In this document: positions 1-64,000 of the stretch, piece by piece
Layout: each line of letters opens with the position of its first letter
Numbering within the stretch: the first letter of the stretch is position 1
Assembly: GCA_963702095.1 (NCBI GenBank)
Contig: OY969706.1
Span: 1,056,001-1,120,000 of the forward strand
Direction: 5' to 3'
From: Candidatus Bathyarchaeota archaeon
Lineage (GTDB): Archaea; Thermoproteota; Bathyarchaeia; Bathyarchaeales; Bathycorpusculaceae
DNA length: 64,000 nucleotides
Notes under the pieces: generated by a model
Database searches by the model: none
What the model saw: only the letters and a program-made list of their open reading frames with translations
Told to the model about the DNA's origin: nothing
Translations under genes and position numbers: made by a program

Positions 1-312
1 CTTATCTTTACTGGGCACTTTATCGACAATCAAATTGAAAATTACGAGATTCAGGCTATCTTTCTTGAAGTTAACGCTAATTTCTCTTGCCACTCGTGAC
101 GAAGCGCCCTCCTCAAGAGAATCCAAAACTTCCTCATCGATTCTTCTTACAATCTCATTTACTCTTGAATTGGAATCCAAGAAAGAATCTGGCTTGATTA
201 ACTTTGTTGCCTTAGAGGGGCTCTCAAATGAAAAAAACCCGTCAATGGTCAAACCTTTCTTTATAACTCCCAGGTTTTCATCGCGTTCAAGTTCTCTAAC
301 TTTCAACTGCAT
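1..312 (-). CDS. Hypothetical protein, truncated by window edge
   Basis: ATG at 312 on the minus strand, open to the window start (MQLKVRELERDENLGVIKKG...); the + strand ORF 35..367 is its shadow. Confidence 0.6.
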   Translation of the reverse strand, partial: MQLKVRELERDENLGVIKKGLTIDGFFSFESPSKATKLIKPDSFLDSNSRVNEIVRRIDEEVLDSLEEGASSRVAREISVNFKKDSLNLVIFNLIVDKVPSKDK

Positions 313-416
313 GCTATCTAATTGGTTGGGAATAATATATTATAATTGCGCCTTTGCATACCACTAGAATTAAATCAATCCTCAACCAATAGAAACCAAA
401 AGAAGGATTCCAAGTA

Positions 417-1106
417 ATGACTCTTATTGAGGACTACGGCTTAGATACACCCGCAAGGTCCCTATTATTAACAGTTTTATCAATAAAGGATAATGCCGAA
501 AGGACAGAAATGGATAAACTGCGCATCCAAAAAGTCCTAAGATTCTACGAGTATCTGCGGGAAAAAAAGGAAATTGATTTCTCCAATTTTAAGCTTGGCG
601 GAGTCGCATACGAACTGGAAGAAAACCGAGAAACCCTCATAGAATACGAGCTTATAGACCAGAAAAACTGCGATTTCTTCCTAACTGAAGAAGGCAAAAC
701 AGCAGCGGGCGATCTCAAAAAAACCTTCAATCACGAAGAGTACGAACAGCTAGTCTGCGCCAAAAAACTTCTAAATGACTTACCGAACGACGAATTGCTC
801 TACTTCATGTATAAGACAATTCCAGAAACACAAAAGCACTCAACCGAGTTCGACCGTCTTGAAAGGAAAAAAGAAACATTAGTTAAGAACCTATTTGCAA
901 AACGAAAAATAGACTCTGAAACAGCAATTTGTTGGCTAGATGTAAGCGAAGAGGAATTCATTAAAATGTTCCCAAAGAAGAAGCTACCCGAAAGTGCAAT
1001 TAACATGATGGCCAAAGGCTACCAAGATTGCGCCGACGAAGATTTGAAGATTGCTAAGGACTTTGAGCAGGTAGAAAACGAACTTGATGAAGAATGCGGT
1101 GCGTAG
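417..1106 (+). CDS. wHTH protein with UPF0175-like HTH and a C-terminal MazE/NdoAI-like antitoxin helix
   Basis: Overlaps the MazF gene; C-terminus MAKGYQDCADEDLKIAKDFEQVE resembles the toxin-binding helix of NdoAI-type antitoxins. Confidence 0.55.
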   Translation: MTLIEDYGLDTPARSLLLTVLSIKDNAERTEMDKLRIQKVLRFYEYLREKKEIDFSNFKLGGVAYELEENRETLIEYELIDQKNCDFFLTEEGKTAAGDLKKTFNHEEYEQLVCAKKLLNDLPNDELLYFMYKTIPETQKHSTEFDRLERKKETLVKNLFAKRKIDSETAICWLDVSEEEFIKMFPKKKLPESAINMMAKGYQDCADEDLKIAKDFEQVENELDEECGA

Positions 1107-1435
1107 AGGCAATATTTTCTGGGCAGATCTTGACCCAGTCAAGGGATCCGAGCAGGGCAAAACCAGACCAGTCTTAATCATCCAAAACGATGTTGGCAAT
1201 GAAAATAGCCCGGTAACTATAGTAGCATGTATAACAACAAATTTAGCTAAGAAAAGACTATCCAACCAACGTTTTTATTACAGCAAAAGAAACAGGGCTA
1301 AATTCTGACTCTGTAGTTTTACTTAACCAAATAAGGACACTGGATAAAACCAGGCTACAAAATAAAATAGGGTCGGTACCAAAACTAAAAATGCTTGAAG
1401 TCGGAGAAGCCCTAAAAATCAGCCTAAATCTTTAG
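1084..1435 (+). CDS. mazF: MazF/PemK endoribonuclease toxin with a 1-nt frameshift near 1252-1255
   Basis: RRGNIFWADLDPVKGSEQGKTRPVLIIQND motif; alternative frame continues YPTNVFI...DSVVLLNQIRTLDKTRL...ALKISLNL to a stop at 1435. Confidence 0.9.
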
Positions 1436-1706
1436 TCAATCACTTGTTACATTCGATTTTTCCTAATTAGCGGTAGAACACACTTAAAGTCATCTATTTT
1501 TATGGCTTATGTGGAAACAATTGCTATACTAGCGCAAGCTAAACTATCCCTAAGGTCTATGCGGAACAAACCTCTTAAGCAGCTTCTGCAGATGAAGTTA
1601 TTGCAGTTTTACGCTGCATAGGAAACATCCCTGGATGTCTTCCCCGAGAAAAGACTCGGATCATCAAGGATTCGGGCGATTTGCCCTCAATCGATGGTGA
1701 TAACAA

Positions 1707-4700
1707 ATGATGGCAAAGATAGACAAAAAAATTGGTATAATTGGAATTGGGGCTGTAGGTACTCCGCTAAAAGCAACCTGTGAAGTATATTTCAAAGAAG
1801 TAAAAGAATATGATAAGAAAGGCAACTATGACTGGCAACCAATACTTGGTTGTAACATAGTCTTTATCTGTGTTCCGACCCCTGAAGGTGCTGCCGAAAG
1901 GTTAGATTGCAGTTGCATCGAAGAAGTTCTAACGCGACTTGACAATGACCGCTTCCTTGGAATAGTAGCAATAAAAAGCACCCTCGCTGTTGGCTTTATG
2001 GATAAAGCGTGCGATTTTCATCCTAATTTGCGTTTGGTCTACAATCCAGAATTTTTAAGAGAAAAAAGCGCTTTTCAATGGACAGTCAATCCTGATAGAA
2101 TTGTAGTATCGGGTGATCTAAGCGACGCCAAAGAAGTCTTGTCAGTTTTTGTCTGGGCTGAACATGCGAAGACGATAATAACGGATCATCGGTCTGCTGA
2201 AATTGGGAAGCTCGCTCATAATGCGTTCATTGCAACAAAAGTAGCCTTTACGAACGAAATGGAGCGAATATGTCAGAAACTTGAAGCAAATGTCGAAGAC
2301 GTTATGGATGTAGTGACGTCGGATCGCCGGGTAATATCAAAAGAACATCTACAACCATACTTAGGTCCGTATGGGGGGAAGTGTGTTCCTAAAGACATTA
2401 AAGAGCTTAAGAATGCCTCAAAATCTAATTTCTTGCAAGCAGTTGAAGATGTCAATGAAGAAACCAAGAGAAGATACGGCGCTAATGAAAACAAAGTAGG
2501 ATGTAACCTAACCCCCAAGTCAGAGATTAGAATTGTAACAATAATTCCAACGCGGTCTAGGTTGACCCAATTAGAAAAAGCACTCACAAACGTAGCAAAG
2601 CAAACTCGACCACCGGATGAATTAATTGTAGTCGGAGATGAAAAGACCGATTTACCAACTGACAGAAAAGCTATGGAAAGCAAATTCATCAAAACAAAGG
2701 TATCTTGGCTTTTTAACGCAAGAACCAAAAACCTTTCGGGCGCCATAAACACAGCAACTCAATTCCTCATAAAGACGGAGATTGATCCAGAAAGAACCTA
2801 CCTTGCCCTCTTGGACGACGATGACAGATGGGCACCTGACTACCTGCAAACACTTGTTGATCGAGCGACTTCTGCACTACAAGACCTTGTTATTTCTGGG
2901 CTAATCCGCCATGAGACTGAAGGGGATGCAGGGACTAAGCAAACCATCCCCCAAGCCATCAACCAAAATATGTTCTTGGTTGGAAATCCGCACATACAAG
3001 GGTCAAACCTATTTGTGAAAATGAGCACTTTTCTGCGAGCAGGAGGGTTTGATGAAAACCTTCCAAGTTGCACTGACAGAGATTTTATGATAAGATTACT
3101 GGATCTTGGGAATATCCAATACTCTTGCATACAGAGACACCTTGTTCACCATTATGCTAGCTCAGCAAGTCGCCTTTCAAAATATGGATCCGCGAGCAAA
3201 ATCGGCGGTCTGACGAGATTTTTGCGAAAATATCAAGACCGGATGACCGCCCAAGAAAGTCTTCAATTTAAAAAAAGGGCCAAAACTCTTTTCGGATGGA
3301 CAGAAAGCATAGTGCAACAAAGTGCTGAAATATCAAGCCTTCCACCCCCTCCTAAGTCAACAAACAAACATGCCTTTCATCTGGTCGTAGGATTTACTGC
3401 TTCGCATCTATCATGCGCAGGCAAACTCTTACGCGATCTGAGTGTATTTCAGAAACGCTTTCCTCAACCGATCTCTCTTGTAATTTTAGACAATACAGAG
3501 AATAGGAAGCAGCTTGAGCAATTGGTTGCAGAAAACAAAACAGGCCTATTCAGTTCAAGATTGATCTCTGAAAGCGAGGTATACCAAGACGCTGACGCAG
3601 GCAAACTAGGGACGTTCTACGTAAACAGAGAACGAAGAAAAGGACCAAGTTATGGAAGAACGGCGCTTCATCGATTCTTGTATTTGACAGGGGTTGAGTT
3701 AGAGAATCCTGTTTTTTGGATACTTGACGACGATGTTAGATTAGACAAAATAGTATATGCCTCTAATAATCAAGTAATAATACCTGAGCAATTTCAAGAG
3801 ATTGTAGATTACCTGCTCGAACAGAAAGTCGCTATCTGCGTCGCTGGGATCATGGGCGACCCCCCACTGCCGATTGAAAGCAGCATCCGCGGCCAACTAT
3901 TGGAGCTAAGCCATTATCTGAGAAAACAAACCGGCAACGCTCACAGTGAAAAAAAGCTTGATGCTGATGCGGTTGCAGAACGCTTCCCTGACCAATACTA
4001 CGATCTGTCAACAAGCCGATATGACCATTTAGAAACCCCAATCAAAGTATCGTTAAACATAGATGGGCTGGCTTTTGCTCAATGCATAGACTCTTTGTTT
4101 GAGGGAAGAAACCAACTTAGACCTGCTCTGCCAACAAACGCATCTATCATAATGCGAGGCGGTAACACTATCGTCACTGACATAGAATGCCTTCGAACAC
4201 ACATTAACAGTTCTCCAAGGATTAACGGGGTAGAACTCCGGAGGGGTGATACAAGCTGGGTAGAGCTGAACCGATATGTTGGCGGGGAACTGGTGGGTTA
4301 TGAAAACAAACAGGTCATCAGCCTTCCTCTATTCCTCAGGCAAGAGCGAGCGCCAACATTCAAGGCGAAATTGCTGGGTGAGACGCTAGCAGCCGACCTT
4401 TTGGGAGGAGCATTCGTCAGGGCGTTTACCCACCTATTCCAAAAGAGAAGCGAGAACAGCAAAGAAATGGTGGATATCGGTAGCACCCTTGCCTTCTCAG
4501 AGGAAGATTGCCATACAGTAATAGCAGAAACAATGCGTAATCTTGAACAACGCTTAACCATTTTGCATATGAGTGCATGGCGAATAAACGGTCTCATTTC
4601 ATCGATTAGATACCAAATTGCCAATGGTAGTGGGACTACCGCAAATATGCTAAACCAGGAAGAAACCACAAGACTTTATGCGGTTTTAAAATGGATCGAC

Positions 4701-7637
4701 GAAGATCTGTCGATTCAAAGAATAAATGAATTCTCCCAAAATCTCAAGTTAGGTGTAGCTGAAGGCATTACTGACTATTTACTTACGTTCGAAAAATCTA
4801 GGCTGCAATTTGCAACTAACCTTGGTTTGAAGGCGACTGGTAAGCAAAAAAGAAAGGCTCAAGAACTTATCCAAAAGCATTTTGGGGCTGTTACTCTCGG
4901 GTTAATAGGTCAGGGTCAAGAAGGCCTTGTGTTCAGTGACGGAACTAATGCATACAAATACTTCATCAAGAATGGTATCCAAAAGAAGAGTGGGCTGCTT
5001 GACCTTATCCGGGATAAGCTTAATTCGTCAGCAGAGCTCAAGCGAATTGTTGCAGTTGAGAATCTCATTGTTGAAGATAACCAAGTTTTGTTAAGCATGC
5101 CATTGATAGAAGGAAGCCACTATAATGGCGGCAGGATAACAGAATTCCTCGAACTCTTAAGAGAATGCAAGAGGGCAGGCATAGTCACAACAAACCTTTG
5201 GCCAAAAAACCTCATCGTTGGCAAGAATGGTCTGGTTTATGTTGACATTGGAAGGAGTTTAGCGCCTTTCCGAGAAGACCTCTTCAATGAAATGTGCAAG
5301 AGAGCATACCTAACCTATAGGTGGCACTTCAGGTCCGACCTCAAAGAACTGCTTACAAAAAGCCTACAGAACCCTAATCTACCAGAACTATTCGGGTTTG
5401 AAGAATTCAAGAAATCAATCGAAAAAGTAGATGTTCATACACAAATGGATAACTACCTAATCCACGAATGTCTCAAATCAAATCCTCGGACTGTGCTAGA
5501 TTTTGGTTGTGGCACAGGCACTATAGCTGACCAACTTGCCCATTATGGCTGTAAGGTAGATTGCTATGACCCTAACCCTGATAGATTCAATAGTCGACCA
5601 CACAGAGAGAATGTAACTTTACTGCAGCTAAACGACGTGGATAAGTCGGTTAAAGATGGACAAGGCTACGACTTAGTTTTGTGTAATCTAGTGCTATGTT
5701 CAATAGAATCTGACATTGAGGTCGAAGCGATAATGCAGCGACTTAGAAGCTTGACATCGCAGAATGGGCGGGCTATTATAGGATTGTGCAATCCCCTCTC
5801 GGATGAGGTTAAAACAAGCCCAAGCCAAACAAGAAACGTTACACACAACCAGTACCACGATCAATATGCCATTACAGAAACTACGCCCAAAGGTAATCAA
5901 AGGACAGATTGGCATCGACCCATCAGTTGGTATGAACACATGGCCCACCAAGCAGGTCTTGAAATAGAAAAAACGGTCGAAGTTCCAGGCGTAGACACCG
6001 AACGACTATCCCCCAGCAGCGACCAAATTTTGTTAGTACTACGTCCGTTGATCCAACCAAAACAAATCAAAACAGTCTCTTTAATGATAAAAGCCAGTGC
6101 TATGGAATGGCAAACTATTGAAAAACAGGTTAGGCACATTGTTTCGCAACTGGAAGGACCACAGAAATTCATCGAAAAAATAGTCGTCACTGACACAGCA
6201 ACAGAAGGCTTCGCAAGACAATACGCCAAACCAAACCTGGAGAAATTCCAGCAAGCCCTCCAAAAACTCACAGAGGACCATGTCATTGATCGAATAATTT
6301 CAGCCCCAGATAATTCAGAGCAAATCAAGGAAGTTTACCAAAAATGGTTTGGTATCGAATGCTCAAAACCACGCGTTATAACCAACGGGCAACCGGCTTT
6401 TATGACACTTTATGGATTCGACCAGTGCAAAAGCAACTACATACTGCAGATGGATTGTGACTGCATATTCTTTAGACGCTCACGCTCACACGACTATCTT
6501 GGAGAAATGATTAGTCTTCTTGAAAGCGACCACACAGCAGTAACAGTTGCTTTGCCAATTCCATATGGTGAACCACAACCCTTCAAAAAAGAAAATGAAA
6601 ACACACCATTCAGGGTCGAAGTAAGGTGCTGTCTGCTAAACTTGTCAAAACTTAAATCCATGCTACCACTAGAAAACAAATTGAAAGATGGCCAGTTAAG
6701 CTTGCCCTGGCACCGCAGCTTGGATTTAGCGATATCAAAGGGAAAAGCAACTTCTTATCGAGGCGGCAATCCCCAGACATGCTTTGTGCATGTACCGAAC
6801 TTTAGGAAAATTGACGTAAACGACTGGATGAGTATACTAGATGCAGCAGAAAACGGCAGAATGATTCCAGAGCAACTAAACAAAATACAGCTAGCTGGCG
6901 AAGCGGCAGACTGGCTAGGAAAACGAAACGAAGAAATGGTTATTCTAATGCGAGGACGCAATGTCCCTCTCTCAAAAGTCCGCCGCTGTGTGGCTTCTTT
7001 GCAGGCTCAATCTTTCAAAAACTGGTCAGCAATAATAATTGACGCTAATTCGTCTAATGGACTTGAGGAATTGTACGAGTTTTCATTAAGGAAATCCATT
7101 GGACACAAAGCCACTTATGTTCGCAACCATGTTTTAATGTCTCCGATGGAAAACATCGAATACGCAACCAGTAGCATATGCATGAACCCCCAATCAATCA
7201 TACTGCACCTAGACTTAGACGATGCACTCATAGGAACAGACGCTTTAAGAAAGGTCAAAGATGCCTACGACAAAGGAGCAGACGTAACAGTAGGGTCAAT
7301 GCTTAGGACCGACAAACAAGCGGAATATCAAGTGACCTTAAAGAATCCCCGTTCTAATCGGGGCGGAAACGTTTGGCAACACCTTCGAACCTACCGAAAA
7401 TACATCTACGACACAGTGCCCAAGGAGTACTTCAAAGTTGACGGAGAATGGGTTACTCATAGCGAGGACTGGGCTTTCATGATCCCCATGGTAGAACTCT
7501 CAAAGAATCCGGTTCATATCAAAGATAAGATATACTTCTACGAGCCGTCAGAGGATAAGCCAAACAGGGATATCCAAGAAAGGGAAACCCTTATCGCTAA
7601 AATCATAGCTAAGCCATCCCTGGGGGGTAAGAATTGA
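1707..7637 (+). CDS. 1976-aa multidomain enzyme: nucleotide-sugar dehydrogenase, GT2, GT-A-like, kinase-like, SAM methyltransferase, two further GT-A/GT2 domains
   Basis: GIIGIGAVG, YNPEFLRE, GGKCVPKD (UDP-Glc/GDP-Man dehydrogenase); IIPT..R, LDDDD, GGFDE (GT2); WILDDD; IGQGQEGLVF..YK..KNL..VDIG (kinase fold); VLDFGCGTG (MTase); MDCD and LDLDD DxD motifs. Confidence 0.8.
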   Translation: MMAKIDKKIGIIGIGAVGTPLKATCEVYFKEVKEYDKKGNYDWQPILGCNIVFICVPTPEGAAERLDCSCIEEVLTRLDNDRFLGIVAIKSTLAVGFMDKACDFHPNLRLVYNPEFLREKSAFQWTVNPDRIVVSGDLSDAKEVLSVFVWAEHAKTIITDHRSAEIGKLAHNAFIATKVAFTNEMERICQKLEANVEDVMDVVTSDRRVISKEHLQPYLGPYGGKCVPKDIKELKNASKSNFLQAVEDVNEETKRRYGANENKVGCNLTPKSEIRIVTIIPTRSRLTQLEKALTNVAKQTRPPDELIVVGDEKTDLPTDRKAMESKFIKTKVSWLFNARTKNLSGAINTATQFLIKTEIDPERTYLALLDDDDRWAPDYLQTLVDRATSALQDLVISGLIRHETEGDAGTKQTIPQAINQNMFLVGNPHIQGSNLFVKMSTFLRAGGFDENLPSCTDRDFMIRLLDLGNIQYSCIQRHLVHHYASSASRLSKYGSASKIGGLTRFLRKYQDRMTAQESLQFKKRAKTLFGWTESIVQQSAEISSLPPPPKSTNKHAFHLVVGFTASHLSCAGKLLRDLSVFQKRFPQPISLVILDNTENRKQLEQLVAENKTGLFSSRLISESEVYQDADAGKLGTFYVNRERRKGPSYGRTALHRFLYLTGVELENPVFWILDDDVRLDKIVYASNNQVIIPEQFQEIVDYLLEQKVAICVAGIMGDPPLPIESSIRGQLLELSHYLRKQTGNAHSEKKLDADAVAERFPDQYYDLSTSRYDHLETPIKVSLNIDGLAFAQCIDSLFEGRNQLRPALPTNASIIMRGGNTIVTDIECLRTHINSSPRINGVELRRGDTSWVELNRYVGGELVGYENKQVISLPLFLRQERAPTFKAKLLGETLAADLLGGAFVRAFTHLFQKRSENSKEMVDIGSTLAFSEEDCHTVIAETMRNLEQRLTILHMSAWRINGLISSIRYQIANGSGTTANMLNQEETTRLYAVLKWIDEDLSIQRINEFSQNLKLGVAEGITDYLLTFEKSRLQFATNLGLKATGKQKRKAQELIQKHFGAVTLGLIGQGQEGLVFSDGTNAYKYFIKNGIQKKSGLLDLIRDKLNSSAELKRIVAVENLIVEDNQVLLSMPLIEGSHYNGGRITEFLELLRECKRAGIVTTNLWPKNLIVGKNGLVYVDIGRSLAPFREDLFNEMCKRAYLTYRWHFRSDLKELLTKSLQNPNLPELFGFEEFKKSIEKVDVHTQMDNYLIHECLKSNPRTVLDFGCGTGTIADQLAHYGCKVDCYDPNPDRFNSRPHRENVTLLQLNDVDKSVKDGQGYDLVLCNLVLCSIESDIEVEAIMQRLRSLTSQNGRAIIGLCNPLSDEVKTSPSQTRNVTHNQYHDQYAITETTPKGNQRTDWHRPISWYEHMAHQAGLEIEKTVEVPGVDTERLSPSSDQILLVLRPLIQPKQIKTVSLMIKASAMEWQTIEKQVRHIVSQLEGPQKFIEKIVVTDTATEGFARQYAKPNLEKFQQALQKLTEDHVIDRIISAPDNSEQIKEVYQKWFGIECSKPRVITNGQPAFMTLYGFDQCKSNYILQMDCDCIFFRRSRSHDYLGEMISLLESDHTAVTVALPIPYGEPQPFKKENENTPFRVEVRCCLLNLSKLKSMLPLENKLKDGQLSLPWHRSLDLAISKGKATSYRGGNPQTCFVHVPNFRKIDVNDWMSILDAAENGRMIPEQLNKIQLAGEAADWLGKRNEEMVILMRGRNVPLSKVRRCVASLQAQSFKNWSAIIIDANSSNGLEELYEFSLRKSIGHKATYVRNHVLMSPMENIEYATSSICMNPQSIILHLDLDDALIGTDALRKVKDAYDKGADVTVGSMLRTDKQAEYQVTLKNPRSNRGGNVWQHLRTYRKYIYDTVPKEYFKVDGEWVTHSEDWAFMIPMVELSKNPVHIKDKIYFYEPSEDKPNRDIQERETLIAKIIAKPSLGGKN

Positions 7638-8197
7638 ACAAACCAATCATCTCTGTCATCGGCGACACCCATATGGAGCCTGGCGGAGCCAAATGGAACA
7701 CTGCTGAAGAGCTTGGAGAAAAACTAGCAACCGCAGGATACCGCATAATGACCGGGGGGCTCGGAGACTTACCAAAAGCAATAGCTAAAGGGGCCAGAAA
7801 ATCCTCTGGCTACATAGATGGAACACTAATTGCCATTCTTCCAGGATTTGACCCTTCAATAGCCCAAGACTACGCAGACATAGTCATCGCAACAGGGCTG
7901 GATCAAGCTAGAAACCTCATCATAGCCAACTGCGACGCCATTATAGCAGTCGGTGGTGGCGCCGGTACACTATCAGAAATAGCCCTCGCATGGTCGCTAA
8001 AACGCCTAATAATAGCGTTTGATCTTCCGGGATGGAGCGGTTCATTAGGAAACCACAGAATCGATGGCAGAAAGCGCTACAATGAAATTTCAGAGGATAA
8101 AATCTATAAAATCACAACGTGTAACGGTGCCCTTGAAAAATTGAATCATTACTTGCCAAAATACACAAGACGCCACAATGGTATTAAAGTAAAATAG
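7634..8197 (+). CDS. SLOG/LOG-family protein (TIGR00725-like)
   Basis: TGG, ILPG, RNLII..DAIIAVGGGAGTLSEI motif; TTGA overlap with the upstream stop. Confidence 0.85.
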   Translation: MNKPIISVIGDTHMEPGGAKWNTAEELGEKLATAGYRIMTGGLGDLPKAIAKGARKSSGYIDGTLIAILPGFDPSIAQDYADIVIATGLDQARNLIIANCDAIIAVGGGAGTLSEIALAWSLKRLIIAFDLPGWSGSLGNHRIDGRKRYNEISEDKIYKITTCNGALEKLNHYLPKYTRRHNGIKVK

Positions 8198-8216
8198 TGT
8201 TCAATCTTATTGACTA

Positions 8217-8942
8217 TCAAGACTCTCCACTGAAAGAATCAAGTATACTCTCAGCAATTTTTCTCACTTTAAATTCTTCATCTTCTGACTGAGGCACCGA
8301 TAAGGAAATTTCAATGATGTTATCAATTCCGACAATTTGAGCATGGATGTCTTTTCCAAAAAGCTCAAAAAAGTTTGAGTTTTTGCCTTCCCATCTGTCT
8401 AGAAAGGTATTTGTTGCTCTGCTGAATTTTTCGATCTTAGACATATTAAGCTCCATTAACTTTTTCTCAAAAACCGCTCTTATACTCCACCGATTAGACA
8501 AATGGTCTATCGAGAACTTGTACCCTTCTTTTTTAGTGATAATTAACTCAGATTTATTTAGTGGCAAAGTATCGTCGAGCGTTTTTTGAGACTCAGTAAG
8601 AAGGTTAATCATGTCTTCAAAGCCTAGAAGTTGGATCAGATGAACCCCAGCAATAGCCCTAACTGGATCAATCTCCTTCTGTTCAAGAGTTTTCAGTAAT
8701 TTAGAGTGAACCCATGCTCTTCGATCTTTTACCTTCATCTCTCGAGGAGCACTTTTTCTCAACTCATAAGTGACGCTACGGATTTCTTCAGCTAGATCTA
8801 CCAAGCCTGCGAATTCTTTTTTCTCTGTAAGATATACATTCGATTTGATGATACTTTTGGCGGCATCATAGTCTCGAAGCCAAAGGTTATCCCTAATTTC
8901 ACAGATTGTACTTACTAGCTGGTTGATGTTCTGTTCACTCAT
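8217..8942 (-). CDS. Hypothetical protein coupled to the upstream nuclease gene
   Basis: 241-aa ORF; ATGA overlap with 8939..9700. Confidence 0.6.
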   Translation of the reverse strand: MSEQNINQLVSTICEIRDNLWLRDYDAAKSIIKSNVYLTEKKEFAGLVDLAEEIRSVTYELRKSAPREMKVKDRRAWVHSKLLKTLEQKEIDPVRAIAGVHLIQLLGFEDMINLLTESQKTLDDTLPLNKSELIITKKEGYKFSIDHLSNRWSIRAVFEKKLMELNMSKIEKFSRATNTFLDRWEGKNSNFFELFGKDIHAQIVGIDNIIEISLSVPQSEDEEFKVRKIAESILDSFSGES

Positions 8943-9700
8943 TTTTCAACCCTCAAGATGTAGGCGTCATAACGTCGTCTATTTTGATTTCTTGCCGCTA
9001 AGAAAACAAAACCAGTGTAAGATCTGCCTATAAGCGACTGAAGTTGCTCAAGAGCATGCGAAAGCCTATTTGGTTCTAGCGCACCGGTAAATCCCTTTAC
9101 CTCTGCTAATAATGGAACACGATAACTATTTCTACCAACGAGCGCTGAAAGTTTATGAGCGTTATCATAAACCAGAAAATCAGGAACCAAGAATGTAGCT
9201 TTCTTGCCTGGTCTCAAATGGCTAATCTCTGAAGGACTTACTCCCATCTCAGTTAGAAGAAAATATGTGAATAACGATTCTCCAATCTCACCTGAAACAT
9301 CTCCAGAAAATGTTTTCTTAACTAAACAAGTCGCACCTTTGGGAGCCCGCGAACTAGACCTATTTATCGGAAGTCTTCTTCCAAAGCTGTAATAACAAAA
9401 ATTATCGTCTATTCTACTCACTTGTTTTTCAGAAAATCTACTATTGCAAATCTCCAATGTAGCCAAGTTGACGGAAAAGTTCCTAAAAATTGTGCAAACA
9501 CTACGATTGATATTATCAATTATTTGTTTTGCATCTGACTTCAGTTGCGCCTTCAGTTTTGCCCAGAACGCTAATTGTTGAAGGATATTCAAATAGATCA
9601 ACTGTAAGCAAATGAGCAAGCGGATTGGCAGACATACTTTCTCAATTGAACTGTGTTCTTCAGAAGAGCATATTAGCTTTTGTGCGCGCCATACTTTCAA
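8939..9700 (-). CDS. PD-(D/E)XK nuclease-family protein
   Basis: GEIGE...PDF...AEVKG...A..QL motif; start codon uncertain. Confidence 0.65.
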   Translation of the reverse strand: MKVWRAQKLICSSEEHSSIEKVCLPIRLLICLQLIYLNILQQLAFWAKLKAQLKSDAKQIIDNINRSVCTIFRNFSVNLATLEICNSRFSEKQVSRIDDNFCYYSFGRRLPINRSSSRAPKGATCLVKKTFSGDVSGEIGESLFTYFLLTEMGVSPSEISHLRPGKKATFLVPDFLVYDNAHKLSALVGRNSYRVPLLAEVKGFTGALEPNRLSHALEQLQSLIGRSYTGFVFLAARNQNRRRYDAYILRVEK

Positions 9701-9882
9701 AACGTTTCTAGGACAATAGCTCAGATCTAGTAATCCAGATAATTACCATAAAGACTAATGAATTAACGGGTCAAGAGCATCTCGAATAGTGAATATCTGT
9801 TTGCTATTAGTTGCTATTTCTTGTGATCTCTCGTCGTAACTTCTTTTAAGAGTTATGAGCGCAAGCTTCGTAAACAATTGTT

Positions 9883-10425
9883 TTACTGTGTTGTTCTCTC
9901 ATGTGAACAGTTCTCGGCTAGACGCTCTGTTAGATAGTAGAATCTTGGAACTGTACGCTGTGGATTGGCAACGATTTTGCCTTTCCGTCGCAAACGAAGG
10001 ATAATTCGCCTGAATGCATCATGTTTGAGCTCTAAAAAGTCTTGATAGCTGAATTCACGCTTTATGTCGTTTGCTTTGTTTAGGATGTAGCCCTCAAGAA
10101 GAAGACTACTAAATGTTCTCTGATACTCCTTCTTTACACAACTCAAATCATAGGGCTCGCGCCGGGGCTTGCTGACCTGGTATTGGAAAACGTTGGTCTG
10201 CTGAATATTGATAACCTGTTTCCCACTGCGAACCTCCGCAGCGCCCTCAGTTCCTTTCATGAAGGCGTCTACTAAGCTTAGGGTGATGTGGCATACGTCC
10301 ATGCCGTTATCTTTGGCCCACTGGACATATTCCTTCCAGCGCTGATAATGCCGCATGTTCGGCGCCCTAAAATTACAGATCAAATTCTTGGGCTGAACAC
10401 CACTGACCGCTTTTTGCTCTTCCAC
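9883..10425 (-). CDS. Putative DNA-binding protein (RHH-like N-terminus, wHTH-like C-terminus)
   Basis: 180-aa ORF; C-terminal FRRIILRLRRKGKI...PRFYYL wing pattern. Confidence 0.5.
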   Translation of the reverse strand: MEEQKAVSGVQPKNLICNFRAPNMRHYQRWKEYVQWAKDNGMDVCHITLSLVDAFMKGTEGAAEVRSGKQVINIQQTNVFQYQVSKPRREPYDLSCVKKEYQRTFSSLLLEGYILNKANDIKREFSYQDFLELKHDAFRRIILRLRRKGKIVANPQRTVPRFYYLTERLAENCSHERTTQ

Positions 10426-10540
10426 TTGCTATCTCAGCCCCAAAACAAAAGAAAAAAATGGGTGGTGAAAAGTCAGTACAAAAGTCTCACGTGTGCGGCG
10501 GATCTGGATACGTAAAAATCGTATAAATGCAAGACATGTA

Positions 10541-10555
10541 TGGCGGGTCCGACGG
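10541..10555. repeat. Attachment-site core, a copy of the tRNA-Lys 3' end
   Basis: TGGCGGGTCCGACGG is identical to 58504-58518 and lies 45 bp from the integrase stop. Confidence 0.85.
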
Positions 10556-10600
10556 TTGTAGACCACATACACACGAAAGAATACTAGATTTTTGGGGTAT

Positions 10601-12094
10601 TTAGGTAGCCTCCTTACGGATAATCTGCTTAAGATTCTCTGCAAGAATCGATAGCTGATGATTCTGCGTCTGGTCCTGTGTTTCTGTGTGGTTGCCTCGG
10701 ATTAATGCATCTTTGGATAGGATTTCTTCTGGGTTTCCGCCCCATGCGCGTATGATCTCTTTGAGCTGGTCAATTCTGTTAGCTTGGGTCTTAGGTCTAA
10801 TCGCTAAGCCGGCTGTCTGGTAGAGGTTTCTTAGGGTTTCTATGCCTAAGCTCTGGACGTCTTCGTAAGTGTTGATTGTGTGTCCCATCATGTACTCGAT
10901 GATTTCGGTGTCGATTTTTGCTGTGCTGAGTTGGCTTCGGAAGAATTTTCTCAAGCTGTGAGTTCTAACGGTGTACATCCAACTGTTGGGTAGTTTTTTA
11001 GAGACGTTAGTGCTGACTGCTAAAGTATGTACGATGTGTCTGATGGCTTTCTCGCTGACGCCTAACACTCGGTTTGTGACTTGTTGGTTTCGGATGAGTG
11101 GGGCATCGTCTGTTAGGGTTTCTGGTGGCATTGATCTGCCGCCTCTTTGTCGGTCTTGAAGGTACAGTTTTAGCAGTTGGCATGCTTCTGCGTTTATGAA
11201 GGTGTCGTAGTCGTGGTATTTTCCTTTGGTTATGGCGGCTTCAACGTGGATGTGGATGGGTACGCGGCCTGCTTCATAGTCTTCTTTTATGTGTCGGTAT
11301 TTGAGTTTGGCAAAGGTTCCTTCACGGAATGCGCCTGAGGTTATAGCTGCGATGATGAATGCTTCTCGTACTGCGGCTTTGTCTAGCATCAATGCGATTT
11401 CTTCTGGTTTTGGCGCTCGGTCTTTGTATGTTACTTTGCGGCTTAGCGGTTCGTCGAGTTCAACTTTTTTTACTCCGTTAACTCGGTAGAAAGTTTTTAT
11501 GGATTTTATGTGGTTGCTGACTGCGCCTGAGCTGAGGTCTTGGTCTTGGAGGTGGGCTAAGTAGTCGCTTAAGAATTCGCAGTGGCTTTGCACTTTTATT
11601 GGGTCTGGGATTGCGCCGACGGGTTTGACGTCTTGGATGATTATATCGGGGTTATGGCCTAACCATTCTGCGTATTTCTTGGTTTTAGTCGTGTAAATAA
11701 TGCAGCTGGAGTGCGAGGCTGAGCAGTGTCTTAAGAAGTGTCGTGCGATTTTTAGCATGCTCTGGTACTCAAAGATGTATGGAATTATGCTTGACTGGTT
11801 TCTTAGGCATGAGCGTATGATGTAGTCTACGAGTCCTTTTTCTTGGGCAGCTAAGATTTTGCTGAGTTGGATGGTTATAGGCTGTCGGAGTTTCCAGCCG
11901 TCTATGCTTCGCTCGATGGTGACGGTGTCGCCTTGGATTATCAGCGGTAGGTTGAGGCTTTTTAGTTCTTCAACGGAGAGGTTGCGGTTGCGGGTTATAG
12001 CGGAGGCTAAAGATGCTGTGCGTTGTAGCAATCTAGTTTTCTCCTTTGGAGCTTTTTGCTCTTCGAGTTTTTCGCTCCGATGGTCGGAACGCAT
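10601..12094 (-). CDS. Tyrosine recombinase/integrase
   Basis: FREGT (R), TKGK (K), HSLRKFF (HxxR), MMGH...Y catalytic residues. Confidence 0.93.
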   Translation of the reverse strand: MRSDHRSEKLEEQKAPKEKTRLLQRTASLASAITRNRNLSVEELKSLNLPLIIQGDTVTIERSIDGWKLRQPITIQLSKILAAQEKGLVDYIIRSCLRNQSSIIPYIFEYQSMLKIARHFLRHCSASHSSCIIYTTKTKKYAEWLGHNPDIIIQDVKPVGAIPDPIKVQSHCEFLSDYLAHLQDQDLSSGAVSNHIKSIKTFYRVNGVKKVELDEPLSRKVTYKDRAPKPEEIALMLDKAAVREAFIIAAITSGAFREGTFAKLKYRHIKEDYEAGRVPIHIHVEAAITKGKYHDYDTFINAEACQLLKLYLQDRQRGGRSMPPETLTDDAPLIRNQQVTNRVLGVSEKAIRHIVHTLAVSTNVSKKLPNSWMYTVRTHSLRKFFRSQLSTAKIDTEIIEYMMGHTINTYEDVQSLGIETLRNLYQTAGLAIRPKTQANRIDQLKEIIRAWGGNPEEILSKDALIRGNHTETQDQTQNHQLSILAENLKQIIRKEAT

Positions 12095-12542
12095 ACTCAG
12101 ACTCTTGTATAGACTGATTGCTTTTTAAATTCAATTCATGATTTTCTGGTAGACGCTGCAAACCAACCTTAAGCCGTTGCAAGTCCAAAATGTCGCTTTT
12201 CAGAAGCACTAAACCTGAAGCTTTTGGGTCGCCGCCATGAAGCGTAGGCGGTCCAGCGTCTCTATCCCACGACAAAATGAGGTATAACTCGCAATCGTAG
12301 ACTAACCAGCCGACGGCTTCTCTTTTCTGCGGTTTCATCGCAACAGCCAAGTTTCGGTTGTAGAGGACATGGTCTAAATAGCGGACAAAAATCAGCTGCT
12401 GAGATGGGTTTGGGGGGCTGGTGCCTGAATCCCGTTTTAGAGATGACTTATGGTTTGTGCCTCCAATGCTGCCTGGGGGTTGTGTCGCGTTTGGTGTAAG
12501 TTCAGCCATTCCCTCCCACCCAGCAAGCCTATGATTTGACAA
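12033..12542 (-). CDS. Hypothetical provirus protein
   Basis: 169-aa ORF overlapping both neighbours; small beta-barrel-like core similar in style to 36481..36903. Confidence 0.55.
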   Translation of the reverse strand: MSNHRLAGWEGMAELTPNATQPPGSIGGTNHKSSLKRDSGTSPPNPSQQLIFVRYLDHVLYNRNLAVAMKPQKREAVGWLVYDCELYLILSWDRDAGPPTLHGGDPKASGLVLLKSDILDLQRLKVGLQRLPENHELNLKSNQSIQESEYAFRPSERKTRRAKSSKGEN

Positions 12543-12873
12543 AGTCTAAATCCGATATTCCAAGCGTATCGCACAGATTCTTGAATGCCTGCAAAGCTTC
12601 CACTTGCTTTTTTTGGTCAGAAATCGATAGAATTCTGTTTTTGAGTAGTTCAAGCTCAGCCTTCAGGTCCAACTCTTCGATAAGCTGTAGTCTTTGTTCA
12701 TGGTCGTTTAGTACAAAGTTGATTTTGTTTAGGATGGCGCCGATGTCTGCGATGATTTCCTGAACCGATACTTTTTTGGGTTTTACCAAGCCCTTTTCAC
12801 CTTGACCAACTCTCAGGCTCATCATAAAAAGTATCTGCCCCCGCAAAGTGCTCATCACTTTGAAGGGTACCAC
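12529..12873 (-). CDS. Coiled-coil hypothetical protein
   Basis: Heptad Leu pattern; co-directional with neighbours. Confidence 0.55.
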   Translation of the reverse strand: MVPFKVMSTLRGQILFMMSLRVGQGEKGLVKPKKVSVQEIIADIGAILNKINFVLNDHEQRLQLIEELDLKAELELLKNRILSISDQKKQVEALQAFKNLCDTLGISDLDFVKS

Positions 12874-13381
12874 AAAGTGACGTATCTTTTACAGATATAT
12901 TGAGAGCACGTCAACCATGATTTCTAAGTCAGTTTCTTTTGCGACTTGGATAAATTCGTTTAGGTTTGTCTTGCTAAGGGTAAGGGCAGCTTCTGCTTTG
13001 ATGCTTAATGTGTAAAGTGGTGATAAAAAGTGGGCTTTTGCTGGTCGCACTCCATACTTTATTATCCAGCCCTGCTCACACAAGGCCTTCATGCGCCTAT
13101 CGACACTTTGCCGTTTGACGTGCCTAAAACCCTTAATATGCCTAATTTTCAAGTACATATCATAACTTGTCAGCGGGTTCTTTGCATCAAGAACTAGGAG
13201 TATAACACGGTTAAGTTTGGCTTCTCGGCCACTGAAGACATCAAGTTCTGTGCTCCTGTTTCTCTTCCGCGTCACAGATGTTTACCCTCCAGACGGCTTT
13301 GGAGGGCAAGAAAGCATGGAGTTTAGTTCTTACCATGCCCTGCTGTTGTTTTGGGCAGGCAGACGCTCGCTTCTCCTTTCA
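12874..13381. repeat. Imperfect direct repeat unit A1 (wHTH gene plus leader)
   Basis: Aligns by eye with 16256-16738, e.g. caaagtgacgtat and gtcacagatgt...ccagacgg. Confidence 0.8.
12889..13275 (-). CDS. wHTH protein (paralog of 16271..16654)
   Basis: VFSGREAKLN...LTSYDMYLKIR...SVDRRMKALCEQGWI. Confidence 0.75.
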   Translation of the reverse strand: MTRKRNRSTELDVFSGREAKLNRVILLVLDAKNPLTSYDMYLKIRHIKGFRHVKRQSVDRRMKALCEQGWIIKYGVRPAKAHFLSPLYTLSIKAEAALTLSKTNLNEFIQVAKETDLEIMVDVLSIYL

Positions 13382-13444
13382 AAAGTTGTTATTTCTTGGT
13401 TTTCCTTTTTCAAGGACCCTTCTATGTCATTAAGAGTTTGAGCC

Positions 13445-14257
13445 TCAGGTGAACTCTTTCCTCTCGAACAGCAACAATCCTAAAACTGTAGTTATGACAA
13501 AGTAGAGTCCTATTATTGCTAAGCCTTCTGGAACTGTTGCACTATAGTTCGTGACTTGGAGATCCGTTTTTGCCAAAATCCCTACACTTTCATGAGGTGG
13601 ATAAGGCACCATCAATATGTTTCCGACTATTTGAGCTGCATAGTTCAGAATGAACCAGGGTTCAAGTGGAATCAGCCCTGAGATATTAACGATAAGGGTA
13701 AAAACTATCAGAAGTAGCATAGAGTTGACGAAGACGGCGTTAGTGCTGTTCTTGAAGAGTGCGCTAATTAAGAAAACGAACCCTATGACGGCTGCAAGGA
13801 AAAGCCAAGCAAAAAGTATAGACAAGCCGAATCCTGAAGGAATATTTCCATAGTAAAATCCTACGGCTAAGGTTATTGTTGTAAAGATGGCGATCATTAT
13901 AGAGGAAGCTGCAAAAGCAGACAGCCACTTGCCTATGTATACTGTTGATCTCCGGATAGGGTTTGGAATGCTGAAGTAACCTGTTTTGTTTTGGAACTCG
14001 CCTGAAATTGCATCCCCTCCAAAGAATATTCCCGAGAAAATGGCTACCATTGGTGCTAGCGTGCCCCATAGGAAGTAAATTGAGAGGTTGGTATATACCG
14101 CTACTACTGTCAAGCCTATGCTTATGCCAAGTATGATTGATAGCGTCATTAAGAACCTTCGTGAACGTAGATAGTCAAGAAATGTATACTGCATAATGAT
14201 ACTTGCTTGGTTCAAGCTGTTTGGGATTGCAGTTTTTGTTTTGCTCATGCTTGTCAC
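13445..14257 (-). CDS. ABC-2 type transporter permease
   Basis: About 6 TM helices; DAISGEFQNKTG...PIRR..IGK motif. Confidence 0.9.
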   Translation of the reverse strand: MTSMSKTKTAIPNSLNQASIIMQYTFLDYLRSRRFLMTLSIILGISIGLTVVAVYTNLSIYFLWGTLAPMVAIFSGIFFGGDAISGEFQNKTGYFSIPNPIRRSTVYIGKWLSAFAASSIMIAIFTTITLAVGFYYGNIPSGFGLSILFAWLFLAAVIGFVFLISALFKNSTNAVFVNSMLLLIVFTLIVNISGLIPLEPWFILNYAAQIVGNILMVPYPPHESVGILAKTDLQVTNYSATVPEGLAIIGLYFVITTVLGLLLFERKEFT

Positions 14258-15201
14258 TTCGTATCCTTAATTAATTTTAGATAAATTTCCTCCAATTCAG
14301 AGGATGCTGGCTTATAGCTGGTCACATCTATGTTCAGATGCACTAAATCACGTAGAAGCTGGCTTTGCGCAGCTAAGCTTCCATTGATAGCAATCTTGAG
14401 CTTTGTATCATCTATTTTTTCTGCCCTTACGACGTTGTGGAGGTTAGCAATTGTTTTAGTCACCATTTTGCTATCGATGGGGCTTTGTAATCCAACTTCT
14501 ATGACGTTATTTTCTCCAGAGAATTTGGCGGTTAGGTTGGATAGTGAGTCATAAACAATCAGTTTGCCGTGATCGATCATTGCGACTTCATCGCAGATTT
14601 CGGCAACCTCGCTTAGAATGTGACTGCTCATGAAGATCAGGCGGTCTTGTCCCTTTAGTGACTTTATGATTTCTCTTATTTCGCAGACTCCTCTGGGGTC
14701 TAATCCTACGGTTGGTTCGTCAAGAAGAATCACTGTGGGATTACTTAGAAGTACGGAAGCTAGACAGATTCTTTGTTTCATGCCTTTCGAGAATTTGCCA
14801 ACACGTTTATCTATCCATTCAGTCATTTTGACATTTGCGACGACGTCCTCTATTTTGTTCCTACGCTCATCTGTCGGCACTCCTCTGATTTTTGCTATCA
14901 TGCTGAGGGCTTCTCGGGGAGTTAATGAGGAGTAGATCTCTGGTGTTTCAATTAGGCTGCCAACAGAAGCCAAAGCTTCTTTCTTGTGAGTGTGAACATT
15001 TAAACCGTTTATCAACGCGCTCCCAGATGAGGGCTTTATTAAGTCTGTGAGCATTTTGAGAGTGGTTGTTTTTCCAGCGCCGTTAGGGCCTAAGAACCCA
15101 ACGCATTTTGCGCCTTCGATTTTTAAGTTCAGGTCGGAAACAGCAGGGAATGAATTGAATTTCTTAACGAGATTTAATGTCTCTATCGATGGTTTAGTCA
15201 A
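14254..15201 (-). CDS. ABC transporter ATP-binding protein
   Basis: GPNGAGKT, FSKGMKQR, LLDEPT, SSH. Confidence 0.95.
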   Translation of the reverse strand: MTKPSIETLNLVKKFNSFPAVSDLNLKIEGAKCVGFLGPNGAGKTTTLKMLTDLIKPSSGSALINGLNVHTHKKEALASVGSLIETPEIYSSLTPREALSMIAKIRGVPTDERRNKIEDVVANVKMTEWIDKRVGKFSKGMKQRICLASVLLSNPTVILLDEPTVGLDPRGVCEIREIIKSLKGQDRLIFMSSHILSEVAEICDEVAMIDHGKLIVYDSLSNLTAKFSGENNVIEVGLQSPIDSKMVTKTIANLHNVVRAEKIDDTKLKIAINGSLAAQSQLLRDLVHLNIDVTSYKPASSELEEIYLKLIKDTK

Positions 15202-15239
15202 AGTGACCGCCCTTTTCTCCTTTTTAGACTACAATTTAC

Positions 15240-15263
15240 TTATTTGACTACTTGGTCAAATAA
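15240..15263. promoter_or_regulatory. Putative TetR operator
   Basis: Inverted repeat TTATTTGAC-N6-GTCAAATAA between the divergent ABC and TetR genes. Confidence 0.65.
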
Positions 15264-15336
15264 AAAATAGTTCATGTCCTAATAAAACTTGCCGTCGCAT
15301 AAGCAATTCTTAAATCGTGAAGAACAGTAGTATACG

Positions 15337-15939
15337 TTGGTCTTCATGCCCAAAATGTTATTCGAATACAAAAAAGCCGCAATAGCAAAAATTGTCCAAA
15401 CAGCATTTGAAATCTTGGACACAAAAGGGCATCAAGACTTAACAATGGATGAAATCGCAAAAAGATTAGGAATTAGCAAGGGCGCACTATATTCATACTT
15501 CACAAGCAAAGAAGAAATCCTTAAAGAAATCTACAAGAGCGGACGCCAAATAGTCCAAAGAATTTTGCTTGAAGCCAGCGAATGTAATGACTTCAAACAA
15601 ACGATGGAGCTGATCTTTAAGCTTATGTCCGATAAATATGAAAAGCAAGTTCGAATCTATTTTGAGATTTTGGCTTTGGCCTTACATAATGAGGGCATAA
15701 GAAAAACGCTTAAGGAAGATTACGAGAAAGATTTTGATATGATGCACAGCTTCGTACAGCATTTAGTCGCTAAGAAGCAGATCAGAACGGATGTGAACTC
15801 AAGAACCTTGGCGCATGTCTTTCGATCACTTTGGATGGGTGCCTGTGAAAAATTGATTCTTGGGTACGATACTTCAGAAATCCATGAAAACTGGATAACA
15901 CAAACATCATTGATGATGCAAGAAATAGATAGCCCATAA
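15337..15939 (+). CDS. TetR/AcrR family regulator
   Basis: TMDEIAKRLGISKGALYSYFTSKEEI. Confidence 0.95.
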   Translation: MVFMPKMLFEYKKAAIAKIVQTAFEILDTKGHQDLTMDEIAKRLGISKGALYSYFTSKEEILKEIYKSGRQIVQRILLEASECNDFKQTMELIFKLMSDKYEKQVRIYFEILALALHNEGIRKTLKEDYEKDFDMMHSFVQHLVAKKQIRTDVNSRTLAHVFRSLWMGACEKLILGYDTSEIHENWITQTSLMMQEIDSP

Positions 15940-16029
15940 TATTCCAAACTGGTGATTATCCTGTCAGCCATAGTAGCGCTACTAACGGCTTGTTGGTCCT
16001 ATCGGGGTATTAAAAGAAAAATAAAAAGA

Positions 16030-16146
16030 CCTTGGCTCAAAGCGAGTGGTTATGGGCGTCTTTTTCTTGCCTAAAGAGGCGGTGCTCCCAGAGTTTAGCG
16101 TGTAACGATTCTTGTCAGGGCAGGGTAATTAATCAACTGCGATGGC
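16030..16146. repeat. Conserved non-coding element B1
   Basis: Shares tctttttcttgcctaaagaggcggtgct, gagttt(a)agcgtgtaa and flanks with 20706-20837. Confidence 0.8.
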
Positions 16147-16255
16147 ATTAACCAGAGCGCACTCTCATTTTCAAATACTGGCAAGATATTAAAAAAAGTC
16201 AAATTCGGGTGCATCATACACCTTAAAGAAAAACATTTACCGATAAGGATACTGC

Positions 16256-16738
16256 AAAGTGACGTATTTCTTATAGACATATTGATAAGGTGTCGATAAG
16301 CATTTGCAGGTTGGTTTCTGGGGCTGTTTGAAGATAATCGTTTAGGTCTTTTTTGTTAAGGGCTAGTGCTGCTTGTGCCCTGATGTTTAATTTATAGAGC
16401 GGTGAGAGAAAATGCGCTTTTGCTGGCCTTATTCCCTCCTTCTTTAGCCAGCCTTGTTGGCAGAGTGCTTTTACTCGTCTATCGACACTTTGCCGTTTGA
16501 CATTCCTGTATCCTTTGATGGCTCTAATTTTCAAGTACATGTCATAGCTTGTTAGAAGCTTATTAGAGAGAACCAGGAAGATTATGAGGTTCAGTTTGGC
16601 CTGTCGGCCACTGAAAACCGCTAATTCTGTGCCCTTGGCTCTCTTCCTTGTCACAGATGTCTACTCCCCAGACGGATAAGGGAGCAAAAAAGCCACTGAC
16701 CTTTGGCTTACCTTTCAGAGGCACGCCTGCTCCTTTCA
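16256..16738. repeat. Imperfect direct repeat unit A2 (wHTH gene plus leader)
   Basis: Aligns with 12874-13381. Confidence 0.8.
16271..16654 (-). CDS. wHTH protein (paralog of 12889..13275)
   Basis: Shared LTSYDMYLKIR, VKRQSVDRR and RPAKAHFLSPLY. Confidence 0.75.
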   Translation of the reverse strand: MTRKRAKGTELAVFSGRQAKLNLIIFLVLSNKLLTSYDMYLKIRAIKGYRNVKRQSVDRRVKALCQQGWLKKEGIRPAKAHFLSPLYKLNIRAQAALALNKKDLNDYLQTAPETNLQMLIDTLSICL

Positions 16739-16824
16739 TGGCATAAGAAAAATGGAAGTAGTGAGCGGATTACGCTTACTTATCCACTTGTATTGTGGAC
16801 TGATTTATTCGTCATTTATTACGG

Positions 16825-18063
16825 CTATTCGTATCTTAGTGCGTCTACTGGTTTTAGTTTGGATGCTCTCCATGCGGGATACAATGCAAAGATTACGCTG
16901 ACTCCGACGCCAAATCCAAAAGCGCCCGCCAGAACAGTGGACGTTAGAACCGGCGTTATAGCTAAGCCTCCCGTCTGCGTTTGACTAAGCACCGCCAGAA
17001 TCACATTAGCCATTCCCCAACCAATCGCTATGCCCGTGATTGCGCCGATTAATCCGATAATCACTGACTCGCCCAAGAAGATGGTAAGTACCGTATGGCT
17101 CTTCATGCCCAATGCCTTTAGAATACCAATCTCACGGGTGCGCTCAATCAATGACACAATCATTATGTTCATTATTCCAATGCCCGCTACGAGCAATGAA
17201 ATCGCTGCAATTCCTCCAAGGAAAAGCGAATTGGTTTGGAACACAGAGTTCAAGGTATCTGTTACACTGCTGGGAGTAATGACAGTTACTTGGTTGTCAA
17301 AGTGGTTTTGAATAGTCTTTGAAGCCTCTGTAATCGTTGCGTTGTCGGCGCTGTTTAACCTGACAATTATGGCGTATGCTACGTCGGTGTCAAAGAAGCT
17401 CTGTGCTTTCTCAATTGGGATATAGACACCTAAATCGTTGGGTCCACCAATACCAAGGACGCCCACTGTTGGAAGCACAGCAGCCACACGCGCAACATAG
17501 GTTTCGTTCTTGAATGGGTAAGTGGTTGCGTTAACCCAGACTATGCTGACTTTGTCGCCTGCTTCAAGAAATTTTGTGCCGTTTTGGTTGGGATCACTAA
17601 CCCTTGCACCCACAATTATTGCGTTCTCGTCTCCATTGGCTGGGAAGGTTCCGCTGGCGGCAGCGAAGGTTTTGCTGTAGATGCTCTGGTACTCAGTGAA
17701 GTTTAAGCCCACTATGCCTGGTGCTAAATGTGTGACGCCGCCGTTTTGGATGTAACCTATCTGATTGATAGCAGGTGTAGCGGAAATGATTGTTGGTGAG
17801 AGCGATTTTATTTCGTCAGTATAGTTCAGGTACAGCTTAAACGATGAAGAGGCAGTTGCAGTGTTGGGCATTACTATTACTGTGTCAGCTGCAAATCCGC
17901 CCTCAAGTTGTCCTGTCAAGGTAGTTTGTAAGCCCTGCGTGATTGACATCAACGCGACTATGGCTGCTATGCCAATTACCACGCCCAAAGTGGTTAAGGC
18001 AGCACGGAATTTTCGAAGCTTTATGGCACTTAAAGAATAACCCAATACATCAAGCGGATTCAT
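16825..18063 (-). CDS. MacB/FtsX-type ABC transporter permease
   Basis: RAALTTLGVVIG; GIGIMNIMIVSLIERTREIGILKALG; YPAWRASKLKPVDALRYE. Confidence 0.95.
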   Translation of the reverse strand: MNPLDVLGYSLSAIKLRKFRAALTTLGVVIGIAAIVALMSITQGLQTTLTGQLEGGFAADTVIVMPNTATASSSFKLYLNYTDEIKSLSPTIISATPAINQIGYIQNGGVTHLAPGIVGLNFTEYQSIYSKTFAAASGTFPANGDENAIIVGARVSDPNQNGTKFLEAGDKVSIVWVNATTYPFKNETYVARVAAVLPTVGVLGIGGPNDLGVYIPIEKAQSFFDTDVAYAIIVRLNSADNATITEASKTIQNHFDNQVTVITPSSVTDTLNSVFQTNSLFLGGIAAISLLVAGIGIMNIMIVSLIERTREIGILKALGMKSHTVLTIFLGESVIIGLIGAITGIAIGWGMANVILAVLSQTQTGGLAITPVLTSTVLAGAFGFGVGVSVIFALYPAWRASKLKPVDALRYE

Positions 18064-18744
18064 TTAGTTCACCTCGTCAGAGATGATGTTACCGTCAAAC
18101 ACTTGCACTGTGCGCTTAGCGAGTTTGGCGACGTTTTGGTCGTGGGTTACCATAATGATGGTTACTCCGTCGGCGCTGAGCTTCTTGATTAAAGCAATAA
18201 TCTCTTGTGCGGTTTTTGAATCGATATTCCCTGTCGGTTCATCTAATAGTAAGAAGCGGGGGTTGTTTGCCAAGGCGCGAGCAATGGCGACGCGTTGTTG
18301 TTGCCCTCCGCTGAGTTCTGCGGGTTTATGGTTCATTCGGCTCTTCAAGCCAACCATCTCTAAAAGTTCTGCAACTCGAATATCCCGCTGCGCTTTATCT
18401 GCACCTGCTATTATCATAGCTAATTCGACGTTAGCTTTAGCGGTCAATCTTGGGATGAGATTGAAGAATTGGAAGACGAAGCCGATGCGACTTCTTACTT
18501 CGGTGAGTTGGTTGTCGTTTAGGGTTGATACGTCGGTGGATTGGATGAAGAGTTTGCCTGTTGTGGGTTTATCCAGTGCTCCGATCATGTTGAGAAGAGT
18601 TGATTTGCCGCTTCCCGAGGGCCCTAAAATGGCGAGAAACTCGCCTGACTTGACTGTTAGGTTGACGCCTCGGAGGGCTTCAACGGGTATTTTGCCTAAC
18701 AAGTAGGTTTTTTTGAGGTTTACTGCTTCTACGACGGTTGACAT
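18064..18744 (-). CDS. LolD/MacB-type ABC ATP-binding protein
   Basis: GPSGSGKS, LSGGQQQR, LLDEPTGN; ATG at 18744 preferred as start. Confidence 0.95.
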   Translation of the reverse strand: MSTVVEAVNLKKTYLLGKIPVEALRGVNLTVKSGEFLAILGPSGSGKSTLLNMIGALDKPTTGKLFIQSTDVSTLNDNQLTEVRSRIGFVFQFFNLIPRLTAKANVELAMIIAGADKAQRDIRVAELLEMVGLKSRMNHKPAELSGGQQQRVAIARALANNPRFLLLDEPTGNIDSKTAQEIIALIKKLSADGVTIIMVTHDQNVAKLAKRTVQVFDGNIISDEVN

Positions 18745-18793
18745 GGATATTCGACCTTGCATGCCTAAGCCTTGGCGCATCCATCTAATAAAG

Positions 18794-18812
18794 CTATGTC
18801 AATAAGACATAG
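18794..18812. promoter_or_regulatory. Putative PadR operator
   Basis: CTATGTC-N5-GACATAG palindrome (ATGT..ACAT) between padR and the ABC operon. Confidence 0.65.
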
Positions 18813-18834
18813 TTCTTTACGACGTAGTACGCCA

Positions 18835-19419
18835 CTACATTTCCATCATTCGCTTATACAAATCAACCGTTCCCTTAAGCATCAAAACAGCGTACTCAAG
18901 CAAAGCCAAATTAAACTTATCTAAAATCGCAGAATACTTCTCCAGCTTACCAACATTCTCATCATAACGTGCCAAAGCAAAAGCATAGTACGGCTCGATT
19001 ATCTTCTGGCGCTCCTCCTTTGTAATCAAATTAAAAAAGACAATGTGCACCGTAAGTTCATCAGTGTAGGTACTCTGCACTTGACCCGTCAAGCGTATTG
19101 GAGTCGCGGTGAGTTCTTTAACGTGTTTTAGACCGGATTCGGTGAGCCAGTAAACCTTTCGGTTTGGAGCATTGGGTTGCGATTCCACCCTGCATTTAAT
19201 ATAGTCCTCATTTTGGAATTGAGCCAAACGTGGATAAATCACGCTATTGCTTAAGTTAGGGTATAGTGACCCGAACATGTCAGTAATCCGCTTCTTTAAT
19301 TCATAACCGTGCGCTGGACCCAACACTAACGCGCCAAGCACCATCAGGTCAATTTCGTTCTTACCCATCTGAAGCAACCCAAGGTAACATAGAGCACTTA
19401 AGGTAATAAATTCAAGCAT
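18835..19419 (-). CDS. PadR family regulator
   Basis: GPAHGYELKK...IYPRL...PNRKVYWLTESG; real start may be the ATG at 19369. Confidence 0.92.
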   Translation of the reverse strand: MLEFITLSALCYLGLLQMGKNEIDLMVLGALVLGPAHGYELKKRITDMFGSLYPNLSNSVIYPRLAQFQNEDYIKCRVESQPNAPNRKVYWLTESGLKHVKELTATPIRLTGQVQSTYTDELTVHIVFFNLITKEERQKIIEPYYAFALARYDENVGKLEKYSAILDKFNLALLEYAVLMLKGTVDLYKRMMEM

Positions 19420-19554
19420 TCTTATACATGACTAACAGGTGAGCCACTTACTTCTCTTTTACAAAACTAAATGGTGAAACCTTAAACCTTTACATGGCAG
19501 GGGGCATACAAAAGCACGTTTTCGTATATCGGCAAGCTATTTAAATACCGTTAA

Positions 19555-19572
19555 TTACCGATATATCGGTAA
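19555..19572. promoter_or_regulatory. Perfect 18-bp palindrome, putative protein-binding site
   Basis: TTACCGATATATCGGTAA with partial half-sites nearby (~19525, ~19592). Confidence 0.5.
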
Positions 19573-19677
19573 ATAGCCGTGAGAAAAACACTTACCGACA
19601 TCAGGGCGAAAAACATGAAAAACAGATTAACCTTCCATGTGCTCGCACAACTTATCAAGCAGTCTGAATGCTAATGC

Positions 19678-20193
19678 TCAAATTTTTTCTATGACGTTAT
19701 ATTCAACTTCTTTGATGAACGGTTTAAGCGCTTTTAGTAGTCCTTTATCTAATGTTGCAACAAAGACTTTTTCCTTAACTTCATCATAGAGTTGAATAAC
19801 AAGCGCTATGAGTTCGGGGTCGCCCTTTTTCACCGCGTATTCTGGTCTCGCGTCTAGCTTGCTCAAGTGTTTTCTAACGTTATCCATCACTTTCGAGTAT
19901 TTTCTATAGTTCACTGCTTCCACTTGGATAAGACCTTGCTCAACTGCAGCGCTGATTCTTTCCACAGAATCGAGTATTCGGTTTGCCGCCTCGGGAGATG
20001 TTTCTTGGATTTCTTCTGCGAACTCTTTGGGGTCATCAACAACTTCCTGCGCTATCGCTTTTGGGATTATGACTTTAAAGTTTTCTTTCTTTTTCTGCCG
20101 CAAGAAATCCTCTAGTTTCCCTTTTCTATCATAGAATATGAGAATTGATGAGTCTACGACAAGATAGTTAGGCATCGATGGCGCCAGCTTCAT
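19678..20193 (-). CDS. PIN-domain toxin (VapC/DUF3368-like)
   Basis: LVVDSS...IIPKAIAQE...GD...ATLD. Confidence 0.8.
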   Translation of the reverse strand: MKLAPSMPNYLVVDSSILIFYDRKGKLEDFLRQKKKENFKVIIPKAIAQEVVDDPKEFAEEIQETSPEAANRILDSVERISAAVEQGLIQVEAVNYRKYSKVMDNVRKHLSKLDARPEYAVKKGDPELIALVIQLYDEVKEKVFVATLDKGLLKALKPFIKEVEYNVIEKI

Positions 20194-20617
20194 CTAGAAG
20201 TGAGACAAACTCATAGTAGCTTATTCCTATTGTGGCGGCTGCTTGTCTAAAAGTCATCTTTTCAGCTTTTACCTTGGCGGCAACTTTGTTAAACTTCTCC
20301 ACTCCCTCAGCCCCAAATCGGCCTTTGTAGAGGTCCATCATTGTTTGTTCCTCGAATGCCTCCATTAACTTCTGGGGTGAAACTTCAAGCTTGAAATCAC
20401 CAGCAAAATACACTCTTGTGTTGCCTTTGGCTTCGCTCTCTACGGCGCTGGCAGCTTCAAGCTCTCGCAGATACTTGTAAACGGTTGGCAGCGGATAGCC
20501 TAAGTGTTTTCCAATGCCTTCCGCAGTCTCGCCCCTGTGCTTTGCTAAGTGCGCGATTATCTTTGCTTTGTTCGGATTCCCTATCGCTCGGAGAATCGAA
20601 ACTGTTTTCTCAGCCAT
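20168..20617 (-). CDS. ArsR-type wHTH plus UPF0175-like HTH antitoxin
   Basis: LRAIGNPNKAKII...TVYKYLRELE; C-terminal TFRQAAATIGISYYEF; overlaps the PIN gene. Confidence 0.8.
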   Translation of the reverse strand: MAEKTVSILRAIGNPNKAKIIAHLAKHRGETAEGIGKHLGYPLPTVYKYLRELEAASAVESEAKGNTRVYFAGDFKLEVSPQKLMEAFEEQTMMDLYKGRFGAEGVEKFNKVAAKVKAEKMTFRQAAATIGISYYEFVSLLDEAGAIDA

Positions 20618-20705
20618 AAAGGTCAGTTAATAAAATATATAATGCCAACTATAAACATTGTGGACTAATATTAGGACCCACCGACTAAGCAAAATGAAAA
20701 TAGAA

Positions 20706-20837
20706 CTTGGCTACAAAGCATGAGGCTATGGAAATCTTTTTCTTGCCTAAAGAGGCGGTGCTTCTGGAGTTTAAGCGTGTAAACGGTTTTGAGACTTTGT
20801 ATGTCAATATGAGGTTTCAGATCAGCGCTACCGATGG
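20706..20837. repeat. Conserved non-coding element B2
   Basis: Copy of 16030-16146. Confidence 0.8.
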
Positions 20838-20947
20838 CAACCGCTTGCGTTTAATTTCACCGTGTGAATTGCTATCATTTTTTGAGTCAGGAGTTAAAAG
20901 CCTTTGTTCAACTTGTAGGTTTTTGATTAATTATGGCTACCAACATT

Positions 20948-23662
20948 CTAAAGGTCATCAGGGTCTATGCCGTGCAAAGTTTTGTTGGATTTAAACAACT
21001 CAATTATTCTTTCAGCTGTAAGTTTACCCTGCCAAAATTGAACAATCATGTCACCGATAATAGGCGCTGAAATCAGGGTCACCTTGGAACTAATTGCATT
21101 ATCCTTTGCAACATCAGCAAAATCTGGATAACCCAAAGTCATGTTCACTACAGGTTTGTATTTAGCCCCTTTACCAAGAACTTCCTCCGCTTCAATAGCC
21201 GAGACCCGCCCAATTTCTTTTCGTTTTACTTCAATTGCAATTAAGCCTTCTGGAATAGTAATCAAAATGTCTGGACTGTGCTGGTCTTTATCCCCCACAA
21301 ATTCAGACTTGATACCAAACTCAGCAGTAAACACCTGTGCCAAGTGCCTTGCTAAGTCGTCGCCGTGAGTTTCATAAAGCCCATCGATTGCACCCGTTTC
21401 TTTTCCCATCTTCTTTGCTAGCCTAATTTGACTGGACCTCTTTCTTTGGGCTTCGTTTTTGATATACGCTTCAACTGACTCTTTTATTCGCAATGCCAGA
21501 GAGTCTCCGATATCAGAAACTTTTGCCAACTCGTCAATGCTGGCTTTAAGAATATTATCGATGTCAACGAATCCTGCTTTTACCAGATTCATTGCCCGCC
21601 TTCTATGTATGCCTTGAATTCTTAACCTAATTATCGGAAGTGCTTCTTTGGGTACACCAAAATAAATGCGCTCTGACAAGTCGTATAGGAATTTGACGAA
21701 ATCATCGTCAAAATTGAAAAGAGGTTTCTCTGCTAAGCGCGCAAGACCATGAAGTATCCATTGGATATTGTCAGCCACCCTGTGAATTACACCTGGCGGT
21801 GCATATTGGCTTAATTCAATGTATTGTGCTCCCTCTGTCCATCTTAAAAGCATTCGAGTTGTCCTTAGACTTGCTAAGAAGATGTCAGGGGAGGGTTTGT
21901 ATATGAAAGCATCTTTATGCATAAACCAAATTGCTTGTAATTCTTGTGTTTCCGCTTGGCTTTTGGGGGGATAAACCCTTTCAGCGCCATTGGTGCAACA
22001 ACAGAGATGAATAATTCCCTCAGTGATTAATTCGTAGTTACCCTTGGAAAATTTAGCTTCATTGGCTTGAAGTACGGTTTTAAGAAGGATTATTGCTTTT
22101 GGGGTAAGTAGCTCTTCTGCACATCGTAAGCCTAGTTCAGTTGCCTCTAACTTTCCATTTTCTTTTACTAAGCCACCATTTTTGAGTACGCCTATTTCTT
22201 TTTCTATCATTTCTACGATTTCTTTTTTGTAAGTCTCTGGCTTATCGATAGAATATTGAAAACCGAAAAGTGTGTTTTGGAGACAGAAACTTAATTCGTC
22301 TGTGTTAGAGCAAGTTTTAGAGCTTATTAGTTGTAATAACGAGCAGTCTAAGCCTTCACATTTCGAAATTTGAGAGGTAATCCTTTCAGGTTTCGTATTT
22401 ACGTAGTTATCCCAAAAGTATTCTAAAGTTCTCTCATCAGACGCCAACAAAATTGATCTGCCAAACTGGTCGGGTCCCCTTAATCGTCCAGCTCTTCCTG
22501 AAATATTTTTGTAACTTGACACTGAGAGTGGTTGACCATCATAATATCGGGTGAAAAGAATGACAGCATTTTTTGCTGGTGTATTGACTCCAGCAGAAAG
22601 TGTTGGTGTGGTGCAAATTATTCGGATATTTCCATTCTTAAATTCTTTCTCGACGAACCTACGTTCATCAGCTAGCAAACCTGAATGATGGAAAGATACG
22701 CCATGTGGAACAGACTTTTTGAGTTTGGCAGTGGTAGGTGTTGCCTCTAACAGCTCATCGAGTTTCTCCAATTCACGCTCAAGTTGAGGAAGTATCGGCA
22801 TCTCTTTTGCCAAACCTTCAGCAAGTTCCTCTGCCTTAAGTTGTGTGTTAACAAAAACTAAGCATTGTTCTGTTTTGCTTGTTTGGACTATTTCCCCGTA
22901 TGTCTGTATCATTAAACCTTTTTCAATTCCGACATTCCCAGAATTGAATTCTCTATATAGGAAATCTCTATTATTGAGGGCTTGCCCATGAAACTTAATA
23001 GGAGCTGTTCCTGAGTAGAAAATGCCTTCTCTAAGTTCAACATCCCTCTCTTGAATGTTTATAAGACCACAGCTGAGCCATTTTGCAAGAATATCAGCAT
23101 TTGTGATAGTAGCGGAAAGTCCAATAATTTGAATATCTTTGGTAAAGAAGATTAACCGTGTAAGTAACATTTCAAGGGAAATCCCACGAGTATTATCGCC
23201 TATATGCTGTATTTCGTCGATTACAACTAAGCCTATATTGTCCAGAATCTTGGGTCTTTTTACTATTAATGAGTTAAGCTTTTCATATGTTGCAATTATT
23301 ACGTCAAAGGATAGCAACTCATTATCAAATTCATAATGATCAGATGTGGAAATAGCGGTTTTTAGTCCCCAGGTGCCGTATTTTTCTTCAAAGTCTTTGT
23401 ACATTTGTTCGGCTAACGCTCGTAGAGGAACTAAAAAGAAGCTTTTTTTATCTTGTTTTTTTGAAGCGTTTAGAGCTGCAAGTTCGCCTATGAAGGTCTT
23501 ACCAGTATTTGTTGGAGCACTTACAAGAAGGTTCTTGCCTTCAAAAAGACCTGATTGAACTGCCGCTTCTTGTGCTTTTGTAAGACTTTCAAAGCATAGT
23601 TCTTTAAGCCGGTCAATGATCGTCTGACTTAGGCCAAACCCTGCGAGCTCATCAATACGCAT
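20948..23662 (-). CDS. Hel308/Ski2-like SF2 helicase with HhH and a C-terminal PD-(D/E)XK nuclease domain
   Basis: APTNTGKT, DEIQ, GLSAT, FHHSGL, TPTLSAGVNTP, SGRAGR; C-terminal SPDILI...IAIEVK. Confidence 0.88.
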   Translation of the reverse strand: MRIDELAGFGLSQTIIDRLKELCFESLTKAQEAAVQSGLFEGKNLLVSAPTNTGKTFIGELAALNASKKQDKKSFFLVPLRALAEQMYKDFEEKYGTWGLKTAISTSDHYEFDNELLSFDVIIATYEKLNSLIVKRPKILDNIGLVVIDEIQHIGDNTRGISLEMLLTRLIFFTKDIQIIGLSATITNADILAKWLSCGLINIQERDVELREGIFYSGTAPIKFHGQALNNRDFLYREFNSGNVGIEKGLMIQTYGEIVQTSKTEQCLVFVNTQLKAEELAEGLAKEMPILPQLERELEKLDELLEATPTTAKLKKSVPHGVSFHHSGLLADERRFVEKEFKNGNIRIICTTPTLSAGVNTPAKNAVILFTRYYDGQPLSVSSYKNISGRAGRLRGPDQFGRSILLASDERTLEYFWDNYVNTKPERITSQISKCEGLDCSLLQLISSKTCSNTDELSFCLQNTLFGFQYSIDKPETYKKEIVEMIEKEIGVLKNGGLVKENGKLEATELGLRCAEELLTPKAIILLKTVLQANEAKFSKGNYELITEGIIHLCCCTNGAERVYPPKSQAETQELQAIWFMHKDAFIYKPSPDIFLASLRTTRMLLRWTEGAQYIELSQYAPPGVIHRVADNIQWILHGLARLAEKPLFNFDDDFVKFLYDLSERIYFGVPKEALPIIRLRIQGIHRRRAMNLVKAGFVDIDNILKASIDELAKVSDIGDSLALRIKESVEAYIKNEAQRKRSSQIRLAKKMGKETGAIDGLYETHGDDLARHLAQVFTAEFGIKSEFVGDKDQHSPDILITIPEGLIAIEVKRKEIGRVSAIEAEEVLGKGAKYKPVVNMTLGYPDFADVAKDNAISSKVTLISAPIIGDMIVQFWQGKLTAERIIELFKSNKTLHGIDPDDL

Positions 23663-23739
23663 TCTGTTTACCTAATGAATGCTTATTGCTAGCGTCAATA
23701 TATAAGCTAACTCGCTATTCATGGTTCGACAAGGTATTA

Positions 23740-24450
23740 CTATAAAACCTTTGTTTCGTTTAGTAACTCAGTTGTTTTTTCAATAAGTAAATCTACAAGT
23801 TCCCCCCGCTCAACATAGTCAAATTCATAGACGATTCGAGTGTAGTCAACATAAGCACTATCAGTTCTGACAACATCGAGGATACAGGGATTTATCAATT
23901 GGTGAATATTTCTTAATCGTTTCAACTTGTCAGCAGCCGATTGGGGGTTTTCATTTGGTCTTATTTCTGGAAAGTCAGGGGTTGGAGCAAATCTGTAATA
24001 ATTCTGAAAAGGGTCCTGATAATCTCGGAGCTTTTCAAATCGAGGATTCATGGGTTTAACCTCTAAATGGTGAACTACACCATTTCGGAACACTTGTATG
24101 GTTTCATATAGACTCCTCCATTTTTCTCGAAGCGAAGGCGTAGGTGTAAACTTGCAGTTATCGGTCTCCGTTAGTTGATATCCTCTTTTATCTTGATGCA
24201 TTGCAGAATGGTTGTAACGAGTTGCGCGACAATCGGGTGTTCCATCGAAAATTTCTATGGTTGTCTCTCTGAGAACCGCAAGAATAGCAACATATGTCGG
24301 TAAGTCTGTGCCTTTAAGTGAGACCCAATCGTTCCTTACGGCGTCCCACCACTGCTTAGTTACTTCTAAACTTCGGCACCAATCATAACATATTTCACAT
24401 TTTAGCATACTAGAGCGATATGTGGCATACTGTTCATAGCATTTTCTCAA
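23740..24450 (-). CDS. Putative HEPN-domain protein
   Basis: Helical protein with Rx4H motif FRNGVVH. Confidence 0.5.
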   Translation of the reverse strand: MRKCYEQYATYRSSMLKCEICYDWCRSLEVTKQWWDAVRNDWVSLKGTDLPTYVAILAVLRETTIEIFDGTPDCRATRYNHSAMHQDKRGYQLTETDNCKFTPTPSLREKWRSLYETIQVFRNGVVHHLEVKPMNPRFEKLRDYQDPFQNYYRFAPTPDFPEIRPNENPQSAADKLKRLRNIHQLINPCILDVVRTDSAYVDYTRIVYEFDYVERGELVDLLIEKTTELLNETKVL

Positions 24451-24572
24451 ATTATCTGCCTAAGAGTCATTCAGAAAAGCCTGCTGATGAATTTATGGAA
24501 AAAGAGAAATACCAAGAATAGAGTTATGGATAGGTTATCCCAAGCATAGAATGCCCAGATTTCCTTTGAGTA

Positions 24573-26162
24573 ATGCTTGGAAAGGAAAATGAAATGCAGG
24601 ATAAATGTGAAAAAGAGGTTGACGACGCCTCATACGTAGTAGCGCTCGGATATTCTAACGTACCTCAAATTGTTAAAGAGAACCCTGTTATTGTAGTTGG
24701 AATATTAACAACAAAAAATTTAATGGATCAGTTAGAAAATGTGGAGTTCGATAAAAAAGAGAATGTAATTCATAGAAAAAATAGTCTTCTTGAACTCGAA
24801 GAAATAGCCGAAGATCTCTCAGAATACGTTCTTGAGTTTAGGGTTAAAATAATTGAGTCTATGACTCACCCCATTAGTGAGATAAAAGAAGTATATACTT
24901 CGATAATAAAAGACCTCATGGAAGGAACACTTTACCAATTCCAAAAAAGCATAGTTTACACTCGAAAGGTACTAGATTATGGCTTTGAGGAAAAGGAAAT
25001 TGCACCCGACCTTCCAAGTAATTCAAAAGTAATATATTGCCCGAAAAAGGATCCTAATAAATTCATAAGATTGGCAAGACTTCTTGCAAGACTTCACTAT
25101 GAAAGAGAAAAAACCATTACGTTATCAAGCGCTTTGGACCGAGTAAAAAGAAGTTACCCCAATAATTTCCAAATTGTTCGTATACGTTGGAATAGCCCGT
25201 CAATTGATGATTACAATGATCTTAACGTTGGCCCACCTTTTATGGTTATGAAGAAACCATTTGCAGCGCATTATGAAACTCAGTCCATTATGGTTGGTAA
25301 ACGGCTTAATATTTCACCTATCGCCCGTTTTTGCAGCGGGCAAGATAATGATGGCGAGATATCAAGATGTATACACAGTAATGGAAGCGAGAATCCATAC
25401 GGAGCTCTTGCAATTGACTCCTCTGGTGAGACGTGTGAAGATTGTTCCGCCCAGACGCGTTATCTAAAATGTGCGTACCAGAGACCTGCGTGCGATGGCA
25501 AGACCGTAGCCTGCAAAAATTATGCTTTTGCAGGAATTTTTTGTTTGGGTGCACACGCATTATATGTAACGCATTTTGGAAACACATTGAAAGTGGGAAC
25601 TGCTTTTGGAAGTAATGTAATCGGAAGATTACTAGAACAAGGTGCTGCTAGTGCTCTCGTAATATACCCAATTAATGGGGTAAAAATAGCAAGTGATCTT
25701 GAGCTAGCGATTACACGTTGCCTCAAAGAGAGGTTTATCCAAGGAACTGAACAATTGTGTGGTGGTGAGATTTCAAAGGTCGTATTTAAGGGACCGTCTA
25801 ATGAATACAGATTAAGTACTTTTCTACAAACATGGCATAATACTCGAGTTGAGATGTTGGAGGATATCCGTCGATACCTTTTCTCGGCAACTTTAAAGCT
25901 AGAGCAAGGTAACATCCATTTGAATAAAGCAAGCGTTGATTCCTCAATTGTTTCTTTAACTGATTGTTATGAGAATCCTGGTAACTCGTTTGAATTTGAA
26001 AAGAACTTAAAAGTAGTCAGAAAACGGTTCCAACAGTGTCAATCATCATTCACAGGCAAAGTTGTTGGATATAGAGGACCGTTTGTTTTTCTAGATTCAG
26101 GCAGTATATTAGATTTGAAAGCTATACAAGGCTTTGTGGTGGAGGGAAATTTAAGTGAGTGA
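24573..26162 (+). CDS. DUF2797-like Cys-rich/GIY-YIG-type protein with N-terminal extension
   Basis: Cys clusters followed by HALYVTHFGNTLKVGT...RLLEQGA..A...LE; terminal GKVVGYRG.F...DLKAIQG. Confidence 0.75.
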   Translation: MLGKENEMQDKCEKEVDDASYVVALGYSNVPQIVKENPVIVVGILTTKNLMDQLENVEFDKKENVIHRKNSLLELEEIAEDLSEYVLEFRVKIIESMTHPISEIKEVYTSIIKDLMEGTLYQFQKSIVYTRKVLDYGFEEKEIAPDLPSNSKVIYCPKKDPNKFIRLARLLARLHYEREKTITLSSALDRVKRSYPNNFQIVRIRWNSPSIDDYNDLNVGPPFMVMKKPFAAHYETQSIMVGKRLNISPIARFCSGQDNDGEISRCIHSNGSENPYGALAIDSSGETCEDCSAQTRYLKCAYQRPACDGKTVACKNYAFAGIFCLGAHALYVTHFGNTLKVGTAFGSNVIGRLLEQGAASALVIYPINGVKIASDLELAITRCLKERFIQGTEQLCGGEISKVVFKGPSNEYRLSTFLQTWHNTRVEMLEDIRRYLFSATLKLEQGNIHLNKASVDSSIVSLTDCYENPGNSFEFEKNLKVVRKRFQQCQSSFTGKVVGYRGPFVFLDSGSILDLKAIQGFVVEGNLSE

Positions 26163-28683
26163 TGACTATTCTTACGATTCGTACTTTTTAGAACTATTTG
26201 AGTTACAAACAGAGGAATTCTTGACCAGTTTTAGGGAATTACCCTTCTCACTATACCTTCCTCAACATTCAGAGAAAGTGCGCGCTCTATTTCCAAAAGA
26301 CTTCAAACGATTTGCATATTTTTCAGGGATGCTTGAATCGGGGGATTTTATTACCGCCTATATGGAGAAAAATCGTCAAGCATACCTTGTTTCTTCAAGT
26401 GATTTATCGACAAAACAATTTTTTGCGTTTGGAAGACAAGAATCCGATTATAAAGTTACCTTTAAAAAAATAGAAAACATTTCAGCTGCCGAGGTTTTGC
26501 AGCATGCTCCTTGGTTGATGGATCATTTTCTTTATTCATTCTTACGAAAGTCCATTCCTAATAACTTCAGATGCGAGGGTTCAGTGGCTTACGACATTAG
26601 TGCTGATTTACTTACTGGGAAAGAGGTCAAATCAACCAACGCACTTCTATCTAATTTGGCAGTATACCCCGCAGTAACCTTTTCAATTAACCACTATGGC
26701 GAAAAAATATATATTCATCTATCTCCGACCACCAGAATTTTGTCCAAAGCATCGATTCACAGGATTCAGCAGAATGCTGACTTCTCAAAAGACATAGTAA
26801 AGTATGTACGTTTAGATCTTGGCAAAATCAGCAGGTTTGCCGAAATTAAGGAAATCACCGAATTGCATAGTGATGTAAAAATTAATTCTGAAGCTTTTGG
26901 AAATAGAAATTTTCTTGAATTCGCTAGAGCCAATTACCCTGACATTCAACTGAACGATCCCAAAGCCAAATTGGCGATAGTTATTCCTTCGGGTTCTTCA
27001 AATTCATGGGTTTTCTCCTCAGAGGCCATGTATCCTTCATTCAATTTCCAAGCTATTGATGCTCTAGATCCCAAATTTTTTAAAAGCCTTCTTGGCATCA
27101 TAAAGGCTAGATCAGTAGCCAGATTGGAAAACGCAAGGCAGTTTGTTACAGCCATAAATCCGCTGAGTTCACCTTGCGGAGTAATTGAGATTAATGAAAC
27201 ACCTTTCACATCGAGAATATTGGTCAACGCTCCTTTCCTTCACAGCAATAAAATTGACGAAAGAAACCTCGAAAGACTCTCTGTGTCAGATGATGGCGCC
27301 GTTTTCGAGGCTCCATCAATTAGTTTAAGGGTTGCCGATAGCAAAGGTACATTCAGTGAAAAAACTATTTATCCGGGAATTGATCGTAAATTTGCTAATC
27401 TAAACGATTTGATGAAATGGCCAAATTTAGCACCTCTTGAGCCTATCCCCGAAATAAAAATTTGTTTGATAGTCGATAAAAAATTGGAAAATCAATGGAG
27501 CGCCGAGAAGGAAAACTTTAAACAAGCGTTGCTAAAAGGTGTGAATAATTACAAGTATTCATTTTCAGGGTTTGAGCAAACTTTTAAGTGCCCAATCGTG
27601 ATGTTGAATGAGTTTATAGTCGGCGACTTTTTTGGGGCTGAATTCGAAGAAGTTGTTAAGAAAATAAGTCCGGCTAACTTTGACTGCATTATTCTTATAA
27701 TTCCCCGATGGCTTGAATCAGCCCTTTCATCTAAGCAGATTTATTTGGTTCCAAAGGAAAAAATCATGCAAAAGGGCGTTCCAGTGCAGGTTATCGCAAA
27801 TGATCCAACTAGGGTAAAAGGAACGCTCAAGGATAAAGTTAGAGATCCATTTGTCATGTTTGGCTTGGCATTAAATATTGCTGCTAAACCTGGATATCGG
27901 CTTACTGCTTTCTCTAAAGAATTTGCTGACAAAATAATCGGAAACTCTGTAGTAATGGGCTATAACATAACGCGGATAACTCCTAAGTTGAGGAGTCTCG
28001 AACAAAACAGTACTTTAGAAGAGCGTATGGGTAAAACTATCCCTCTTGTAGCCCCACTCTTTATTATTGACAATAGAGGCTCTCGCATACTTCATTGGAA
28101 TTTTTATCAACCAACTTCCGAAGTAACGCTTTTTTCTGAGTTTGGTGATAAAATATTTAACAAAATTCCCAATGATGTTCAAAGGGTAATCATTCACAAA
28201 GACGGCCCCTTCAAGGATAATGAACTGAAGGTTCTTGAAAGTTTTAATACCGCCGACAGAAAAGTTATCCCCATCTCGATCACGCAATCAAATGCTTTGA
28301 GAATGCATAATGCATCGCATATAGGTGTAGGCAACGAGATTCAGCGTGGCGTCTTTCTAAAGTTGGATAACCGCAACTTCGAACTAGCAACAACGACTAT
28401 TCAAAGCTGGGACGCAACAAATTGGGGTTGGCCGCATCCTATTCACGTTCGAATACATGCAAATCAGGAATATGTTCAAAACCTGAAATTACTGTATCAT
28501 ATTTTCGCTCTTACTAAGATGCATTTTGGATCGCAACGTCCTACGCGGGCGCCAATTTCTATCCATTACGCAAATATGGTATCGACATTTCTACGTGCCC
28601 TTGGTGACGAAGCTCCTTCATTCCATCAAAGCTTCGAAAAAGTCTTTAATGAGAAGGGAAGAATGCCCTTATGGTTCCTTTAA
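26155..28683 (+). CDS. ago: Long prokaryotic Argonaute, predicted catalytically inactive
   Basis: 842 aa; MID pocket Y..K..Q..K (IYLVPK, GVPVQVI, NIAAKPG); PIWI motifs VVMGYN, IIHKDG, LTKM, RAPISIHYAN, C-terminal PLWFL. Confidence 0.9.
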   Translation: MSDDYSYDSYFLELFELQTEEFLTSFRELPFSLYLPQHSEKVRALFPKDFKRFAYFSGMLESGDFITAYMEKNRQAYLVSSSDLSTKQFFAFGRQESDYKVTFKKIENISAAEVLQHAPWLMDHFLYSFLRKSIPNNFRCEGSVAYDISADLLTGKEVKSTNALLSNLAVYPAVTFSINHYGEKIYIHLSPTTRILSKASIHRIQQNADFSKDIVKYVRLDLGKISRFAEIKEITELHSDVKINSEAFGNRNFLEFARANYPDIQLNDPKAKLAIVIPSGSSNSWVFSSEAMYPSFNFQAIDALDPKFFKSLLGIIKARSVARLENARQFVTAINPLSSPCGVIEINETPFTSRILVNAPFLHSNKIDERNLERLSVSDDGAVFEAPSISLRVADSKGTFSEKTIYPGIDRKFANLNDLMKWPNLAPLEPIPEIKICLIVDKKLENQWSAEKENFKQALLKGVNNYKYSFSGFEQTFKCPIVMLNEFIVGDFFGAEFEEVVKKISPANFDCIILIIPRWLESALSSKQIYLVPKEKIMQKGVPVQVIANDPTRVKGTLKDKVRDPFVMFGLALNIAAKPGYRLTAFSKEFADKIIGNSVVMGYNITRITPKLRSLEQNSTLEERMGKTIPLVAPLFIIDNRGSRILHWNFYQPTSEVTLFSEFGDKIFNKIPNDVQRVIIHKDGPFKDNELKVLESFNTADRKVIPISITQSNALRMHNASHIGVGNEIQRGVFLKLDNRNFELATTTIQSWDATNWGWPHPIHVRIHANQEYVQNLKLLYHIFALTKMHFGSQRPTRAPISIHYANMVSTFLRALGDEAPSFHQSFEKVFNEKGRMPLWFL

Positions 28684-28694
28684 GGTGAATAGAT

Positions 28695-29366
28695 ATGGTT
28701 GGTGGCGACACTGGAAAAGAAGGTATTGGTTATGAAGAATTGACTTTAGCGTTTCTCCTTTGTGGACCCTACGAAGTCGGCGCTTGTGAGTATGTTAACT
28801 TTGAAAGAGCAAGGGAATGGGAAATCAACCCTAAGCTTTTCAACTCAAAAATTCTCCAAATCCCATTTACAATTGATGTAGATTTTTTTATTAAAACGCC
28901 AGCTGTATACCATATTTTCTTCTGCAAAAGTTCAAGAAAGCTGGAAAAAAATAGCCCAAAAGAGTACTTTGAGAAAGCCCTCAGTACTTTTTGCGTTCTT
29001 GAAAGTCGTGGAAAAGAAAAATTTCAGGATAATTTTAAGTACTATTTCTTTTCCGACGCCATTCCTTGGCATTTAGTTAAGGATTTGCCAACTCGAGACA
29101 CTATCGAGCTCTCAGCAACGTTACTCAAATCAATGGGTTGTAAGAACACTGCAAAAAATAGGCAAATGTTTTCTCAACCGATTATAGCGGCAGTAAAACA
29201 AAAAACTAGATTTTGCCAGATTGACGAGGCGCTAATAAAAGAAAGAAAACCGCGTTTTCCTCAATTTGATGATATCGTCTCTCAGATTGCACAAGCTAAG
29301 CGTGAAGTTGAGCAAGCAATAAGTGCGCTTTTCCTCGGACTCTGTAGCTCAAGTATCTTTAGGTAA
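28695..29366 (+). CDS. Putative PD-(D/E)XK nuclease (Cap4/DUF4297-like N-terminus), pAgo-associated
   Basis: GGDTGKEGIGYE...DVD...FFCKS pattern; AGGTGA RBS; starts 11 nt after the ago stop. Confidence 0.55.
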   Translation: MVGGDTGKEGIGYEELTLAFLLCGPYEVGACEYVNFERAREWEINPKLFNSKILQIPFTIDVDFFIKTPAVYHIFFCKSSRKLEKNSPKEYFEKALSTFCVLESRGKEKFQDNFKYYFFSDAIPWHLVKDLPTRDTIELSATLLKSMGCKNTAKNRQMFSQPIIAAVKQKTRFCQIDEALIKERKPRFPQFDDIVSQIAQAKREVEQAISALFLGLCSSSIFR

Positions 29367-29838
29367 AGGTAGCAATCATTTAGGCAAACAATTCACTGTT
29401 GGAAAAACCACCTTCTCAATAGGAAATTATAAAAAAATACTTAGCGCTGCTAAATCATTTCAAAAGTCAAACAAAGAGCTAAAAATATTTGGTCACTTAA
29501 TTGATGAATTCAAGTTTTTAGGGAGTGACGAACCCGAAAGTATTGCAGGTATCTGTATTCTTTTTAATGACATTGTCTTCCCCCAAAATAATCTGGAAAT
29601 TTCGATGGCTATTACTCTAAATAATTACGATATTATTTTGTTCAAGCATAAGGAATTGTCAGACTTAATATGGGAAAAGTTGGATAGAAAACAAGGAAAA
29701 TACAACCTGTCTAATGTTAATGTACTTCGACAATTTGATGAAAAAACCGCTGTCGCTATTGCAATGCGAGCTTTTTCTAAAGGTCGATCAACCGATTTAA
29801 TGGAAAATAAATTCATTGTGCGAACCGACGAGATGTAG
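29323..29838 (+). CDS. Hypothetical protein, possibly the frameshifted C-terminal half of 28695..29366
   Basis: 44-nt overlap, GTG start without a clear RBS. Confidence 0.5.
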   Translation: MRFSSDSVAQVSLGKGSNHLGKQFTVGKTTFSIGNYKKILSAAKSFQKSNKELKIFGHLIDEFKFLGSDEPESIAGICILFNDIVFPQNNLEISMAITLNNYDIILFKHKELSDLIWEKLDRKQGKYNLSNVNVLRQFDEKTAVAIAMRAFSKGRSTDLMENKFIVRTDEM

Positions 29839-29939
29839 TAGACGTGTATTTCTAATTCTAATCTAATTTATATACAAAATACTGACTACATTATACAAAT
29901 CTAACGATTTGCTAGAAAAACTATGGAAGTTCAAGAGCA

Positions 29940-32887
29940 ATGAGTTATTTTTGCAAAAACGTTGATAAGATTAAGCTGATGCAGAAAAGCGTTCCTACTG
30001 ACAAGGGTCTAAGAGAGTGCCAAATTGGTGCCTACTGGGCTGTTAATGCTCATTTTACATCTTCAGATGAACCTGCTCTTGTTGTAATGCCAACGGGTTC
30101 CGGAAAAACTGCATTAATAGAATTGTTGTCTTTTGGGTTAAAAGCAAAACGCGTACTTGTAATTACTCCGGGTGCTGTACTGCGTGATCAGTTAAAGGAT
30201 AACTTTCATGAGCTTACTGATTTAGTTGGACAAGGCATCCTTCCAGATGATATTGAGAAGCCAAAGGTTGACTGCCAAAATACTGTAATTACGTCAAAGG
30301 ATCAATGGGAACAACTCGAGAATTGTGATGTTATCGTATGCACACCGCATTCAATCAGCCCTAAGTATCATAAAGCAATTGCTCCTCCACCGGAAGGATT
30401 TTTCGATGTTGTCTTTTTCGACGAAGCACACCATATTAGGGCACCAAGCTGGGAAGAACTGCTTGGAATGTTTGGATCAAGCAAAAAAGTCCTCTTAACG
30501 GCCACTCCTTTCAGGCTTGACCAACTAAAAATGCTCGGTCGTATGATCTACAATTATCCGATTGAACGAGCAGTACAGAATAAAATTTACCAAAAAATAG
30601 AGTACCATAAAGTAGAAGTAGCAAATCCAGACGATCGGAATAGAGCCCTTTGCGATACAGTAAAAATAATTATGGGAGAAGAGAAAGAAAACGGTTTGAA
30701 ACCAAAAATTTTAGTACGAACCGATAAAGTGAAGAAATCAGATGCCCTAATTAAATTATACGCCGAAAATGGATTAAAAATCCGTAAAGTAGATTACACT
30801 CAAAATATGAATGCAAACAAAGCAGTTTTAACTAACCTTAAAGATGATAAAATAGATGGTATAGTTTGTGTGGGCATGCTTGGTGAGGGTATTGATATTC
30901 CTGCCCTCAAAATAGCAGTTTTACATGACCCCCCTAAATCCTTTCCACTCACCATTCAATTTATAGGCAGAATCTGTAGACCTAATGAAGCAAAAAAAGC
31001 ACATGTTGTTGCAGATCCTAAGCAAATAATTGAACGGGACACAAGTGATGAACTACGCCGCCTGTATGGATATGATAAAAAAGGTTGGCATGACCTCATT
31101 CCCGATATGGTTGACGAAGTGGTAGGTCGTGAGACAGAGATTCTTAGTTTGCCCTACCAAATCGGAAGTGGCCCATAAACGCCCAAGACATCAAACCATT
31201 TTACAGCGTTCAAATATATTCTTTGCAACCAGAGACCCTTAATTTAGATACTACCTGTAATTTTGCCGATGATGACATAGCAGTCTTCAAGCTACCGACA
31301 GCCAACGCCAATCTAAGAGTGTTTATCACTCAAAGAATAACTTCTCCTGCATGGGCTTCCAACTTAAGTAAAATCCGTGCTTTAACTTTTGATCTGCATT
31401 TATATTATTACCTGCCCGCAATAGGCTTTTTATTCGAATCAACAACTTTCAATCCTATCTCAGAAGAGATAAGGTATTCAATGACCAATGGACAGGAGCA
31501 AAAACTTCCTAGTGAGGAATTGGTTAAAGCCCTGAGATGTGCAGACCATTTAAACTTTAATATGTTAGGATTAGCGAGCGCTATTGGTTCTAGCCCGTCA
31601 ATTCCAAGTTATAAAACGTTAATGGGCAAGGAGGTCGAAGCTTCGATCGTTCCCACCGACTCACACATATTTATTCCAGGTCACGCTCTTGCAAGGAAAA
31701 AGACTGGCGAAACTATTGGCTTTTCATCATTTCAGGGGAAAATTTGGTCATTAAAGCGTGGAACAATCACACAATTCATTTCATGGTGCAATGAAGTTGC
31801 AGCTAACATTAATATGACTGCAGAAGTTTATTCGCTTCGCGATATTCCCTATCTGAATCCCATTAAAACGGCATGGAGCTTTTCAAGTAAGCCAATCGTA
31901 GTTACGGTGGACCCACATATTTCTGAGTATATAGCAACAATTATTCATCATGAGAGCGGGAAAGAAGACAACTCGATTATTTTTGGGGACCCAATTTTTG
32001 AAATAGTTGATAGTACAGACAAAGACCTATTCGTTACCTTCTATCCTAATTTCGCTGATAAAACATTTAGCATTAACATGTCATATAACATATCGAATAA
32101 CAGTTGGGCTGTTGCAGATTCAGGCTATTATGAACTAAAGCTTGAACCTTCAAATGCGATAGATGGAAAATTGAATTTTAGATTAGAGTATGCTTTCCAA
32201 GAAGAATTTCCGCCTTTTATCTATCTTACAAATGGAACTCTGATTAACGGGCGAACCCTAATTGAGCCAAAGCCTGAATATAAGGACATACCATTTCCTG
32301 AAGAGTGCTTTGTAAAAGGGCTAGTTTGGGATGATTGCAACATCAATAAGGAGTTCCTTAATAAGGGCGAAGCAGTTGGTACTAAAAAAACTATACATGA
32401 CTGGCTTGAGTCATGGCTGAGCAATAATTTGCCGCCGGATTCAATCATTTTTAAAGACCATGAAAGTGGTGAAATAGCTGATTTTATAGCGATTCAACCT
32501 GATGGTAAAATTATAGGTTTCTATCACTGTAAGTCTTCATCGACAAAGCAACCGGGCGCAAGCATTGGTCACATAAGTGCAGTCATGGACCAAGTTTTAA
32601 GGAGTATCTCTTTGGTCAATACGCGGACGCTCGTTGATAGACTATTAGAGCACAGTGACGGAAGGCGACCTAGGTCAAAATTTATCAGGGGTGATCGAGG
32701 TATGGTGAATCAATTGAAGGATACTTTTTCACCGTTAGATTGGTCATATCAAGTTTTCATTGTACAACCTGGTTTAGACTGCAAAGAGGCAGCGGTATAC
32801 GAAAATACTAAACTGCTATTGCTTACCTGCTATGAATGGCTAAAAGACATTGGAGCTAAACTAAGAATAATGGGGTTTTATAAATAA
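29940..32887 (+). CDS. ResIII/DEAH SF2 helicase with C-terminal PD-(D/E)XK nuclease, split by a frameshift near 31173
   Basis: MPTGSGKT, DEAHH, LTATP, GEGIDIP, QFIGR; second frame open from 31148 (PINAQDIKPFYSVQIY); DH..GEIADFIAI...YHCKSS. Confidence 0.82.
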
Positions 32888-32945
32888 TAGAATTATTCCA
32901 AGAAGAATAATTTTGCAAGATTGTCCGTATACATTGAAAAGTTGC

Positions 32946-34391
32946 CTATTTTTCCATGCCTTTATTCCAGAAAAGGTAAACTTTTATTTGGGATAACATT
33001 CCAAGTATTTTAATGAGTTTAGTGAGCTGTTTAGAATTGGCGTTTTGAATGTATTTTACGTAATCGGAAGTTTTTCCAAAAGGTTGATGTCGGCTAGCCG
33101 TTACCTCTTTTTTGAAGCGTGGATGCTTGTCTTTTGTGAAAGCAATTTTTAGCGCATTTATTTGTTCACTAGTTGAACTCCCGATTTTGGCTGCGACATA
33201 GCGTTCGCTGCACAGAAGCCGTAAATCAAAACCAAATTTGGTCAGAGTATTTGTGACTTCTTTAACGCTTTCGATATGCTGCTGTTCGGCAATTTTTTTC
33301 ATACCCGCTTTCTCTGCGAAGGGCGAATATTTTGGCATAACAGCAATCAATTCAACATAAGGAGTACCCACCATCTGTAGTGTATCATGAATTAGCTTAG
33401 CACCTAATCCTATTGTTCGATATTTTGGGTGGATAACCACTCGATTAATAATGCTTAGTTGTTTGTTCATTTCTTGAATAGTCATTCTCGGCAGCACTAT
33501 TCGTCTTCCATAGCATGCTGGTGGTGGGTAACTGTAGACTATGACGCCGCAGAGTTCATCGCCTCTTACTAGGCGGAAGATTTTTCGTGGAACCGCAACC
33601 TTGTGCCCTCGGTAGTGGAAACTGCTTAGTTTTTGCCAGTCTTCTCTGGTGCCTTCTTCAATTCTCATTTCACGGATTAGGCTGCATTCGGTTGCTGGAG
33701 TGTTTGGGTAGTAGTTGATTTTGATTTCTTCTCCGAATCGTTTGCGGACCAATACGCTGGGTTTGAGGTCTTCGGCTAGGTCGCTGTGGGTTGTTGCTGC
33801 TATGACTGCTTTGCCTTGTTGGCGGGCGATTTTCTGCAGGTTGAAAGCGATGATTTTGGCGGTGTCTCGGTCTAAGCATGCGGCGAATTCATCCATAAGC
33901 CACCATTGCTTGCCGCTCTCGATTAGTTTGGCGATTCGGTAACGATAACGTTGACCATCGCTCAATTGGCTGTAAGTGCGCAGAAAAAGGAAAGCATCGT
34001 TTAGGCCGACTTTGCTTAACAGCTCTAAACCTTCTTCGACTGTGGCTCCGATAGTCTCAATCAATGGCTTCTCAGCGTCCACTGCCACATCTGACAGGTC
34101 GATGGCTTCCTCGTCTAAATCCGCCTTAATTGCTCGCAACAGTACGCTTTTGCCGCTGCCGCTATCCCCAGTAATATAAACGATGTCTTGAGGTCCGATC
34201 TTCAATTCAGCATCAAGAACCTTAAAGCGCTGGGTATCGTCGATGCCTAATCCGAAGGCTTCAGCCACAACCAAGCTGCGAGGTGTCGGCTTAGTATGGG
34301 TTTCATAGCTGATATTGTATGTGAACTTGCCTTCCGTCCGGTCGTAGATTCGTCGGAATTGCCTTATGCGAATGTCTCTTTGTCGTCTCAT
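32946..34391 (-). CDS. ABC-ATPase fused to GNAT acetyltransferase (Mom-like DNA modification candidate)
   Basis: GDSGSGKS, LSDGQRYR, MDEF, TTH; then FHYR, INRVVIHPKYRTIGLG, PFAEKAGM. Confidence 0.85.
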   Translation of the reverse strand: MRRQRDIRIRQFRRIYDRTEGKFTYNISYETHTKPTPRSLVVAEAFGLGIDDTQRFKVLDAELKIGPQDIVYITGDSGSGKSVLLRAIKADLDEEAIDLSDVAVDAEKPLIETIGATVEEGLELLSKVGLNDAFLFLRTYSQLSDGQRYRYRIAKLIESGKQWWLMDEFAACLDRDTAKIIAFNLQKIARQQGKAVIAATTHSDLAEDLKPSVLVRKRFGEEIKINYYPNTPATECSLIREMRIEEGTREDWQKLSSFHYRGHKVAVPRKIFRLVRGDELCGVIVYSYPPPACYGRRIVLPRMTIQEMNKQLSIINRVVIHPKYRTIGLGAKLIHDTLQMVGTPYVELIAVMPKYSPFAEKAGMKKIAEQQHIESVKEVTNTLTKFGFDLRLLCSERYVAAKIGSSTSEQINALKIAFTKDKHPRFKKEVTASRHQPFGKTSDYVKYIQNANSKQLTKLIKILGMLSQIKVYLFWNKGMEK

Positions 34392-34398
34392 TTCTTGG

Positions 34399-35847
34399 TC
34401 ACCTTGGAATAACTGTTAAGAATGGTTCGGGTTCCATCTGCACGGTTGCAAACACGGCTAGCGCCGTACTCCAAAACACGTCATCATGGGTGCCGTTTGG
34501 ATGCGAGTATCCTATGGCGCCGTCCTTGCGTAGGTCATAGCGTTCCACGTTTAACTCGGTGCAGATGTCACCTCTGTATGGTCGCTCCCAATTGAGCAGT
34601 GGATAGTAGAATTGCTTGTTCATCATGCGCTGCTTTAGCAGGCTTGCCATCTCGCTCTTTCTTGGCACGCTAAAGTTGACGCCTTCGGCATTCTCTATGC
34701 CCGCAGTCTCCATGTCAGTGATGATGCTTGGGCCTTCCCGTGTAAAGTCAACCCTGATCTTCTGGAAACCGCCCCATCTATCCTGCAGCGCCTTTAGATA
34801 ACCGAGAACTTGAGCGTAGAGTGTGGGCTGCTGGAAAATCTTTAGGTGCCGAAGGAACAGCTTATCGTTTAGGCGCTCAACCACCGAAAGCACACAGTAA
34901 TCCCTTGTCTGCGCCAAGTCAAGTCCAGCAAAAAAGTCCCCTTCACAGCTAGCTTCAGGATTGAACTCTTGCAAATCCTCGCCGCAATTCTTCACTGTGC
35001 CCACGCAGGCAACAATTAAACTCTGAGCCAGCCAAACATCTTCATCCTCTGCCCACTCAGCTTCCATTTCCCGACGCCAACGTTGCGGGTCATCCCCGAA
35101 CTGACGCTTAATCTTCTCAACAATAGCAGGCTTAAGCGGACCATTAGGTTCAAGCGCATCAGTCCACCGAACATGTGACCGTGCAAAATCAGAGTAGTCT
35201 TTGTGGTTGCACATTTTCCAAAACAGCGAATCCGTATTCCAAGGCGTTGACGTGGCGATTAGTTTGCCGTTGGTTGTTCCAAGCGTAAACAGTATGGCAT
35301 CATAGAGCTCCTCGTCGTTAGGAACGAAATTGGCTTCTTCGATCCAGATTACTTTAAAGGTTGGGCCTCTGATTGTGTCGGGGTTGTTGGGGAAGGCTTC
35401 AATCATGCTGCCATTTGGCAACGTAATCCTTGTTTTTTGTATGTGCAGGCCTGGCTGCTGTGGAAGCTTTCGGCAAAAACCGCCCATGCGTCGTATGTTT
35501 AGTTTGGTTTGGCGCCAGCTTGGACCCACAATCGCGACATAGCTGTCAGGATGTTCCCAGGCGTATTTAAGAAGCAAAGCTGAAACCGAGAAGCTTTTCC
35601 CGGTTTGGCGTGCCCAGCGTACAGCGGTGAATTGGTTTTTCTCAAATTTCTCGGCTAACTCAAGCTGGTATTTGAAGGGTGTAAAGCCAAAAATCTGCTC
35701 AAAAAAGCCCTTAACATCCCTCTTTAAGGCATCGACATGGTTTTCGCTGGATTTTTCAACCGCTGCCACGTCCTCCCAGAGCTTGTTGTACTCCGAGAAG
35801 AGCTGATTAGGACGAAGTGCCCTGGGACTTTTTCCTAAGCGCCTCAT
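34399..35847 (-). CDS. terL: Terminase large subunit
   Basis: FKYQ, WARQTGKS, IRG..WIEEA, STP, GLDLAQTRD, HDDVFWS. Confidence 0.95.
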   Translation of the reverse strand: MRRLGKSPRALRPNQLFSEYNKLWEDVAAVEKSSENHVDALKRDVKGFFEQIFGFTPFKYQLELAEKFEKNQFTAVRWARQTGKSFSVSALLLKYAWEHPDSYVAIVGPSWRQTKLNIRRMGGFCRKLPQQPGLHIQKTRITLPNGSMIEAFPNNPDTIRGPTFKVIWIEEANFVPNDEELYDAILFTLGTTNGKLIATSTPWNTDSLFWKMCNHKDYSDFARSHVRWTDALEPNGPLKPAIVEKIKRQFGDDPQRWRREMEAEWAEDEDVWLAQSLIVACVGTVKNCGEDLQEFNPEASCEGDFFAGLDLAQTRDYCVLSVVERLNDKLFLRHLKIFQQPTLYAQVLGYLKALQDRWGGFQKIRVDFTREGPSIITDMETAGIENAEGVNFSVPRKSEMASLLKQRMMNKQFYYPLLNWERPYRGDICTELNVERYDLRKDGAIGYSHPNGTHDDVFWSTALAVFATVQMEPEPFLTVIPR

Positions 35848-36259
35848 ATTTTGGCCTCAACTCCATTAATTCCACTTCAATTTTGCGGTAGCGCACGTAT
35901 TCGGCAAAACGCTCCTGATACACCTTCGCCCCAGCTATGATTCCACGCAAACGCAAAACCTCAGACTTATCTATGCCAGGCTCTTGGAGCGCCTCTATCG
36001 CGGCGGCTAACTTCTTTAGCATCGTCTCAACACTTGGAAGCTCGTTTGGCAAGTCTTTAAAAGAAGAAGAAGCGCAGATTTTTCCACCTTCTTCTTCTCT
36101 TGAAATTAGTCCTAAGTCTAGGAGCTTTTGGTAGATGGCGTTTTGGCTATACTTGAATTCTAAACTAAAGGCTAAAACGGCATAATCAGTGATGCCTGAA
36201 GTGTACCAGTCTTTGAGCTTTTTCTCGTCATCTACTGGCCAAGGTTTGCCTTTAGTCAT
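35807..36259 (-). CDS. Putative terminase small subunit
   Basis: HTH-like N-terminus and coiled coil; immediately upstream of terL. Confidence 0.55.
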   Translation of the reverse strand: MTKGKPWPVDDEKKLKDWYTSGITDYAVLAFSLEFKYSQNAIYQKLLDLGLISREEEGGKICASSSFKDLPNELPSVETMLKKLAAAIEALQEPGIDKSEVLRLRGIIAGAKVYQERFAEYVRYRKIEVELMELRPKYEALRKKSQGTSS

Positions 36260-36497
36260 GTTTTCTGCCCCACAAACAACCCAATCACGGTGCCGCTTAA
36301 TCCTGTGATGGATGCGAAAATCTCAGCGTTCCAAGTGTGCAAAATGGCTAAGTGGGCTATCTCAAGAGCAGACATAAACGCCGTCATGCATATGGCGAAT
36401 TTTACGCCCAACACAAGCTTAGCAGTAGGTTCCTCAACGATGAGGCGGCTCTCTCAAAGCGTCTTCTAGTCAAGGCACGTTTAATGGGGTCTGCCAT
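36256..36497 (-). CDS. Small 2-TM membrane protein (holin-like) with a 1-nt frameshift near 36447
   Basis: MADPIKRALTRRRFE / LIVEEPTAKLVLGVKFAICMTAF...GTVIGLFVGQKT; stop overlaps the next ATG (ATGA); absent from the ORF track. Confidence 0.6.
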
Positions 36498-36903
36498 CGA
36501 CACTCAACCTCTGCTGAAACATTGTCATCCGAAAAGTTCTTGGGCGGTTCATCGTTCGGTGCCCGCCCATCATAAAACTGTTAATGAGCTTGCTAGCCGA
36601 TTCGCTGGGAATATGCTCTTTTACCAAAACTTGGACGCCTAAAGCCCAACCGATAGGTATTGCGGTGTAGTCCAGATCGAAGAGACCGTCGGCATAGCGA
36701 AAACTGTTCTGTGCAATTACAATATGTTTTATTTTACCTATCAGCCCAACGTATATGCCCCAGCTTTTCACCGGTACATCTATAGTTAAGCCTGAACCGG
36801 AGCTTTTGCCAACCGAGGCATCACACCAATCTACAGCGATTAAATCGCCCGGCTTAACGTTCTCTATGAGCTTTAGCACTTGCTTACTCAACAGGACACC
36901 CAT
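36481..36903 (-). CDS. Hypothetical provirus protein
   Basis: GDLIAVDWCDAS...SWG; 140 aa. Confidence 0.65.
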   Translation of the reverse strand: MGVLLSKQVLKLIENVKPGDLIAVDWCDASVGKSSGSGLTIDVPVKSWGIYVGLIGKIKHIVIAQNSFRYADGLFDLDYTAIPIGWALGVQVLVKEHIPSESASKLINSFMMGGHRTMNRPRTFRMTMFQQRLSVDGRPH

Positions 36904-37052
36904 AACCTACGGGGGAAAACATTGTAAAAAGCAATCTTGCGAAAAAACAACCTCTAAAAAATAAGGGATAAGAAAAACCAGTTAATGATTAGCTCTCAGC
37001 GTAGAATAAAAATGTTAATTTTAAATAGGTAAAGCGCAGATACAAAAATCCG

Positions 37053-38129
37053 GTGGGTGAGTTGGAGGAAAAACAAAAAAAATTTAATTATATCTGGATT
37101 GTTCGATGCGCTGGAAATGATGCAAATAGAAACGTTACCTGTAACATGTTAGAGAAAGCACCTTCAACTAGACTCATTAAGCCATTGGTGGAAGTAATTG
37201 ACCCGAAGATACTTCACAGGTTATCTAGACTCTTACGGGCTAAATATGGGTCTATAATGGTCGAATTACCCGCTTACTTTCTTGAAGTACGAAATAAGTA
37301 TTCAAGTTCTATTGAAAATCTAATCGCCCAATACCCCGACCAAGCGACCTTTTATGTTAAACACAAATCACTATTGGATACTCCCGTAATTTCGGCTCAA
37401 CATATTGGAAACCGTGATTACGATGAGGAGACTGAAACTCTTAAAAAAGTCAAAGATGACTTTAAGTCAGTAGCTGTACGAGTAAGAGTTCCCTATTTTG
37501 AACTAGCTACTGCAACGAGAATTCTTAACTCATATAAATCGTTAGTCAGCAAGATGGAAGAAAACGATAGCCTATTGATGGATGTTTTTAATTTATCGGG
37601 TTATGAAACTCAAATAAACTCAAACGTTGAGTTGATGTCTAAAATTGCTGCTGAAAGAACCGCCAAAACATTTGTTCTAAATGCCTTTGAACCAATTGAT
37701 AACGGTCATAATTTTGGGCCACTACTTAGCTTTAGAAATAATCTTAGTGGATTTGGCGATTTTGCGACAGAAAGGCGATTCCCACCAGAAGGAGGACGAC
37801 AACCGGAAAAGAAAGTTGGAAAATACTACTTTTGGGATCGGTTTTATCTAAAAGACTTCAAGAGAGTGGACTATGATATTGTTGCTGCATCGTTGAAGGC
37901 TACAGCGTTTTGGAGCAATCACGATAAACACGTTTCAAGCTGTAATGCATGTTATGCCCTGCAACATAATGACTACAACAGAAGCCCAACTTATTGGAAG
38001 GCTTTTAGAATGATTCATTACTTGCATTCAATTACTAATGAGACAGCCAAACATTTTAGCTCTGTTACATCGGACCAAGACCTTGACCCAGACGGTTTCG
38101 ATATTTTATTTAACGTCGAAGAGATTTAA
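37053..38129 (+). CDS. Beta-protein/sce7725-like TIM-barrel protein
   Basis: IKPLVEV, VAVRV, GFGDFAT, SPTYWK..MIHYL; paired with an sce7726-like gene. Confidence 0.6.
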   Translation: MGELEEKQKKFNYIWIVRCAGNDANRNVTCNMLEKAPSTRLIKPLVEVIDPKILHRLSRLLRAKYGSIMVELPAYFLEVRNKYSSSIENLIAQYPDQATFYVKHKSLLDTPVISAQHIGNRDYDEETETLKKVKDDFKSVAVRVRVPYFELATATRILNSYKSLVSKMEENDSLLMDVFNLSGYETQINSNVELMSKIAAERTAKTFVLNAFEPIDNGHNFGPLLSFRNNLSGFGDFATERRFPPEGGRQPEKKVGKYYFWDRFYLKDFKRVDYDIVAASLKATAFWSNHDKHVSSCNACYALQHNDYNRSPTYWKAFRMIHYLHSITNETAKHFSSVTSDQDLDPDGFDILFNVEEI

Positions 38130-38937
38130 TGTGTTGAATGTCATGCGAACAAAACAAGATTACCTGTCCGAAATACCATTTGAGTTCTTGATCGGTTTTT
38201 CTAAAGAAACGGGTCTAATTCGCGATAATGCTTGTTTTACAAAAAAGGATTTTATTCATCGATTGATACCTAACCTAACTCTTTCCGATTGCCAACAACT
38301 CAATGAGGAGTCAAAAGAAGGGCATTGTTACAAGTCAAGTGTTAGCCGGTATCTAAATGAATTCCCGACAGGTAATATTGTCAGTAAGAATTTTGTTGAA
38401 CATTTAGGCAAATTTGAAAGTCAACTTGGTTCAATTTTTTATGAATTTCCCATTACACATACCAGGGTTGATATTCTCAGACTTTCAGGAGAATTTTACG
38501 CGTATGAAGTCAAGTCTGTACGCGATAAGCTTGACCGATTAGTTTACCAAATTCCTGCCCTCCAAAAATACTTTGATTATGTAACTGTTGTTATTCCAAC
38601 CGAAAACGAAAAAAGCGTTAGGTGCTATCTTCAAAAAAACATTGGAATAACCAGTTTTCAAGTAAAAGACCGATTAATGGTCTTTGATTCCAAAAGGAAA
38701 GCAAAAAAAAGCGTGCTGTTGGATTCTATTGCCCAACTAGAAATATTGCGCTTGGACGAACTTAGGGATATTTACCGCTGTGGTAAGCTTAAACCAACAA
38801 GGAAGGAAGCCATTGAAGGAATAATGAGAAACCTGAACACAAAGGAGATTCACACTGTTTTTCTGTCAAAGCTTAAGGATAGAGAAAGAAAAACGCAGAC
38901 GAACCATTCAAATCAAAAAAGACTGGGTCATTTTTAG
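38038..38937 (+). CDS. sce7726-like (MmcB-type) PD-(D/E)XK nuclease
   Basis: EF..TRVDI...AYEVKSVRDKLDRL..Q...YFDYVTVV...IGI; real start probably near 38129-38143. Confidence 0.8.
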   Translation: MRQPNILALLHRTKTLTQTVSIFYLTSKRFNVLNVMRTKQDYLSEIPFEFLIGFSKETGLIRDNACFTKKDFIHRLIPNLTLSDCQQLNEESKEGHCYKSSVSRYLNEFPTGNIVSKNFVEHLGKFESQLGSIFYEFPITHTRVDILRLSGEFYAYEVKSVRDKLDRLVYQIPALQKYFDYVTVVIPTENEKSVRCYLQKNIGITSFQVKDRLMVFDSKRKAKKSVLLDSIAQLEILRLDELRDIYRCGKLKPTRKEAIEGIMRNLNTKEIHTVFLSKLKDRERKTQTNHSNQKRLGHF

Positions 38938-39231
38938 TAACACTTCTTATCAAATTATCTCTTGGGTTATACCACATTAATTCGAAAATCACCTACTCTT
39001 CCAACACGTGGAAAACCATAATTGGTTGCTGCCACTAAACTGTTCTACGGTTCTGCGTTTTCTGGGCTAAGTAAAATACGTTCAATCGGTATCTCCTGCA
39101 AATTAATGGTAGCCATACTGTCCAGCAACCTTATCGTGTAGTTGCGGGAAATTAATACAATACTTGCTAAAAGAAAAAACAACTTTAAAGCACTAACAAA
39201 TAGTCATTAAAAACGCTGCGACAGTTTCTTT

Positions 39232-41441
39232 TTATTTTGTTACTTTTAATCTGTTAATTCTATTGACTTTCGATTTTAGTGCGTACACGTAATCCGCTAA
39301 CAAAACGGCTTCCCTGCCAAGCTCCAACATTATCTCCAATTCTTGAGTTTGACCGTCAACAAGATATTCAGCGCTGATAACTCGGAAGTCTGCGTCTACG
39401 TTCTCGTTTGGCAACTCAACATGTACTTTGTCGCCTGCAAGGATTAAAGTCGTGCCGTAGTCGATAACTGAACTTTTAACAGTTAGGTGCTCAGCTGGGT
39501 CCTTCATATAGTCAAGGATTGCTTGGGCTCTTAGGTTACATTCGTTGTCGCTGTATAATTCGTCGTCTGTGTCAACGTATTCTCGGAGTCCGTAGAGCGC
39601 TTGACTAGGATAATCTTCAACAACCGCACAGTAACGCATACCGCCGAAGTATAGACCATCTATCCAGTAATCGCCGTTTCCAGGGCTTAAATCCTGATGA
39701 ATATTTATTGAAACTTGAACCCTTACAATTTTGTTCCAATGGAACCCTGATTGACCATAACCGGGAAGCCATTCATCCGCATACTTGGAGCCGACTTTAA
39801 GCGAGACCTGGTTCCATTGAGCGTCATGCGCGACACCGGGTTTAGCAACCATTTGCTTTCCAGTATCGTCGATTAAGCTAATTGCCACCCCTGAACCTTC
39901 AAACGTGCTTGGAATATAGAGGCATAAATTAAGCGTGGGAAATAACTCGCAATTTGGTTCCATCCCTGCTTTGAAGGTGAATTTTGCCATTCCATACCAA
40001 TCGTTCACAAGGTGAACTTTGACGCTGCTTGTTCCGAAGGCTTTGTTTGTACTATCCTGTGCGACGTTTCCTGAGCCGCCCGAGCCTCCAGCGAAAGTCC
40101 AATCACCGTAGGGTGGATGCAGTATCTCTGTGAAGCCGTCTTTATCGAGAGGATAGCTTTTGTCCGACGCGCCCCAAATGGTGATTTTGTTTCGCACTGC
40201 AGAGATGTCTTTGCTGTAGGTGCTTTCCTCGATGCTGTCGGTTAAGTCGGCAACTACGCTTCGGCTGTTTTTGCGGAAAAACTCAAATCGCCCATCTGGA
40301 GCAACACGGAAATCAAAACCGATTACCCCGTTGTAGTCCGCTGACTGTGCAATATACTGCAGTATGTCCCAAACTGGCGTATCGTTGTAATCAAGCTCTG
40401 TATAGGTTGTGCTTGTATTCTCGACGAGTTCATAGCCATTGCGTGTATGGCTGATTCCCACGTAATTGTCCAGTAGGTCCTTGACTATGGTTTCGCCTTT
40501 GCAGTTGAGGTATTTTTTGGTGACTGTTCGGCGAAATAGCCGCTCTCCCCAGCATCTACCGCTTATGAGGGCATAGGTTTCTGTGCCTGTGGCTTGGTAC
40601 TCTATGTGCTCAACTTTGAGCGAAATCATGGGTAGCACGTTTGGGTTATAGGGGATGCGGCAAATTCCGATTCCTCCAGTTGCTCCCAGTTGGATGGGTA
40701 ACCAGCCGCTTTGGCTGTATTTTTTGCCCCAATTCTGGAGTTTAACTTCAAAGCTGCTTACCTCTTTTGTGGCGCCCAAATGAACCGTACATTCGATTAT
40801 GTCGGTCTCTGGAACGAAGATATTGCCAAAAACAACTACTGGTTTTGGAACGTTGATTACTTGCTCGGTGCTAGTTGGGGGCAACCCGACGTAGTGGAAA
40901 TTGGCCGTAATGGATGCATCATTGCCAGGATACCAAACGTATGGATTGTCATTGTTTCCGTCGCCCCAATCATCAAAGGTGTAGCCTGATTGTGGAAAAG
41001 CCTCTAGGCTGATTTGGTCTTCGGGATTAAAATGGAGTGTTGCTGGAAAGCTGGCAAAGACTACCGAGGTTTGCTGCCCAACGTTTATGGCTATTATGTG
41101 GTTGCATTCTTGGCTTAAGGCGGTGATTGTTAGGGTTTTGGTGCCTGTCCCGCCTTCTTGGCCTTGCCCTTCGTATAGGTTAAGTACAAGGATTATTGGT
41201 TGGGGTGTGTCCCAAGCTGCAAGTTGAGAAGCGGTGTTAGTGGCTGTCCAGTAGCCGGCAAAGATTTCATACCATTGGCTGCCAAGGAAAGGCGTCGGAA
41301 ACGCCAAATCTCCTGTAACGTAATCGCCGTTTCCATCGGTCAGCTGCCTTCTTCGACGGCAACGTAATCAACGACGGCAACGTTAGCGCCCACAATTGGA
41401 TTCCCATGTTGGTCCTGAACATGCACAGTAAAAGACGTCAA
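39232..41441 (-). CDS. Tail tip/baseplate hub protein with Ig-like and carbohydrate-binding-like domains (frameshift near 41345)
   Basis: TTG at 41441 overlaps the upstream stop; VQDQHGNPIVGANV / TDGNG Ig-like; GYTFDDW repeat; FRVAPDGRFEFF, VRNKITIWG, SQALYGLRE, GDKVHV hub motifs. Confidence 0.75.
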
Positions 41442-42118
41442 GGCGACTCAAGACCTCTGCGAAGCGATGCGTTGCCTCCAATGTTGCTGCTCATGGAGCT
41501 TACGGATTCTTCGCCGGCTCTGGTTATGCTTCTAACGTGCTGGGGCGTTGAAATATTGGCGGCGTTAAAGGTCTTAACGCTACTCGTCGCCGAATCCATG
41601 CTTTTAGAAAAAGCAAACATCGCAACTGCAGCGGCAGCAATGACAGCGATCCCAACTCCGGTTAATGCGAAAAAGGTTGCATAACTAATGTTTAGTGCAT
41701 TTTGAGCAGCGGTTGAAATCCAAGCGGCAGCGCTATAGACCGCGTGAGCTGTAGCAGAAATTCCCAAGCGAACAGCTTGAAGCGTCTGTGATATGATGCC
41801 TGTCTGAGTAGCTGTGTTTTGAGCCACTTGAGCCGTCATGGCGCCAGTAGTTGAAACCGCCAAAGTGCTTTGAACACCAGCGCCTGCAGCAACGGCGGCG
41901 TTTTGGGCTGTCTGGGTTGCAGTGGCAGTCATCAGAATAGCATGCAACGAAGTCATGACGCGAATAACAGAGAAGATTTGCATGACACTTCTGCCAGTCT
42001 GTGAGTCTAGGGCGCCAAAAGAGACCCCTAAATTGATTACATCAGAGGAGATGGAGCGGAAAACGGATGAGGCTCGGTTCTCAGCACGAACGGCTATGCT
42101 GATGTCGCGCATGCTCAT
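41438..42118 (-). CDS. Short tape-measure-like protein
   Basis: ISIAVRAENRAS N-terminus, Ala/Thr-rich, AAQNALN..TGVG motif; position after the chaperone. Confidence 0.7.
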   Translation of the reverse strand: MSMRDISIAVRAENRASSVFRSISSDVINLGVSFGALDSQTGRSVMQIFSVIRVMTSLHAILMTATATQTAQNAAVAAGAGVQSTLAVSTTGAMTAQVAQNTATQTGIISQTLQAVRLGISATAHAVYSAAAWISTAAQNALNISYATFFALTGVGIAVIAAAAVAMFAFSKSMDSATSSVKTFNAANISTPQHVRSITRAGEESVSSMSSNIGGNASLRRGLESP

Positions 42119-42450
42119 GTCAGGCCAGCCTCCACTTTGGCACTTTCAATTGCCTCGATGATTATTTGTTCGAGTTGGGGCAGGTATTCTTGTAATGCGG
42201 GAAAGAGGTAGGGTTTAGCTTGCATGTATCGGGTGCCAGCTTCCACAAAGTAAGCGTAGGTTGCTTCAGCGCCGATACTTACCAGCCAATCTTTGACTAC
42301 AGCGTAGATTGTGCTTCTTAGGTAGCCTGTTTTTACGGAGACAAGTTGTCTTGCTAATGCTTGCACATCGTTAGCCCAAGTGACTAAATAACGGTAGACG
42401 GCATTCTGCAGGGCAGGGTCAAGCCTAAGCATAGCATCCCCAAACTCCAC
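42115..42450 (-). CDS. HK97 gp10-like neck/tail-completion protein
   Basis: VKTGYLRSTI...YAYFVEAGTRYMQAKPYLFPA. Confidence 0.9.
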   Translation of the reverse strand: MEFGDAMLRLDPALQNAVYRYLVTWANDVQALARQLVSVKTGYLRSTIYAVVKDWLVSIGAEATYAYFVEAGTRYMQAKPYLFPALQEYLPQLEQIIIEAIESAKVEAGLT

Positions 42451-42476
42451 TAACCCCTCGACATCGCAGTCAATTT

Positions 42477-42680
42477 CTACCGTTTTCTTGTTTCCCTCTC
42501 TACTTTGCGCTTTTCTTCTTCGACCATAGCGTCCATTTCGTTGAGTACTACAAGGAAGGACTGGACGGTTCTTGCAGGCTGTTTTCTAAGTTGGGTGATG
42601 GTCCAGCCGAATTCTTTGCATAGCCTAAACTCGCTAAGAGCTGGGTTCGGTCTTCCTCGCTTAATTGCGCTAATAAAAAA
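42477..42680 (-). other. -1 programmed frameshift site T TTT TTA (42680-42674) and GT-form extension
   Basis: In-frame X XXY YYZ heptamer; -1 frame reads ISAIKRG...RLCKEFGWTITQLRKQP... to TAG at 42477. Confidence 0.78.
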
Positions 42681-43006
42681 CGCAAATCCTCATGAGACAA
42701 CCCATTTAGTTTATTGACGATTTTGGAGAGCAATTCGCCAAGCTCGATCGGGACGCCTTCTTCGTCGCCAAGCAACTTTTGCAGAGTTATCGGTTTAGTT
42801 TCGGGTTGCCCATGGATGCTAGCGATTATGGTTTCCGCTTGGATGGCAAGAAAGTCACTGCTTACCACTTCGCCGGTGACGTTGTTGTATTTCGTGTGCT
42901 TCTGAATGATGCGGTTGCGTTTAGCCCAGGTTATCTCTTTTAGAACGTACTTGCCTGCGAATTCAGAGCCAAATCTGTTATCGAGGTCTAAAACTTCGCT
43001 GTTCAA
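42548..43006 (-). CDS. Tail assembly chaperone (G form)
   Basis: Lies between the tail tube and tape measure genes; contains a slippery site. Confidence 0.75.
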   Translation of the reverse strand: MNSEVLDLDNRFGSEFAGKYVLKEITWAKRNRIIQKHTKYNNVTGEVVSSDFLAIQAETIIASIHGQPETKPITLQKLLGDEEGVPIELGELLSKIVNKLNGLSHEDLRFLLAQLSEEDRTQLLASLGYAKNSAGPSPNLENSLQEPSSPSL

Positions 43007-43867
43007 TTAGGTCACCTCGCTATCAGTGAAAGATTCTGCAGTGAAGCCCAATTTCATGGCGATGATGTCTTCTGGTCGGCGAACAGAGCTTACGTTTGCC
43101 CATTGGCAGTTCTTGAACAGGAAATACTTGCCAGCGCTTAAATCGAACTTGAGGCTAAATGAGCCATCGGCTGCTGCATAGTATTGGTCTTTGTTTTCAA
43201 AAGTGCAGGTTAATTCACCCGATAGGTCTCTGTGTCTTGGCACGATATACTTGGGCTTTGTTGGGTTGCTAGCTCGAATCACGCCGACACGTTTCAGGTT
43301 GTTTGCTATGGTGAATTTCCAGTCAGTTGTAACTTCAAAAGGCGACAAATTGGAACCATCAGCATTACCTTTCAGAACTGCGATGTCCTCCCAAGAGACG
43401 GCGCCGCTAAGCAAATCGTAGGTTGCACCGGCAGGTTTAGCCGAAGCGCCCGTCACATCCTGGGACATTAGATCGCATTCTGCGCGAAGCACGTCTTCCA
43501 TTGAGCATGAGATTGTTGCTTTATCAATTCTTGAACCGGTATATAGTAAATCAACAAGCTCATCTTGGCCTTCATCTAGAACCGATACTGTGAGCGCGAA
43601 GCAATCGACGACATGGTGCACAAAATTCATGATGTCATCTGAGGGAAGCGGATAAGCTACTTTGAGGTCGGCTTTGAGCAATCCTCGTTTGAGGGCAACT
43701 AAATCGCGGGTGCCGCATCCTCTTATTTTGACAAGTGATGGGTCGATGGCTGGTTCTATGTCGTCTGCGGTTAAGGTTTTGAAAATTGGGTTCGGGGGTA
43801 GTGGAGCGCCTAAGTAGTCCTCTAAGATGTAGTTGAATTTAGAGGTGGCGCCTGCGTAGACGGGCAT
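43007..43867 (-). CDS. Major tail tube protein
   Basis: 286 aa; GSRIDKATIS, WKFTIANNL, RDLSGELTCTF; synteny. Confidence 0.8.
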   Translation of the reverse strand: MPVYAGATSKFNYILEDYLGAPLPPNPIFKTLTADDIEPAIDPSLVKIRGCGTRDLVALKRGLLKADLKVAYPLPSDDIMNFVHHVVDCFALTVSVLDEGQDELVDLLYTGSRIDKATISCSMEDVLRAECDLMSQDVTGASAKPAGATYDLLSGAVSWEDIAVLKGNADGSNLSPFEVTTDWKFTIANNLKRVGVIRASNPTKPKYIVPRHRDLSGELTCTFENKDQYYAAADGSFSLKFDLSAGKYFLFKNCQWANVSSVRRPEDIIAMKLGFTAESFTDSEVT

Positions 43868-43914
43868 TTAGTTGCCGCCTCCCATTTGGGCGTTAGTTTT
43901 ATTCATTGTATCCC

Positions 43915-45270
43915 TCATTTTGCAACCCACAATTTCTTAGGAAAATAACTGCACTTGACTTGGACAGTGACTCTTGCAAAAGTCGAATCATCGGTTTTAT
44001 TGGATGTCTGAGTTACAGCTACATCAATCAAGCCAGGTATGACTCTGCGGTGCTGAATTCCCGTGCCCGGGTCCCAAAGCGGGCCTAACCTGCTGTACAG
44101 GTGCATAATCCGTTCAACTTCAACTCGCATGCGTTCTCGAATAAAGCAGGCTTTGTCAAGGGTAGTACCAAGGACCTTAACTAAAACTTCAACGGCGACT
44201 ACTTCAGCTCTTAACCAACGGTTGCCGCCTTCACTTAGGCTGTAGCAGCTGATTGCATATTTTTGGGGCATGTTTTTGAAGTCATGCTTTGATGGTTGAA
44301 TATCCCAATCAGCAACGGTTGAGGCTCGACCGTCTAGCCAAGCAATTTCGGTTTTAGCGGGCCCGCCTATCCATTCTGCTTTCAGCGTCTCCAATAGGAC
44401 TGTGCTGTTTGGTTCAACTGCAACTTGAGAATTCAAGAACCGATGGATAATGCGAAGGCTGTCTCGGGGTTTTCCAGTGGTGTGCTCAAAGAACCACCAG
44501 TAGGCCTCAAACTGGAGAAGCTCAGCGCCACTGTACCAGACTGTTGGCATGGTGACGGCTTCTTGCATATGGCACACCATGTAGGAGATTGGCATGTTGT
44601 CTGGGTTCCAGATGTTGGCTTCTGGATGCGCCGATAAGCCTCGATGGCGAGTTTCCCAATACCAGCTCTCAATTGTGGCGCCCCAATGCTCCGGATAGGG
44701 TGAAGAGGCCCTTAGCTTGTCAACCAGATACTTGAAAGCTGCAGCGGGTTCCATGTCACCTGAATTAGTCTTAAACCCCACCGTGACAATGTCTTCGTAT
44801 CCAGCGATAACTTGCAAAACTTTGTCGAAGGCTGCAATCTTCCATTCGCAAAAATAAACCTTAATACCGTTAGATTTGCAGAACTGCAGTAACCCAATTA
44901 CATAGTCGTCTGGGAAGGGTAGATGCAGCCACTCTTCATAGTAGCTTACGAGTTCTGCAATACGAATCCAGGGTATCTGGACGCCCGCCGCAATCAAATC
45001 CTGTAACCGCTCGGGGGTCACATACTGAGCTGTATCCCAGCCGCCAGCGCAGTCAATCATCACGGGGATGCCTTGAAAATTAGCAGTTATCCAAGCGGCC
45101 TCATCAGCCCAAACAGCATGTGCATTATACTCAGGGAGCAACACAACATCTGAAACCTTTCCCTCGTTAACTGCGAGCATCTGCTCGTAAACGGCGTGGA
45201 CATTTGGCATGTGCACCGTAAACTCCGGCGACGTCTTTTCGCTAACATGATAAACGATGGTTTTGAGCAC
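43915..45270 (-). CDS. Fusion of a TIM-barrel/glycosidase-like domain to a tail-terminator-like C-terminal domain
   Basis: N-terminal ~280 aa homologous to 45730..46686; C-terminal part sits in the terminator position before the tube gene. Confidence 0.55.
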   Translation of the reverse strand: MLKTIVYHVSEKTSPEFTVHMPNVHAVYEQMLAVNEGKVSDVVLLPEYNAHAVWADEAAWITANFQGIPVMIDCAGGWDTAQYVTPERLQDLIAAGVQIPWIRIAELVSYYEEWLHLPFPDDYVIGLLQFCKSNGIKVYFCEWKIAAFDKVLQVIAGYEDIVTVGFKTNSGDMEPAAAFKYLVDKLRASSPYPEHWGATIESWYWETRHRGLSAHPEANIWNPDNMPISYMVCHMQEAVTMPTVWYSGAELLQFEAYWWFFEHTTGKPRDSLRIIHRFLNSQVAVEPNSTVLLETLKAEWIGGPAKTEIAWLDGRASTVADWDIQPSKHDFKNMPQKYAISCYSLSEGGNRWLRAEVVAVEVLVKVLGTTLDKACFIRERMRVEVERIMHLYSRLGPLWDPGTGIQHRRVIPGLIDVAVTQTSNKTDDSTFARVTVQVKCSYFPKKLWVAK

Positions 45271-45596
45271 TATGCACTCCCCAGATAGGGCTCTGTTTCG
45301 GCATCGATGTATGCCTGCAAGAAAGCCACCGCATCATTCCAAAAGCCCTGAGCGCTAGCGGGGTCACGAATGCGACGATATGCCCAAGCCGCAAAATTGC
45401 ATGCAGAGAACTTGACCAGCTGAGGCACGAAAGCTGGCACCATCAAACCCTTGGCTTTTAGGAACCCGTCGATTAAGCCGCTACTAGCAACTATGCAACT
45501 GGCTATTTCCGTATCCTCGCTTGTCTCTGCTGCGTCAATGTGCAAGAAAGGCTTTACTTCCGAGACAACGCAATAGTCTGCCATCGAAATTACCAA
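45270..45596 (-). CDS. Head-tail adaptor (gp6/gp15-like)
   Basis: YCVVSEVKPFLHI...DTEIASCIVASSGLIDGFL...VPQLVK. Confidence 0.8.
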   Translation of the reverse strand: MVISMADYCVVSEVKPFLHIDAAETSEDTEIASCIVASSGLIDGFLKAKGLMVPAFVPQLVKFSACNFAAWAYRRIRDPASAQGFWNDAVAFLQAYIDAETEPYLGSA

Positions 45597-45729
45597 GTAG
45601 CCAATCAGAAAAATTAGAAAAAAAGGCTTCTTATCAAAAAAAACCTATCAAAAAATCTACACTAAAAAATACCCTGAAACTCCTAAGTTTTAAAAGCCAA
45701 CAACCGTTAGATATCGATAAACGGGTTGA

Positions 45730-46686
45730 ATGATAATGAACAGGGCAACAATATTAATCGCTGTATTAGTATGCATCATTCTAACCGTCAGTTTTGCAGG
45801 AATCATCGCTACTTATAGCATCGCTGACGAAAACAAAAGCCTCAAAGAACAATTGGCAGCACCGTCAAAAAGCAGCAGTTAACGTTAGTTTTCCATGTAT
45901 CCGAAAAAGGCGATGAATACACATATGCCCGGCTCCCAAACGCCAGCTATACTTACGACCAAATACTCGCACTAAACAACAACACGTACCAAATCCTCTT
46001 ACTTCCAGAATACAAAGGAAACCTCAACTGGACAGAAGAACTCGCCTGGATAGAAGCAAACTTTGGAGGACCACAAGGCATCCCAATAATGCTAGATGTC
46101 TTTGGTGGAGGAAGTCAGAGTACACCCACACCAATGCTGACAACAGACCAAATCTCACAGGCTATGGACATAGCAAACGTCAAGTGCATTCGTATTGCAG
46201 AGGTAATAAGCTGGCACCTAGAAAACAACCTATCCTTCCCAACTAATTACGTTAATGAGCTCTTAGAATTCTGCAAAACACACAACCTCCAAGTATTTTG
46301 GACTGAGTGGAAAAACGACTTCCCAGATAAAAATGTAGAAACCTTTACAGCGATTAAATCATACATAGCAGGCTACGAAGACCTTGTAACCGTTTCCTTT
46401 TCTACCAATTCACAAGAACTTGAACCTGCGGACGCATTTCTAAAACTTGATCAAATGTTTACTCAATGGGGCACATCAATTCAACCTTGGTACTGGAATA
46501 CCACCCAAAACCAAGACCTAATGGACATGCCTGCCTCACTAATACCTAGAACACACTTTTGCAGCTCAAGGATTAGGCGCAAAAATAATACAGTATGAAC
46601 CTTACTGGTATCTCTTTGATAATGGAGTACCAAACGAAAACTTGAAGCTAATCTTAACAAATTTAGTCAACGAAAACAGCCACTAA
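45730..46686 (+). CDS. Membrane-anchored paralog of the 43915..45270 N-terminal domain (frameshifts near 45870 and 46545)
   Basis: N-terminal TM ILIAVLVCIILTVSFAGII; then VFHVSEK, LLLPEY, IRIAEV, FWTEWK, GYEDLVTV..TNS, WG..IQPWYW, QYEPYW. Confidence 0.75.
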
Positions 46687-46731
46687 CTCTTTTAAAAAAA
46701 GGAAATTAAGGAAAGAACCGCCTTTTTCGGT

Positions 46732-47880
46732 CTAGTAGTGGCCGCCGCAGTTAATGCAGTCTATTTTCATTTGGCTTGTCGTGCCTGAATCGTATGCGAT
46801 GACGAGTATGAAGCTGTATGTGCCGCTTGGTGTACCGCAGCTGATCCATCTGTCGCCGCCATTGTAAACGAGTTGCTCGCTGCTGAGTCGCCAGTTGTAG
46901 TTGTCGCTTGAGACGTAGACGAGGAACCTGCTGAATGATTGCATTGAATCGCCATGTATCCAAACTTGCCCTGAAGCTGTGCCTCCGAGCCAATAGGATG
47001 CTCGTGCTGTTGCGCCACTTGATGCTGCGAGGAAGGTTGCGTAGCTGTAGTCAGGTGTTCTATACTGGCATTCGTATGGATTAGTAATGGATGCTGAGCC
47101 CCAAACGTCTGTGTATTGGCAGCTACATGCGAAGTGGATTTCGTCGTCAGGGATTAGGAATTTCCAGCTTTCCCAGCCCTCGTCGTAGTGTGATGTTCCA
47201 ACGCTAAATCCGTGTCTGTTGCTTGAATCGGGTATGTCATCAGTTGCACCGCGTTTCTCATAGTAAATTGGGTAGCCGGGTGTAACGTGGTCCCACTCTA
47301 TGCAGAATGAGATTCTGTAAGTGTGTCCGTTCCAAACATGTCCGTTTACTGAGTCAGTGAAGTCTTGCGTTGACCAGTAGTTTGGCCATTGGTCGTATCC
47401 ATAGGTTAAGCCAGACCATGTTAGGTCATATTGGAAGTAGAGTGTGTTGCCGTTCCATTGGTCGTAGTAGAATGTTTGGTCGTTAACCCAGACTGCTCCG
47501 CCTTGTCTGCTAATTGGAATCCACATCGTTGGGTATGGTCCTTCGGCTGGTATCGGTATCTCTAAGCCGTTTGCAACTACCACTCCGTCGATTTCGAGGA
47601 CTTTGAGAAGTCTTGCTTGTACCATTTCGCCGTCGTAGAAGTTACTATCCCATGCGGGTAGTTCTGCGGTTAAGTATGCAACGTCATATTTGTCCTCAGA
47701 TGGGTAGCCATAACATGACTGCTCATGGCTCCAATCATAGCACCGTGAGAATTGCGTGTCATCGATGGTAAGGCTGCCGATTATTGTCTCGCCCGTTGCT
47801 GCCGCTTTTGGAGTTAGTATGGCAAACATTGAGATTGCTAAGAGAGCAATTATCAAGATAGAGATTGGCTTTTTATTCAA
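46732..47880 (-). CDS. Secreted aromatic-rich protein of unknown function
   Basis: Signal peptide MNKKPISILIIALLAISMFAIL; W/Y/C-rich; AGGTGA RBS. Confidence 0.75.
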   Translation of the reverse strand: MNKKPISILIIALLAISMFAILTPKAAATGETIIGSLTIDDTQFSRCYDWSHEQSCYGYPSEDKYDVAYLTAELPAWDSNFYDGEMVQARLLKVLEIDGVVVANGLEIPIPAEGPYPTMWIPISRQGGAVWVNDQTFYYDQWNGNTLYFQYDLTWSGLTYGYDQWPNYWSTQDFTDSVNGHVWNGHTYRISFCIEWDHVTPGYPIYYEKRGATDDIPDSSNRHGFSVGTSHYDEGWESWKFLIPDDEIHFACSCQYTDVWGSASITNPYECQYRTPDYSYATFLAASSGATARASYWLGGTASGQVWIHGDSMQSFSRFLVYVSSDNYNWRLSSEQLVYNGGDRWISCGTPSGTYSFILVIAYDSGTTSQMKIDCINCGGHY

Positions 47881-48046
47881 TTTTTCACCTCCACCAACCC
47901 CTAAATTGGAAAATAACTGCTGAAATGCCTTCTTTTCAAAAAACAGGCAATAAAAAACACTAATTAAAATGAATTAACTAACCGATAACTAGTTAAAAAC
48001 AACGATAAAAAAAGGATAAAAAACAAAGGCTTACTGAATGCAAACA

Positions 48047-48253
48047 CTATCTTTCTAAAAACGCCTTTGCATCAGCAGCAATACGTCGGCATTCTTCCTC
48101 AGACACCTGATCGTCTTGAACAGCATTCACAACATCACTAAGCAAAGTTGTGACTTTGTCCTTGTTCACCTTAAAATCTATACCAACCAAACCAGCGATT
48201 ACTGAAAAGGCAGTTGTAGCAATCAAAGCTATAGTTCCATAATCCAAAATCAA
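48047..48253 (-). CDS. Small membrane protein (holin-like)
   Basis: One TM helix plus charged C-terminus; overlaps the portal stop. Confidence 0.55.
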   Translation of the reverse strand: MILDYGTIALIATTAFSVIAGLVGIDFKVNKDKVTTLLSDVVNAVQDDQVSEEECRRIAADAKAFLER

Positions 48254-49509
48254 TCACCTCCCTTACTTTTGCCATCCAAACTTGTTGACGGTGATGACTG
48301 TGGATTAGCCTCCCAGAGCTCCCAACCTAGAATTTTAACAGCGTTTTTTCTAAATTCTTCAGGTCTAATCAGTTGCTTATCTGCTGCTGAAATTAGATCG
48401 GCAGCTGAGATTTCAGGGGTCTCAGGGTTGCCCCAGTTTAAGCGTACCTGTGCCTTTAGGGGGTCATAACCGCTCTGTTTTGTAATAACTGCAAAAATCT
48501 CCCGCTCGACTCTTCGTTTAATCATTCTTTGGATGGGGTCGATTAACATATCCTGTAGTTCAAGTGCAGCTTTGGCTGAGGCTTCGGTGAAACCAGGAGT
48601 ACTAAATAGGCGTGGGAGTGGCGTTTCACAGCCTAAATAAAACTGGTTAACAATATGGTCGATGTAGTACTCGAAGCGGGCTCTTGGGTCAATAGAAACT
48701 GGGTTAACGCTTACGTTTTTGGCGCCGCTAAAGAGCCATTGGCCTTCTTCGGGTCGGTTTCTAATAGCGTTTTCATATTTCTTGAAACTTTCATCCTTCA
48801 TACCCTCGGCTTGAACAACTACGTCAGGACCGGCATACTTGACAAAGATGCTGGGAAGGATTTTCTCGATTTTAGCTTTCATCCAAGCAAACGCAGGTCG
48901 CTTATCATTGTTGATTGCTAAGGTGTGAAGAAGAACCTGTAGTAAGCCTACACCGAAACCTGAATTAAAGTTTTGATTGATGTTCCAATGCAAAACGGCA
49001 TCAGGTCGCAATTCCCCATTGTTTACGCTTTCACAATAGGCGGCTCGAAGATGGTAGCTCTCAACTTTGTAGGGGATTTTAAAACCTTTAACGCTTGACA
49101 GTTTAATTTTGTCGATTGCGTCGATAGGCATTCGGACAAACTCTGCAAGCCTGTCCGGTGTAAGCCTTAGCCAAAACTCATTTCCACAAGCAATCAACCG
49201 AACAGCCATGTCATGCATTAAGCAATCTAAGTTGATTTCTTCGTTGAAAGAATCAACGGCGTTTTTGGCTTTCTCTTGACCCTGCGCACAAGTGGTGTAA
49301 AATCGTTTAACCGCGCTAGCAGCTAATAAGTCAACGCTGCTTTTGCAGGTTGGGTCTCGGTCATAGAGTCTCATGACGTCGGCAAGCGGAATATCTGAGG
49401 TCTCGTAGAATATTGTTCCAGTTGGATGGGCAACGCCTGAGGAGGGCGGAGCAAAACTGAGGAACTCTCGTAGTTTGTGGTAGATTTGGCTTATGGTTTT
49501 TTCCTCCAA
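48250..49509 (-). CDS. Portal protein
   Basis: 419 aa; LYDRDPTCKSSVD, GNEFW, VLHW...GFGVG, PIQRMIKRRVE, IRPEEFR. Confidence 0.85.
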   Translation of the reverse strand: MEEKTISQIYHKLREFLSFAPPSSGVAHPTGTIFYETSDIPLADVMRLYDRDPTCKSSVDLLAASAVKRFYTTCAQGQEKAKNAVDSFNEEINLDCLMHDMAVRLIACGNEFWLRLTPDRLAEFVRMPIDAIDKIKLSSVKGFKIPYKVESYHLRAAYCESVNNGELRPDAVLHWNINQNFNSGFGVGLLQVLLHTLAINNDKRPAFAWMKAKIEKILPSIFVKYAGPDVVVQAEGMKDESFKKYENAIRNRPEEGQWLFSGAKNVSVNPVSIDPRARFEYYIDHIVNQFYLGCETPLPRLFSTPGFTEASAKAALELQDMLIDPIQRMIKRRVEREIFAVITKQSGYDPLKAQVRLNWGNPETPEISAADLISAADKQLIRPEEFRKNAVKILGWELWEANPQSSPSTSLDGKSKGGD

Positions 49510-49742
49510 GCCAAAAATAATCTGCCTTTTTCCGTTATTCGAAAAGGTGCAGTTTTCTCAGCGCTCTCTTTTTCTATGTCTCCGTCTATGACAAGAAAAG
49601 CAAACATGCCCGAAAAACAGGCGTAAGAAATGTCTTTGGTGCGAAAGAGCCTCTTCTCAAGTGCTGTGCGACGCATAGGGCCATAGCTAAGAGTTTTTAG
49701 GATAGCCTCAGCCACACCCAAACGGTCAATTAATTCACCCAT
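49491..49742 (-). CDS. Small wHTH protein
   Basis: ILKTLSYGPMRRT...PFRITEKGR. Confidence 0.7.
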   Translation of the reverse strand: MGELIDRLGVAEAILKTLSYGPMRRTALEKRLFRTKDISYACFSGMFAFLVIDGDIEKESAEKTAPFRITEKGRLFLAWRKKP

Positions 49743-49808
49743 TTTTACATCAGCCCAAACTTTCTTGAAAACAAAAAAGGAGGTTGTTAAGTGAGAGGCA
49801 GTTTTGCT

Positions 49809-50789
49809 CTAAGCTTCAGTCTGCTCTATAGTCTGCTTGATGTTTGTCATTCTGGCAATACCCTTAGAACGCAGGATACCTAAGCCAAATCTGGTTGTGG
49901 CACGAACCCCGTACTTGCCATTCTTAACGTCTATCCAGTCTTCGACTGTAACGTCTCGGCGTAGCAGCATAACAGCGGCAATTCTTGTGTCAATTGCGTA
50001 GGCAGTTCCGTTAGGTACAAGGGTTGTTGACTGAACTTTCATGTTCAGAACGTTTCCTATGCTGCCTTGGGCAATGTCGGTTTCGTCGCTGGGCAGATAT
50101 ACTGAGTTTATGAATTTGTCGTCGTTTAACAATTGGTGCTTCTGCATAGTGCTGCATGGTAGTACTGTTGGGTTCCAGTCCTCGCCTTCGACAGCGTTAT
50201 GAATGTTTAGCAATCCCGCCCAACTTAGTGGTGTATTGCCGCCGGCAACCTCTGCTCCGCCAGCGAGATCGGCATTAGCAACAGCAGCATACAATGCCAG
50301 AATTCTCTTTGTTTCATCTTTGGCAAGGGCTCTTCCAACTTTTTCTACCATGTTATTCATTACGTTCCAAGTGGCGTCTTCGGTGAATTCTTTAGTCCAT
50401 TCTTCAGAGGCTTCGGCTAGGATGTTTGTGTAGATGTCAACGGTACTGCTTTTTTTGCCGCTCAAGCGTGTGACTGCACCTTCAGCATATCGATATGCGA
50501 CAGCTTCTTCGTCAAGTGGAAAGCGCTCCATCTGCTCAGTAGTCGGCAGAACGGTTATGATGCTTCTGCCAATAAGGTTAGGCTGTGCTGCCTGCACTAG
50601 AGTGTCATGCATTCTTCCAAGGGCACCAACAGAATCGCTAAAGAGGCCTTCTTTGACTCCCAAATCGGTATAGCGTTTTAGAAATGGGTGGGTGCACATC
50701 TTCGGTTTCAAAGTTTCATAGAACTGCCTAGTTGAGCCGTCTGTAATGGCTTTGTCTTGCATTACTGCTTCGAAAAGTCTTGGTTTCAT
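49809..50789 (-). CDS. Major capsid protein (HK97 fold)
   Basis: AEG, SEEWTKEFTEDA, GNVLNMKV..TTLVP, RATTRFG. Confidence 0.88.
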   Translation of the reverse strand: MKPRLFEAVMQDKAITDGSTRQFYETLKPKMCTHPFLKRYTDLGVKEGLFSDSVGALGRMHDTLVQAAQPNLIGRSIITVLPTTEQMERFPLDEEAVAYRYAEGAVTRLSGKKSSTVDIYTNILAEASEEWTKEFTEDATWNVMNNMVEKVGRALAKDETKRILALYAAVANADLAGGAEVAGGNTPLSWAGLLNIHNAVEGEDWNPTVLPCSTMQKHQLLNDDKFINSVYLPSDETDIAQGSIGNVLNMKVQSTTLVPNGTAYAIDTRIAAVMLLRRDVTVEDWIDVKNGKYGVRATTRFGLGILRSKGIARMTNIKQTIEQTEA

Positions 50790-51221
50790 TTAGGCGCCTG
50801 CCTCTATGAAGATTAAATCGCCGTCTGCCTCTGCCTTGTTTACGGTAGTTCCTAATTTGCGACTCATGTAGATAGTGTAAGTTGCTGCACCGCCTTCGTT
50901 TACTTCTTGATCGTTTAGTTCAGTTACTTTTCCGTTGCCGCCGTTACGGACTGCAACCCCTGCGGCAGTGGTTGCGCCATTAGCAACCACTTTGACCCTG
51001 CCTTTTCTTAGGATGGGAACCTGCTCGCTATCCGCAGCGGCTTTAACAGCAATGCCAAAGCCATACCAAGTGGTAGGAGTAGCCGTCACTTTGCCATCAT
51101 TTGTTAATTCGACAGGTGACCCCTTTGTAACTGCGCCATTGGCTTCATAACTCTCAATGACTGCATTTGGATCGTCAGTTTCTCCAGCAGACATCCAAGG
51201 CTTACCTGTTTTATCAGCCAT
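50790..51221 (-). CDS. Head decoration/cement protein (DUF2190-like)
   Basis: Gly/Ala-rich, GIAVKAA...VPILRKG; lies between protease and MCP. Confidence 0.7.
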   Translation of the reverse strand: MADKTGKPWMSAGETDDPNAVIESYEANGAVTKGSPVELTNDGKVTATPTTWYGFGIAVKAAADSEQVPILRKGRVKVVANGATTAAGVAVRNGGNGKVTELNDQEVNEGGAATYTIYMSRKLGTTVNKAEADGDLIFIEAGA

Positions 51222-51298
51222 CCAAAATAATCTCCAAAAGTTTTAACGTTCAGCCAAGGTCGTTCTTGGCCTACTAGCCCCACAAAAGTGAGCATAAA

Positions 51299-52216
51299 CT
51301 AAGGTACACTCCCCAAGCGTTCTTTCGCCCTAAAAATCTCCGAGCGAATTCCCTGACAGATACGTTGCATGCCCAAGCTTGACCGTTGTACCATCTGAGA
51401 AGGCAACAACCGCTCAAGGATAGCGATATGCTCAGAAAGAGGAATCATAACAGGAGGGTTCGTTAGCAATCCTCCACCGGGCAACTTCTTTCGCAGTTCC
51501 TCGATGGTTTTGTTAGCAGTAGACAGCTGGTTTTTTGCCTCATCGCAGGTATTCTCAGCGGTCTTGCATTTGCTCTCTGTGTCAGATAATTTTGTGTTAG
51601 CTTCAAAAATCTGTAACTTGAGGTTCTCAATTGTTTCCGTGTTCTGTCCGTTTACTTTTGCAGCGACCTTTTCAGCGATTAAATTCAAGTCTTTCTCTGC
51701 CAATTGTACAGGATTCTTACCCGTTGCAAGATGCTCTAGTACCTGAACGTTAGTTTCAGGCACACCTGGAACGGCAACAAGCGATAACTCAGGATTGAAC
51801 AAGCCGTGCGGAACTTTGGCGTCCACTACATCAAGCGTGTTGTAGTCAGCGCCGACACTAACGTGCTGAACGAGTCCATTTCTAATTTTATCAGCGGTGG
51901 CAGCGTCATAAATCTCAGCCTCATAATTTAGACATCGAGCAGCGGCATCGTAGTTGCACTTGGTTACTTTTCCAGCAGCCGAATCAACAGCCACATGCTC
52001 GATATAGACAGGGGCATCAACCAGCTTGTCAGCAAAAGCTCGGAGTTCTTCAGGCGTATAAACGTTAAAGTTCCTAGACATTCCAGCGGCCAATGCAACT
52101 CCGCCGATTCGTAATGGCTTCTCTGCTACTGCTTCAAGGACTTTGAAGGGAAGAACCGAAGATACATGCTCCCGAACATGCTTACACTCTTTACAGCCAG
52201 AGCCACACTGAGACAT
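51299..52216 (-). CDS. Prohead protease with coiled-coil scaffold
   Basis: SRNFNVYTPEEL, PVYIEH, VSVG, ELSLVAVPG; C-terminal coiled coil. Confidence 0.85.
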   Translation of the reverse strand: MSQCGSGCKECKHVREHVSSVLPFKVLEAVAEKPLRIGGVALAAGMSRNFNVYTPEELRAFADKLVDAPVYIEHVAVDSAAGKVTKCNYDAAARCLNYEAEIYDAATADKIRNGLVQHVSVGADYNTLDVVDAKVPHGLFNPELSLVAVPGVPETNVQVLEHLATGKNPVQLAEKDLNLIAEKVAAKVNGQNTETIENLKLQIFEANTKLSDTESKCKTAENTCDEAKNQLSTANKTIEELRKKLPGGGLLTNPPVMIPLSEHIAILERLLPSQMVQRSSLGMQRICQGIRSEIFRAKERLGSVP

Positions 52217-52593
52217 ACCTAAATCGCCAAGAAAACAATTCTGCGGTTAAGCATTAATGGCTTGAGAGCCTAAACAGGATAATATCGCAAACAGGACATA
52301 CACGGCTACTTGGACATAGCACATCGTTTAGCTTTTTTAGCTCTGGGAAATCATTTCGCAACAGGATTAACTGTGAACAATTTGGTAAGTTCCTCCGCAG
52401 TTAGACTTCCTTCGATTAATTTTTGTAAAACCCTTCTCGTAATTCGCCTTGTAGAGCAGGTCATTATTGATCTCGCTGGCTTCTGTCAGGTATGAGGGAT
52501 TTTTCTTACAGTTAATGACAAGGAGAACCATTAAGGCAAAATCTAAATACACTAATTAAACAATCAAGAATACCAGTTCTGGGATAGAAAATT

Positions 52594-53734
52594 ATGAAGT
52601 CAAAAAAACAAGTGATTTACGGGATAATAGTAGCATTCATTGTTCCTACCTTACTGGTTTTTGTCTCATGGGCTATAGGAGCGGTTCATGATGTGATGTT
52701 TGTTATTGATGAAGTTATTGCCGCTACGGCAGCATCGTTGGTGTTTGCGGGACTTGTTATATGTGTTCATGGTGTGATAGGAAAAGAAGGAATTATAGAA
52801 GCAAGAGACATATTGAAACTCCCTAAAGCTAAACAAGCTAGTTGGATACAAAGACATAGAATTTTTGTTAAGAAAGATAAGAAGGCAGACTTTTGGTTAA
52901 TGATTTTTCTACTAGCGGTTTTCGGTTCTATCGCTATCCTGATTGCTACAACTTTTCCAGTAGTGCCCTCTTCAACAAACGCAGTTCTCATATCTAATGT
53001 TACTAAAGGAACCATGATTGCTTTTGGTGCAGGAATCCTGATCACTTGTATACTGCTTTCAGGGAATGAATTATACAACATATGGGATTCCAAACAAAAA
53101 ATCATTTACGAACAAAAAAAGGCTCTTTTAACCATAATTACTGACTTTGATAATTCATTTCGAGAATTAAAGCAAACTACTCAACAGAAAACGAAGGAAA
53201 GACTACTAGATGACTTTCAAAATAATCTTAGAAATCTATGTTACGATTACCCGTGGGATGAAAAAAAACGAGACAGAATAGTAGATGTATTAAACTACAT
53301 ACCGTCTAGACTCGCAAACGACCCTAACGTCGGGTCTTATCTGCTCTTTCTTGGATTTATAATTCATCGAGACAGCAAGTATACTATAAAACTAGTAAAA
53401 GAGAAGTTCTCAGTAGAATTGGAGAACTTGTATAATGACCAACGATTTGAAACTAACCCAAAACCTATACTTTTACTTCAAGAACTAAACGAGCATTCAG
53501 AAGTATATATGATGAAACTGATTGACGAGACAAGTTCAATTTCTAAATGGAGCGACCAGCGATTTCAAGCTTTAGGCAGTAACATTGAACTATGGGAACT
53601 AAAGACCAAAAACATAGAAGCCCATTCTAGAAGTTTCAGATTATATACTCAGAAAAATGGATGATGCAGCACGAAGTAATGATGATACAGTTTTCAAAAG
53701 ACTTGATTTCCTTAAAGCAGTAACAAAGAGGTAA
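52594..53734 (+). CDS. Membrane protein with 4 TM helices and a helical C-terminal domain (possible frameshift near 53625)
   Basis: Hydrophobic segments; ORF stops at 53664 but an alternative frame runs to 53734. Confidence 0.6.
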
Positions 53735-53756
53735 AGAAGAATCAGAGGTTTTATCG

Positions 53757-54257
53757 TTGCAGAAACCGTTGCACATTGAACTCATAGCTACAGATGGTGC
53801 AGTACAAAAAAGGGTACTGTGGGCACATTCCGCACCTAACGGTGTATATTGTGGTATGTGTAGCAACGGTCAAGATTTTCATGTTACTTACCATGCGGAC
53901 GGGAATGTGTTTAATAATTTTGGCGGCAAAACAACAAAGACTTTTACAGGAAAATCCTTTAAAGAGTTTACAGGGTATCAACAACTATTATGTTCTGGCG
54001 TTACCAATAACTTGTCTCATGGGTTCTATCCTTCATATACGCTAAAGAAACTAGACGCTATTGTAAACATTGATGTACGAAATTACAAAAAAGGCGCTGG
54101 TTGCATGTTGTTTATGGTAGAGCCAACTTTTACTGCACTATCAGAATTAGTTAGGCATTTTCAAACTGGGAACCAACCACATATAACGGAAGTTCACTCA
54201 TTTATGGAATGTAATCCTTGGTTAGCTATTTTTGTATATGGCGATGTTTACGGTTAG
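53757..54257 (+). CDS. Hypothetical protein
   Basis: 166-aa ORF with HVTYHADG. Confidence 0.6.
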   Translation: MQKPLHIELIATDGAVQKRVLWAHSAPNGVYCGMCSNGQDFHVTYHADGNVFNNFGGKTTKTFTGKSFKEFTGYQQLLCSGVTNNLSHGFYPSYTLKKLDAIVNIDVRNYKKGAGCMLFMVEPTFTALSELVRHFQTGNQPHITEVHSFMECNPWLAIFVYGDVYG

Positions 54258-54391
54258 ATTTACAGGGTGTCCTTCTCCTCAAAGGCATCAAATTCTTTAA
54301 TTCTAATAAAAAACGACATCGTTCGAATCGGGTAAGACAACCACCAAGGCGCAGAGAAATGTTATATTCTTAGCACTTGCAATAGAACACT

Positions 54392-55072
54392 ATGGGTAAA
54401 AAGAGTAGGCTAGACGCTTTAGATAATATTACTCTTGCATTGTTTGGCGCTTCATTGGCTATCCCAGCGTTGATAGGCTACTATGGATTAGATGTCCGAT
54501 TAATGGTAATTCCCAGTTTATGCTATGGCTTTTGGATTCTAATCATTGGCTACGCCAAACCTAAAGTGTCATTTGATGGTCAGCCTGACCGTGCGCTGGT
54601 TGAGCGTATCCGTGGCTGGGCATATGTTTTGGGCTTTCCTGTGTGTTCGGTAACGAATTTCATCTTCATCTTTGTGCTTCCGCATACACTCGACTACTTC
54701 CTTTTTGGAATCGTAACTGGAAGCGCTGCATTGTTCCTATGTGTTAGCATTGTCCAAGCAATCTTCAGAAAAGATATCGCTAACATGGACGTTGAGCAAC
54801 ACGGCTTGCTTTTAAGCATGCTGAGTTGGGTTGGAGCATCAATCATTTTCGTTTCTGTAGGGTTACCCTATCCTACGATTATGACAACCTGGACGAGTTA
54901 CCCTCTTGCGATGGTAGTAGCTTATTCGGTGACAGCTGTGATTATGTTTTGTTTCAGCTTTGACAGATATAAGAAGTCATCTAAGCTGTGTAAGCAACTT
55001 GCGGATTCAATGAGGGAAAGCAGATTGTCCAAGAAGAAGCAAAAGACGGAATCAGTCGAGAAAAACATGTGA
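54392..55072 (+). CDS. Multi-pass membrane protein
   Basis: About 6 hydrophobic helices. Confidence 0.7.
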   Translation: MGKKSRLDALDNITLALFGASLAIPALIGYYGLDVRLMVIPSLCYGFWILIIGYAKPKVSFDGQPDRALVERIRGWAYVLGFPVCSVTNFIFIFVLPHTLDYFLFGIVTGSAALFLCVSIVQAIFRKDIANMDVEQHGLLLSMLSWVGASIIFVSVGLPYPTIMTTWTSYPLAMVVAYSVTAVIMFCFSFDRYKKSSKLCKQLADSMRESRLSKKKQKTESVEKNM

Positions 55073-55130
55073 AAAAGTACACAGGATATTCACTTTGAAT
55101 AAAGGAATATCACTTTCTTCTCTTATTATT

Positions 55131-55805
55131 CTAAACCCAGTTTTGTTCTTTTTCGGGGTGCGCTAAAACCCAATTATATTTGTCGATGAATGTCGTGGCT
55201 GTTTTAGGCGCATATTTCTGCTCTAACTGCCTTAATGTCGGTTGTAGTTGTCTCATTCTCTCTTGCATCTCCACCAAGAATAAGAAGTAATCGTTTCCAT
55301 CACCATTTTTGTTAAACTTTTTCCTGATGTCTACATCCCACATAATAAAAAAATTGGGGCAGCAAAGATGTAATATTTTAGAAGCTGTTGTTGGACCCGC
55401 ACGTTTAGGTTTTCCTTTATTGCTACTAAAGCTCGTCATTGCCATATCGTTGAAAAGCTCTGTTATTTGAGTTTTGAGAGCTTTCAGATTATCAGCATTC
55501 TCTATGTTTAAGGTTCTAAAGGGCGCAAGCTTTGCACTAAATTGAGCATCTTTTAGTTTTTCATAAACTGCCTCTAATCCTGAATAACCAAGATGCCTCT
55601 GCATTACTCCCCATACTAGAAGGAAAGCAACCAAAATTCTTTCTCTATAGAGGTCGTTGAGGTCTTTCAGGTCAATTTTACTGAATTCAGCAATGCATGC
55701 TTGGTAAATTAGGTCAGTAATTCCCCATCGAGCTTCCACGTCTTCGATAACCTTAGAGAACTCTTCTTCTTTTATACTGTTATCCGCCAGCTTAGCAACC
55801 TCCAA
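55131..55805 (-). CDS. HhH DNA-glycosylase-fold protein
   Basis: FL..WG and GPTTASKILHLCCPNFFIMWD..IR motif. Confidence 0.6.
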   Translation of the reverse strand: MEVAKLADNSIKEEEFSKVIEDVEARWGITDLIYQACIAEFSKIDLKDLNDLYRERILVAFLLVWGVMQRHLGYSGLEAVYEKLKDAQFSAKLAPFRTLNIENADNLKALKTQITELFNDMAMTSFSSNKGKPKRAGPTTASKILHLCCPNFFIMWDVDIRKKFNKNGDGNDYFLFLVEMQERMRQLQPTLRQLEQKYAPKTATTFIDKYNWVLAHPEKEQNWV

Positions 55806-55808
55806 TTA

Positions 55809-56315
55809 TTATGTATGAAGCGTAAATCTGATCAACCAATCAATTACCTGAAAAATAGCAATTACCGCCAACGATGCAACCGCAACGAAAAAGGCATTTC
55901 GTAATTCTTTTTCTTCAGGGCTTTTTGAGCGCATTGCAAACAATGGCTGGATCAATGGCTGATTACCATAGATAGGAAATGGATATAGTTTATTACCTCC
56001 TTCATTGAGGACTTCTACTTGCCCGCCCTTAGTAGCCACAGCACCAACTACCGTAAACCAAGTGTAGCCTGACATAAGAGGGGCTTGGCTGTATGGAATT
56101 GTTGCTTCAGACTTTGGGGCTAAATTTTGAATGTTTAATGGCTGATACACATTTTGGTTAAGTTGACTCCACGAGAGCATAATTTGAATAAAACCATCAA
56201 ATGTTGCGGAGCCAAGATTTTTCACTTTGTAGGCATACTTAGCTGTTTTGCCGACGACTGCTTCTTTGGGTGCTTGAACAACAACCTCGAGCTTATACGT
56301 TGCGTTTGCTGTCAT
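55809..56315 (-). CDS. Ig-like (CARDB-like) protein with C-terminal TM anchor
   Basis: YKVKNLG, LAPKSE; terminal hydrophobic helix. Confidence 0.6.
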   Translation of the reverse strand: MTANATYKLEVVVQAPKEAVVGKTAKYAYKVKNLGSATFDGFIQIMLSWSQLNQNVYQPLNIQNLAPKSEATIPYSQAPLMSGYTWFTVVGAVATKGGQVEVLNEGGNKLYPFPIYGNQPLIQPLFAMRSKSPEEKELRNAFFVAVASLAVIAIFQVIDWLIRFTLHT

Positions 56316-56385
56316 ATCTGTCCCCCGGCCATTTTTTGTTGTTACCGCTAATAAGGTTTTTCAACGATTATGGGGTTTGCTTTGT

Positions 56386-56598
56386 CTATTTGGTACTTCT
56401 TGTATTCAAGTTGTTCGAAGTATTAAGAACGTCAATAAATTCTAAATCAGCCCTTGCACGCTCGATTTTCTTTAAAGCATTCCGTCTAGAACGAGTTACA
56501 TTGGGTGTTTCTACTTTCAGCTTATGTGCAATTCGATAGTCGCTTAGGCCCTCACTATGCAACCGTAGAATCTGCCGTTCACGCTCAGTCAACGCCAT
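56386..56598 (-). CDS. LuxR/Tfx-type HTH regulator
   Basis: LTERERQILRLHSEGLSDYRIAHKL...RNALKKI. Confidence 0.85.
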   Translation of the reverse strand: MALTERERQILRLHSEGLSDYRIAHKLKVETPNVTRSRRNALKKIERARADLEFIDVLNTSNNLNTRSTK

Positions 56599-56600
56599 AT

Positions 56601-57167
56601 CTAATTCGTTCCATCAGGCTCTTCGGAGTAATCATTCAGAACCACGCCTTGGGCTAGCAAGTCCTTCTCTGATGCTTTGTAGGCGTCTACGCCGAAGCTT
56701 GTCATAGCCCAGCACCAACCCCGCCGCTCAACAACCGCCGAGTCCAGCTCCTGAGATAACCGTTTATTCATGCGAATAATCCGTCGAGTCACTTGATAAC
56801 GAGCAACCTTGAACTCAGCCAATTTAGCAGCTATGTCTTTAGGCAGTAATCCGGGAGCGCCTGCTTCAAACAGCAACTGAAGAATAGCCTTGTCAACCTC
56901 GTCACAGCAAGCGGCTTCTTCAATTAGTGACTTCTCAAAATACAAAGAATCCTTTAAGCCAGCAAAGATAACCTTAAGCAAGAGTTTTATTTCGGCGACG
57001 TCACGGTCGAGTTTCTTGTCCTTGGCAAACAGGTACTTGAGTTTTCCAACTTTGTCAGCTTGGCTACGCTTCCTTTTATCTGCTTTTTGGGCTGAAAATG
57101 TCGTGTTTTGAACAGGGTCATCGCTGGCTTCCATGTCAAAAGGCACACTCCACGGTTTTCGCTCCAT
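56601..57167 (-). CDS. wHTH-containing protein
   Basis: DEVDKAILQLL...DIAAKL...VTRRI; ATGA overlap with the next gene. Confidence 0.65.
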   Translation of the reverse strand: MERKPWSVPFDMEASDDPVQNTTFSAQKADKRKRSQADKVGKLKYLFAKDKKLDRDVAEIKLLLKVIFAGLKDSLYFEKSLIEEAACCDEVDKAILQLLFEAGAPGLLPKDIAAKLAEFKVARYQVTRRIIRMNKRLSQELDSAVVERRGWCWAMTSFGVDAYKASEKDLLAQGVVLNDYSEEPDGTN

Positions 57168-57316
57168 GAACGCATGTGACTTTTAGCGTTGGGCAATCTA
57201 CTCTAAGCAACCGTAGAAAAGCAACTTCCCAAAAGCATGGACTTTTCCCATGCCCTCGCCATACCGCTAAAAGTACTTTTGAACAGGTTTTAACAGCCAA
57301 AAACCTGAAACTACCG

Positions 57317-58273
57317 CTAAGAAACATAGCTTTTACCTCCCTCTCCCCCGGTCTTTGTTACCTCTTGGGGAGCTCCTTCTAAATTTCCTACAAGCCGCCC
57401 CAAAGCATCCGCAACCTTAGCCAAGTCGCAACCCATCTTCTCCAACTTTGCAAGACTACCTGAAATCCGCTCCAAATCACCAAGAGCAGTTTCCACTTGA
57501 CCTTCCAATTTCTTAACCCGCTCAGGCATCAACAAATACTCGACGGCTGCGTCACGGCCAAGATGGTCCAGTTCTCCTTCGTCTTCGCCGGGGCTGTCAT
57601 CAATCAACCGCTTTGGAGTGCTTACCTCAAAATAGCGGTTTAACAGGTTGGCTACTGGGTCGTCGATGCCAAGTTCATGGCGGTTGTTGATTGTTCCCTG
57701 CCCTAAAACGCAGCCATACTTGCTCATTAGGCCCTGAGCGACGCGGTCAGCCAAGTTCTTAGCTAAAGTCACAAGCTCCCCGGGACTTCGACCATAGAAA
57801 GTCTCTACATGGACAATCCAAGACGTCGTCGTATGCCTCACCTTAACACCCTGCTCCAGCCCCAAAAGCGCGGTCCAATTCTGCATCTCAATCCGCCGAA
57901 AATCGCCCGAAGGATAAACCCCCTCACGTAACACTGGATACTTGAAAAAACACCGATGCAACCGAAACACGCCGCTGCTGAAGAGGACTCCCTCACAGGA
58001 TATGAGAAAGTTTTGACCTCGCTCTGTTAGCTCAAAATCGACGAAGTTGCTGCGCTTTAATCTGCGGATTAAGCCTGCCTTTTCAAGCTTTTTAACATAG
58101 TAAGCGACATGCTGGCGCTTCCATCCACGGACGCGCCCTATTTTGGCTGGGTACATTTTGACTTCTATGCCTTTGAGTATGGGTATGACACGGGCGCGAA
58201 CGGTATTGAAGTCAAATTTGACTTTTGACTTTGAAAGCGCAAAATTTTGACTTCTATCTGGTTGGGCAGTCAA
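57317..58273 (-). CDS. wHTH plus unknown domain plus coiled coil; candidate replication initiator
   Basis: HVAYYVKKLEKAGLI..ELTERG; RLH..FKY, IDDSPG..GELD; first gene inside the att site. Confidence 0.55.
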   Translation of the reverse strand: MTAQPDRSQNFALSKSKVKFDFNTVRARVIPILKGIEVKMYPAKIGRVRGWKRQHVAYYVKKLEKAGLIRRLKRSNFVDFELTERGQNFLISCEGVLFSSGVFRLHRCFFKYPVLREGVYPSGDFRRIEMQNWTALLGLEQGVKVRHTTTSWIVHVETFYGRSPGELVTLAKNLADRVAQGLMSKYGCVLGQGTINNRHELGIDDPVANLLNRYFEVSTPKRLIDDSPGEDEGELDHLGRDAAVEYLLMPERVKKLEGQVETALGDLERISGSLAKLEKMGCDLAKVADALGRLVGNLEGAPQEVTKTGGEGGKSYVS

Positions 58274-58503
58274 AAGCTTTAGCGCCTCCTGGATTCCTTA
58301 AAGTTGTCGCAGGCGTCAGAGGAAGCCACACGGCCTATTGATCGTCTGCCCCTCATGGACGGTTCAGAGCAGCGCCCGCACCAAAAAACGCAGTCCATAC
58401 AATAGTGAACTGTCGCGCTATGCGTAGAAGCAGTGTAGAGCGTACGCTGAGGGAAAAAAGAAGAGAGAAAAGAAAAAAGGCTAGTACTCTTTCGTGTAAA
58501 TGT

Positions 58504-58518
58504 TGGCGGGTCCGACGG
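58504..58518. repeat. Attachment-site core within tRNA-Lys
   Basis: Identical to 10541-10555. Confidence 0.85.
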
Positions 58519-58581
58519 GAGTTGAACCCGCGACCCTCGGATTAAAAGTCCGATGCTCTAGCCTGACTGAGCTACGGACCC
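58504..58581 (-). tRNA. trnK: tRNA-Lys(UUU), no intron, CCA encoded
   Basis: GGGTCCG acceptor stem, TCGGA-CTTTTAA-TCCGA anticodon arm, GGTTCAACTCC T-arm, ends CGGACCCGCCA. Confidence 0.97.
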
Positions 58582-58678
58582 GCGCTCATTTTTGTTGCGG
58601 CTGATAGAACAATACAAAGGGGTTTTTTAGTATTTCGATTGTGAGGGCGCAAAAGGTGAGTGGTTGAGGGTTTTTTAC

Positions 58679-59038
58679 TTAAGCCCTGAGTATGGTTGCC
58701 ATGAAGCTTCTGATTTTTTCGTGTGAACTAAGGATGGTTTCGATTGTTTTGGCGCCTTTGTCGGTTAGTTTGTAGACGCGTTTGCGTTCAATCCAGATGC
58801 CTTCGACTAGGCCGTTTCGCTCCAGCGAGTAGAGTAGGGAGTAGACTGTGCCAGAGCTGACGAGGTAGTGGAATTTGGTGTGGATGAAGCTTATGACGTC
58901 GTAGCCGCTGATGGGTCCGTTTCTGAGTTCAGCCATTATGATGGTGTCTAGGAAGCTTTTGATTACGCGTTCGTTCATTTTTTTGATTATTCGGGCTTCA
59001 GATTTTTCCCCGTTTACCGTTATTGTTAGTGCTACCAT
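58679..59038 (-). CDS. PadR family regulator
   Basis: GPISGYDV...SGTVYSLLYSLERNG...RVYKLTDKG. Confidence 0.93.
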   Translation of the reverse strand: MVALTITVNGEKSEARIIKKMNERVIKSFLDTIIMAELRNGPISGYDVISFIHTKFHYLVSSGTVYSLLYSLERNGLVEGIWIERKRVYKLTDKGAKTIETILSSHEKIRSFMATILRA

Positions 59039-59440
59039 GTTTACACGATCCCGTTTTCTCTATTCGTGTTTAGATATATAAGTTTTATTCGAATTTAGAA
59101 TAGAATGTTATTACATAACCGAAAATGTTTAAACAAACTAGCTGCCTCCAAGTAACCGCTCAACCAGCAACCCCACAAAAAACTCCCAAAACGCAAACAC
59201 ATACGCCTAATTACTGCCCAGTAGCAGCGCATAAACTTGACAAAAACATGTCAGCGCCAACCCAAAAACTCAATAAAAATTACCGCAAAAATATACAAAA
59301 AAGCCCCACCCAACCACCAGTTTATACTGCAAAACCGCAGTTTTTTAGCGGTTCCAATCGATTTTAATAGTGACCGATATATGTGCATGTTAACAAACGT
59401 TATCTTGCATTTTGACCCTAAATTCCTCGGTGTTAAATAA

Positions 59441-61081
59441 TTGATTTCATGGAAATACACGTTTAAACGTATAAACGAAGAATACGAAATCGCCACGAAG
59501 AAGAAGCAGGCCCTAGAGAACCTGTGCGCTTCAGGCAGGATTTCACAAGCAACCCACGACTCATTCACAAGCGACATCGTCAAAGCCATAACCGAGCTTG
59601 AAAATCAACGCAAAGAACTCGGCGAGAAAATGCAGGCAAAAACCCTCGAACTTGAAGGGCAACTTAAAACACTCGAAATGTTGCTTGCCAACTACGAAAT
59701 CCAGCATGTCGTAGGCGAAATCGATGACGAAATTTATACCCGAGAAATTAATCTTCTCGCAAGTACCCTTGAAACAACCAAGAATGAATTAGGCACAATC
59801 AAAGAGGCGGCTAGTCAACTTTTTTCTTCCCCCAAACCAATAGAGGCTCCAGTAGCGGTTAAACCAGTCGCTGAAGCTGCGCCCATACCATCAATTCCCG
59901 TTGAAGTTCCAGTTGAAACTGCCACAATCGAACCCGCAATCGTGGAAACAGTGACAGCTGCCGAACCTACATCAGTTGAAACAGCGCCAGCCGAAGCACC
60001 AGTCGAACCTGCTCCAGTTGAAGTAGCATCGATAGAAGTTGCATCTATTGAGGCTCCAGTTGAGATAGCTCCAGTTGTGGAAGCCCCCATTGAACCCTCT
60101 CCAGTTGAAGCTCCAATCGAAACCGTGCCAGTTGAGTGCGCTCCCGCAGAAGTAGCTCCAGTCGAAACTGTCGAAGCAGCCCCAATCGAAGCACCAGCAG
60201 TTGAAGCCCCTCCAGCCCAAGAAACCGTAATTGAAACTCCAGTTGAAGCAGCACCAACAGAAGCCCCCATAGAGATTCCAGTCGAGGCAGTCCCAGTTGT
60301 GGAAGCTCCAATTGAAACCGCTCCAGTTGAAACCCCAGTCGAAACTGCAACAGTTGAAATACCAGCAATCGAAGAAGCCCCTATTGCTGAAGCTCCAATC
60401 ATCGAGTCAGCCCCCATGGATGTGCCAGTTGAAACCGCCCCTGTCGAGGTTGCACCAGTAGAAACAGCGCCAGAGACCGAAGCGCCAGCAGCAATTGAAA
60501 CTCTAGCCGTTGAGACCCCTGTTGTTGAAGCAGCCTCTGCTCCAGCGGAAGAAGCTCCAATCGCCTCTGCCGAGCAAGAAATACAAATTATCACCGAACC
60601 AGCAGTAGAAGCAGTTATCAATGAATCAATCATCGAGGAAGCATCTGCCGCTGAACCAGTAGCCGAAGCAGCCCCAATTGAAGAGCCGATCATGGAAGCA
60701 TCAGTTGAAGAAGACGCTCCAGTTCAGACTTTACTCATCGAGGAAGCTCCAGCAGTTGAAGAAACCCCAATAGAAACCGCAACTCAAGAAATCGTTGACG
60801 CTGCTCCAGCTGAAGTGGTAGATGAGGCCTGTGCAGAACCAGTCGTTGAGGCACCTCTGCAAACATTCGAAGTTACCGAGCATGCCCCAACAGAAATCAC
60901 CCTTGAAAAAGCATTAGAAGACGCAATAATTGTAGAGCAACTTCAACCAGTTATCGTGGAGGAGGTCCACGTGCCAGCCCACCCTACAGAAGCGCCCCCG
61001 CAGGCGCCTTCAGAAGAGACCGCAGAGGCAGACCAATCCCCCCCAGTAGAAGAAAACGACGAAAACACCACAACTGAATAA
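59441..61081 (+). CDS. CdvA-like coiled-coil protein with a long acidic Pro/Ala/Glu/Val-rich tail
   Basis: N-terminal GRISQAT...YEIQHVVGEIDDEIY coiled coil; more than 400 aa of APVE/APIE-type repeats. Confidence 0.7.
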   Translation: MISWKYTFKRINEEYEIATKKKQALENLCASGRISQATHDSFTSDIVKAITELENQRKELGEKMQAKTLELEGQLKTLEMLLANYEIQHVVGEIDDEIYTREINLLASTLETTKNELGTIKEAASQLFSSPKPIEAPVAVKPVAEAAPIPSIPVEVPVETATIEPAIVETVTAAEPTSVETAPAEAPVEPAPVEVASIEVASIEAPVEIAPVVEAPIEPSPVEAPIETVPVECAPAEVAPVETVEAAPIEAPAVEAPPAQETVIETPVEAAPTEAPIEIPVEAVPVVEAPIETAPVETPVETATVEIPAIEEAPIAEAPIIESAPMDVPVETAPVEVAPVETAPETEAPAAIETLAVETPVVEAASAPAEEAPIASAEQEIQIITEPAVEAVINESIIEEASAAEPVAEAAPIEEPIMEASVEEDAPVQTLLIEEAPAVEETPIETATQEIVDAAPAEVVDEACAEPVVEAPLQTFEVTEHAPTEITLEKALEDAIIVEQLQPVIVEEVHVPAHPTEAPPQAPSEETAEADQSPPVEENDENTTTE

Positions 61082-61092
61082 ACCACCCTAAC

Positions 61093-61109
61093 CTTTTCTT
61101 TTTTGTTTT
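61093..61109 (+). terminator. T-rich archaeal terminator
   Basis: cttttcttttttgtttt just after the stop codon. Confidence 0.5.
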
Positions 61110-61787
61110 AATTTATTGACCATTTCTCAGTTCTCCCGGTTCAGGTTTGATGCAATACTCTTTTCTGTTTTTGTCTCTGGGTGTGGCAATCCACAGGGCA
61201 CCACAAGATTGCAGTTGGGCACGGTTGCTTTTTGGGATTGCAACGTTTTTTGGCGTCTGTTTCGGTGGGGGATATGCGTTTTCTTCCACATGCCCTGCAT
61301 GGCTCTATGCAAAGGCGGTCGCGGTGTGGATGTGGAAGCATGTTGAGTCTTCTTAAGAATTCACATGATAGCAATGTATAAGTGCAATGCAGTCGGCGCA
61401 CTGGCATCGCCCATTCAACAACTTCCAAACATCCTTCACTTCCAAACCCCTCACCCAACCGCCGCCTATAAGCAATTTTGGCGCTTAAAAAGCACAATTA
61501 AAAACACCATACAAAACCACAAAAAGGCGGCCACCTGCCTCCCTACTACCTGCATTGCGTAAAACGCACGGTTCCACCTAGTCGCTACCCTCTCTCTATA
61601 GGTTTGTGCATACATCTGATATTTGGATCTTGATATGTTGGCGCAGAACGCAACAGACGTGCGGTTAACGTGGAATCAATGCATAGCCCAGGGTTGGCGG
61701 TATTTCTGTTTGTTGTGTTTGGGCTATGTTAGTGCTTTTCTGCTAGGCGTTTCGCTTGTTTAAGACCTTTGATGGCCCAGGTGTTCT

Positions 61788-62732
61788 TTATGAGGGTAAG
61801 CGGGCGGCTACTGCGCCGATTATCAGCCGCTCTGAGAACCCTGAAACAAACGCCAACGCAAAAATCAAGTAGATACTGACCGTTAGGTCGGCTACTTGCA
61901 CTAATCCTGCGATAACAAAGATTGCGATTATGATGGCTGCTGCGAAGCCTATGATGGGTTTGGCGATGGTCATCCATTTGTTGAGTAACCGTTCTGGGGT
62001 GTCGCTTTTTAATGCAAAAGCCTGCTGTAAACCCAGCAAGCCGCTGATGGCTCCGCCTGAGCCTCCGAGTAAACCTATGGTGAACCAGAACAGCCAGTTC
62101 TCCGTGGGCACTGCTCCGGCGCTGGGGACTAGCGTAAGAGTGATGATAGATGCTACACTTAATGCTAACGCTATCACGGTTAAGGTTGCGAGCTGTTGCA
62201 TTGTCAACTCCAGATAGATGTATTTGTTGTTGTAGTAGTTCTGCACGATTCTTCTGCATTCAATTACGTTGTCCAGTTTTATGGGTGAACTGAGTTTCCA
62301 GCCGCCGTTTCCCGAATCCTGCCCTATTAACCTGCGGATATTCTGTTTGGCACCCTCATTTAGCATGGAGGTGTCTTCATAGAGAAGTTTCCCCGCTTTC
62401 GCATCAACCTCAGCGGGATCCATCAATCGATAAGTAACAAGCTCAGCGTTATAGTATAATGCCCAAGCGTTTTGAGCTCTGCCCTCTTTGAGTTCAGCTC
62501 GGGATTTGTTGACATACAAAAGCGCTTTTTGCGCAACTGAAACATTGGCGGGTACAGGCGGGTTTTTGATGTATTGATCTAAAAACTCTTCCATCGGCGC
62601 AAGTTCTAGTTCGAGTTGTTTTTGGGAAGTAGATTTGAGCCAGTTCCAATCGGGCAGCTTCAAGTTAACCCTTCTGTTTGCCAGATTCTCTAGTGAAGAG
62701 TTGTAGTTTACAAACCTTTCCACGTTTGTCAT
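61788..62732 (-). CDS. Membrane protein with 4 C-terminal TM helices
   Basis: GLLGGSGGAIS, KPIIG, AFVSGFSER motifs. Confidence 0.8.
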   Translation of the reverse strand: MTNVERFVNYNSSLENLANRRVNLKLPDWNWLKSTSQKQLELELAPMEEFLDQYIKNPPVPANVSVAQKALLYVNKSRAELKEGRAQNAWALYYNAELVTYRLMDPAEVDAKAGKLLYEDTSMLNEGAKQNIRRLIGQDSGNGGWKLSSPIKLDNVIECRRIVQNYYNNKYIYLELTMQQLATLTVIALALSVASIITLTLVPSAGAVPTENWLFWFTIGLLGGSGGAISGLLGLQQAFALKSDTPERLLNKWMTIAKPIIGFAAAIIIAIFVIAGLVQVADLTVSIYLIFALAFVSGFSERLIIGAVAARLPS

Positions 62733-62748
62733 ACAACGGATTTAGCGT

Positions 62749-63555
62749 TTGAGAGTAAAACACAAAAAGAACTATCGCCCCAATACACTTATGACGACTA
62801 AGAAACATACATGTCTATGGCTTGACGAATTAAGCACCCAAGAAGCCGCTCAAGCCGCAAAAGACGGCAAAGTCATAATCTTTCCCTTAGGCAGCGTTGA
62901 AGAACACGGCGACCACTTGCCCCTGTGCACAGACAGCATCCAACCCGAATACATCGCACTCGAAGTCGCCAAGAAAACCGGATGTTTGGTTGCGCCACCG
63001 CTCCGCTATGGCATCTGCAACGCCACCCGCAACTTTCCAGGAACCCTCACCATACAGTTTGATACTCTCTACCGATTGGCGCATGACGTCCTAAGTGAGC
63101 TTGTTCGGAACGGCTTCAAAAAAATAATCGTTATGAGCGGTCACGCTGGCAACTCGCATATGGTTGCGCTGCGGTTGGCGGCACAGGACATAGTGGTGGC
63201 CAACGACGCCAAAGGCGACGAGGTCAGGATTTTGGTGCTCTCGGACTTTGATTTTGCGGTGGAGTTAACGCCTCAGTATGCTGCGGTGAAGGATGGCCAC
63301 GCTGGCACCTTGGAGACTTCACGGGTGATGGCGATTAAGCCTGAACTAATCAAAGGCAAAGGCACCGCGGCAGTGTGGAATATGCCCCGTTTCGAGGTGG
63401 TTGCGCATCCGGAGCTGGGTTTTCCAAGCGGAGTCAACGGAGACCCAACCGAAGCCTCTGCTGAGAAAGGAGAAAAAATCAACCGATACATTATTGAAAA
63501 AGTTGTGGGGTTGATTCAATCCTTAAACAGTGGATCAAAAAATTCGGTGTTTTGA
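62749..63555 (+). CDS. Creatininase/mycofactocin-peptidase family amidohydrolase
   Basis: PLGSVEEHGDHLPLCTD, FPGT, GHAGN, HAG..ETS, GVNGDP; start probably the ATG at 62791. Confidence 0.93.
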   Translation: MRVKHKKNYRPNTLMTTKKHTCLWLDELSTQEAAQAAKDGKVIIFPLGSVEEHGDHLPLCTDSIQPEYIALEVAKKTGCLVAPPLRYGICNATRNFPGTLTIQFDTLYRLAHDVLSELVRNGFKKIIVMSGHAGNSHMVALRLAAQDIVVANDAKGDEVRILVLSDFDFAVELTPQYAAVKDGHAGTLETSRVMAIKPELIKGKGTAAVWNMPRFEVVAHPELGFPSGVNGDPTEASAEKGEKINRYIIEKVVGLIQSLNSGSKNSVF

Positions 63556-63760
63556 CTATTGAGGTTAAAGGGCTCTTCGGGTCTGCTTGAGGTTTGCTCC
63601 ACAACCAGCCGGCAACCCAAAACCGTTGCAGAACAAAAAACACAGCCGCCCACCAAAGCCACAGGAAGAAGAAGAGTAAGGGCGCCTATGCCTTCATCTA
63701 ACACTAGAAAAAACAAAATACCCCACATAATCCATTGGCTAAAAAACGAACAGAGGGATT

Positions 63761-64000
63761 CTACGCGGGTGCCGGCATTTCTGAAGTTTCAGGCGTCGCC
63801 ACCCCTGCCTCGCGGAACAGCCGCCGAATCGCCCCAGGCATATTAGCCGCAACCTTACACAACTCGCCGCCGCCCATGCGCCTGTTAAGGATGCCTACCA
63901 CAGTTACAAACGCGTCTTCAGTGTTTATTATGTCACGCATCGAAGCATCATAGTTTATCTGTATGTACTCAAGGAAGCTTTCGAGGTCGCGGATACGCAG
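63761..64000 (-). CDS. DUF2267-like protein C-terminus, truncated by window edge
   Basis: Open minus frame RDLESFLEYI...VVGILNRRMGGGELCKVAANMPGAIRRLF to TAG at 63761. Confidence 0.6.
   Translation of the reverse strand: MRIRDLESFLEYIQINYDASMRDIINTEDAFVTVVGILNRRMGGGELCKVAANMPGAIRRLFREAGVATPETSEMPAPA

What the first reader, a model, noticed from the sequence alone, without database searches (positions are those of the whole stretch)
1707..8197. Seven-domain glycosylation/phosphorylation/methylation megaenzyme with a SLOG partner
Seen: one uninterrupted 1976-aa ORF combining a nucleotide-sugar dehydrogenase (apparently lacking its usual C-terminal domain), about four GT-A domains, a kinase-like domain with a non-canonical loop (TTNLWPKN) and a SAM methyltransferase. 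It has no obvious TM helix and is translationally coupled to a SLOG/LOG gene. It lies among toxin-antitoxin and nuclease genes, not in a cell-surface cluster. Inference: an assembly line for a modified nucleoside or small glycoside, or for nucleic-acid hypermodification, perhaps in defence.
Basis: partly seen in the sequence, partly recalled or inferred. Interest (0 to 1): 0.76.

Follow-up and report, generated by a model that had tools for sequence, protein, structure and literature searches.

The report
Giant mobile sugar-assembly enzyme with SLOG partner
A 1976-residue soluble archaeal protein joins a sugar dehydrogenase, four sugar-transferring domains, a kinase-like domain and a methyltransferase; with a small nucleotide-binding partner it forms a mobile gene cassette of a large, uncharacterised family whose product is still unknown.

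Summary
Window 1707-7637 is one open 1976-aa frame. It holds a UDP-glucose-dehydrogenase-like part without the C-terminal domain, four GT-A domains, a kinase-fold domain with TTNLWPKN in place of the HRD loop, and a SAM methyltransferase. It has no hydrophobic helix. Its stop overlaps the TTG start of a SLOG cluster-4 gene (7634-8197).

It belongs to a large unnamed family: at least 531 proteins, and 459 clusters at 50% identity. The family occurs in archaea, Dehalococcoidia, Poribacteria and other bacteria. The dehydrogenase fusion is confined to the closest Bathyarchaeia relatives.

SLOG lies directly downstream in 20 of 55 loci (16 of 18 archaeal). Elsewhere it is fused to the core, or to a kinase-methyltransferase, deacetylase or SDR protein. 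Other family members carry fused histidine phosphatase or CE4 deacetylase. Neighbours are nucleotide-sugar enzymes, never exporters.

The gene was not found in 200 other genomes of its class. It sits beside an integrase and occurs on three contigs filed as viral. Defence genes are about three-fold enriched nearby (27/140 against 10/144 frames).

Best reading: a self-contained, horizontally mobile assembly line for a methylated, transiently phosphorylated glycoside or oligosaccharide. Nucleic-acid modification has no support, and a defence role stays open.

The parts
1707..2510 (+). Residues 1-268: short UDP-glucose-dehydrogenase-like module. It has the NAD-binding domain, the central domain and the GGKC catalytic-Cys motif, but no C-terminal UDP-binding domain.
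   Evidence: Pfam PF03721 and PF00984 only. TIGR03026 scores 157.7 bits, under the 189.8 cut-off. It aligns to residues 74-301 of 3gg2. It is a separate 267-371-aa gene upstream in 9 loci and is fused only in the window and L006.
2520..3341 (+). Residues 272-545: GT-A domain 1, family GT2, with the DxD motif LDDDD at 369-373.
   Evidence: PF00535 at 83.5 bits. D370-D373 are invariant in A1.
3363..4406 (+). Residues 553-900: GT-A domain 2. It matches no Pfam family. Its fold is closest to the GT75 NDP-pyranose mutase MtdL. DDD lies at 674-676.
   Evidence: Model pLDDT 85. MtdL Z 17.9, rmsd 3.5, 299 aligned residues, against Z about 13.9 for the next GT-A folds. No Pfam or PDB hit by sequence profile. 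The ESM Atlas gives DUF6271 and RGP as leads.
4407..4853 (+). Residues 901-1049: all-helical spacer between GT-A domain 2 and the kinase-like domain.
   Evidence: DSSP of the model shows helices at model residues 348-515.
4854..5441 (+). Residues 1050-1245: protein-kinase-fold domain. It has the G-loop GQGQEG (1068), K1084, N1168 and D1180, but Asn1163 stands where the catalytic Asp of the HRD loop would be.
   Evidence: Z 13-14 to Rad53, AMPK and Pim1. Profile hits to CDKL2 and CDKL5 at E 5e-4. Of 252 family domains, the HRD position is N in 237 and D in 13.
5454..5981 (+). Residues 1250-1425: class I SAM-dependent methyltransferase, with DFGCGTG at 1265.
   Evidence: Pfam Methyltransf_12/23/11/25. 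PDB profile hit 3g5l at E 1e-11.
6063..6926 (+). Residues 1453-1740: GT-A domain 3, with the DxD motif DCD at 1583-1585.
   Evidence: PF00535 E 1e-4. It aligns with the first GT-A domain of the chondroitin polymerase K4CP. D1583 and D1585 are invariant.
6927..7631 (+). Residues 1741-1975: GT-A domain 4, family GT2, with LDLDD at 1835.
   Evidence: PF00535 E 5e-5. Z 20-20.6 with rmsd 2.3-3.0 to RmlT, WrtF, TarS and PmHS2.
7634..8197 (+). SLOG cluster-4 protein (187 aa, TTG start). It keeps the LOG-like motifs TGG, R93-N94 and GGGAGTLSE.
   Evidence: PF18306 at 100 bits. Alignment A5 gives the invariant residues. It lies directly downstream of the core in 20 of 55 loci. It is fused to the core in L084 and in P0261-P0266 and P0270.
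7634..7637 (+). TTGA: the SLOG start codon overlaps the stop codon of the large ORF. GGGGGT lies 7 nt upstream.
   Evidence: Sequence read.

Best explanation
The ORF and the SLOG gene form a self-contained, horizontally mobile cassette. I read it as building a tailored glycoside or short glycan from nucleotide sugars in the cytoplasm or at the inner face of the membrane.

Shown:
- Four GT-A domains each keep an acidic DxD-type metal motif.
- An intact SAM methyltransferase is present.
- A kinase-fold domain keeps its ATP/Mg residues but has Asn in place of the catalytic Asp.
- The short dehydrogenase keeps the catalytic Cys but lacks the UDP-binding domain.
- SLOG is tied to the core by adjacency and by independent gene fusions.
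- Relatives add histidine phosphatase, CE4 deacetylase, a second methyltransferase, an SDR epimerase/dehydratase and a sugar nucleotidyltransferase.
- No exporter is conserved near the gene.

Inferred:
- GT-A domain 1 or 2 starts on a small phosphorylated or nucleotide-type acceptor, or domain 2 supplies an NDP-furanose as GT75 mutases do.
- The C-terminal GT-A pair adds further sugars, as two-site polymerases do.
- The dehydrogenase module makes or introduces a uronic acid.
- The kinase-like-methyltransferase unit caps or tailors the product. If the kinase-like domain transfers phosphate at all, the acceptor is probably already anionic.
- A histidine phosphatase removes a transient phosphate where it is present.
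- SLOG, a LOG-like pocket for ribose-5-phosphate ligands, binds or processes a nucleotide-like handle of the substrate, or holds the tailoring enzymes together.

The cassette is an accessory trait of variable, defence-rich genome regions.
For: Domain content.

Conserved motifs: LDDDD 369-373, DDD 674-676, D1583/D1585, D1836/D1838/D1839, K1084, N1168, D1180 and the methyltransferase GxGxG are invariant in 27 sequences.

Family size: 531 hits. There are 459, 291 and 108 clusters at E 1e-3, 1e-10 and 1e-30 for the family-specific middle part.

Conserved neighbours:
- The short dehydrogenase is a separate upstream gene in 9 loci.
- An SDR epimerase/dehydratase occurs in 18 loci.
- A histidine phosphatase occurs in 4 loci and a sugar nucleotidyltransferase in 3.

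Fusions in relatives: His_Phos_1 in 3 proteins and CE4 deacetylase in 10 of the 26 scanned. L082 carries the His phosphatase fusion and an extra methyltransferase.

SLOG:
- It lies directly downstream in 20 of 55 loci.
- It is fused to the core in L084 and in 7 database proteins.
- It is fused to a kinase-methyltransferase unit, to CE4, to an SDR and to a kinase in others.

The protein is soluble.

Accessory and mobile character:
- It was found in 0 of 200 other genomes of the class.
- There is no DNA match for 1-7900 in 5 same-genus genomes.
- An integrase lies at 10601-12094.
- Three IMG/VR contigs and one plasmid carry relatives.
- The gene tree disagrees with taxonomy inside both domains of life.
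Against: - No product, acceptor or activity was tested. All steps after domain assignment are inference.
- The tandem GT-A pair resembles polymerases of exported polysaccharides (K4CP, PmHS2, LARGE1), and those enzymes are soluble too. Absence of a TM helix and of a linked exporter therefore does not exclude a surface product.
- The short dehydrogenase lacks its nucleotide-binding domain and may be inactive or have another substrate.
- Asn at the HRD position argues against canonical kinase activity. In WbdD the equivalent Asp is essential (passages of PMC3482155 read).
- Whether GT-A domain 2 is a transferase or a mutase was not resolved, because no residue-level structural alignment was available.
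- SLOG is missing next to the gene in 33 loci of the Dehalococcoidia-type clade, so it is not essential to the core chemistry there. Ten such genomes each carry an unlinked homologue.
Confidence: 0.5

Rival explanations
1. Surface-glycan reading. The protein is a peripheral-membrane polymerase-plus-terminator, comparable to WbdA/WbdD, WbbB or K4CP. It extends a lipid-linked glycan that unlinked host machinery exports. The mobile cassette changes the cell surface and so the receptors used by viruses.
For: - The tandem GT-A fold is closest to K4CP, PmHS2 and LARGE1.
- A kinase-fold plus methyltransferase unit and a helical spacer recall WbdD (passages of PMC3482155 read).
- UDP-glucose dehydrogenase, GT2 enzymes and a methyltransferase are also the parts of archaeal N-glycan pathways. 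The AglM model hits at E 1e-26; the pathway comparison itself is recalled.
- CE4 deacetylase fusions occur in relatives.
- The gene lies in variable regions.
Against: - No flippase, ABC exporter, oligosaccharyltransferase or polyprenyl-phosphate transferase recurs near the gene. Among 58 loci, no neighbour family beyond SLOG, the SDR and the dehydrogenase is found in more than 7 loci.
- The catalytic Asp that WbdD needs is Asn here.
- The domain order differs from WbdD.
- Histidine phosphatase and SLOG have no known place in such pathways (recalled).
Confidence: 0.28
2. Active defence or counter-defence reading. The cassette modifies nucleic acid, nucleotides or viral proteins by glycosylation and methylation, or makes an antiviral nucleoside-like glycoside. 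SLOG would act as nucleotide sensor or N-glycosidase.
For: - PADLOC-positive ORFs within 5 kb number 27/140 against 10/144 in control regions (p 0.0025). Loci with any hit number 13/17 against 7/17.
- Neighbours include AbiE, a dCTP deaminase, type I-U Cas, GmrSD-like proteins, Dnd/Ssp-like proteins, RM systems and LmuB.
- Relatives occur on contigs filed as viral, one of them with a phage-type DNA methylase.
- A distant relative on a plasmid lies next to GTP cyclohydrolase II.
- SLOG domains sense nucleotide signals in Thoeris (abstract of PMC7272460 in the listing).
- R93 and E115 of the LOG-type motifs are invariant.
Against: - No PADLOC model matches the core beyond its methyltransferase, and none matches SLOG.
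- There is no DNA- or RNA-binding domain, and the apparent HhH-GPD fusion was an artefact.
- The conserved partners are nucleotide-sugar enzymes, a sugar deacetylase and a phosphatase.
- The control was mostly bacterial. The per-locus difference is weak (p 0.08), and the sponge-type genomes are defence-rich everywhere.
- Accessory glycan genes also gather in variable islands (recalled).
Confidence: 0.12
3. Housekeeping-type cytoplasmic carbohydrate reading. The cassette makes a compatible solute or polymethylated storage or regulatory oligosaccharide. It would follow the logic of glucosyl-3-phosphoglycerate synthase plus histidine-phosphatase-type GpgP and the methylglucose polysaccharides of mycobacteria.
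For: - GT-A domain 2 also resembles mannosyl-3-phosphoglycerate synthase (Z 13.9, 276 aligned residues).
- Histidine phosphatase is fused or adjacent.
- A methyltransferase is present.
- The protein is soluble.
- The pathway comparison itself is recalled, not tested.
Against: - The distribution is very patchy: 0 of 200 other genomes of the class.
- The context is mobile and defence-rich.
- The SLOG and pseudokinase parts have no counterpart in those pathways.
Confidence: 0.08

Closest known systems
Two-site GT-A polymerases: E. coli K4 chondroitin polymerase K4CP (2z86/2z87), Pasteurella heparosan synthase PmHS2 and LARGE1
   Same: The C-terminal 550 residues are predicted as two consecutive GT-A domains, each with a DxD motif. 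K4CP is the top Foldseek hit (E 3e-18). It aligns over both domains with Z 22 and 411 aligned residues, but rmsd 20.9, so the domain arrangement differs. These enzymes are soluble or peripheral, and a link to UDP-glucuronate supply is plausible.
   Different: Sequence identity is 12-15%. Here the pair is only the tail of a seven-domain protein. No capsule or export genes lie nearby. Polymerase activity was not tested.
WbdD of E. coli O9a (kinase plus methyltransferase chain terminator, PMC3482155)
   Same: A eukaryotic-type kinase fold is joined to a class I SAM methyltransferase and a helical region, within a glycan-assembly context.
   Different: The order is reversed: helical-kinase-methyltransferase here, methyltransferase-kinase-coiled coil in WbdD. 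The catalytic Asp (D351 in WbdD, essential) is Asn in 237 of 252 family domains. WbdD was not among the 50 best structural matches listed.
GT75 NDP-pyranose mutases and reversibly glycosylated polypeptides (MtdL, 7xps; PMC9937993)
   Same: This is the best structural match of GT-A domain 2 (Z 17.9, 299 of about 370 residues, including the helical C-terminal region). It stands about 4 Z units above other GT-A folds. A DDD motif is present. A dehydrogenase and an SDR epimerase/decarboxylase-type enzyme nearby would fit a UDP-pentose route (recalled pathway).
   Different: There is no sequence-level match to RGP or any Pfam family in 37 members and none to MtdL by profile. Equivalents of R159, R257 and H287 could not be checked. 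Here it is a domain of a larger enzyme.
UDP-glucose 6-dehydrogenases (for example archaeal AglM, TIGR03026)
   Same: The NAD-binding and central domains, the NPEFL motif and the GGxCxPKD catalytic-Cys motif are kept.
   Different: The whole C-terminal UDP-binding domain is missing and the N-terminal domain is shortened. The score is below the family cut-off. This short form recurs as a separate gene in this system.
LOG / SLOG superfamily: TIGR00725 and PF18306 'SLOG cluster 4'; LOG phosphoribohydrolases; the SLOG sensor domain of Thoeris ThsA
   Same: PF18306 scores well above its cut-off. The LOG-like GGxGTxxE and Arg motifs are invariant.
   Different: It scores below the TIGR00725 and TIGR00730 cut-offs. 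No ligand or activity is known. Here it is tied to a glycan-assembly enzyme, a link I found in no paper.

Membership tests
UDP-glucose/GDP-mannose dehydrogenase family | NAD-binding N-terminal domain and central dimerisation domain | tested here: met
   PF03721 E 2.9e-12 (profile positions 59-181 of 187 only) and PF00984 E 1.8e-22.
UDP-glucose/GDP-mannose dehydrogenase family | Catalytic cysteine motif GGxCxPKD | tested here: met
   GGKCVPKD at 223-230 aligns with GGSCFPKD of 3gg2.
UDP-glucose/GDP-mannose dehydrogenase family | C-terminal UDP-sugar-binding domain and full-length family score | tested here: not met
   No PF03720 hit, and GT2 starts at residue 276. TIGR03026 scores 157.7, under the 189.8 cut-off.
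Glycosyltransferase family 2 (GT-A) | PF00535 match above cut-off with a DxD motif | tested here: met
   Domain 1 scores 83.5 bits against a 23.3 cut-off and has LDDDD. Domain 4 scores 23.7 bits with fold Z about 20. Domain 3 scores 22.8 bits, just under the cut-off.
GT75 (RGP / NDP-pyranose mutase) | GT75-type fold including the helical C-terminal region | tested here: met
   MtdL Z 17.9, rmsd 3.5, 299 aligned residues, the top six rows.
GT75 (RGP / NDP-pyranose mutase) | Sequence membership (Pfam RGP) and the autoglycosylated Arg with its partner residues (R159, R257, H287 of MtdL) | tested here: inconclusive
   None of 37 members hits PF03214 and there is no profile hit to MtdL. R728 and Q730 are invariant at a similar spacing from the DDD motif, but no residue-level structural alignment was available.
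Protein-kinase-like superfamily | Kinase fold with G-loop, beta-3 Lys, Mg-binding Asn and DxG Asp | tested here: met
   Z 13-14. K1084 is present in 249, N1168 in 250 and D1180 in 248 of 252 domains.
Protein-kinase-like superfamily / WbdD-type glycan kinase | Catalytic Asp of the HRD loop (D351 of WbdD, essential) | tested here: not met
   Asn1163. The position is N in 237 and D in 13 of 252 family domains. WbdD data come from passages of PMC3482155.
Class I SAM-dependent methyltransferases | Rossmann-type methyltransferase domain with a GxGxG SAM motif | tested here: met
   Five Pfam methyltransferase models are above cut-off. DFGCGTG lies at 1265.
SLOG cluster 4 (PF18306) / TIGR00725 | Family model above its curated cut-off | tested here: met
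   PF18306 scores 100.1 against a 26.3 cut-off. TIGR00725 scores 95.6, under its 106.9 cut-off, so the NCBIfam equivalog is not met.
LOG phosphoribohydrolases (TIGR00730) | Family score, PGGxGTxxE motif and activity on nucleoside 5'-monophosphates | tested here: inconclusive
   TIGR00730 scores 37.9, under its 96.35 cut-off. The motif GGGAGTLSE and R93 are invariant in 16 sequences. Activity cannot be tested here.
Known anti-phage defence systems (PADLOC-DB 2.0) | Match of the core or SLOG protein to a defence-system model | tested here: not met
   Only the methyltransferase domain hits mad2 (E 3e-12), and SLOG has no hit.

The most novel reading that the evidence does not exclude
The cassette is a new kind of mobile, virus- and island-borne conflict module. 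It assembles a capped oligosaccharide on a nucleotide or ribose-5-phosphate handle that the SLOG domain recognises or cleaves.

That would explain why SLOG is fused in turn to the core, a kinase-methyltransferase unit, a deacetylase and an SDR. The Asn-for-Asp kinase domain would act on an anionic phosphate acceptor. The short dehydrogenase would oxidise a sugar already attached, not a UDP-sugar. The product would act in virus-host conflict as an antiviral metabolite, a signal or a surface mask.
Probability: 0.15. Interest if true: 0.85.

Novelty: new variant of a known kind. Interest (0 to 1): 0.6.

Why it matters
The family is large and spans archaea and several bacterial phyla, yet databases call it only 'glycosyltransferase'. 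I found no paper on it.

It packs almost a whole glycan pathway into one soluble polypeptide and adds three unusual parts:
- a GT75-like domain outside plants and actinomycete antibiotic pathways;
- a conserved kinase-fold domain that keeps ATP-binding residues but lacks the catalytic base;
- a dehydrogenase without its nucleotide-binding domain.

The repeated fusion of SLOG cluster 4 to parts of this system gives that orphan family its first functional context. If the product is surface-bound, the cassette is a ready-made way to re-coat a cell. If it is soluble or nucleotide-linked, it is new chemistry in virus-host conflict. Either case can be tested directly by expression and mass spectrometry.

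Tried and rejected
- Complex prediction of the C-terminal GT pair (A3) with SLOG (A5) gave no answer (score 0.00). It counts neither way.
- The look-up of sequencing runs listed no RNA holder and only small shares (at most 0.10) in DNA runs. I did not lay reads.
- The search for related loci with the single protein found nothing. The alignment was needed.
- phmmer of the kinase-like part against PDB gave only designed PPR repeats, through summed weak repeats. This is spurious.
- The profile of GT-A domain 2 against PDB gave only PDE4 at E about 0.03-0.08. This is spurious.
- The apparent HhH-GPD-core fusion in L060 is an artefact of a masked run of N. The near-identical L059 has a stop between the two genes.
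- I found no flanking direct repeats that could be att sites in 1-16000.
- G038:C55 in a same-genus genome holds only a remnant of about 200 nt of the SLOG gene at 72% identity, and no core.
- The idea that SLOG replaces the missing C-terminal domain of the dehydrogenase is weakened. SLOG occurs without the short dehydrogenase in L005, L016/L017 and L022, and the short dehydrogenase occurs without SLOG in L014.
- Membership in the WbdD type is rejected on the catalytic Asp.
- The 2015 paper that defined SLOG clusters is not held. What I say of it is recalled.
- The search of earlier findings by sequence found nothing.


Full report
**What is there**

Window 1707-7637 (+) is one open frame of 1976 codons. 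A 187-codon frame follows at 7634-8197. Its TTG start overlaps the TGA stop as TTGA, and GGGGGT lies 7 nt upstream.

Sequence profiles give these domains:
- The NAD-binding and central domains of the UDP-glucose/GDP-mannose dehydrogenases, without the C-terminal domain. TIGR03026 scores below its cut-off.
- A GT2 domain at 279-431.
- A class I SAM methyltransferase at 1252-1383.
- Two weak GT2 matches at about 1528-1629 and 1756-1879.

The small protein is SLOG cluster 4 (PF18306, 100 bits). It scores below the cut-offs of TIGR00725 and of LOG proper.

The dehydrogenase part aligns to residues 74-301 of a 450-residue enzyme (3gg2). It keeps NPEFL and the GGxCxPKD cysteine motif. The highest 19-residue hydropathy mean is 1.33, so no membrane helix is predicted.

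**Folds of the unassigned parts**

I folded two pieces with alignments of 37 natural sequences taken from related loci. Residues 545-1245 gave pLDDT 85. Residues 1425-1975 gave pLDDT 92.

Residues 553-900 form a GT-A domain. Its best matches are the six entries of MtdL, the GT75 NDP-pyranose mutase (Z 17.1-17.9, rmsd 3.5-3.7, 298-305 aligned residues). These lie about four Z units above mannosyl-3-phosphoglycerate synthase, cellulose and hyaluronan synthases and other GT-A enzymes at Z 13-14. In the MtdL paper (sections read: abstract and two of the three parts of the Results, PMC9937993) MtdL itself reaches only Z 15.4 to its nearest GT2 folds.

By sequence the domain matches nothing. None of 37 members hits Pfam RGP or any other family convincingly, and the profile finds no PDB entry. 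The ESM Atlas lists DUF6271 (0.94) and RGP (0.91) clusters as look-alikes; these are leads only. I could not test whether the domain is a transferase or a mutase.

Helices fill model residues 348-515. A kinase fold follows (Z 13-14 to Rad53, AMPK and Pim1). The family profile also touches CDKL2 and CDKL5 at E 5e-4.

The C-terminal piece is a pair of GT-A domains. The chondroitin polymerase K4CP is the best Foldseek hit (E 3e-18), followed by RmlT, LARGE1 and heparosan synthase 2. The last domain alone reaches Z about 20 to RmlT, WrtF, TarS, PmHS2 and SpsA.

**The kinase-like domain**

The Mg-binding Asn is present in 250 and the DxG Asp in 248. The position of the catalytic Asp of the HRD loop is Asn in 237 and Asp in 13.

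The 13 with Asp are mostly proteins of about 610 residues made of SLOG, kinase and methyltransferase, plus a few forms of about 1150 residues.

In WbdD, the known kinase-methyltransferase that caps the E. coli O9a glycan, the equivalent D351 is essential (passages of PMC3482155). The domain here therefore probably binds ATP but is not a canonical kinase. It is not a member of the WbdD type, although the kinase-methyltransferase pairing is alike.

**The family**

A word-indexed search found 531 relatives. The 120 best are mostly 1700-1750 residues long and cover 86% of the query, that is, everything but the dehydrogenase. Nine of the 120 (P0003-P0011, 65-87% identical) carry the dehydrogenase domains.

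An exhaustive search with residues 541-1231, the family-specific middle, found 459 clusters at 50% identity (291 at E 1e-10, 108 at 1e-30). All names on record are generic ('glycosyltransferase', 'SAM-dependent methyltransferase').

In one-genome-per-species contigs, 196 stretches encode relatives. The 58 loci kept come from these groups:
- Bathyarchaeia, Methanomicrobiales, Methanomassiliicoccaceae, Thermoplasmata and Nitrososphaerales;
- many Dehalococcoidia;
- Poribacteria, Gammaproteobacteria, a Phycisphaera MAG and others.

A tree of 41 full-length cores splits an archaeal clade from a bacterial clade. Bathyarchaeia are nested among Thermoplasmata, and Poribacteria and Gammaproteobacteria among Dehalococcoidia (midpoint root, FastTree, no test of alternative topologies).

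**Conserved partners**

I called frames in all loci and clustered them. I then checked by tblastn, which corrected two loci where an antisense frame had hidden the SLOG gene.

Of 55 loci with at least 400 nt beyond the core, SLOG lies directly downstream in 20:
- 16 of the 18 archaeal-labelled loci (missing in L007 and L014);
- L052, L055, L058 and L062.

It is absent in all 33 loci of the Dehalococcoidia-type clade. Ten genomes of that clade each hold an unlinked homologue at 39-49% identity. The window's genome has only the linked copy.

The other recurring neighbours are:
- The short dehydrogenase (267-371 residues), a separate gene directly upstream in 9 archaeal loci. It is fused in the window and L006.
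- Full-length dehydrogenases (433-457 residues) next to the core in five bacterial loci.
- An SDR epimerase/dehydratase in 18 loci.
- A histidine phosphatase in L010, L015 and L016/L017.
- A sugar nucleotidyltransferase in L047, L050 and L061.

Apart from these, no neighbour family recurs in more than 7 of the 58 loci. No flippase, glycan ABC exporter or oligosaccharyltransferase was seen.

**Fusions**

Of 26 variant proteins scanned, three carry a C-terminal histidine phosphatase and ten a C-terminal CE4 polysaccharide deacetylase. Eleven forms of about 1200 residues lack the terminal GT pair.

On three contigs filed as viral in IMG/VR:
- L082 has core plus fused phosphatase, an extra methyltransferase gene and SLOG.
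- L083 has core and SLOG.
- L084 has SLOG fused to the C-terminus of the core in one 1799-codon frame without N, followed by a short dehydrogenase gene.
- L084 also has a phage-type DNA methylase. I did not otherwise verify that these contigs are viral.

A search for longer SLOG proteins found 22 (four sequences read):
- seven core-SLOG fusions;
- proteins of about 610 residues, of which P0267, read, is SLOG-kinase-methyltransferase;
- three proteins carrying CE4 and SLOG, with SLOG N-terminal in P0280;
- one SDR-SLOG protein;
- one SLOG-kinase protein with a canonical HTDLKPEN loop.

These independent fusions are the strongest evidence that SLOG belongs to this system. In 16 linked SLOG proteins the LOG-type motifs are invariant: TGG, R93-N94 and GGxGTLxE.

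**Mobility and surroundings**

The family profile found no match in 200 other genomes of the same class, 11 of them of the same genus.

DNA of window 1-20000 matches five same-genus genomes only in three places. These are the integrase region (10541-12438, up to 90%), two small neighbouring frames and the ABC-transporter genes. Nothing matches in 1-7900.

Around the cassette lie:
- a frameshifted mazF (1084-1435);
- a frame like candidate defence gene PDC-M19A (417-1106);
- three unassigned frames on the minus strand;
- a 497-residue tyrosine recombinase.

A distant relative of 1116 residues lies on a mobilizable Pseudoalteromonas plasmid next to GTP cyclohydrolase II, an asparagine-synthase-like gene and an arylamine N-acetyltransferase.

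**Defence-island test**

Forty-two loci have at least 3 kb on both sides. I scanned the first 17 in id order. I left out L029 (same genome as L024), one 2385-residue frame (size limit) and one core fragment. That left 140 frames of 120 residues or more within 5 kb of the module. They were scanned against PADLOC at E 1e-10.

Result: 27 frames in 13 loci hit. The hits include AbiEi/AbiEii, a dCTP deaminase at E 1e-150, type I-U Cas, GmrSD-like proteins, capH/capP, type I, II and IIG RM, DndB, SspD-like, LmuB and ZorD/DpdE-like helicases. Four loci had none.

As a control I took 17 regions of 10 kb at coordinates fixed beforehand. Fourteen came from seven of the same bacterial genomes, two from two more, and one from the window's genome. 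There, 10 of 144 frames in 7 regions hit.

Fisher's test gives p 0.0025 for frames (odds ratio 3.2) and p 0.08 for loci. If generic hits are set aside (a post hoc choice) the loci give p 0.015.

The control is mostly bacterial while 7 of the 17 test loci are archaeal. Relatives are not independent, and frames were called crudely. I read this as real but moderate enrichment. It fits either a defence role or an accessory gene living in variable regions.

**How it most likely works**

Shown: the domain set, the conserved metal and cofactor motifs, the partners and fusions, and the mobility.

Inferred: a cytoplasmic or membrane-face assembly line that uses nucleotide sugars.
- The partners (dehydrogenase, SDR, nucleotidyltransferase) supply a uronic acid or a sugar derived from it.
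- The four GT-A domains add three or four sugars, or three add sugars and the GT75-like one supplies a furanose donor.
- The methyltransferase, and in relatives the deacetylase and a second methyltransferase, tailor the product.
- The histidine phosphatase implies a phosphorylated intermediate.
- The kinase-fold domain, with Asn for Asp, may bind ATP as a regulator, or may act on an acceptor that needs no base, such as a phosphate.
- SLOG has a LOG-type pocket and is fused to one tailoring enzyme after another. It most simply either recognises a ribose-phosphate or nucleotide handle on the substrate or assembles the enzymes.

I put about 0.5 on this reading. The rivals and their weights:
- 0.28 on a lipid-linked, exported surface glycan made by the same chemistry;
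- 0.12 on a direct intracellular defence function;
- 0.08 on a housekeeping-type cytoplasmic carbohydrate.

**Comparison and novelty**

Each part has known relatives: UGDH, GT2, GT75, protein kinases, class I methyltransferases and SLOG. Multi-domain glycan enzymes are also known (K4CP, WbdD; WbbB is recalled).

The following are not in the papers I could search (supplements not consulted):
- this combination of domains;
- the family-wide Asn in the kinase loop;
- the dehydrogenase without its nucleotide domain;
- the GT75-like domain in archaea and Chloroflexota;
- the repeated SLOG fusions.

I file it as a new variant of a known kind, a multi-domain glycan-assembly enzyme. The bolder possibility that it is a new conflict module remains open.

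Noticed in passing
window 1084-1435 (+), with 417-1106 (+): mazF is split by a frameshift. The N-terminal 74 codons hit PemK/MazF, and the C-terminal part continues in another frame to 1435. The upstream 229-aa frame, which overlaps its start, resembles the candidate defence gene PDC-M19A (E 8e-9).
   Followed up: partly
window 24573-28683 (+): An 842-aa prokaryotic Argonaute (PADLOC pAgo E 5e-38, weak Pfam Piwi) follows a 529-aa frame with a DUF2797-like part. The two overlap by 8 nt, so this is a likely two-gene pAgo system about 18 kb from the cassette.
   Followed up: no
window 9867-13313 (-): A 497-aa tyrosine recombinase (10601-12094) and small flanking frames (9883-10425, 12529-13275) recur at 75-90% DNA identity in same-genus genomes at unrelated places. 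They look like a mobile element. A relative of the 180-aa frame also lies beside the core in the Bathyarchaeia locus L007.
   Followed up: partly
window 19678-20617 (-): A PIN_12 domain frame overlaps a winged-helix frame that resembles TrmB and Csa3. This is a possible toxin-antitoxin or CRISPR-associated regulator pair.
   Followed up: no
window 20948-23662 (-): A 904-aa helicase hits many HamB (Hachiman) models. It also has archaeal helicase domain 4 and HhH motifs, so it is more likely the housekeeping Hel308.
   Followed up: no
L084 7992-14152: On an IMG/VR contig of 40 kb (GC 44%), the core and SLOG are one 1799-codon frame, followed by a 258-aa short dehydrogenase. The gene order differs from the window, and a phage-type DNA methylase lies 1.4 kb further on.
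   Followed up: partly
L100 (NZ_CP032092.1 116683-123205): A Pseudoalteromonas donghaensis mobilizable plasmid carries a 1116-aa distant relative (26% identity over GT-A domain 2 to the kinase-like part). It sits in an apparent operon with ribA, an asparagine-synthase-related gene and an arylamine N-acetyltransferase.
   Followed up: no
proteins P0267-P0274 and P0279 (not in the window): Proteins of about 610 residues carry a SLOG domain, and their kinase-like domain keeps the catalytic Asp (TDFQPKN) that the giant enzymes have replaced by Asn. P0267, read in full, has the order SLOG, kinase-like domain, methyltransferase.
   Followed up: partly
L081 (G038:C55) 2589-3004: A same-genus genome holds only a remnant of about 200 nt of the SLOG gene (72% identity) next to unrelated genes. 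This suggests loss of a former cassette.
   Followed up: partly
L017 7709-9223; L019 19679-21193; L024 16589-21285: Strong defence genes lie beside the family in other genomes. They are a dCTP-deaminase-type gene (E 1e-150), a type I-U Cas5/6 gene, and a GmrSD-like enzyme with a type II RM pair.
   Followed up: partly

Follow-up and report, generated by a model that had tools for sequence, protein, structure and literature searches.

Tailed proviruses of the kind analyzed here have already been described for Bathyarchaeia. According to the available parts of one report, the circularised Bathy-6 genome has a variable region of ~99 kb, "genomic region 1," that holds a provirus of 46,769 bp. This provirus has genes for a terminase, an integrase, and structural proteins and is siphovirus-like by Virfam; its genes are widespread in Bathyarchaeia, with foreign genes interspersed (PMC11697101). 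Two further head-tailed proviruses, BATPV1 and BATPV2, carry defence genes in the published excerpts available (pPIWI in BATPV1, DrmA and DrmC in BATPV2; PMC11705971), and Kunpengviridae is presented in the accessible text as an integrase-bearing, Caudoviricetes-type virus family of Bathyarchaeia (PMC10848311). In Thaumarchaeota, the available sections of a survey describe arrays of tyrosine-recombinase elements with same-site tandem integration, short att repeats, and tRNA targets, as well as RM genes within cryptic integrated elements (PMC6563490). In the P2-like prophages and P4-like satellites of E. coli, again from the available portions of the reports, core genes flank a position with varying anti-virus systems (PMC9122126, PMC13586616).

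The window, the whole 64,000-nucleotide stretch that was analyzed, belongs to a 2.94-Mb Bathyarchaeia genome (G000). Positions 10541-58518 are very probably the integrated genome of a temperate tailed virus with an HK97-type capsid, terminase, and portal, with defence cargo in a hotspot. We refer to this provirus as A and to the element on its left as B.

Features of the window (positions count from its first letter; aa, amino acids)
Feature	Position	Strand	Basis or remark
Element B, right-hand 10.5 kb	1-10540	.	non-viral defence island; own paralogous integrase
B tRNA-side arm	9883-10540	.	180-aa gene at 9883-10425 and DNA up to 10540
attL core of A, also attR of B	10541-10555	+	exact repeat
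Tyrosine integrase, 497 aa, uninterrupted	10601-12094	-	Pfam Phage_integrase E 4.9e-7; PHROG integrase E 1.9e-8
Integrase-side arm: 169-, 114-, 128-aa genes	12033-13275	-	known family: none
ABC-2 transporter (permease, ATPase) and TetR regulator	13445-15939	.	profile matches
128-aa gene copy 2, MacB/FtsX-type ABC exporter (permease, ATPase), PadR regulator	16271-19419	-	profile matches
PIN-domain protein and TrmB-like wHTH, toxin-antitoxin-like pair	19678-20617	-	profile matches
Hel308/HamB-like helicase (904 aa) and 236-aa protein	20948-24450	-	opens low-GC block
Four-gene Argonaute cassette: DUF2797-domain (529 aa), pAgo (842 aa), 223-aa, 171-aa	24573-29838	+	PADLOC
ResIII/DEAD helicase (412 aa) and 554-aa "sporadically distributed" TIGR04141/DUF6119-like protein	29940-32887	+	profile matches
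Terminase module: 140-aa, 150-aa, TerL (482 aa), ABC-ATPase/GNAT fusion (481 aa)	32946-36903	-	Pfam, PHROG
TerL	34399-35847	-	Terminase_6N E 7.4e-15; phrog_2 E 1.2e-37
Replaced segment, GC 0.369: 358-aa ORF, sce7726-family protein	37053-38937	+	NCBIfam sce7726 E 4.3e-28
Tail and neck module: Mu gp36-like, 451-aa, tube, 152-aa, neck1/gp10-like, 226-aa, 691-aa tail protein	39232-45596	-	profile matches
Tail protein, 691 aa	39232-41307	-	phrog_400 E 3.6e-7
Neck (neck1/gp10-like)	42115-42450	-	phrog_5 E 7.8e-14
Tail tube	43007-43867	-	Phage_tube_2 E 5e-10
Mu gp36-like	45270-45596	-	profile match
Replaced segment: 169-aa ORF (+), 382-aa ORF (-)	45561-48310	.	
Head module: scaffold-like (305 aa), cement/decoration (143 aa), HK97-type MCP (326 aa), 83-aa, candidate portal (419 aa)	48250-52216	-	
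Candidate portal, 419 aa	48250-49509	-	language-model features, Foldseek
MCP	49809-50789	-	phrog_267 major head protein E 1.1e-12
Replaced segment, GC 0.384: five ORFs, one with CARDB domain	52302-56436	.	
tRNA-side arm: 188-aa gene and 318-aa wHTH protein	56601-58273	-	copies in same genome
attR core of A	58504-58518	-	last 15 nt of tRNA-Lys(UUU), CCA included; element-supplied
tRNA-Lys(UUU)	58504-58581	-	anticodon ttt; Rfam tRNA 71.7 bits

The 15-nt repeat TGGCGGGTCCGACGG, which the first-pass annotation had reported as exact, is indeed identical at both ends of A, and on the right it coincides with the 3' end of the tRNA-Lys gene. With up to three mismatches allowed, the window contains three matches, against a mean of 0.48 in shuffled sequences, and none of 100 shuffles gave three. 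A search of both strands of the whole genome with up to two mismatches gave 10 matches, and the two ends of A are the only exact ones. By simple arithmetic, about two exact 15-mer pairs of any kind are expected in 64 kb, and a second copy of the tRNA-Lys end is expected ~1e-4 times. A third copy, matching at 13 of 15 positions, lies at G000 1026593-1026607, 40 kb to the left of the left window copy, and adjoins a second integrase. This third copy and its paralogous integrase place A in a tandem array, as the member nearest the tRNA. The left repeat is the junction with a second integrated element and not a border between virus and host, and the earlier suggestion of a composite of a virus and another element holds in the form of an array in which A lies beside the non-viral defence island B.

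Element B spans ~40 kb (G000 1026593-1066555) and starts 29.4 kb to the left of the window. Its PADLOC matches are DrmD (twice), DrmMI, a DruE-like helicase, PDC-S68 (E 2e-237), and a TmtA-like protein; a search for homologues of virion genes in B found none.

The empty-site comparison proposed in the first pass was borne out. G007, the nearest relative of the host, has flanks 84-92% identical and an unoccupied tRNA-Lys site. The tRNA-Lys gene lies ~2 kb from the host block (G000 1008740-1024067) in G007 and ~90 kb from it in G000; the insertion relative to G007 is ~88 kb, not 48 kb, and homology picks up again at window position 58506. The tRNA end in G007, AAGCGGGTCCGACGG, is that of the outermost att copy in G000. 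This copy alone is native and CCA-less, and the two inner copies read TGG, which is CCA on the tRNA strand. The bPH gene adjoining the site in G007 is also present in G014. Related proviruses have taken the same tRNA-Lys in G014 (39.5 kb) and G005 (30 kb), and a 3.7-kb remnant is found there in G008.

In the proposed mechanism, a virus-encoded tyrosine integrase would have recombined the viral attP with the 13-15-nt end of the host's tRNA-Lys(UUU) gene, so that the viral copy now completes the tRNA including CCA and the copy that it displaced sits at the opposite end of the provirus, beside the integrase gene. The integrase-bearing element B probably occupied the site before A. Because B was already there, A would have inserted into the tRNA end rebuilt by B, and the outcome would be the observed 88-kb array with three att copies and the native end on the outermost one only. 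Two observations count against this explanation: the 2-2.5 kb directly outside the outermost copy show no homology between G000 and G007, and the related element in G005 has the opposite orientation with the same direct att copies flanking it.

The absence of the entire 88 kb from G007 and the position of the native tRNA end would also suit a single element that runs from the outermost att copy to the tRNA, with the middle repeat incidental. This is very unlikely, however. The middle copy matches at all 15 positions and directly adjoins a second integrase, 52% identical to the first, and the two arm layouts are alike. The tRNA-side arm of B, missing from the empty site of G007, recurs at 90% nucleotide identity in G005, G008, and G014, joined to other elements, and B has no virion genes.

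The integrase of A lies at the end distal to the tRNA and is intact, as had been noted. Its Phage_integrase score is 30.1 bits (cut-off, 27.1), and Arg-257, His-379-x-x-Arg-382, His-405, and Tyr-410 are kept in all four aligned paralogues. Decayed relatives of A are present in the same genome at 650-665 kb (C) and ~214-233 kb (D), along with a TerL remnant at 1.21 Mb, which indicates that decay is common. In B, C, G005, G012, G014, and G070, too, the integrase comes with the 169-aa arm gene, and the two tRNA-side arm genes of A are 84-96% identical to copies in two decayed relatives within this genome.

Of the full head-tail set claimed earlier, TerL, a candidate portal, HK97-type MCP, tube, neck, and tail were recovered. 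Searches with Pfam, PHROGs, and NCBIfam recognised no prohead protease, tape measure, small terminase, or replication protein in A, and the description of the provirus as complete was not sustained: completeness rests on gene order and conservation. The 150-aa gene of the terminase module is a candidate small terminase by position. The MCP scores 18.5 bits against Pfam Phage_capsid, under that family's cut-off. For the portal gene, HMM searches gave no match; by language-model features it scores 0.97 against Mu/SPP1 portal clusters, and the top Foldseek hits are all portals (best E 4.3e-3, prob 0.98, with a poor model of mean pLDDT 51). Its assignment as a candidate portal comes from this low-confidence model and the language-model look-alike search. 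In agreement with the first pass, polymerase, primase, and MCM families had no matches in the 48 ORFs scanned in 10601-58273; of such families, helicases alone were matched.

A colinear close relative, G007:C12, is integrated at another chromosomal site. The tail and neck module is 94.5% identical to it in nucleotide sequence, and the backbone ORFs of A all align full-length to their homologues. The dN/dS ratio is 0.02-0.13 in 15 of 16 backbone genes (portal dS is saturated) and 0.04-0.13 in the tail and neck module; the virion genes are under purifying selection. The G007:C12 provirus is broken off within TerL, which leaves the cargo side out of view.

MCP homologues are found in 44 of 120 genomes of the genus, often in multiple copies, some with stops or fragmentary, and TerL-like genes in 94 of 120. 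There are 1040 portal homologues at E <= 1e-3, and the 120 listed are all at least 65% identical. The capsid protein has no relative in 50,697 GenBank phage records, yet the lineage, which the first pass had supposed to be poorly sampled, is far from rare. The virus family of A is common in Bathyarchaeia, and similar proviruses are described in the available text of two reports (PMC11697101, PMC11705971). Such conserved portals and frequent TerL-like genes might instead point to a domesticated locus for gene-transfer-agent-like particles, and not to a virus. We regard this as scarcely credible, given the patchy, multi-copy, often decayed MCP genes at varied sites, the integrase and att sites, and the empty site in the nearest relative.

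A further reading, possible but doubtful, is that A is a cryptic, defective provirus, correctly bounded, that yields no infectious particles, does not package 48 kb, and persists as a defence and transport island. The unrecognised protease, tape measure, and replication genes would fit, as would the length of A, 8-13 kb more than two measured relatives (G014, 39.5 kb; G012, ~35 kb), the three further segments replaced relative to G007:C12, and the frequency of decayed relatives and broken MCP copies in genome and genus. The exact att repeat, the intact catalytic residues, and the full-length backbone ORFs with their low dN/dS argue against it, and T=7 HK97-type capsids accommodate 48 kb; lambda packages 48.5 kb. 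A may still be able to excise, make particles, and package its full 48 kb.

A consists of a conserved backbone of ~19 kb (integrase arm, terminase module, tail, head, and regulator arm) with ~29 kb in four replaceable segments. GC is 0.457-0.481 in the backbone, 0.468 in the genome, and 0.369-0.428 in the replaced segments. The sce7726 segment is missing from G007:C12, and the 169-aa ORF of another segment is a partial paralogue, in inverted orientation, of the 451-aa tail-module gene. The largest segment (13.3-32.9 kb), directly downstream of the terminase and ABC/GNAT genes, occupies a position that serves the family as a cargo hotspot. Profile searches confirmed ~20 kb of transporter and defence genes where the first pass had placed them, at ~13.4-32.9 kb. 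The ABC-2/TetR cassette is flanked by a 430-nt direct repeat, a duplicated 128-aa gene (12863-13296 and 16245-16675), and the MacB/FtsX-type exporter has host paralogues 57-71% identical at G000 1323928-1325917. The pAgo (PADLOC E 5.3e-38; CpAgo 9jh7 E 1.1e-6) is present in two of the 120 genomes. Its four-gene cassette stands alone in the G131 chromosome and, on this distribution, appears to be mobile on its own. These four internal genes at another locus are a trivial instance of what the first pass had set against its own reading, a virus-free relative with the internal region. The ResIII/DEAD helicase and its neighbor are a candidate two-gene defence pair.

The cargo position, edged by the ABC/GNAT fusion gene and immediately following the terminase module, is a hotspot that varies across the family. 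Relatives keep the gene order of the terminase module: of 58 loci holding half or more of the ABC/GNAT gene, 41 have the 140-aa gene upstream of it and 38 have TerL there. Recognisable restriction or defence genes follow ABC/GNAT in 6 of 10 relatives scanned: Dnd; type I RM and Mrr; Schlafen, SMC-like ATPase, and helicase; methylase and UvrD-PD-(D/E)XK nuclease (in two); and PLD, methylase, and STAND NTPase. Three of the 10 (L075, L084, L091) have transport, sugar, or signalling genes, which may be mere host flank. The PIN/TrmB-like pair is the sole cargo common to relatives (74-86% amino acid identity in G005, 76-93% in G070, 99% in L082; also in L108); no homologue of the transporter genes or of the eight genes between 20948 and 32887 was found in any of 68 related loci.

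Invasion of a smaller virus by an independent, self-mobile element, bringing either the 12-kb low-GC block (20948-32945) or all of the cargo, is improbable. The GC of the block (0.385, against 0.46-0.48 in the backbone), the TrmB-PIN pair of L108 directly after ABC/GNAT with nothing between, the solitary pAgo cassette of G131, and the duplicated gene around the ABC-2/TetR cassette could be explained in this way. Yet the 48 scanned ORFs of 10601-58273 include no second recombinase or transposase, the block has no flanking repeats, and unrelated systems occupy the same position in relatives, which fits recombinational cassette exchange at a hotspot better than insertion of one element. The preferred reading, a temperate virus that acts as a defence-gene vector, agrees with the first pass and with the empty site, the patchy multi-copy family, the purifying selection, and the other defence systems at the same position. 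The cargo may shield the lysogen from other mobile elements.

Compared by description only, Kunpengvirus has an MCM-like helicase and a family B polymerase in the available text (PMC10848311), and neither family was matched in A. The best structural match of the predicted portal is that of Haloferax tailed virus 1, HFTV1 (Protein Data Bank codes 8qsi and 8qsy), at 13-15% identity and E 4e-3 with a low-confidence model. The hotspot resembles those of the P2-like and P4-like elements, as far as these are described in the available parts of the reports, in its conserved core flanks and in systems that differ between relatives (PMC9122126, PMC13586616). Those elements are bacterial myoviruses unrelated in sequence, whereas the hotspot of A is archaeal and follows the terminase and ABC/GNAT genes, and its anti-virus activity is putative. 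The BATPV1 contig (L068) shares with A the order tube-neck-tail-140-150-TerL-ABC/GNAT, with an ABC/GNAT gene 84% identical; at the hotspot it carries a methylase and UvrD-nuclease, and the 10 kb downstream have no homologue of the pAgo or other cargo of A. The ~99-kb region and 46,769-bp provirus of Bathy-6 resemble the 88-kb array and 48-kb provirus A. An att site, tRNA target, tandem structure, cargo inventory, and hotspot were not found in the available text of that description (PMC11697101) and are given here for A, for which the boundaries, empty site, array, gene identities, family distribution, virion-gene selection, and hotspot variability are established. Compared with the arrays of Thaumarchaeota, as available from that survey (PMC6563490), the array described here brings together, at one tRNA-Lys, a virus and a defence island that is not viral, and their integrases are paralogous.

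Provirus A is bounded by exact copies of the 15-mer TGGCGGGTCCGACGG, which agrees with the att repeats proposed in the first-pass annotation. The right copy is formed by the last 15 nucleotides, with CCA, of a tRNA-Lys(UUU) gene. When up to three mismatches are allowed, the repeat matches three times in the window, against 0.48 expected, and at least three matches occur in 0 of 100 shuffles. The whole 2.94-Mb genome contains ten matches with at most two mismatches, and the only exact ones are the two that border the provirus. By our own arithmetic, chance would give about two exact 15-mer pairs of any kind per 64 kb, and about 1e-4 for a second copy of precisely this tRNA end. The site is empty in G007, the closest host relative, and the direct repeat coincides with the tRNA 3' end, as expected of a tRNA-integrating provirus.

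An intact integrase at the end away from the tRNA had also been noted, and the analysis bears this out. The 497-aa protein scores above the Pfam cut-off, and its gene ends with a stop codon 46 nt from the att core beside the left copy. The catalytic residues (R...H-x-x-R...H...Y) are kept as R257, H379-x-x-R382, H405 and Y410 in all four paralogues aligned (that of A and three others). In SSV-type integration, the integrase gene is split; this mode was rejected for A, because the gene is a single ORF uninterrupted by integration. A search of public sequencing runs for evidence of excision found no run with this stretch (best word share 0.16), and no RNA run was listed. Contigs from three runs that cover 56500-60500 belong to relatives at 90-95% identity; they have loose ends at about 58500-58524, and a few join a related arm to tRNA-Lys, but they carry no information on the attP or attB of A. 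The CdvA-domain protein, encoded in the host flank next to the tRNA-Lys target, carries a repeat region that differs in length between relatives.

Coordinates of the features of provirus A, its neighbour B and related loci (window positions unless a genome or locus is named; G000 is the source genome)
Feature	Position	Strand	Description
1976-aa ORF	1707-7637	+	inside B; single ORF with UDP-glucose dehydrogenase, family-2 glycosyltransferase and SAM-methyltransferase domains
tRNA-side arm of B	9870-10555		contains a 180-aa gene
"Left gene"	9883-10425		travels with B-type arms
Left att copy	10541-10555		exact
Integrase	10601-12094		497 aa
60-nt intergenic sequence	16038-16097 and 20714-20773		at two cargo module junctions, 83% identical
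12-kb cargo block	20948-32945		GC 0.385
Argonaute cassette	24573-29838		DUF2797-domain protein, pAgo, 223-aa and 171-aa genes
TerL	34399-35847		predicted large terminase
Segment colinear with G007:C12	35084-58259		
Segments swapped in G007:C12	36964-39225, 45560-48311 and 52301-56437		unrelated DNA in the relative
Tail/neck-module protein	43915-45270	-	451 aa
Free paralogue of its N-terminal part	45882-46598	+	
Portal candidate	48250-49509		419 aa, after the capsid gene
Capsid protein (MCP)	49809-50789		predicted HK97 fold
Right att copy	58504-58518		exact
tRNA-Lys(UUU)	58504-58581	-	Rfam tRNA, 71.7 bits
CdvA-domain protein	59441-61081	+	long proline-rich, extensin-like repeat tail
Arm-only relatives C and D	G000 650.4-664.6 kb (L033) and ~214-233 kb		decayed
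60-nt sequence, further copy	G000 221592-221652		in a decayed relative, 98% identical
Synteny with DNA upstream of G007 tRNA-Lys	G000 1008740-1024067		32-47 kb left of the window
Third repeat copy	G000 1026593-1026607		13/15 identical
Element B	G000 1026593-1066555		39.9 kb, including window 1-10540
TerL-like cassette	G000 2735005-2736831		outside the window; L032:11005-12837
Inverted 30-kb element	G005:C25 104.5-134.6 kb		L027/L028
Argonaute cassette relative	G131:C3 ~634.9-640.3 kb		L042/L043
CheB-CheR-PAS-histidine-kinase fusion	L024:12352-15654		1101 aa; G014 provirus at tRNA-Lys

The left repeat is not the border between virus and host. The flanks in G007 are 84-92% identical to those of the source genome, with homology starting at window position 58506. 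Upstream of the G007 tRNA-Lys, synteny resumes only well to the left of the window, so that about 90 kb, not 48 kb, is absent from G007. The left neighbour of A is a second element, B. At the outer end of B, the repeat is present a third time, as AAGCGGGTCCGACGG, and after it comes another integrase, which shares 52% identity with that of A. The tRNA end in G007 also reads AAGCGGGTCCGACGG, which indicates that the native tRNA-Lys gene has no encoded CCA; in the source genome, this CCA-less end is kept only by the outermost copy. Such a pattern of att copies is expected when elements integrate one after another into the 3' end of a tRNA gene: B would have integrated first, and provirus A second, into the tRNA end that B had rebuilt. 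A single 88-kb element was considered and rejected, because the middle repeat is exact and B has its own integrase and no virion genes.

Besides its integrase, B encodes DrmD-like and DrmMI-like proteins, a DruE-like helicase, PDC-S68 (E 2e-237) and a TmtA-like protein. Its tRNA-side arm is 90% identical in three other genomes (G005, G008 and G014), where a B-type arm again forms the far end of whatever fills tRNA-Lys. The empty site in G007 does not contain this arm, and a bPH-domain gene common to G014 adjoins the tRNA there. The gene at the left of A was therefore rejected as host flank, being absent from the empty site and found with B-type arms. In G005, the direct att copies at tRNA-Lys are the same, but the related 30-kb element that they enclose has the opposite orientation, with its integrase beside the tRNA and a 188-aa arm gene at the far end.

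To assess the gene content, 60 ORFs of the window were compared with Pfam, 48 of them within 10601-58273, and subsets with PHROGs, PADLOC and NCBIfam. The recognisable virion proteins are TerL, an HK97-type capsid protein, cement-like and scaffold-like proteins, an adaptor resembling Mu gp36, a neck protein, a tail tube and one distal tail protein. The capsid protein matches phrog_267 "major head protein" (E 1.1e-12) and two more MCP PHROGs, and reaches only 18.5 bits with Pfam Phage_capsid, under the cut-off. TerL matches Terminase_6N over the cut-off (E 7.4e-15), Terminase_6C weakly and phrog_2 (E 1.2e-37), with an identity to bacterial phage terminases of at most 30%. Among the tail genes, matches were obtained to Phage_tube_2 (E 5e-10), the phrog_5 neck (E 7.8e-14), Mu gp36 (E 2.1e-5) and the phrog_400 tail family (E 3.6e-7). 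A capsid protein of the HK97 fold, a large terminase with ATPase and nuclease domains, and tail genes for tube, neck/adaptor and distal tail are thus all predicted, as expected of Caudoviricetes.

No HMM match was obtained for the portal candidate, even at E <= 5. Its language-model feature score to the Mu/SPP1 portal clusters is 0.97, and the top PDB matches found by Foldseek for its predicted model (45 homologues, pLDDT only 51) are all portals, at E values of at least 4e-3; the best match of this low-confidence model is HFTV1 (8qsi, E 4e-3). This ORF is treated as a likely portal. The first-pass annotation had listed a full head-tail set. This stands for TerL, capsid, neck, tube and distal tail, and likely for the portal; a protease, a tape measure and a small terminase were not recognised in the 48 ORFs, nor was a sheath with Pfam and PHROGs. 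Its remark that no polymerase, primase or MCM is recognisable held for the same 48 ORFs. A paralogue of the N-terminal ~210 residues of the 451-aa tail/neck-module protein (40% identity) is encoded by the adjacent ORF on the other strand, and this free paralogue is absent from the relative described below.

A close relative of A is present on a G007 contig (G007:C12) beside other host genes; no continuation past TerL was identified among the G007 contigs. Every backbone ORF aligns over its full length, and three segments are swapped for unrelated DNA. Nucleotide identity is 94.5% in the tail module and 81.5% in the head module, and dS ranges from 0.07 to 0.29 in the tail and from 0.5 to 1.1 in the head, a module-wise difference typical of viral mosaicism. 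For 15 genes, dN/dS (Nei-Gojobori) is 0.02-0.13, with dS saturated for the portal. These values show that the predicted virion genes have been functional over the long term in the lineage; inducibility of A's own copy lies beyond these data.

Portal homologues number 1040 at E <= 1e-3, and the best 120 of these 1040 are all at least 65% identical; among the matches listed, those with names are from Bathyarchaeia/Bathyarchaeota, with one labelled as a Methanocella MAG. Capsid homologues occur in 44 of 120 genus genomes, often several per genome, and some contain internal stops or are fragments. Such a distribution is characteristic of a temperate virus family that is active rather than of a domesticated locus. 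A locus domesticated in the manner of a gene transfer agent, which would be single, vertically inherited and integrase-less, was rejected: A has an integrase and att copies, its site is empty in G007, and the capsid gene is patchy and multi-copy. Beyond the genus, tblastn of the capsid protein against 50,697 GenBank phage records gave no match at E <= 1e-3. In IMG/VR, the capsid query found seven loci, all fragments of 5-34 kb with no complete genome, one of them colinear like G007:C12; the pAgo query found no relative. A crude k-mer scan detected no CRISPR-like array in the source genome.

The source genome also carries a TerL-like gene, 66% identical to that of A, with a small upstream gene, between an r-protein operon (L3, L4, L2, S19) and shikimate kinase/PCNA/primase genes. 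Its orthologues share 85-93% identity with it; the r-protein flank is the same in G058, partly shared in G069 and different in G131. TerL-like genes occur in 94 of the 120 genus genomes, against 44 for the capsid, and the copy by the r-protein operon may represent a terminase cassette that has become fixed or domesticated. The G014 provirus at tRNA-Lys has TerL upstream of the head genes, against the usual family layout, and its CheB-CheR-PAS-histidine-kinase fusion between TerL and the scaffold gene is unusual signalling cargo.

GC content is 0.457-0.481 in the backbone modules of A and 0.468 in the genome, against 0.369-0.428 in the replaced segments and 0.385 in the 12-kb block of the cargo. 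The main cargo region, at 13.3-32.9 kb, encodes an ABC-2 transporter with a TetR gene, bracketed by a duplicated 128-aa gene (a 430-nt direct repeat). It further encodes a MacB-type exporter and its PadR gene, a PIN/TrmB-like pair, one Hel308/HamB-like helicase, the four-gene Argonaute cassette, and a ResIII helicase paired with a TIGR04141/DUF6119-like protein. A search for a second recombinase or for repeats at the flanks of the cargo found only the 128-aa duplication and a repeated 60-nt intergenic sequence. The 60-nt repeat, which also occurs in a decayed relative, could be a regulatory or recombination site.

The pAgo matches its PADLOC model at E 5.3e-38 and Pfam Piwi at 21.7 bits, under the cut-off. 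At two tetrad positions aligned with CpAgo, the aspartate of "HKDG" is kept and the last position of DEDX is N, not D. The gene is present in 2 of the 120 genus genomes. In the second (G131), the same four genes are 81, 65, 64 and 47% identical and make up an insert of low GC that is surrounded by host-syntenic genes and has no virus genes in its vicinity. This comparison indicates that the cassette moves as a unit between provirus and chromosome. Its best-conserved member is the upstream DUF2797-domain protein, at 81% against 65% for pAgo.

The gene for an ABC-ATPase/GNAT fusion protein follows TerL and borders the cargo. When this protein was searched against species-representative genomes, 68 loci were obtained, and in 58 of them half of the gene or more is present. 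The 140-aa gene lies upstream in 41 of these 58 and TerL in 38, with the order unchanged; the tail protein is also upstream in 16 loci. This recurring order establishes tail - 140 - 150 - TerL - ABC/GNAT as the standard layout of the family. Downstream, the content differs. Neither the eight genes of 20948-32887 nor the transporter genes have a homologue in any of the 68 loci, including the 38 that reach at least 8 kb beyond ABC/GNAT. The only recurring cargo of A is the TrmB/PIN pair, in two loci, directly after ABC/GNAT in one of them (L108). A 128-aa-like gene lies 1.3-9.4 kb downstream of ABC/GNAT in seven loci, against 16.3 kb in A. Conserved core genes thus flank content that differs between relatives, as in the hotspots described for P2 and P4.

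In six of ten loci scanned with Pfam downstream of ABC/GNAT, predicted genes of the RM, Dnd, Schlafen, PLD or STAND kinds could be recognised. One locus has the full Dnd cluster, and another has type I RM together with Mrr. In a third, Schlafen is accompanied by an SMC-like ATPase, a helicase and DndB. Two loci combine a methylase and a UvrD-PD-(D/E)XK nuclease, one of them being on the published BATPV1 contig, and the sixth encodes PLD, a methylase and a STAND NTPase. Three loci contain transport, sugar or signalling genes, which may be host flank, and L065 contains beta-helix and InlB-repeat surface proteins. The predicted defence genes of A at this position are pAgo and the HamB-like, TIGR04141-like and PIN genes. 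The suggestion that A acts as a defence-gene vector is therefore strengthened, and the content across relatives makes this a property of the family architecture, beyond A alone.

Two further relatives in the source genome, C and D, consist of arms only. They keep the integrase and the 169/114/128-aa and 188/318-aa genes, 82-96% identical to those of A, and have no MCP, portal or tail genes; in C, a beta-helix protein and a radical-SAM protein are among the products encoded instead. Element B uses the same tRNA-Lys att site, has a paralogous integrase with an adjacent 169-aa gene and, at 40 kb, is of viral-genome size. The integration and regulation arms might be a shared chassis of the virus family, with B, C and D as satellites riding in A-type capsids, a reading that we regard as improbable. 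If true, it would describe an archaeal counterpart of phage satellites, and the satellites and the terminase-side hotspot together would make the family of A the main defence-gene vehicle in Bathyarchaeia.

Bathyarchaeia are archaea that abound in sediments and for the most part have not been cultured, and to our knowledge no virus of theirs has been isolated. Being precisely bounded and apparently intact, A supplies defined primers and junctions with which induction could be tested in enrichments; the known att site, an empty-site control, the intact integrase and the purifying selection on the virion genes are useful for this. The comparative result may outweigh the single copy, with a different restriction or defence set per relative after the terminase and ABC/GNAT genes. 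The hotspot could also be mined for new immune systems of archaea, candidates being the four-gene DUF2797-pAgo cassette and the helicase/TIGR04141-like pair.

The Kunpengviridae genome is described as encoding an MCM-like helicase as well as a DNA polymerase of family B (PMC10848311); in contrast, neither was matched in the 48 ORFs of A. A circularised Bathy-6 genome is reported to contain a variable region of ~99 kb with a 46,769-bp provirus (terminase, integrase and structural genes), whose genes are described as widespread in Bathyarchaeia and interspersed with foreign ones (PMC11697101). Eight head-tailed proviruses of Bathyarchaeia are likewise described; a pPIWI gene is present in one of them and DISARM genes in another (PMC11705971). 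As a single provirus, A is ordinary for Bathyarchaeia, with a near-twin in print. Arrays of tyrosine-recombinase elements (PMC6563490) and the defence-gene hotspots of P2 and P4 prophages (PMC9122126) are also described in the literature. New here are the att/tRNA-Lys assignment, the tandem array with its defence island, the selection data and the hotspot, which extends the idea of the prophage defence hotspot from enterobacterial phages to archaeal viruses.

What the first reader, a model, noticed from the sequence alone, without database searches (positions are those of the whole stretch)
24573..29838. Provirus-borne inactive long Argonaute coupled to a DUF2797-like Zn/GIY-YIG protein and a nuclease
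Seen: an 842-aa pAgo with an intact MID 5'-phosphate pocket (Y,K,Q,K) but Asn at the first and last catalytic positions (GYNIT, HYANM). Its start overlaps the upstream Cys-rich gene by 8 nt, and a PD-(D/E)XK-like gene follows 11 nt after its stop. Known: inactive long-B pAgos act through partner nucleases, Sir2 or membrane effectors. Inference: a multi-component archaeal pAgo system carried by a virus. I do not know a DUF2797-like protein as a pAgo partner; it could generate guides or be a second effector.
Basis: partly seen in the sequence, partly recalled or inferred. Interest (0 to 1): 0.92.

Follow-up and report, generated by a model that had tools for sequence, protein, structure and literature searches.

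The report
Three-gene dead-Argonaute operon in archaeal provirus
An uncultured archaeon carries, inside an integrated virus-like element, a rare conserved three-gene set built around a non-cutting Argonaute, with an upstream partner (a disabled RNase H-like domain joined to a zinc-binding DUF2797 core) that I did not find described beside Argonautes, and a third gene that is broken here.

Summary
The positional observation holds. An 842-aa pAgo (26155-28683) has invariant Y530/K534/Q545/K578 and Asn at tetrad positions 1 and 4 (N604, N807; D683 kept). It overlaps the upstream gene by 8 nt, and another gene starts 11 nt after its stop.

New points:
- The two downstream ORFs (223 and 171 aa) are halves of one ~380-aa gene, intact in relatives and frameshifted here.
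- The same triad recurs in 5 loci: 3 read directly and 2 inferred from equal contig lengths.
- The third protein is only weakly Cap4/LmuA-like.
- The triad lies in a 48-kb element bounded by 15-bp tRNA-Lys direct repeats, with an integrase, a terminase and a tail tube. Related elements and the Bathyarchaeota locus L001 show that it is accessory cargo, not a viral hallmark.

Best reading: a pAgo sensor-effector defence module, a new variant of a known kind, possibly inactive in this genome. The scan had not noted this cassette on other DNA.

The parts
24573..26162 (+). Gene 1: 529-aa partner protein, possibly starting at M8 (24594). Order of domains: RNase HII-like N-domain, Cys4 zinc ribbon, DUF2797 core, C-terminal beta domain.
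   Evidence: ORF. Pfam DUF2797 at E 1e-11. 82% identical to L001:8439-9998, whose product starts at M8 of this ORF. AF2 model has pLDDT 87 and pTM 0.83. 49 cluster representatives in 1.84 billion proteins, most about 500 aa.
24627..25130 (+). Gene 1 residues ~19-186: type-2 RNase H (HII/HIII) fold with no conserved catalytic carboxylates.
25332..25544 (+). Gene 1 residues 254-324: Cys-rich zinc-ribbon region.
   Evidence: C254, C266, C288 and C291 are invariant in 36 of 36 sequences. C300, C307, C314 and C324 are present in 24 of the 33-36 sequences with a residue there.
25551..25748 (+). Gene 1 residues 327-392: conserved DUF2797 core with beta-beta-alpha-beta-alpha order. GIY-YIG-like by motif and topology only.
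   Evidence: Y331, G342, R352 and E377 are invariant in 36 of 36; K340 in 35 of 36. Secondary structure. Pfam DUF2797 covers residues 287-387. The GIY-YIG profile tests were negative or weak.
26155..28683 (+). Gene 2: 842-aa long pAgo, predicted slicer-inactive. Tetrad positions are N604, E656(?), D683 and N807. MID pocket is Y530, K534, Q545, K578.
   Evidence: The N-terminal 58 aa, missing from the 784-aa public annotation P0005, are conserved in 4 homologues.
28695..29366 (+). Gene 3, N-terminal piece (223 aa) of a ~380-aa protein. Possible Cap4/LmuA-type nuclease domain (weak evidence).
29323..29838 (+). Gene 3, C-terminal piece (171 aa) in the +1 frame. The frameshift lies between about 29326 and 29346.
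   Evidence: 47% identical to residues 218-375 of the intact L001 protein. One ~90%-identical contig of run X3 lacks one base at 29326. Intact 378-386-aa homologues: L001, L002, P0010-P0013.
10541..10555 (+). Distal att core: 15-nt direct repeat of the tRNA-Lys 3' end, 45 nt from the integrase stop.
   Evidence: 0.06 expected by chance. The 15-mer occurs only twice in the 2.94-Mb genome.
10601..12094 (-). Tyrosine integrase of the element.
   Evidence: Pfam Phage_integrase at E 4.9e-7. A homologue lies next to tRNA-Lys in G746.
58504..58581 (-). tRNA-Lys(TTT). Its 3' terminal 15 nt (58504-58518) is the proximal att core.
   Evidence: Homology with most of the same-genus loci listed stops at the tRNA 3' end.
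34399..35847 (-). Large terminase of the head-tail provirus. This is context, not part of the triad.
   Evidence: Pfam Terminase_6N at 7.4e-15. PHROG 2 at 1.2e-37. Tail tube at 43007-43867.

Best explanation
This is a conserved, translationally coupled three-gene Argonaute module of Bathyarchaeia-type archaea. In this genome it is carried as accessory cargo of a ~48-kb element integrated at tRNA-Lys, and that element also holds a head-tail provirus.

Shown:
- Gene 2 is a long pAgo with a canonical 5'-phosphate (YKQK) MID pocket. Its PIWI site has Asn at tetrad positions 1 and 4.
- Gene 1 is a ~520-aa protein. It has an RNase HII/HIII-fold domain that has lost the acidic active site, then a Cys4 zinc ribbon, a DUF2797 core with invariant Y, K, G, R and E, and a beta-rich C-terminal domain.
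- Gene 3 is a ~380-aa protein. It is split by a one-base frameshift in this assembly.

Inferred mechanism. The pAgo loads short 5'-phosphorylated guides and acts as the sequence-specific sensor of invading virus or plasmid nucleic acid. Because it cannot slice, the response is executed by its partners. Gene 3 occupies the downstream position that bAgaN, bAgaS and bAgaM hold in long-B systems. It probably carries a Cap4/LmuA-type nuclease head with a regulatory C-terminal domain, so it is the likely collateral effector (abortive infection or invader DNA degradation). Gene 1 is the best conserved of the three. It may bind the guide-target (RNA-DNA) duplex or process guide precursors through its degenerate RNase H-like domain, with the DUF2797 core as a possible second catalytic centre.

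In this genome the system may be crippled by the gene 3 frameshift, unless that is an assembly error.
For: pAgo identity and residues.

Triad conservation:
- L001 has ORFs of 519, 843 and 378 aa with a 4-nt overlap and a 9-nt gap.
- L002 has ORFs of 550, 842 and 386 aa with an 8-nt overlap.
- Homologues of all three genes sit on contigs of the same lengths, 6662 and 68073 bp.
- That makes 5 loci: 3 read directly and 2 inferred from equal contig lengths.
- Identities between the window and L001 are 82% for gene 1, 65% for the pAgo, and 64% and 47% for the two halves of gene 3.

Sporadic distribution typical of defence cargo:
- The full-length gene 1 family was found only in G000 among 401 genomes of the phylum sample and among 401 of the class sample, including 0 of 40 same-genus genomes.
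- The pAgo profile matched none of 4 same-genus genomes, three of which carry related DNA at the same tRNA.

Gene 1 fold.

Gene 3 leads (two independent weak signals pointing to Cap4-type effector heads):
- VIA top four matches are Avs3, Cap4, LmuA and HamA.
- Foldseek top matches are LmuA, HerA-DUF4297 and Cap4.
- Atlas neighbours are ABC-3C / Cap4_nuclease clusters.

Operon logic of inactive long pAgos, with the pAgo upstream of its effector: PMC10620215 (passages) and PMC13535254 (abstract).

Element.
Against: - No function was tested, and no RNA holder was listed among the sequencing runs.
- Profile-profile comparison with two true Cap4_nuclease proteins gave probability 0.1%. Pfam and PADLOC found nothing.
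- The PF14130 search did not hit G000.
- Gene 3 is frameshifted here.
- Canonical DUF2797 proteins in bacteria look like low-variability housekeeping proteins of unknown function (PMC9425974, passage).
- DUF2797-core proteins without the N-domain occur without an adjacent pAgo, as in G340. The core is therefore not defence-specific.
- Asn at two metal-ligand positions does not prove loss of all catalysis.
- Only close relatives (58-65% pAgo identity) could be checked for synteny. The neighbourhoods of the ~45 distant gene 1 relatives are unknown.
Confidence: 0.65

Rival explanations
1. The module is a guide-making or DNA-processing machine rather than an abortive-infection sensor-effector. Gene 1 (RNase H-like domain plus DUF2797 core) and gene 3 would generate or trim guides for the pAgo. 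The pAgo would then silence targets by binding alone, as RsAgo-like proteins reduce plasmid gene expression.
For: Gene 1 is upstream, overlaps the pAgo start and is the most conserved component. Guide-producing partners are known: the Agap-HEPN RNase with AmAgo (PMC11162769, abstract) and Cas4-family ACE1 with long-A pAgos (PMC12094033, listing and abstract).
Against: The RNase H-like domain has no conserved acidic residues. The nuclease nature of the DUF2797 core is unproven. Inactive pAgos studied so far act through effectors (PMC10620215).
Confidence: 0.2
2. The cassette serves the provirus or mobile element rather than the host. It would provide superinfection exclusion or competition with other elements, or help the element's own replication or maintenance.
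For: It lies between att repeats with an integrase, TerL and a tail tube. It sits in a low-GC stretch (0.37-0.39) beside helicase and nuclease-like genes. Proviruses of Bathyarchaeia with a pPIWI gene have been reported (PMC11705971, passages).
Against: In L001 the triad is flanked by folE2, GHMP kinase, CBS and DegT genes. IMG/VR has no relative of any of the three genes. Genomes with related DNA at this tRNA (G688, G746, G718) gave no pAgo match. This rival concerns who benefits; it is compatible with the same molecular mechanism.
Confidence: 0.3
3. In this genome the module is a decaying remnant: gene 3 is a pseudogene and the system does nothing.
For: There is a one-base frameshift between about 29326 and 29346. 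A ~90%-identical relative lacks that base. The public annotation also calls only the 223-aa piece.
Against: Genes 1 and 2 are intact and their family-invariant residues are all kept. The genome is a single 2.94-Mb contig. An earlier first-reader note, which I did not test, suggests a second one-base break nearby. Assembly indel errors are therefore plausible. The source reads were not available: the best holder had 17% of the sampled words.
Confidence: 0.35

Closest known systems
BPAN / BPAS / BPAM long-B pAgo systems (EcAgo-bAgaN and relatives; PMC10620215, PMC13535254)
   Same: Full-length pAgo with a dead PIWI site and a YK-type MID pocket, encoded directly upstream of a putative toxic effector in a small operon. 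Guide-dependent sensing with effector activation is the likely logic.
   Different: An extra, better-conserved upstream gene (RNase HII-like domain plus DUF2797), which I did not find among the named partners. The downstream gene has no detectable similarity to RecB-like bAgaN, to Sir2 or to TM effectors. The pAgo is not demonstrably in the long-B clade: EcAgo scores E 0.028 against 4.5e-10 for the long-A CpAgo. The host is archaeal.
SiAgo-Aga1-Aga2 three-gene archaeal pAgo system (PMC11788926; bioRxiv 10.1101/2021.12.09.471704; listings and abstracts only)
   Same: Archaeal, three components, inactive pAgo, accessory proteins needed for the response.
   Different: SiAgo is a (pseudo)short pAgo with a membrane effector. 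Here the pAgo has 842 aa and neither partner gave a Pfam or PADLOC match to a membrane or other known effector family. No homology of the partners was detected.
Cap4 / LmuA / Avs3 / HamA effector heads (Cap4_nuclease, PF14130)
   Different: No sequence or profile similarity. The canonical D...(E/Q)xK motif could not be located with confidence. The model quality is poor.
Type-2 RNase H (RNase HII/HIII)
   Different: No conserved Asp or Glu. The conserved Y27-S28-N29 lies about where RNase HII has its first acidic pair; that placement is extrapolated from the alignment and the position of the pair is recalled. The domain is fused to a zinc ribbon and DUF2797.
Bathyarchaeia tailed provirus 1 (BATPV1) with a pPIWI gene (PMC11705971)
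   Same: A head-tail provirus of Bathyarchaeia, delimited by integrase, tRNA and direct repeats, that carries an Argonaute-family gene.
   Different: Only passages of the paper were seen. It names a pPIWI gene and no partner genes. I could not fetch BATPV1, so I do not know whether its gene is homologous to this one.

Membership tests
Prokaryotic Argonaute (PIWI superfamily) | PIWI domain homologous to known Agos | tested here: met
   PADLOC pAgo at E 5.3e-38 over residues 431-819. Family profile against CpAgo at E 4.5e-10 and SPARTA pAgo at 5.4e-4. Pfam Piwi at E 1.4e-4 is below its cut-off.
Prokaryotic Argonaute (PIWI superfamily) | MID 5'-end pocket (Y-K-Q-K) | tested here: met
   Y530, K534, Q545 and K578 are invariant in 5 of 5, with spacings of 4, 11 and 33. 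The YK rule is stated in PMC6299218 (passage). Assignment is by motif and spacing, not by structural alignment.
Catalytically active pAgo | Complete DEDX tetrad | tested here: not met
   N807 aligns with the D of CpAgo's 'YAD'. D683 aligns with the D of 'RDG', which is Ala in variant 9jh8. N604 in GYNIT is assigned by motif only. All three residues are invariant in 5 of 5.
Long pAgo (N-L1-PAZ-L2 half present) | N-terminal lobe homologous to that of long Agos | tested here: inconclusive
   There are 430 residues before MID. Weak matches to long-pAgo PADLOC profiles: residues 175-352 match positions 163-336 of 742, and residues 85-218 match 373-501 of 1030. Residues 239-371 match CpAgo 219-350 weakly. 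No Pfam PAZ hit at E up to 10.
Long-B pAgo clade | Phylogenetic placement within long-B | tested here: inconclusive
   No tree was built, for lack of labelled reference sequences. In PDB sequence ranking CpAgo (long-A) scores 4.5e-10 and CtAgo 1.3e-3, while EcAgo (long-B) scores 0.028. The inactive PIWI site and YK MID fit long-B, but some long-A pAgos also have them (PMC6299218).
BPAN | Downstream RecB-like PD-(D/E)XK nuclease (bAgaN) | tested here: inconclusive
   The position is met (gene 3 starts 9-11 nt after the pAgo stop). No family hit in Pfam or PADLOC. Only weak fold-level similarity to other PD-(D/E)XK heads.
DUF2797 (PF10977) | Score above the Pfam gathering cut-off | tested here: met
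   45.6 bits against 25, residues 287-387 on profile positions 29-129 of 227. The C-terminal 72-124 of the last fragment matches profile positions 188-227 weakly (E 0.052). Precomputed PF10977 is listed on 6 of the 7 family members returned.
GIY-YIG nuclease superfamily | Homology to GIY-YIG domains, or a matching fold with the Y, Y/K, R and E residues | tested here: inconclusive
   The PF01541 search of G000 rings two other genes, not gene 1. hhalign of family columns 300-400 against 19 GIY-YIG domains gave probability 1.3%, E 0.041. No GIY-YIG chain appears among the top 50 Foldseek or VIA rows, which the RNase H domain fills. In favour: the beta-beta-alpha-beta-alpha order and invariant Y331, K340, G342, R352 and E377.
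RNase HII/HIII | Type-2 RNase H fold | tested here: met
RNase HII/HIII | Conserved acidic (DEDD) active site | tested here: not met
   No D or E is conserved at 60% or more in residues 1-200 across the 30-36 sequences with a residue there.
Cap4_nuclease (PF14130) | Sequence or profile match to the family | tested here: not met
   No Pfam hit in 6 of 6 members at E up to 10. The PF14130 genome search found 0 matches in G000. hhalign against two true members gave probability 0.1%. At fold level the result is inconclusive.
Integrated provirus / tRNA-targeting integrative element | att direct repeats at a tRNA 3' end, an integrase and virion genes, with the cassette between the repeats | tested here: met
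   The 15-mer lies at 10541 and 58504 and occurs only twice in the genome. Integrase. TerL and tail tube. Same-orientation 15-mer pairs lie 30.1 kb apart in G746 and 39.8 kb apart in G688. Whether the 48 kb is one virus or a composite is not resolved.

The most novel reading that the evidence does not exclude
The dead Argonaute delegates recognition of its own guide-target duplex to a dedicated partner. The degenerate RNase HII-like domain of gene 1 would read the RNA-DNA hybrid displayed by the pAgo. The zinc-ribbon/DUF2797 core would be a previously unrecognised nuclease (or nucleotide-modifying enzyme) that this switches on, and gene 3 would be a second, Cap4-like collateral effector. That would give DUF2797 its first function and define a new three-component class of pAgo immunity.
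Probability: 0.15. Interest if true: 0.8.

Novelty: new variant of a known kind. Interest (0 to 1): 0.62.

Why it matters
Inactive Argonautes are now understood as sensors that switch on partner effectors, and each newly characterised partner so far has come with its own activation mechanism. This operon adds a partner architecture, an RNase H-fold domain without its acidic site joined to a zinc ribbon and DUF2797, that I did not find in the pAgo literature I could search. Its tight coupling to a pAgo is the first functional lead for DUF2797, a widespread family of unknown function. It is also a concrete example of an archaeal integrated element with provirus genes carrying an Argonaute module as exchangeable cargo. 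The intact copies in L001 and L002 make the system directly testable.

Tried and rejected
I therefore could not read the neighbourhoods of the pAgo homologues P0007-P0009 or of the ~45 distant gene 1 relatives. I used the search for related loci, the genome search and contig-length matching instead.
- The search for related loci with the 36-sequence alignment A4 failed because no stretch was conserved enough. An 8-sequence alignment (A6) worked but found nothing in IMG/VR.
- IMG/VR scans with A1 and A2 found nothing. These scans are limited to the peptide patterns used.
- tblastn of gene 1 against plasmids and phages, and of the pAgo against phages, gave no match.
- Complex prediction of pAgo residues 431-842 with gene 1 gave no verdict (score 0.03). 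This is not evidence either way.
- GIY-YIG: the PF01541 search, hhalign, and Foldseek against PDB and BFVD gave no support.
- Cap4: sequence tests were negative.
- Foldseek PDB search with the gene 3 model gave no hit at E <= 0.001.
- Empty-site test: the left flank 7000-10560 matched none of 29 same-genus tRNA-Lys loci within 1.5 kb, so no clean empty site was shown.
- Sequencing runs: no RNA holder was listed and the best DNA holder had 17% of the sampled words. The source reads were not available, so the frameshift could not be checked in this strain. Only a ~90% relative covered it, in one contig at depth 4.
- The sigma-70 promoter and terminator scan is not applicable to archaea and was uninformative.
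- Earlier-scan look-ups by words and by sequence found no prior note of this cassette.
- Paper supplements were closed. The orthogroup tables of PMC6299218, Supplementary Fig. 1 of PMC10620215 ('other' partners) and Table S6 / Fig. 9B of PMC11705971 could name this family; I did not see them.
Full report
**What is at the coordinates.** Four + strand ORFs fill 24573-29838: 24573-26162 (529 aa), 26155-28683 (842 aa, GTG start), 28695-29366 (223 aa) and 29323-29838 (171 aa) (translations).

**The Argonaute.**
- The 842-aa protein matches PADLOC pAgo models, the best at E 5.3e-38 over residues 431-819.
- A profile of its five-member family hits Clostridium perfringens Argonaute at E 4.5e-10.
- Pfam Piwi is only sub-threshold, at E 1.4e-4.
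- A word-indexed search of 5.8 billion proteins found only four relatives at 58-65% identity, plus the genome's own annotation. That annotation starts 58 residues later, although those residues are conserved in all homologues.
- Y530, K534, Q545 and K578 are invariant and spaced 4, 11 and 33 apart. This is the YK-type MID pocket that PMC6299218 describes (passage).
- In the HMMER alignments D683 pairs with the Asp of CpAgo's RDG motif. That Asp is Ala in the deposited variant 9jh8. N807 pairs with the Asp of CpAgo's YAD.
- N604 in GYNIT is assigned to the first tetrad position by motif only.
- E656 lies within one residue of a CpAgo Glu in the same alignment and may be the glutamate finger.
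- The site therefore reads N-E?-D-N. It is predicted to be inactive and is invariant across the family.
- Long-B membership is not shown. In a PDB sequence ranking the long-A CpAgo (4.5e-10) and CtAgo (1.3e-3) come before the long-B EcAgo (0.028).

**The operon is a conserved triad, and the third gene is broken here.**
- A Bathyarchaeota MAG contig (L001) has ORFs of 519, 843 and 378 aa in the same order, with a 4-nt overlap and a 9-nt gap.
- A metagenome contig (L002) has ORFs of 550, 842 and 386 aa, with an 8-nt overlap.
- The window's 223-aa ORF aligns to residues 3-213 of the 378-aa L001 protein (64% identity). The 171-aa ORF aligns to residues 218-375 (47%). They are the two halves of one gene, separated by a +1 frameshift between about 29326 and 29346.
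- Contigs of a peat metagenome run, about 90% identical, lack one base at 29326. This rests on one contig at depth 4.
- Homologues of all three genes also sit on contigs of 6662 and 68073 bp. The triad is thus seen in five loci, three read directly and two inferred from equal contig lengths.
- Gene 1 is the most conserved component: 82% identity between the window and L001, against 65% for the pAgo.
- The helicase at 29940-31178 and the ORF at 31223-32887 are not next to the triad in L001 or L002.

**Gene 1.**
- Pfam finds DUF2797 at E 1e-11 over residues 287-387.
- An exhaustive HMMER search of 1.84 billion cluster representatives found 49 relatives, most of them full-length at about 500 aa.
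- With a 36-sequence alignment, AlphaFold2 gave a confident model with pLDDT 87 and pTM 0.83.
- Foldseek agrees at E 2.7e-5. The sequence profile gives faint hits to the same chains at E 0.07-0.7.
- The domain has no conserved acidic residue. The conserved positions are A24, Y27, S28 (29 of 30), N29 (26 of 30), P38, K62, Y108, A168, R169 and Y176. It is not expected to be an RNase H enzyme.
- After it come four invariant cysteines (C254, C266, C288, C291), then a second Cys set present in 24 sequences, and then a beta-beta-alpha-beta-alpha unit with invariant Y331, G342, R352 and E377 and with K340 in 35 of 36.
- That pattern resembles GIY-YIG, but the tests did not confirm it. PF01541 does not detect gene 1 in the genome. 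hhalign against 19 genuine GIY-YIG domains gave probability 1.3%. No GIY-YIG structure appeared in the fold searches, whose lists the RNase H domain fills.
- The papers that mention DUF2797 say only that it contains a zinc ribbon and is of unknown function.

**Gene 3.**
- No Pfam, PADLOC or PHROG family matches it.
- The model, built from six sequences, is poor at pLDDT 61.
- Foldseek's best rows are LmuA, HerA-DUF4297 and Cap4, at E 0.04-0.3.
- The language-model neighbours of homologue P0012 are ABC-3C effector clusters carrying CTD1 and Cap4_nuclease, at 0.93-0.95.
- I treat 'Cap4-like nuclease effector' as a lead at roughly even odds.

**Genomic setting.**
- The 15-mer at the 3' end of tRNA-Lys (58504-58518) recurs at 10541-10555, 45 nt from the stop of a tyrosine integrase.
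- It occurs nowhere else in the 2.94-Mb genome.
- The 48 kb between the repeats holds the integrase, ABC transporters, a PadR gene, a PIN gene, a Hel308-like helicase, the triad, another helicase, TerL, a tail tube and other virion genes.
- In most of the same-genus loci listed, homology with the window's right flank stops at the tRNA 3' end.
- G746 has a homologous integrase and PIN/HTH genes at its tRNA-Lys, and a second core copy 30.1 kb away. G688 has homologues of the region from about 48.3 to 52.2 kb, 9-13 kb from its tRNA-Lys.
- The pAgo profile matched none of G688, G746, G718 and G747.
- The full-length gene 1 family was found only in G000 among 401 phylum-sample genomes and 401 class-sample genomes, including 0 of 40 same-genus genomes.
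- In L001 the neighbours are cellular genes.
- The cassette is therefore mobile accessory cargo that happens to ride a provirus-bearing element here. I could not show whether the 48 kb is one virus or a composite.
- A provirus-borne pPIWI gene in Bathyarchaeia has been reported (PMC11705971, passages).

**Mechanism and comparison.**
- Inactive long pAgos studied so far sense invader DNA with RNA guides and activate a downstream-encoded nuclease, Sir2 or membrane effector (PMC10620215, passages).
- In EcBPAN the pAgo recruits an autoinhibited nuclease into a large active assembly (PMC13535254, abstract).
- The triad shares that layout, with gene 3 in the effector position, so the same logic is the most likely one. 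This is inferred.
- The upstream gene is the new element. Its RNase H-fold domain suggests binding of RNA-DNA hybrids or of guide precursors. This is speculative.
- I found no paper linking DUF2797, RNase HII-like or GIY-YIG proteins with pAgos (searches; term search of PMC6299218). Supplementary tables were not visible.

**Verdict.** This is a real, conserved but rare pAgo module and a new variant of a known kind. The positional observation is confirmed. The third gene is broken in this genome.

Noticed in passing
window 29940-32887: A ResIII/DEAD helicase (412 aa; PHROG 16 'DNA helicase' at 3e-48) is followed by a 554-aa ORF with no Pfam family. An earlier first-reader note suggests that the two are one frameshifted helicase-nuclease. 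They are not next to the triad in L001 or L002.
   Followed up: partly
window 10541-12094 compared with L089 (G746:C25:104450-124400): In G746 the homologous integrase lies directly beside the intact tRNA-Lys and converges on it. In this genome the integrase lies at the far end of the element, co-directional with the displaced core copy. The element is therefore inverted relative to the att core between the two genomes. I have no explanation.
   Followed up: partly
G688:C1:1671117 and 1710893; G746:C25:104493 and 134602: The same 15-nt tRNA-Lys core occurs as same-orientation pairs 39.8 kb and 30.1 kb apart in two same-genus genomes. This suggests further integrated elements at this kind of site.
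   Followed up: no
window 26155-26328 (pAgo residues 1-58): The public annotation of this pAgo (P0005, 784 aa) starts at Met59. The 58 residues upstream are conserved in all four homologues, so the GTG start at 26155, which overlaps gene 1, is the better call.
   Followed up: yes
window 26347-26670 (pAgo residues 65-172): A sub-threshold Pfam match to MutS domain II (E 0.0035-0.0084, below cut-off), a domain with an RNase H-like fold. It may only reflect the fold of the Ago N-lobe.
   Followed up: no
L026-L035 (genus g205 and g249, family f71) and L005 (G340): Stand-alone proteins of about 305-340 aa match only the zinc-ribbon/DUF2797 core of gene 1 (E 1e-9 to 3e-16). They are present in 10 of 71 genomes of one Bathyarchaeia family. 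The G340 copy has no pAgo in the two adjacent ORFs.
   Followed up: partly
window 12863-13162 / 16245-16544 and 16038-16097 / 20714-20773: Direct repeats of 300 nt (72% identity) and 60 nt (83%) bracket the ABC-transporter and PIN cargo between the integrase and the Hel308-like gene.
   Followed up: no
P0067 (262 aa, contig 5280): A fragment 95% identical to gene 1 exists on another public contig, so a near-identical copy of the cassette occurs in at least one other sample. Whether its third gene is intact is unknown.
   Followed up: no
window 22000-32000: GC content is 0.37-0.40 across the Hel308-like gene, the triad and the helicases, against 0.47-0.49 in the tail and capsid region at 40-46 kb. 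This fits a separately acquired defence islet inside the element.
   Followed up: no
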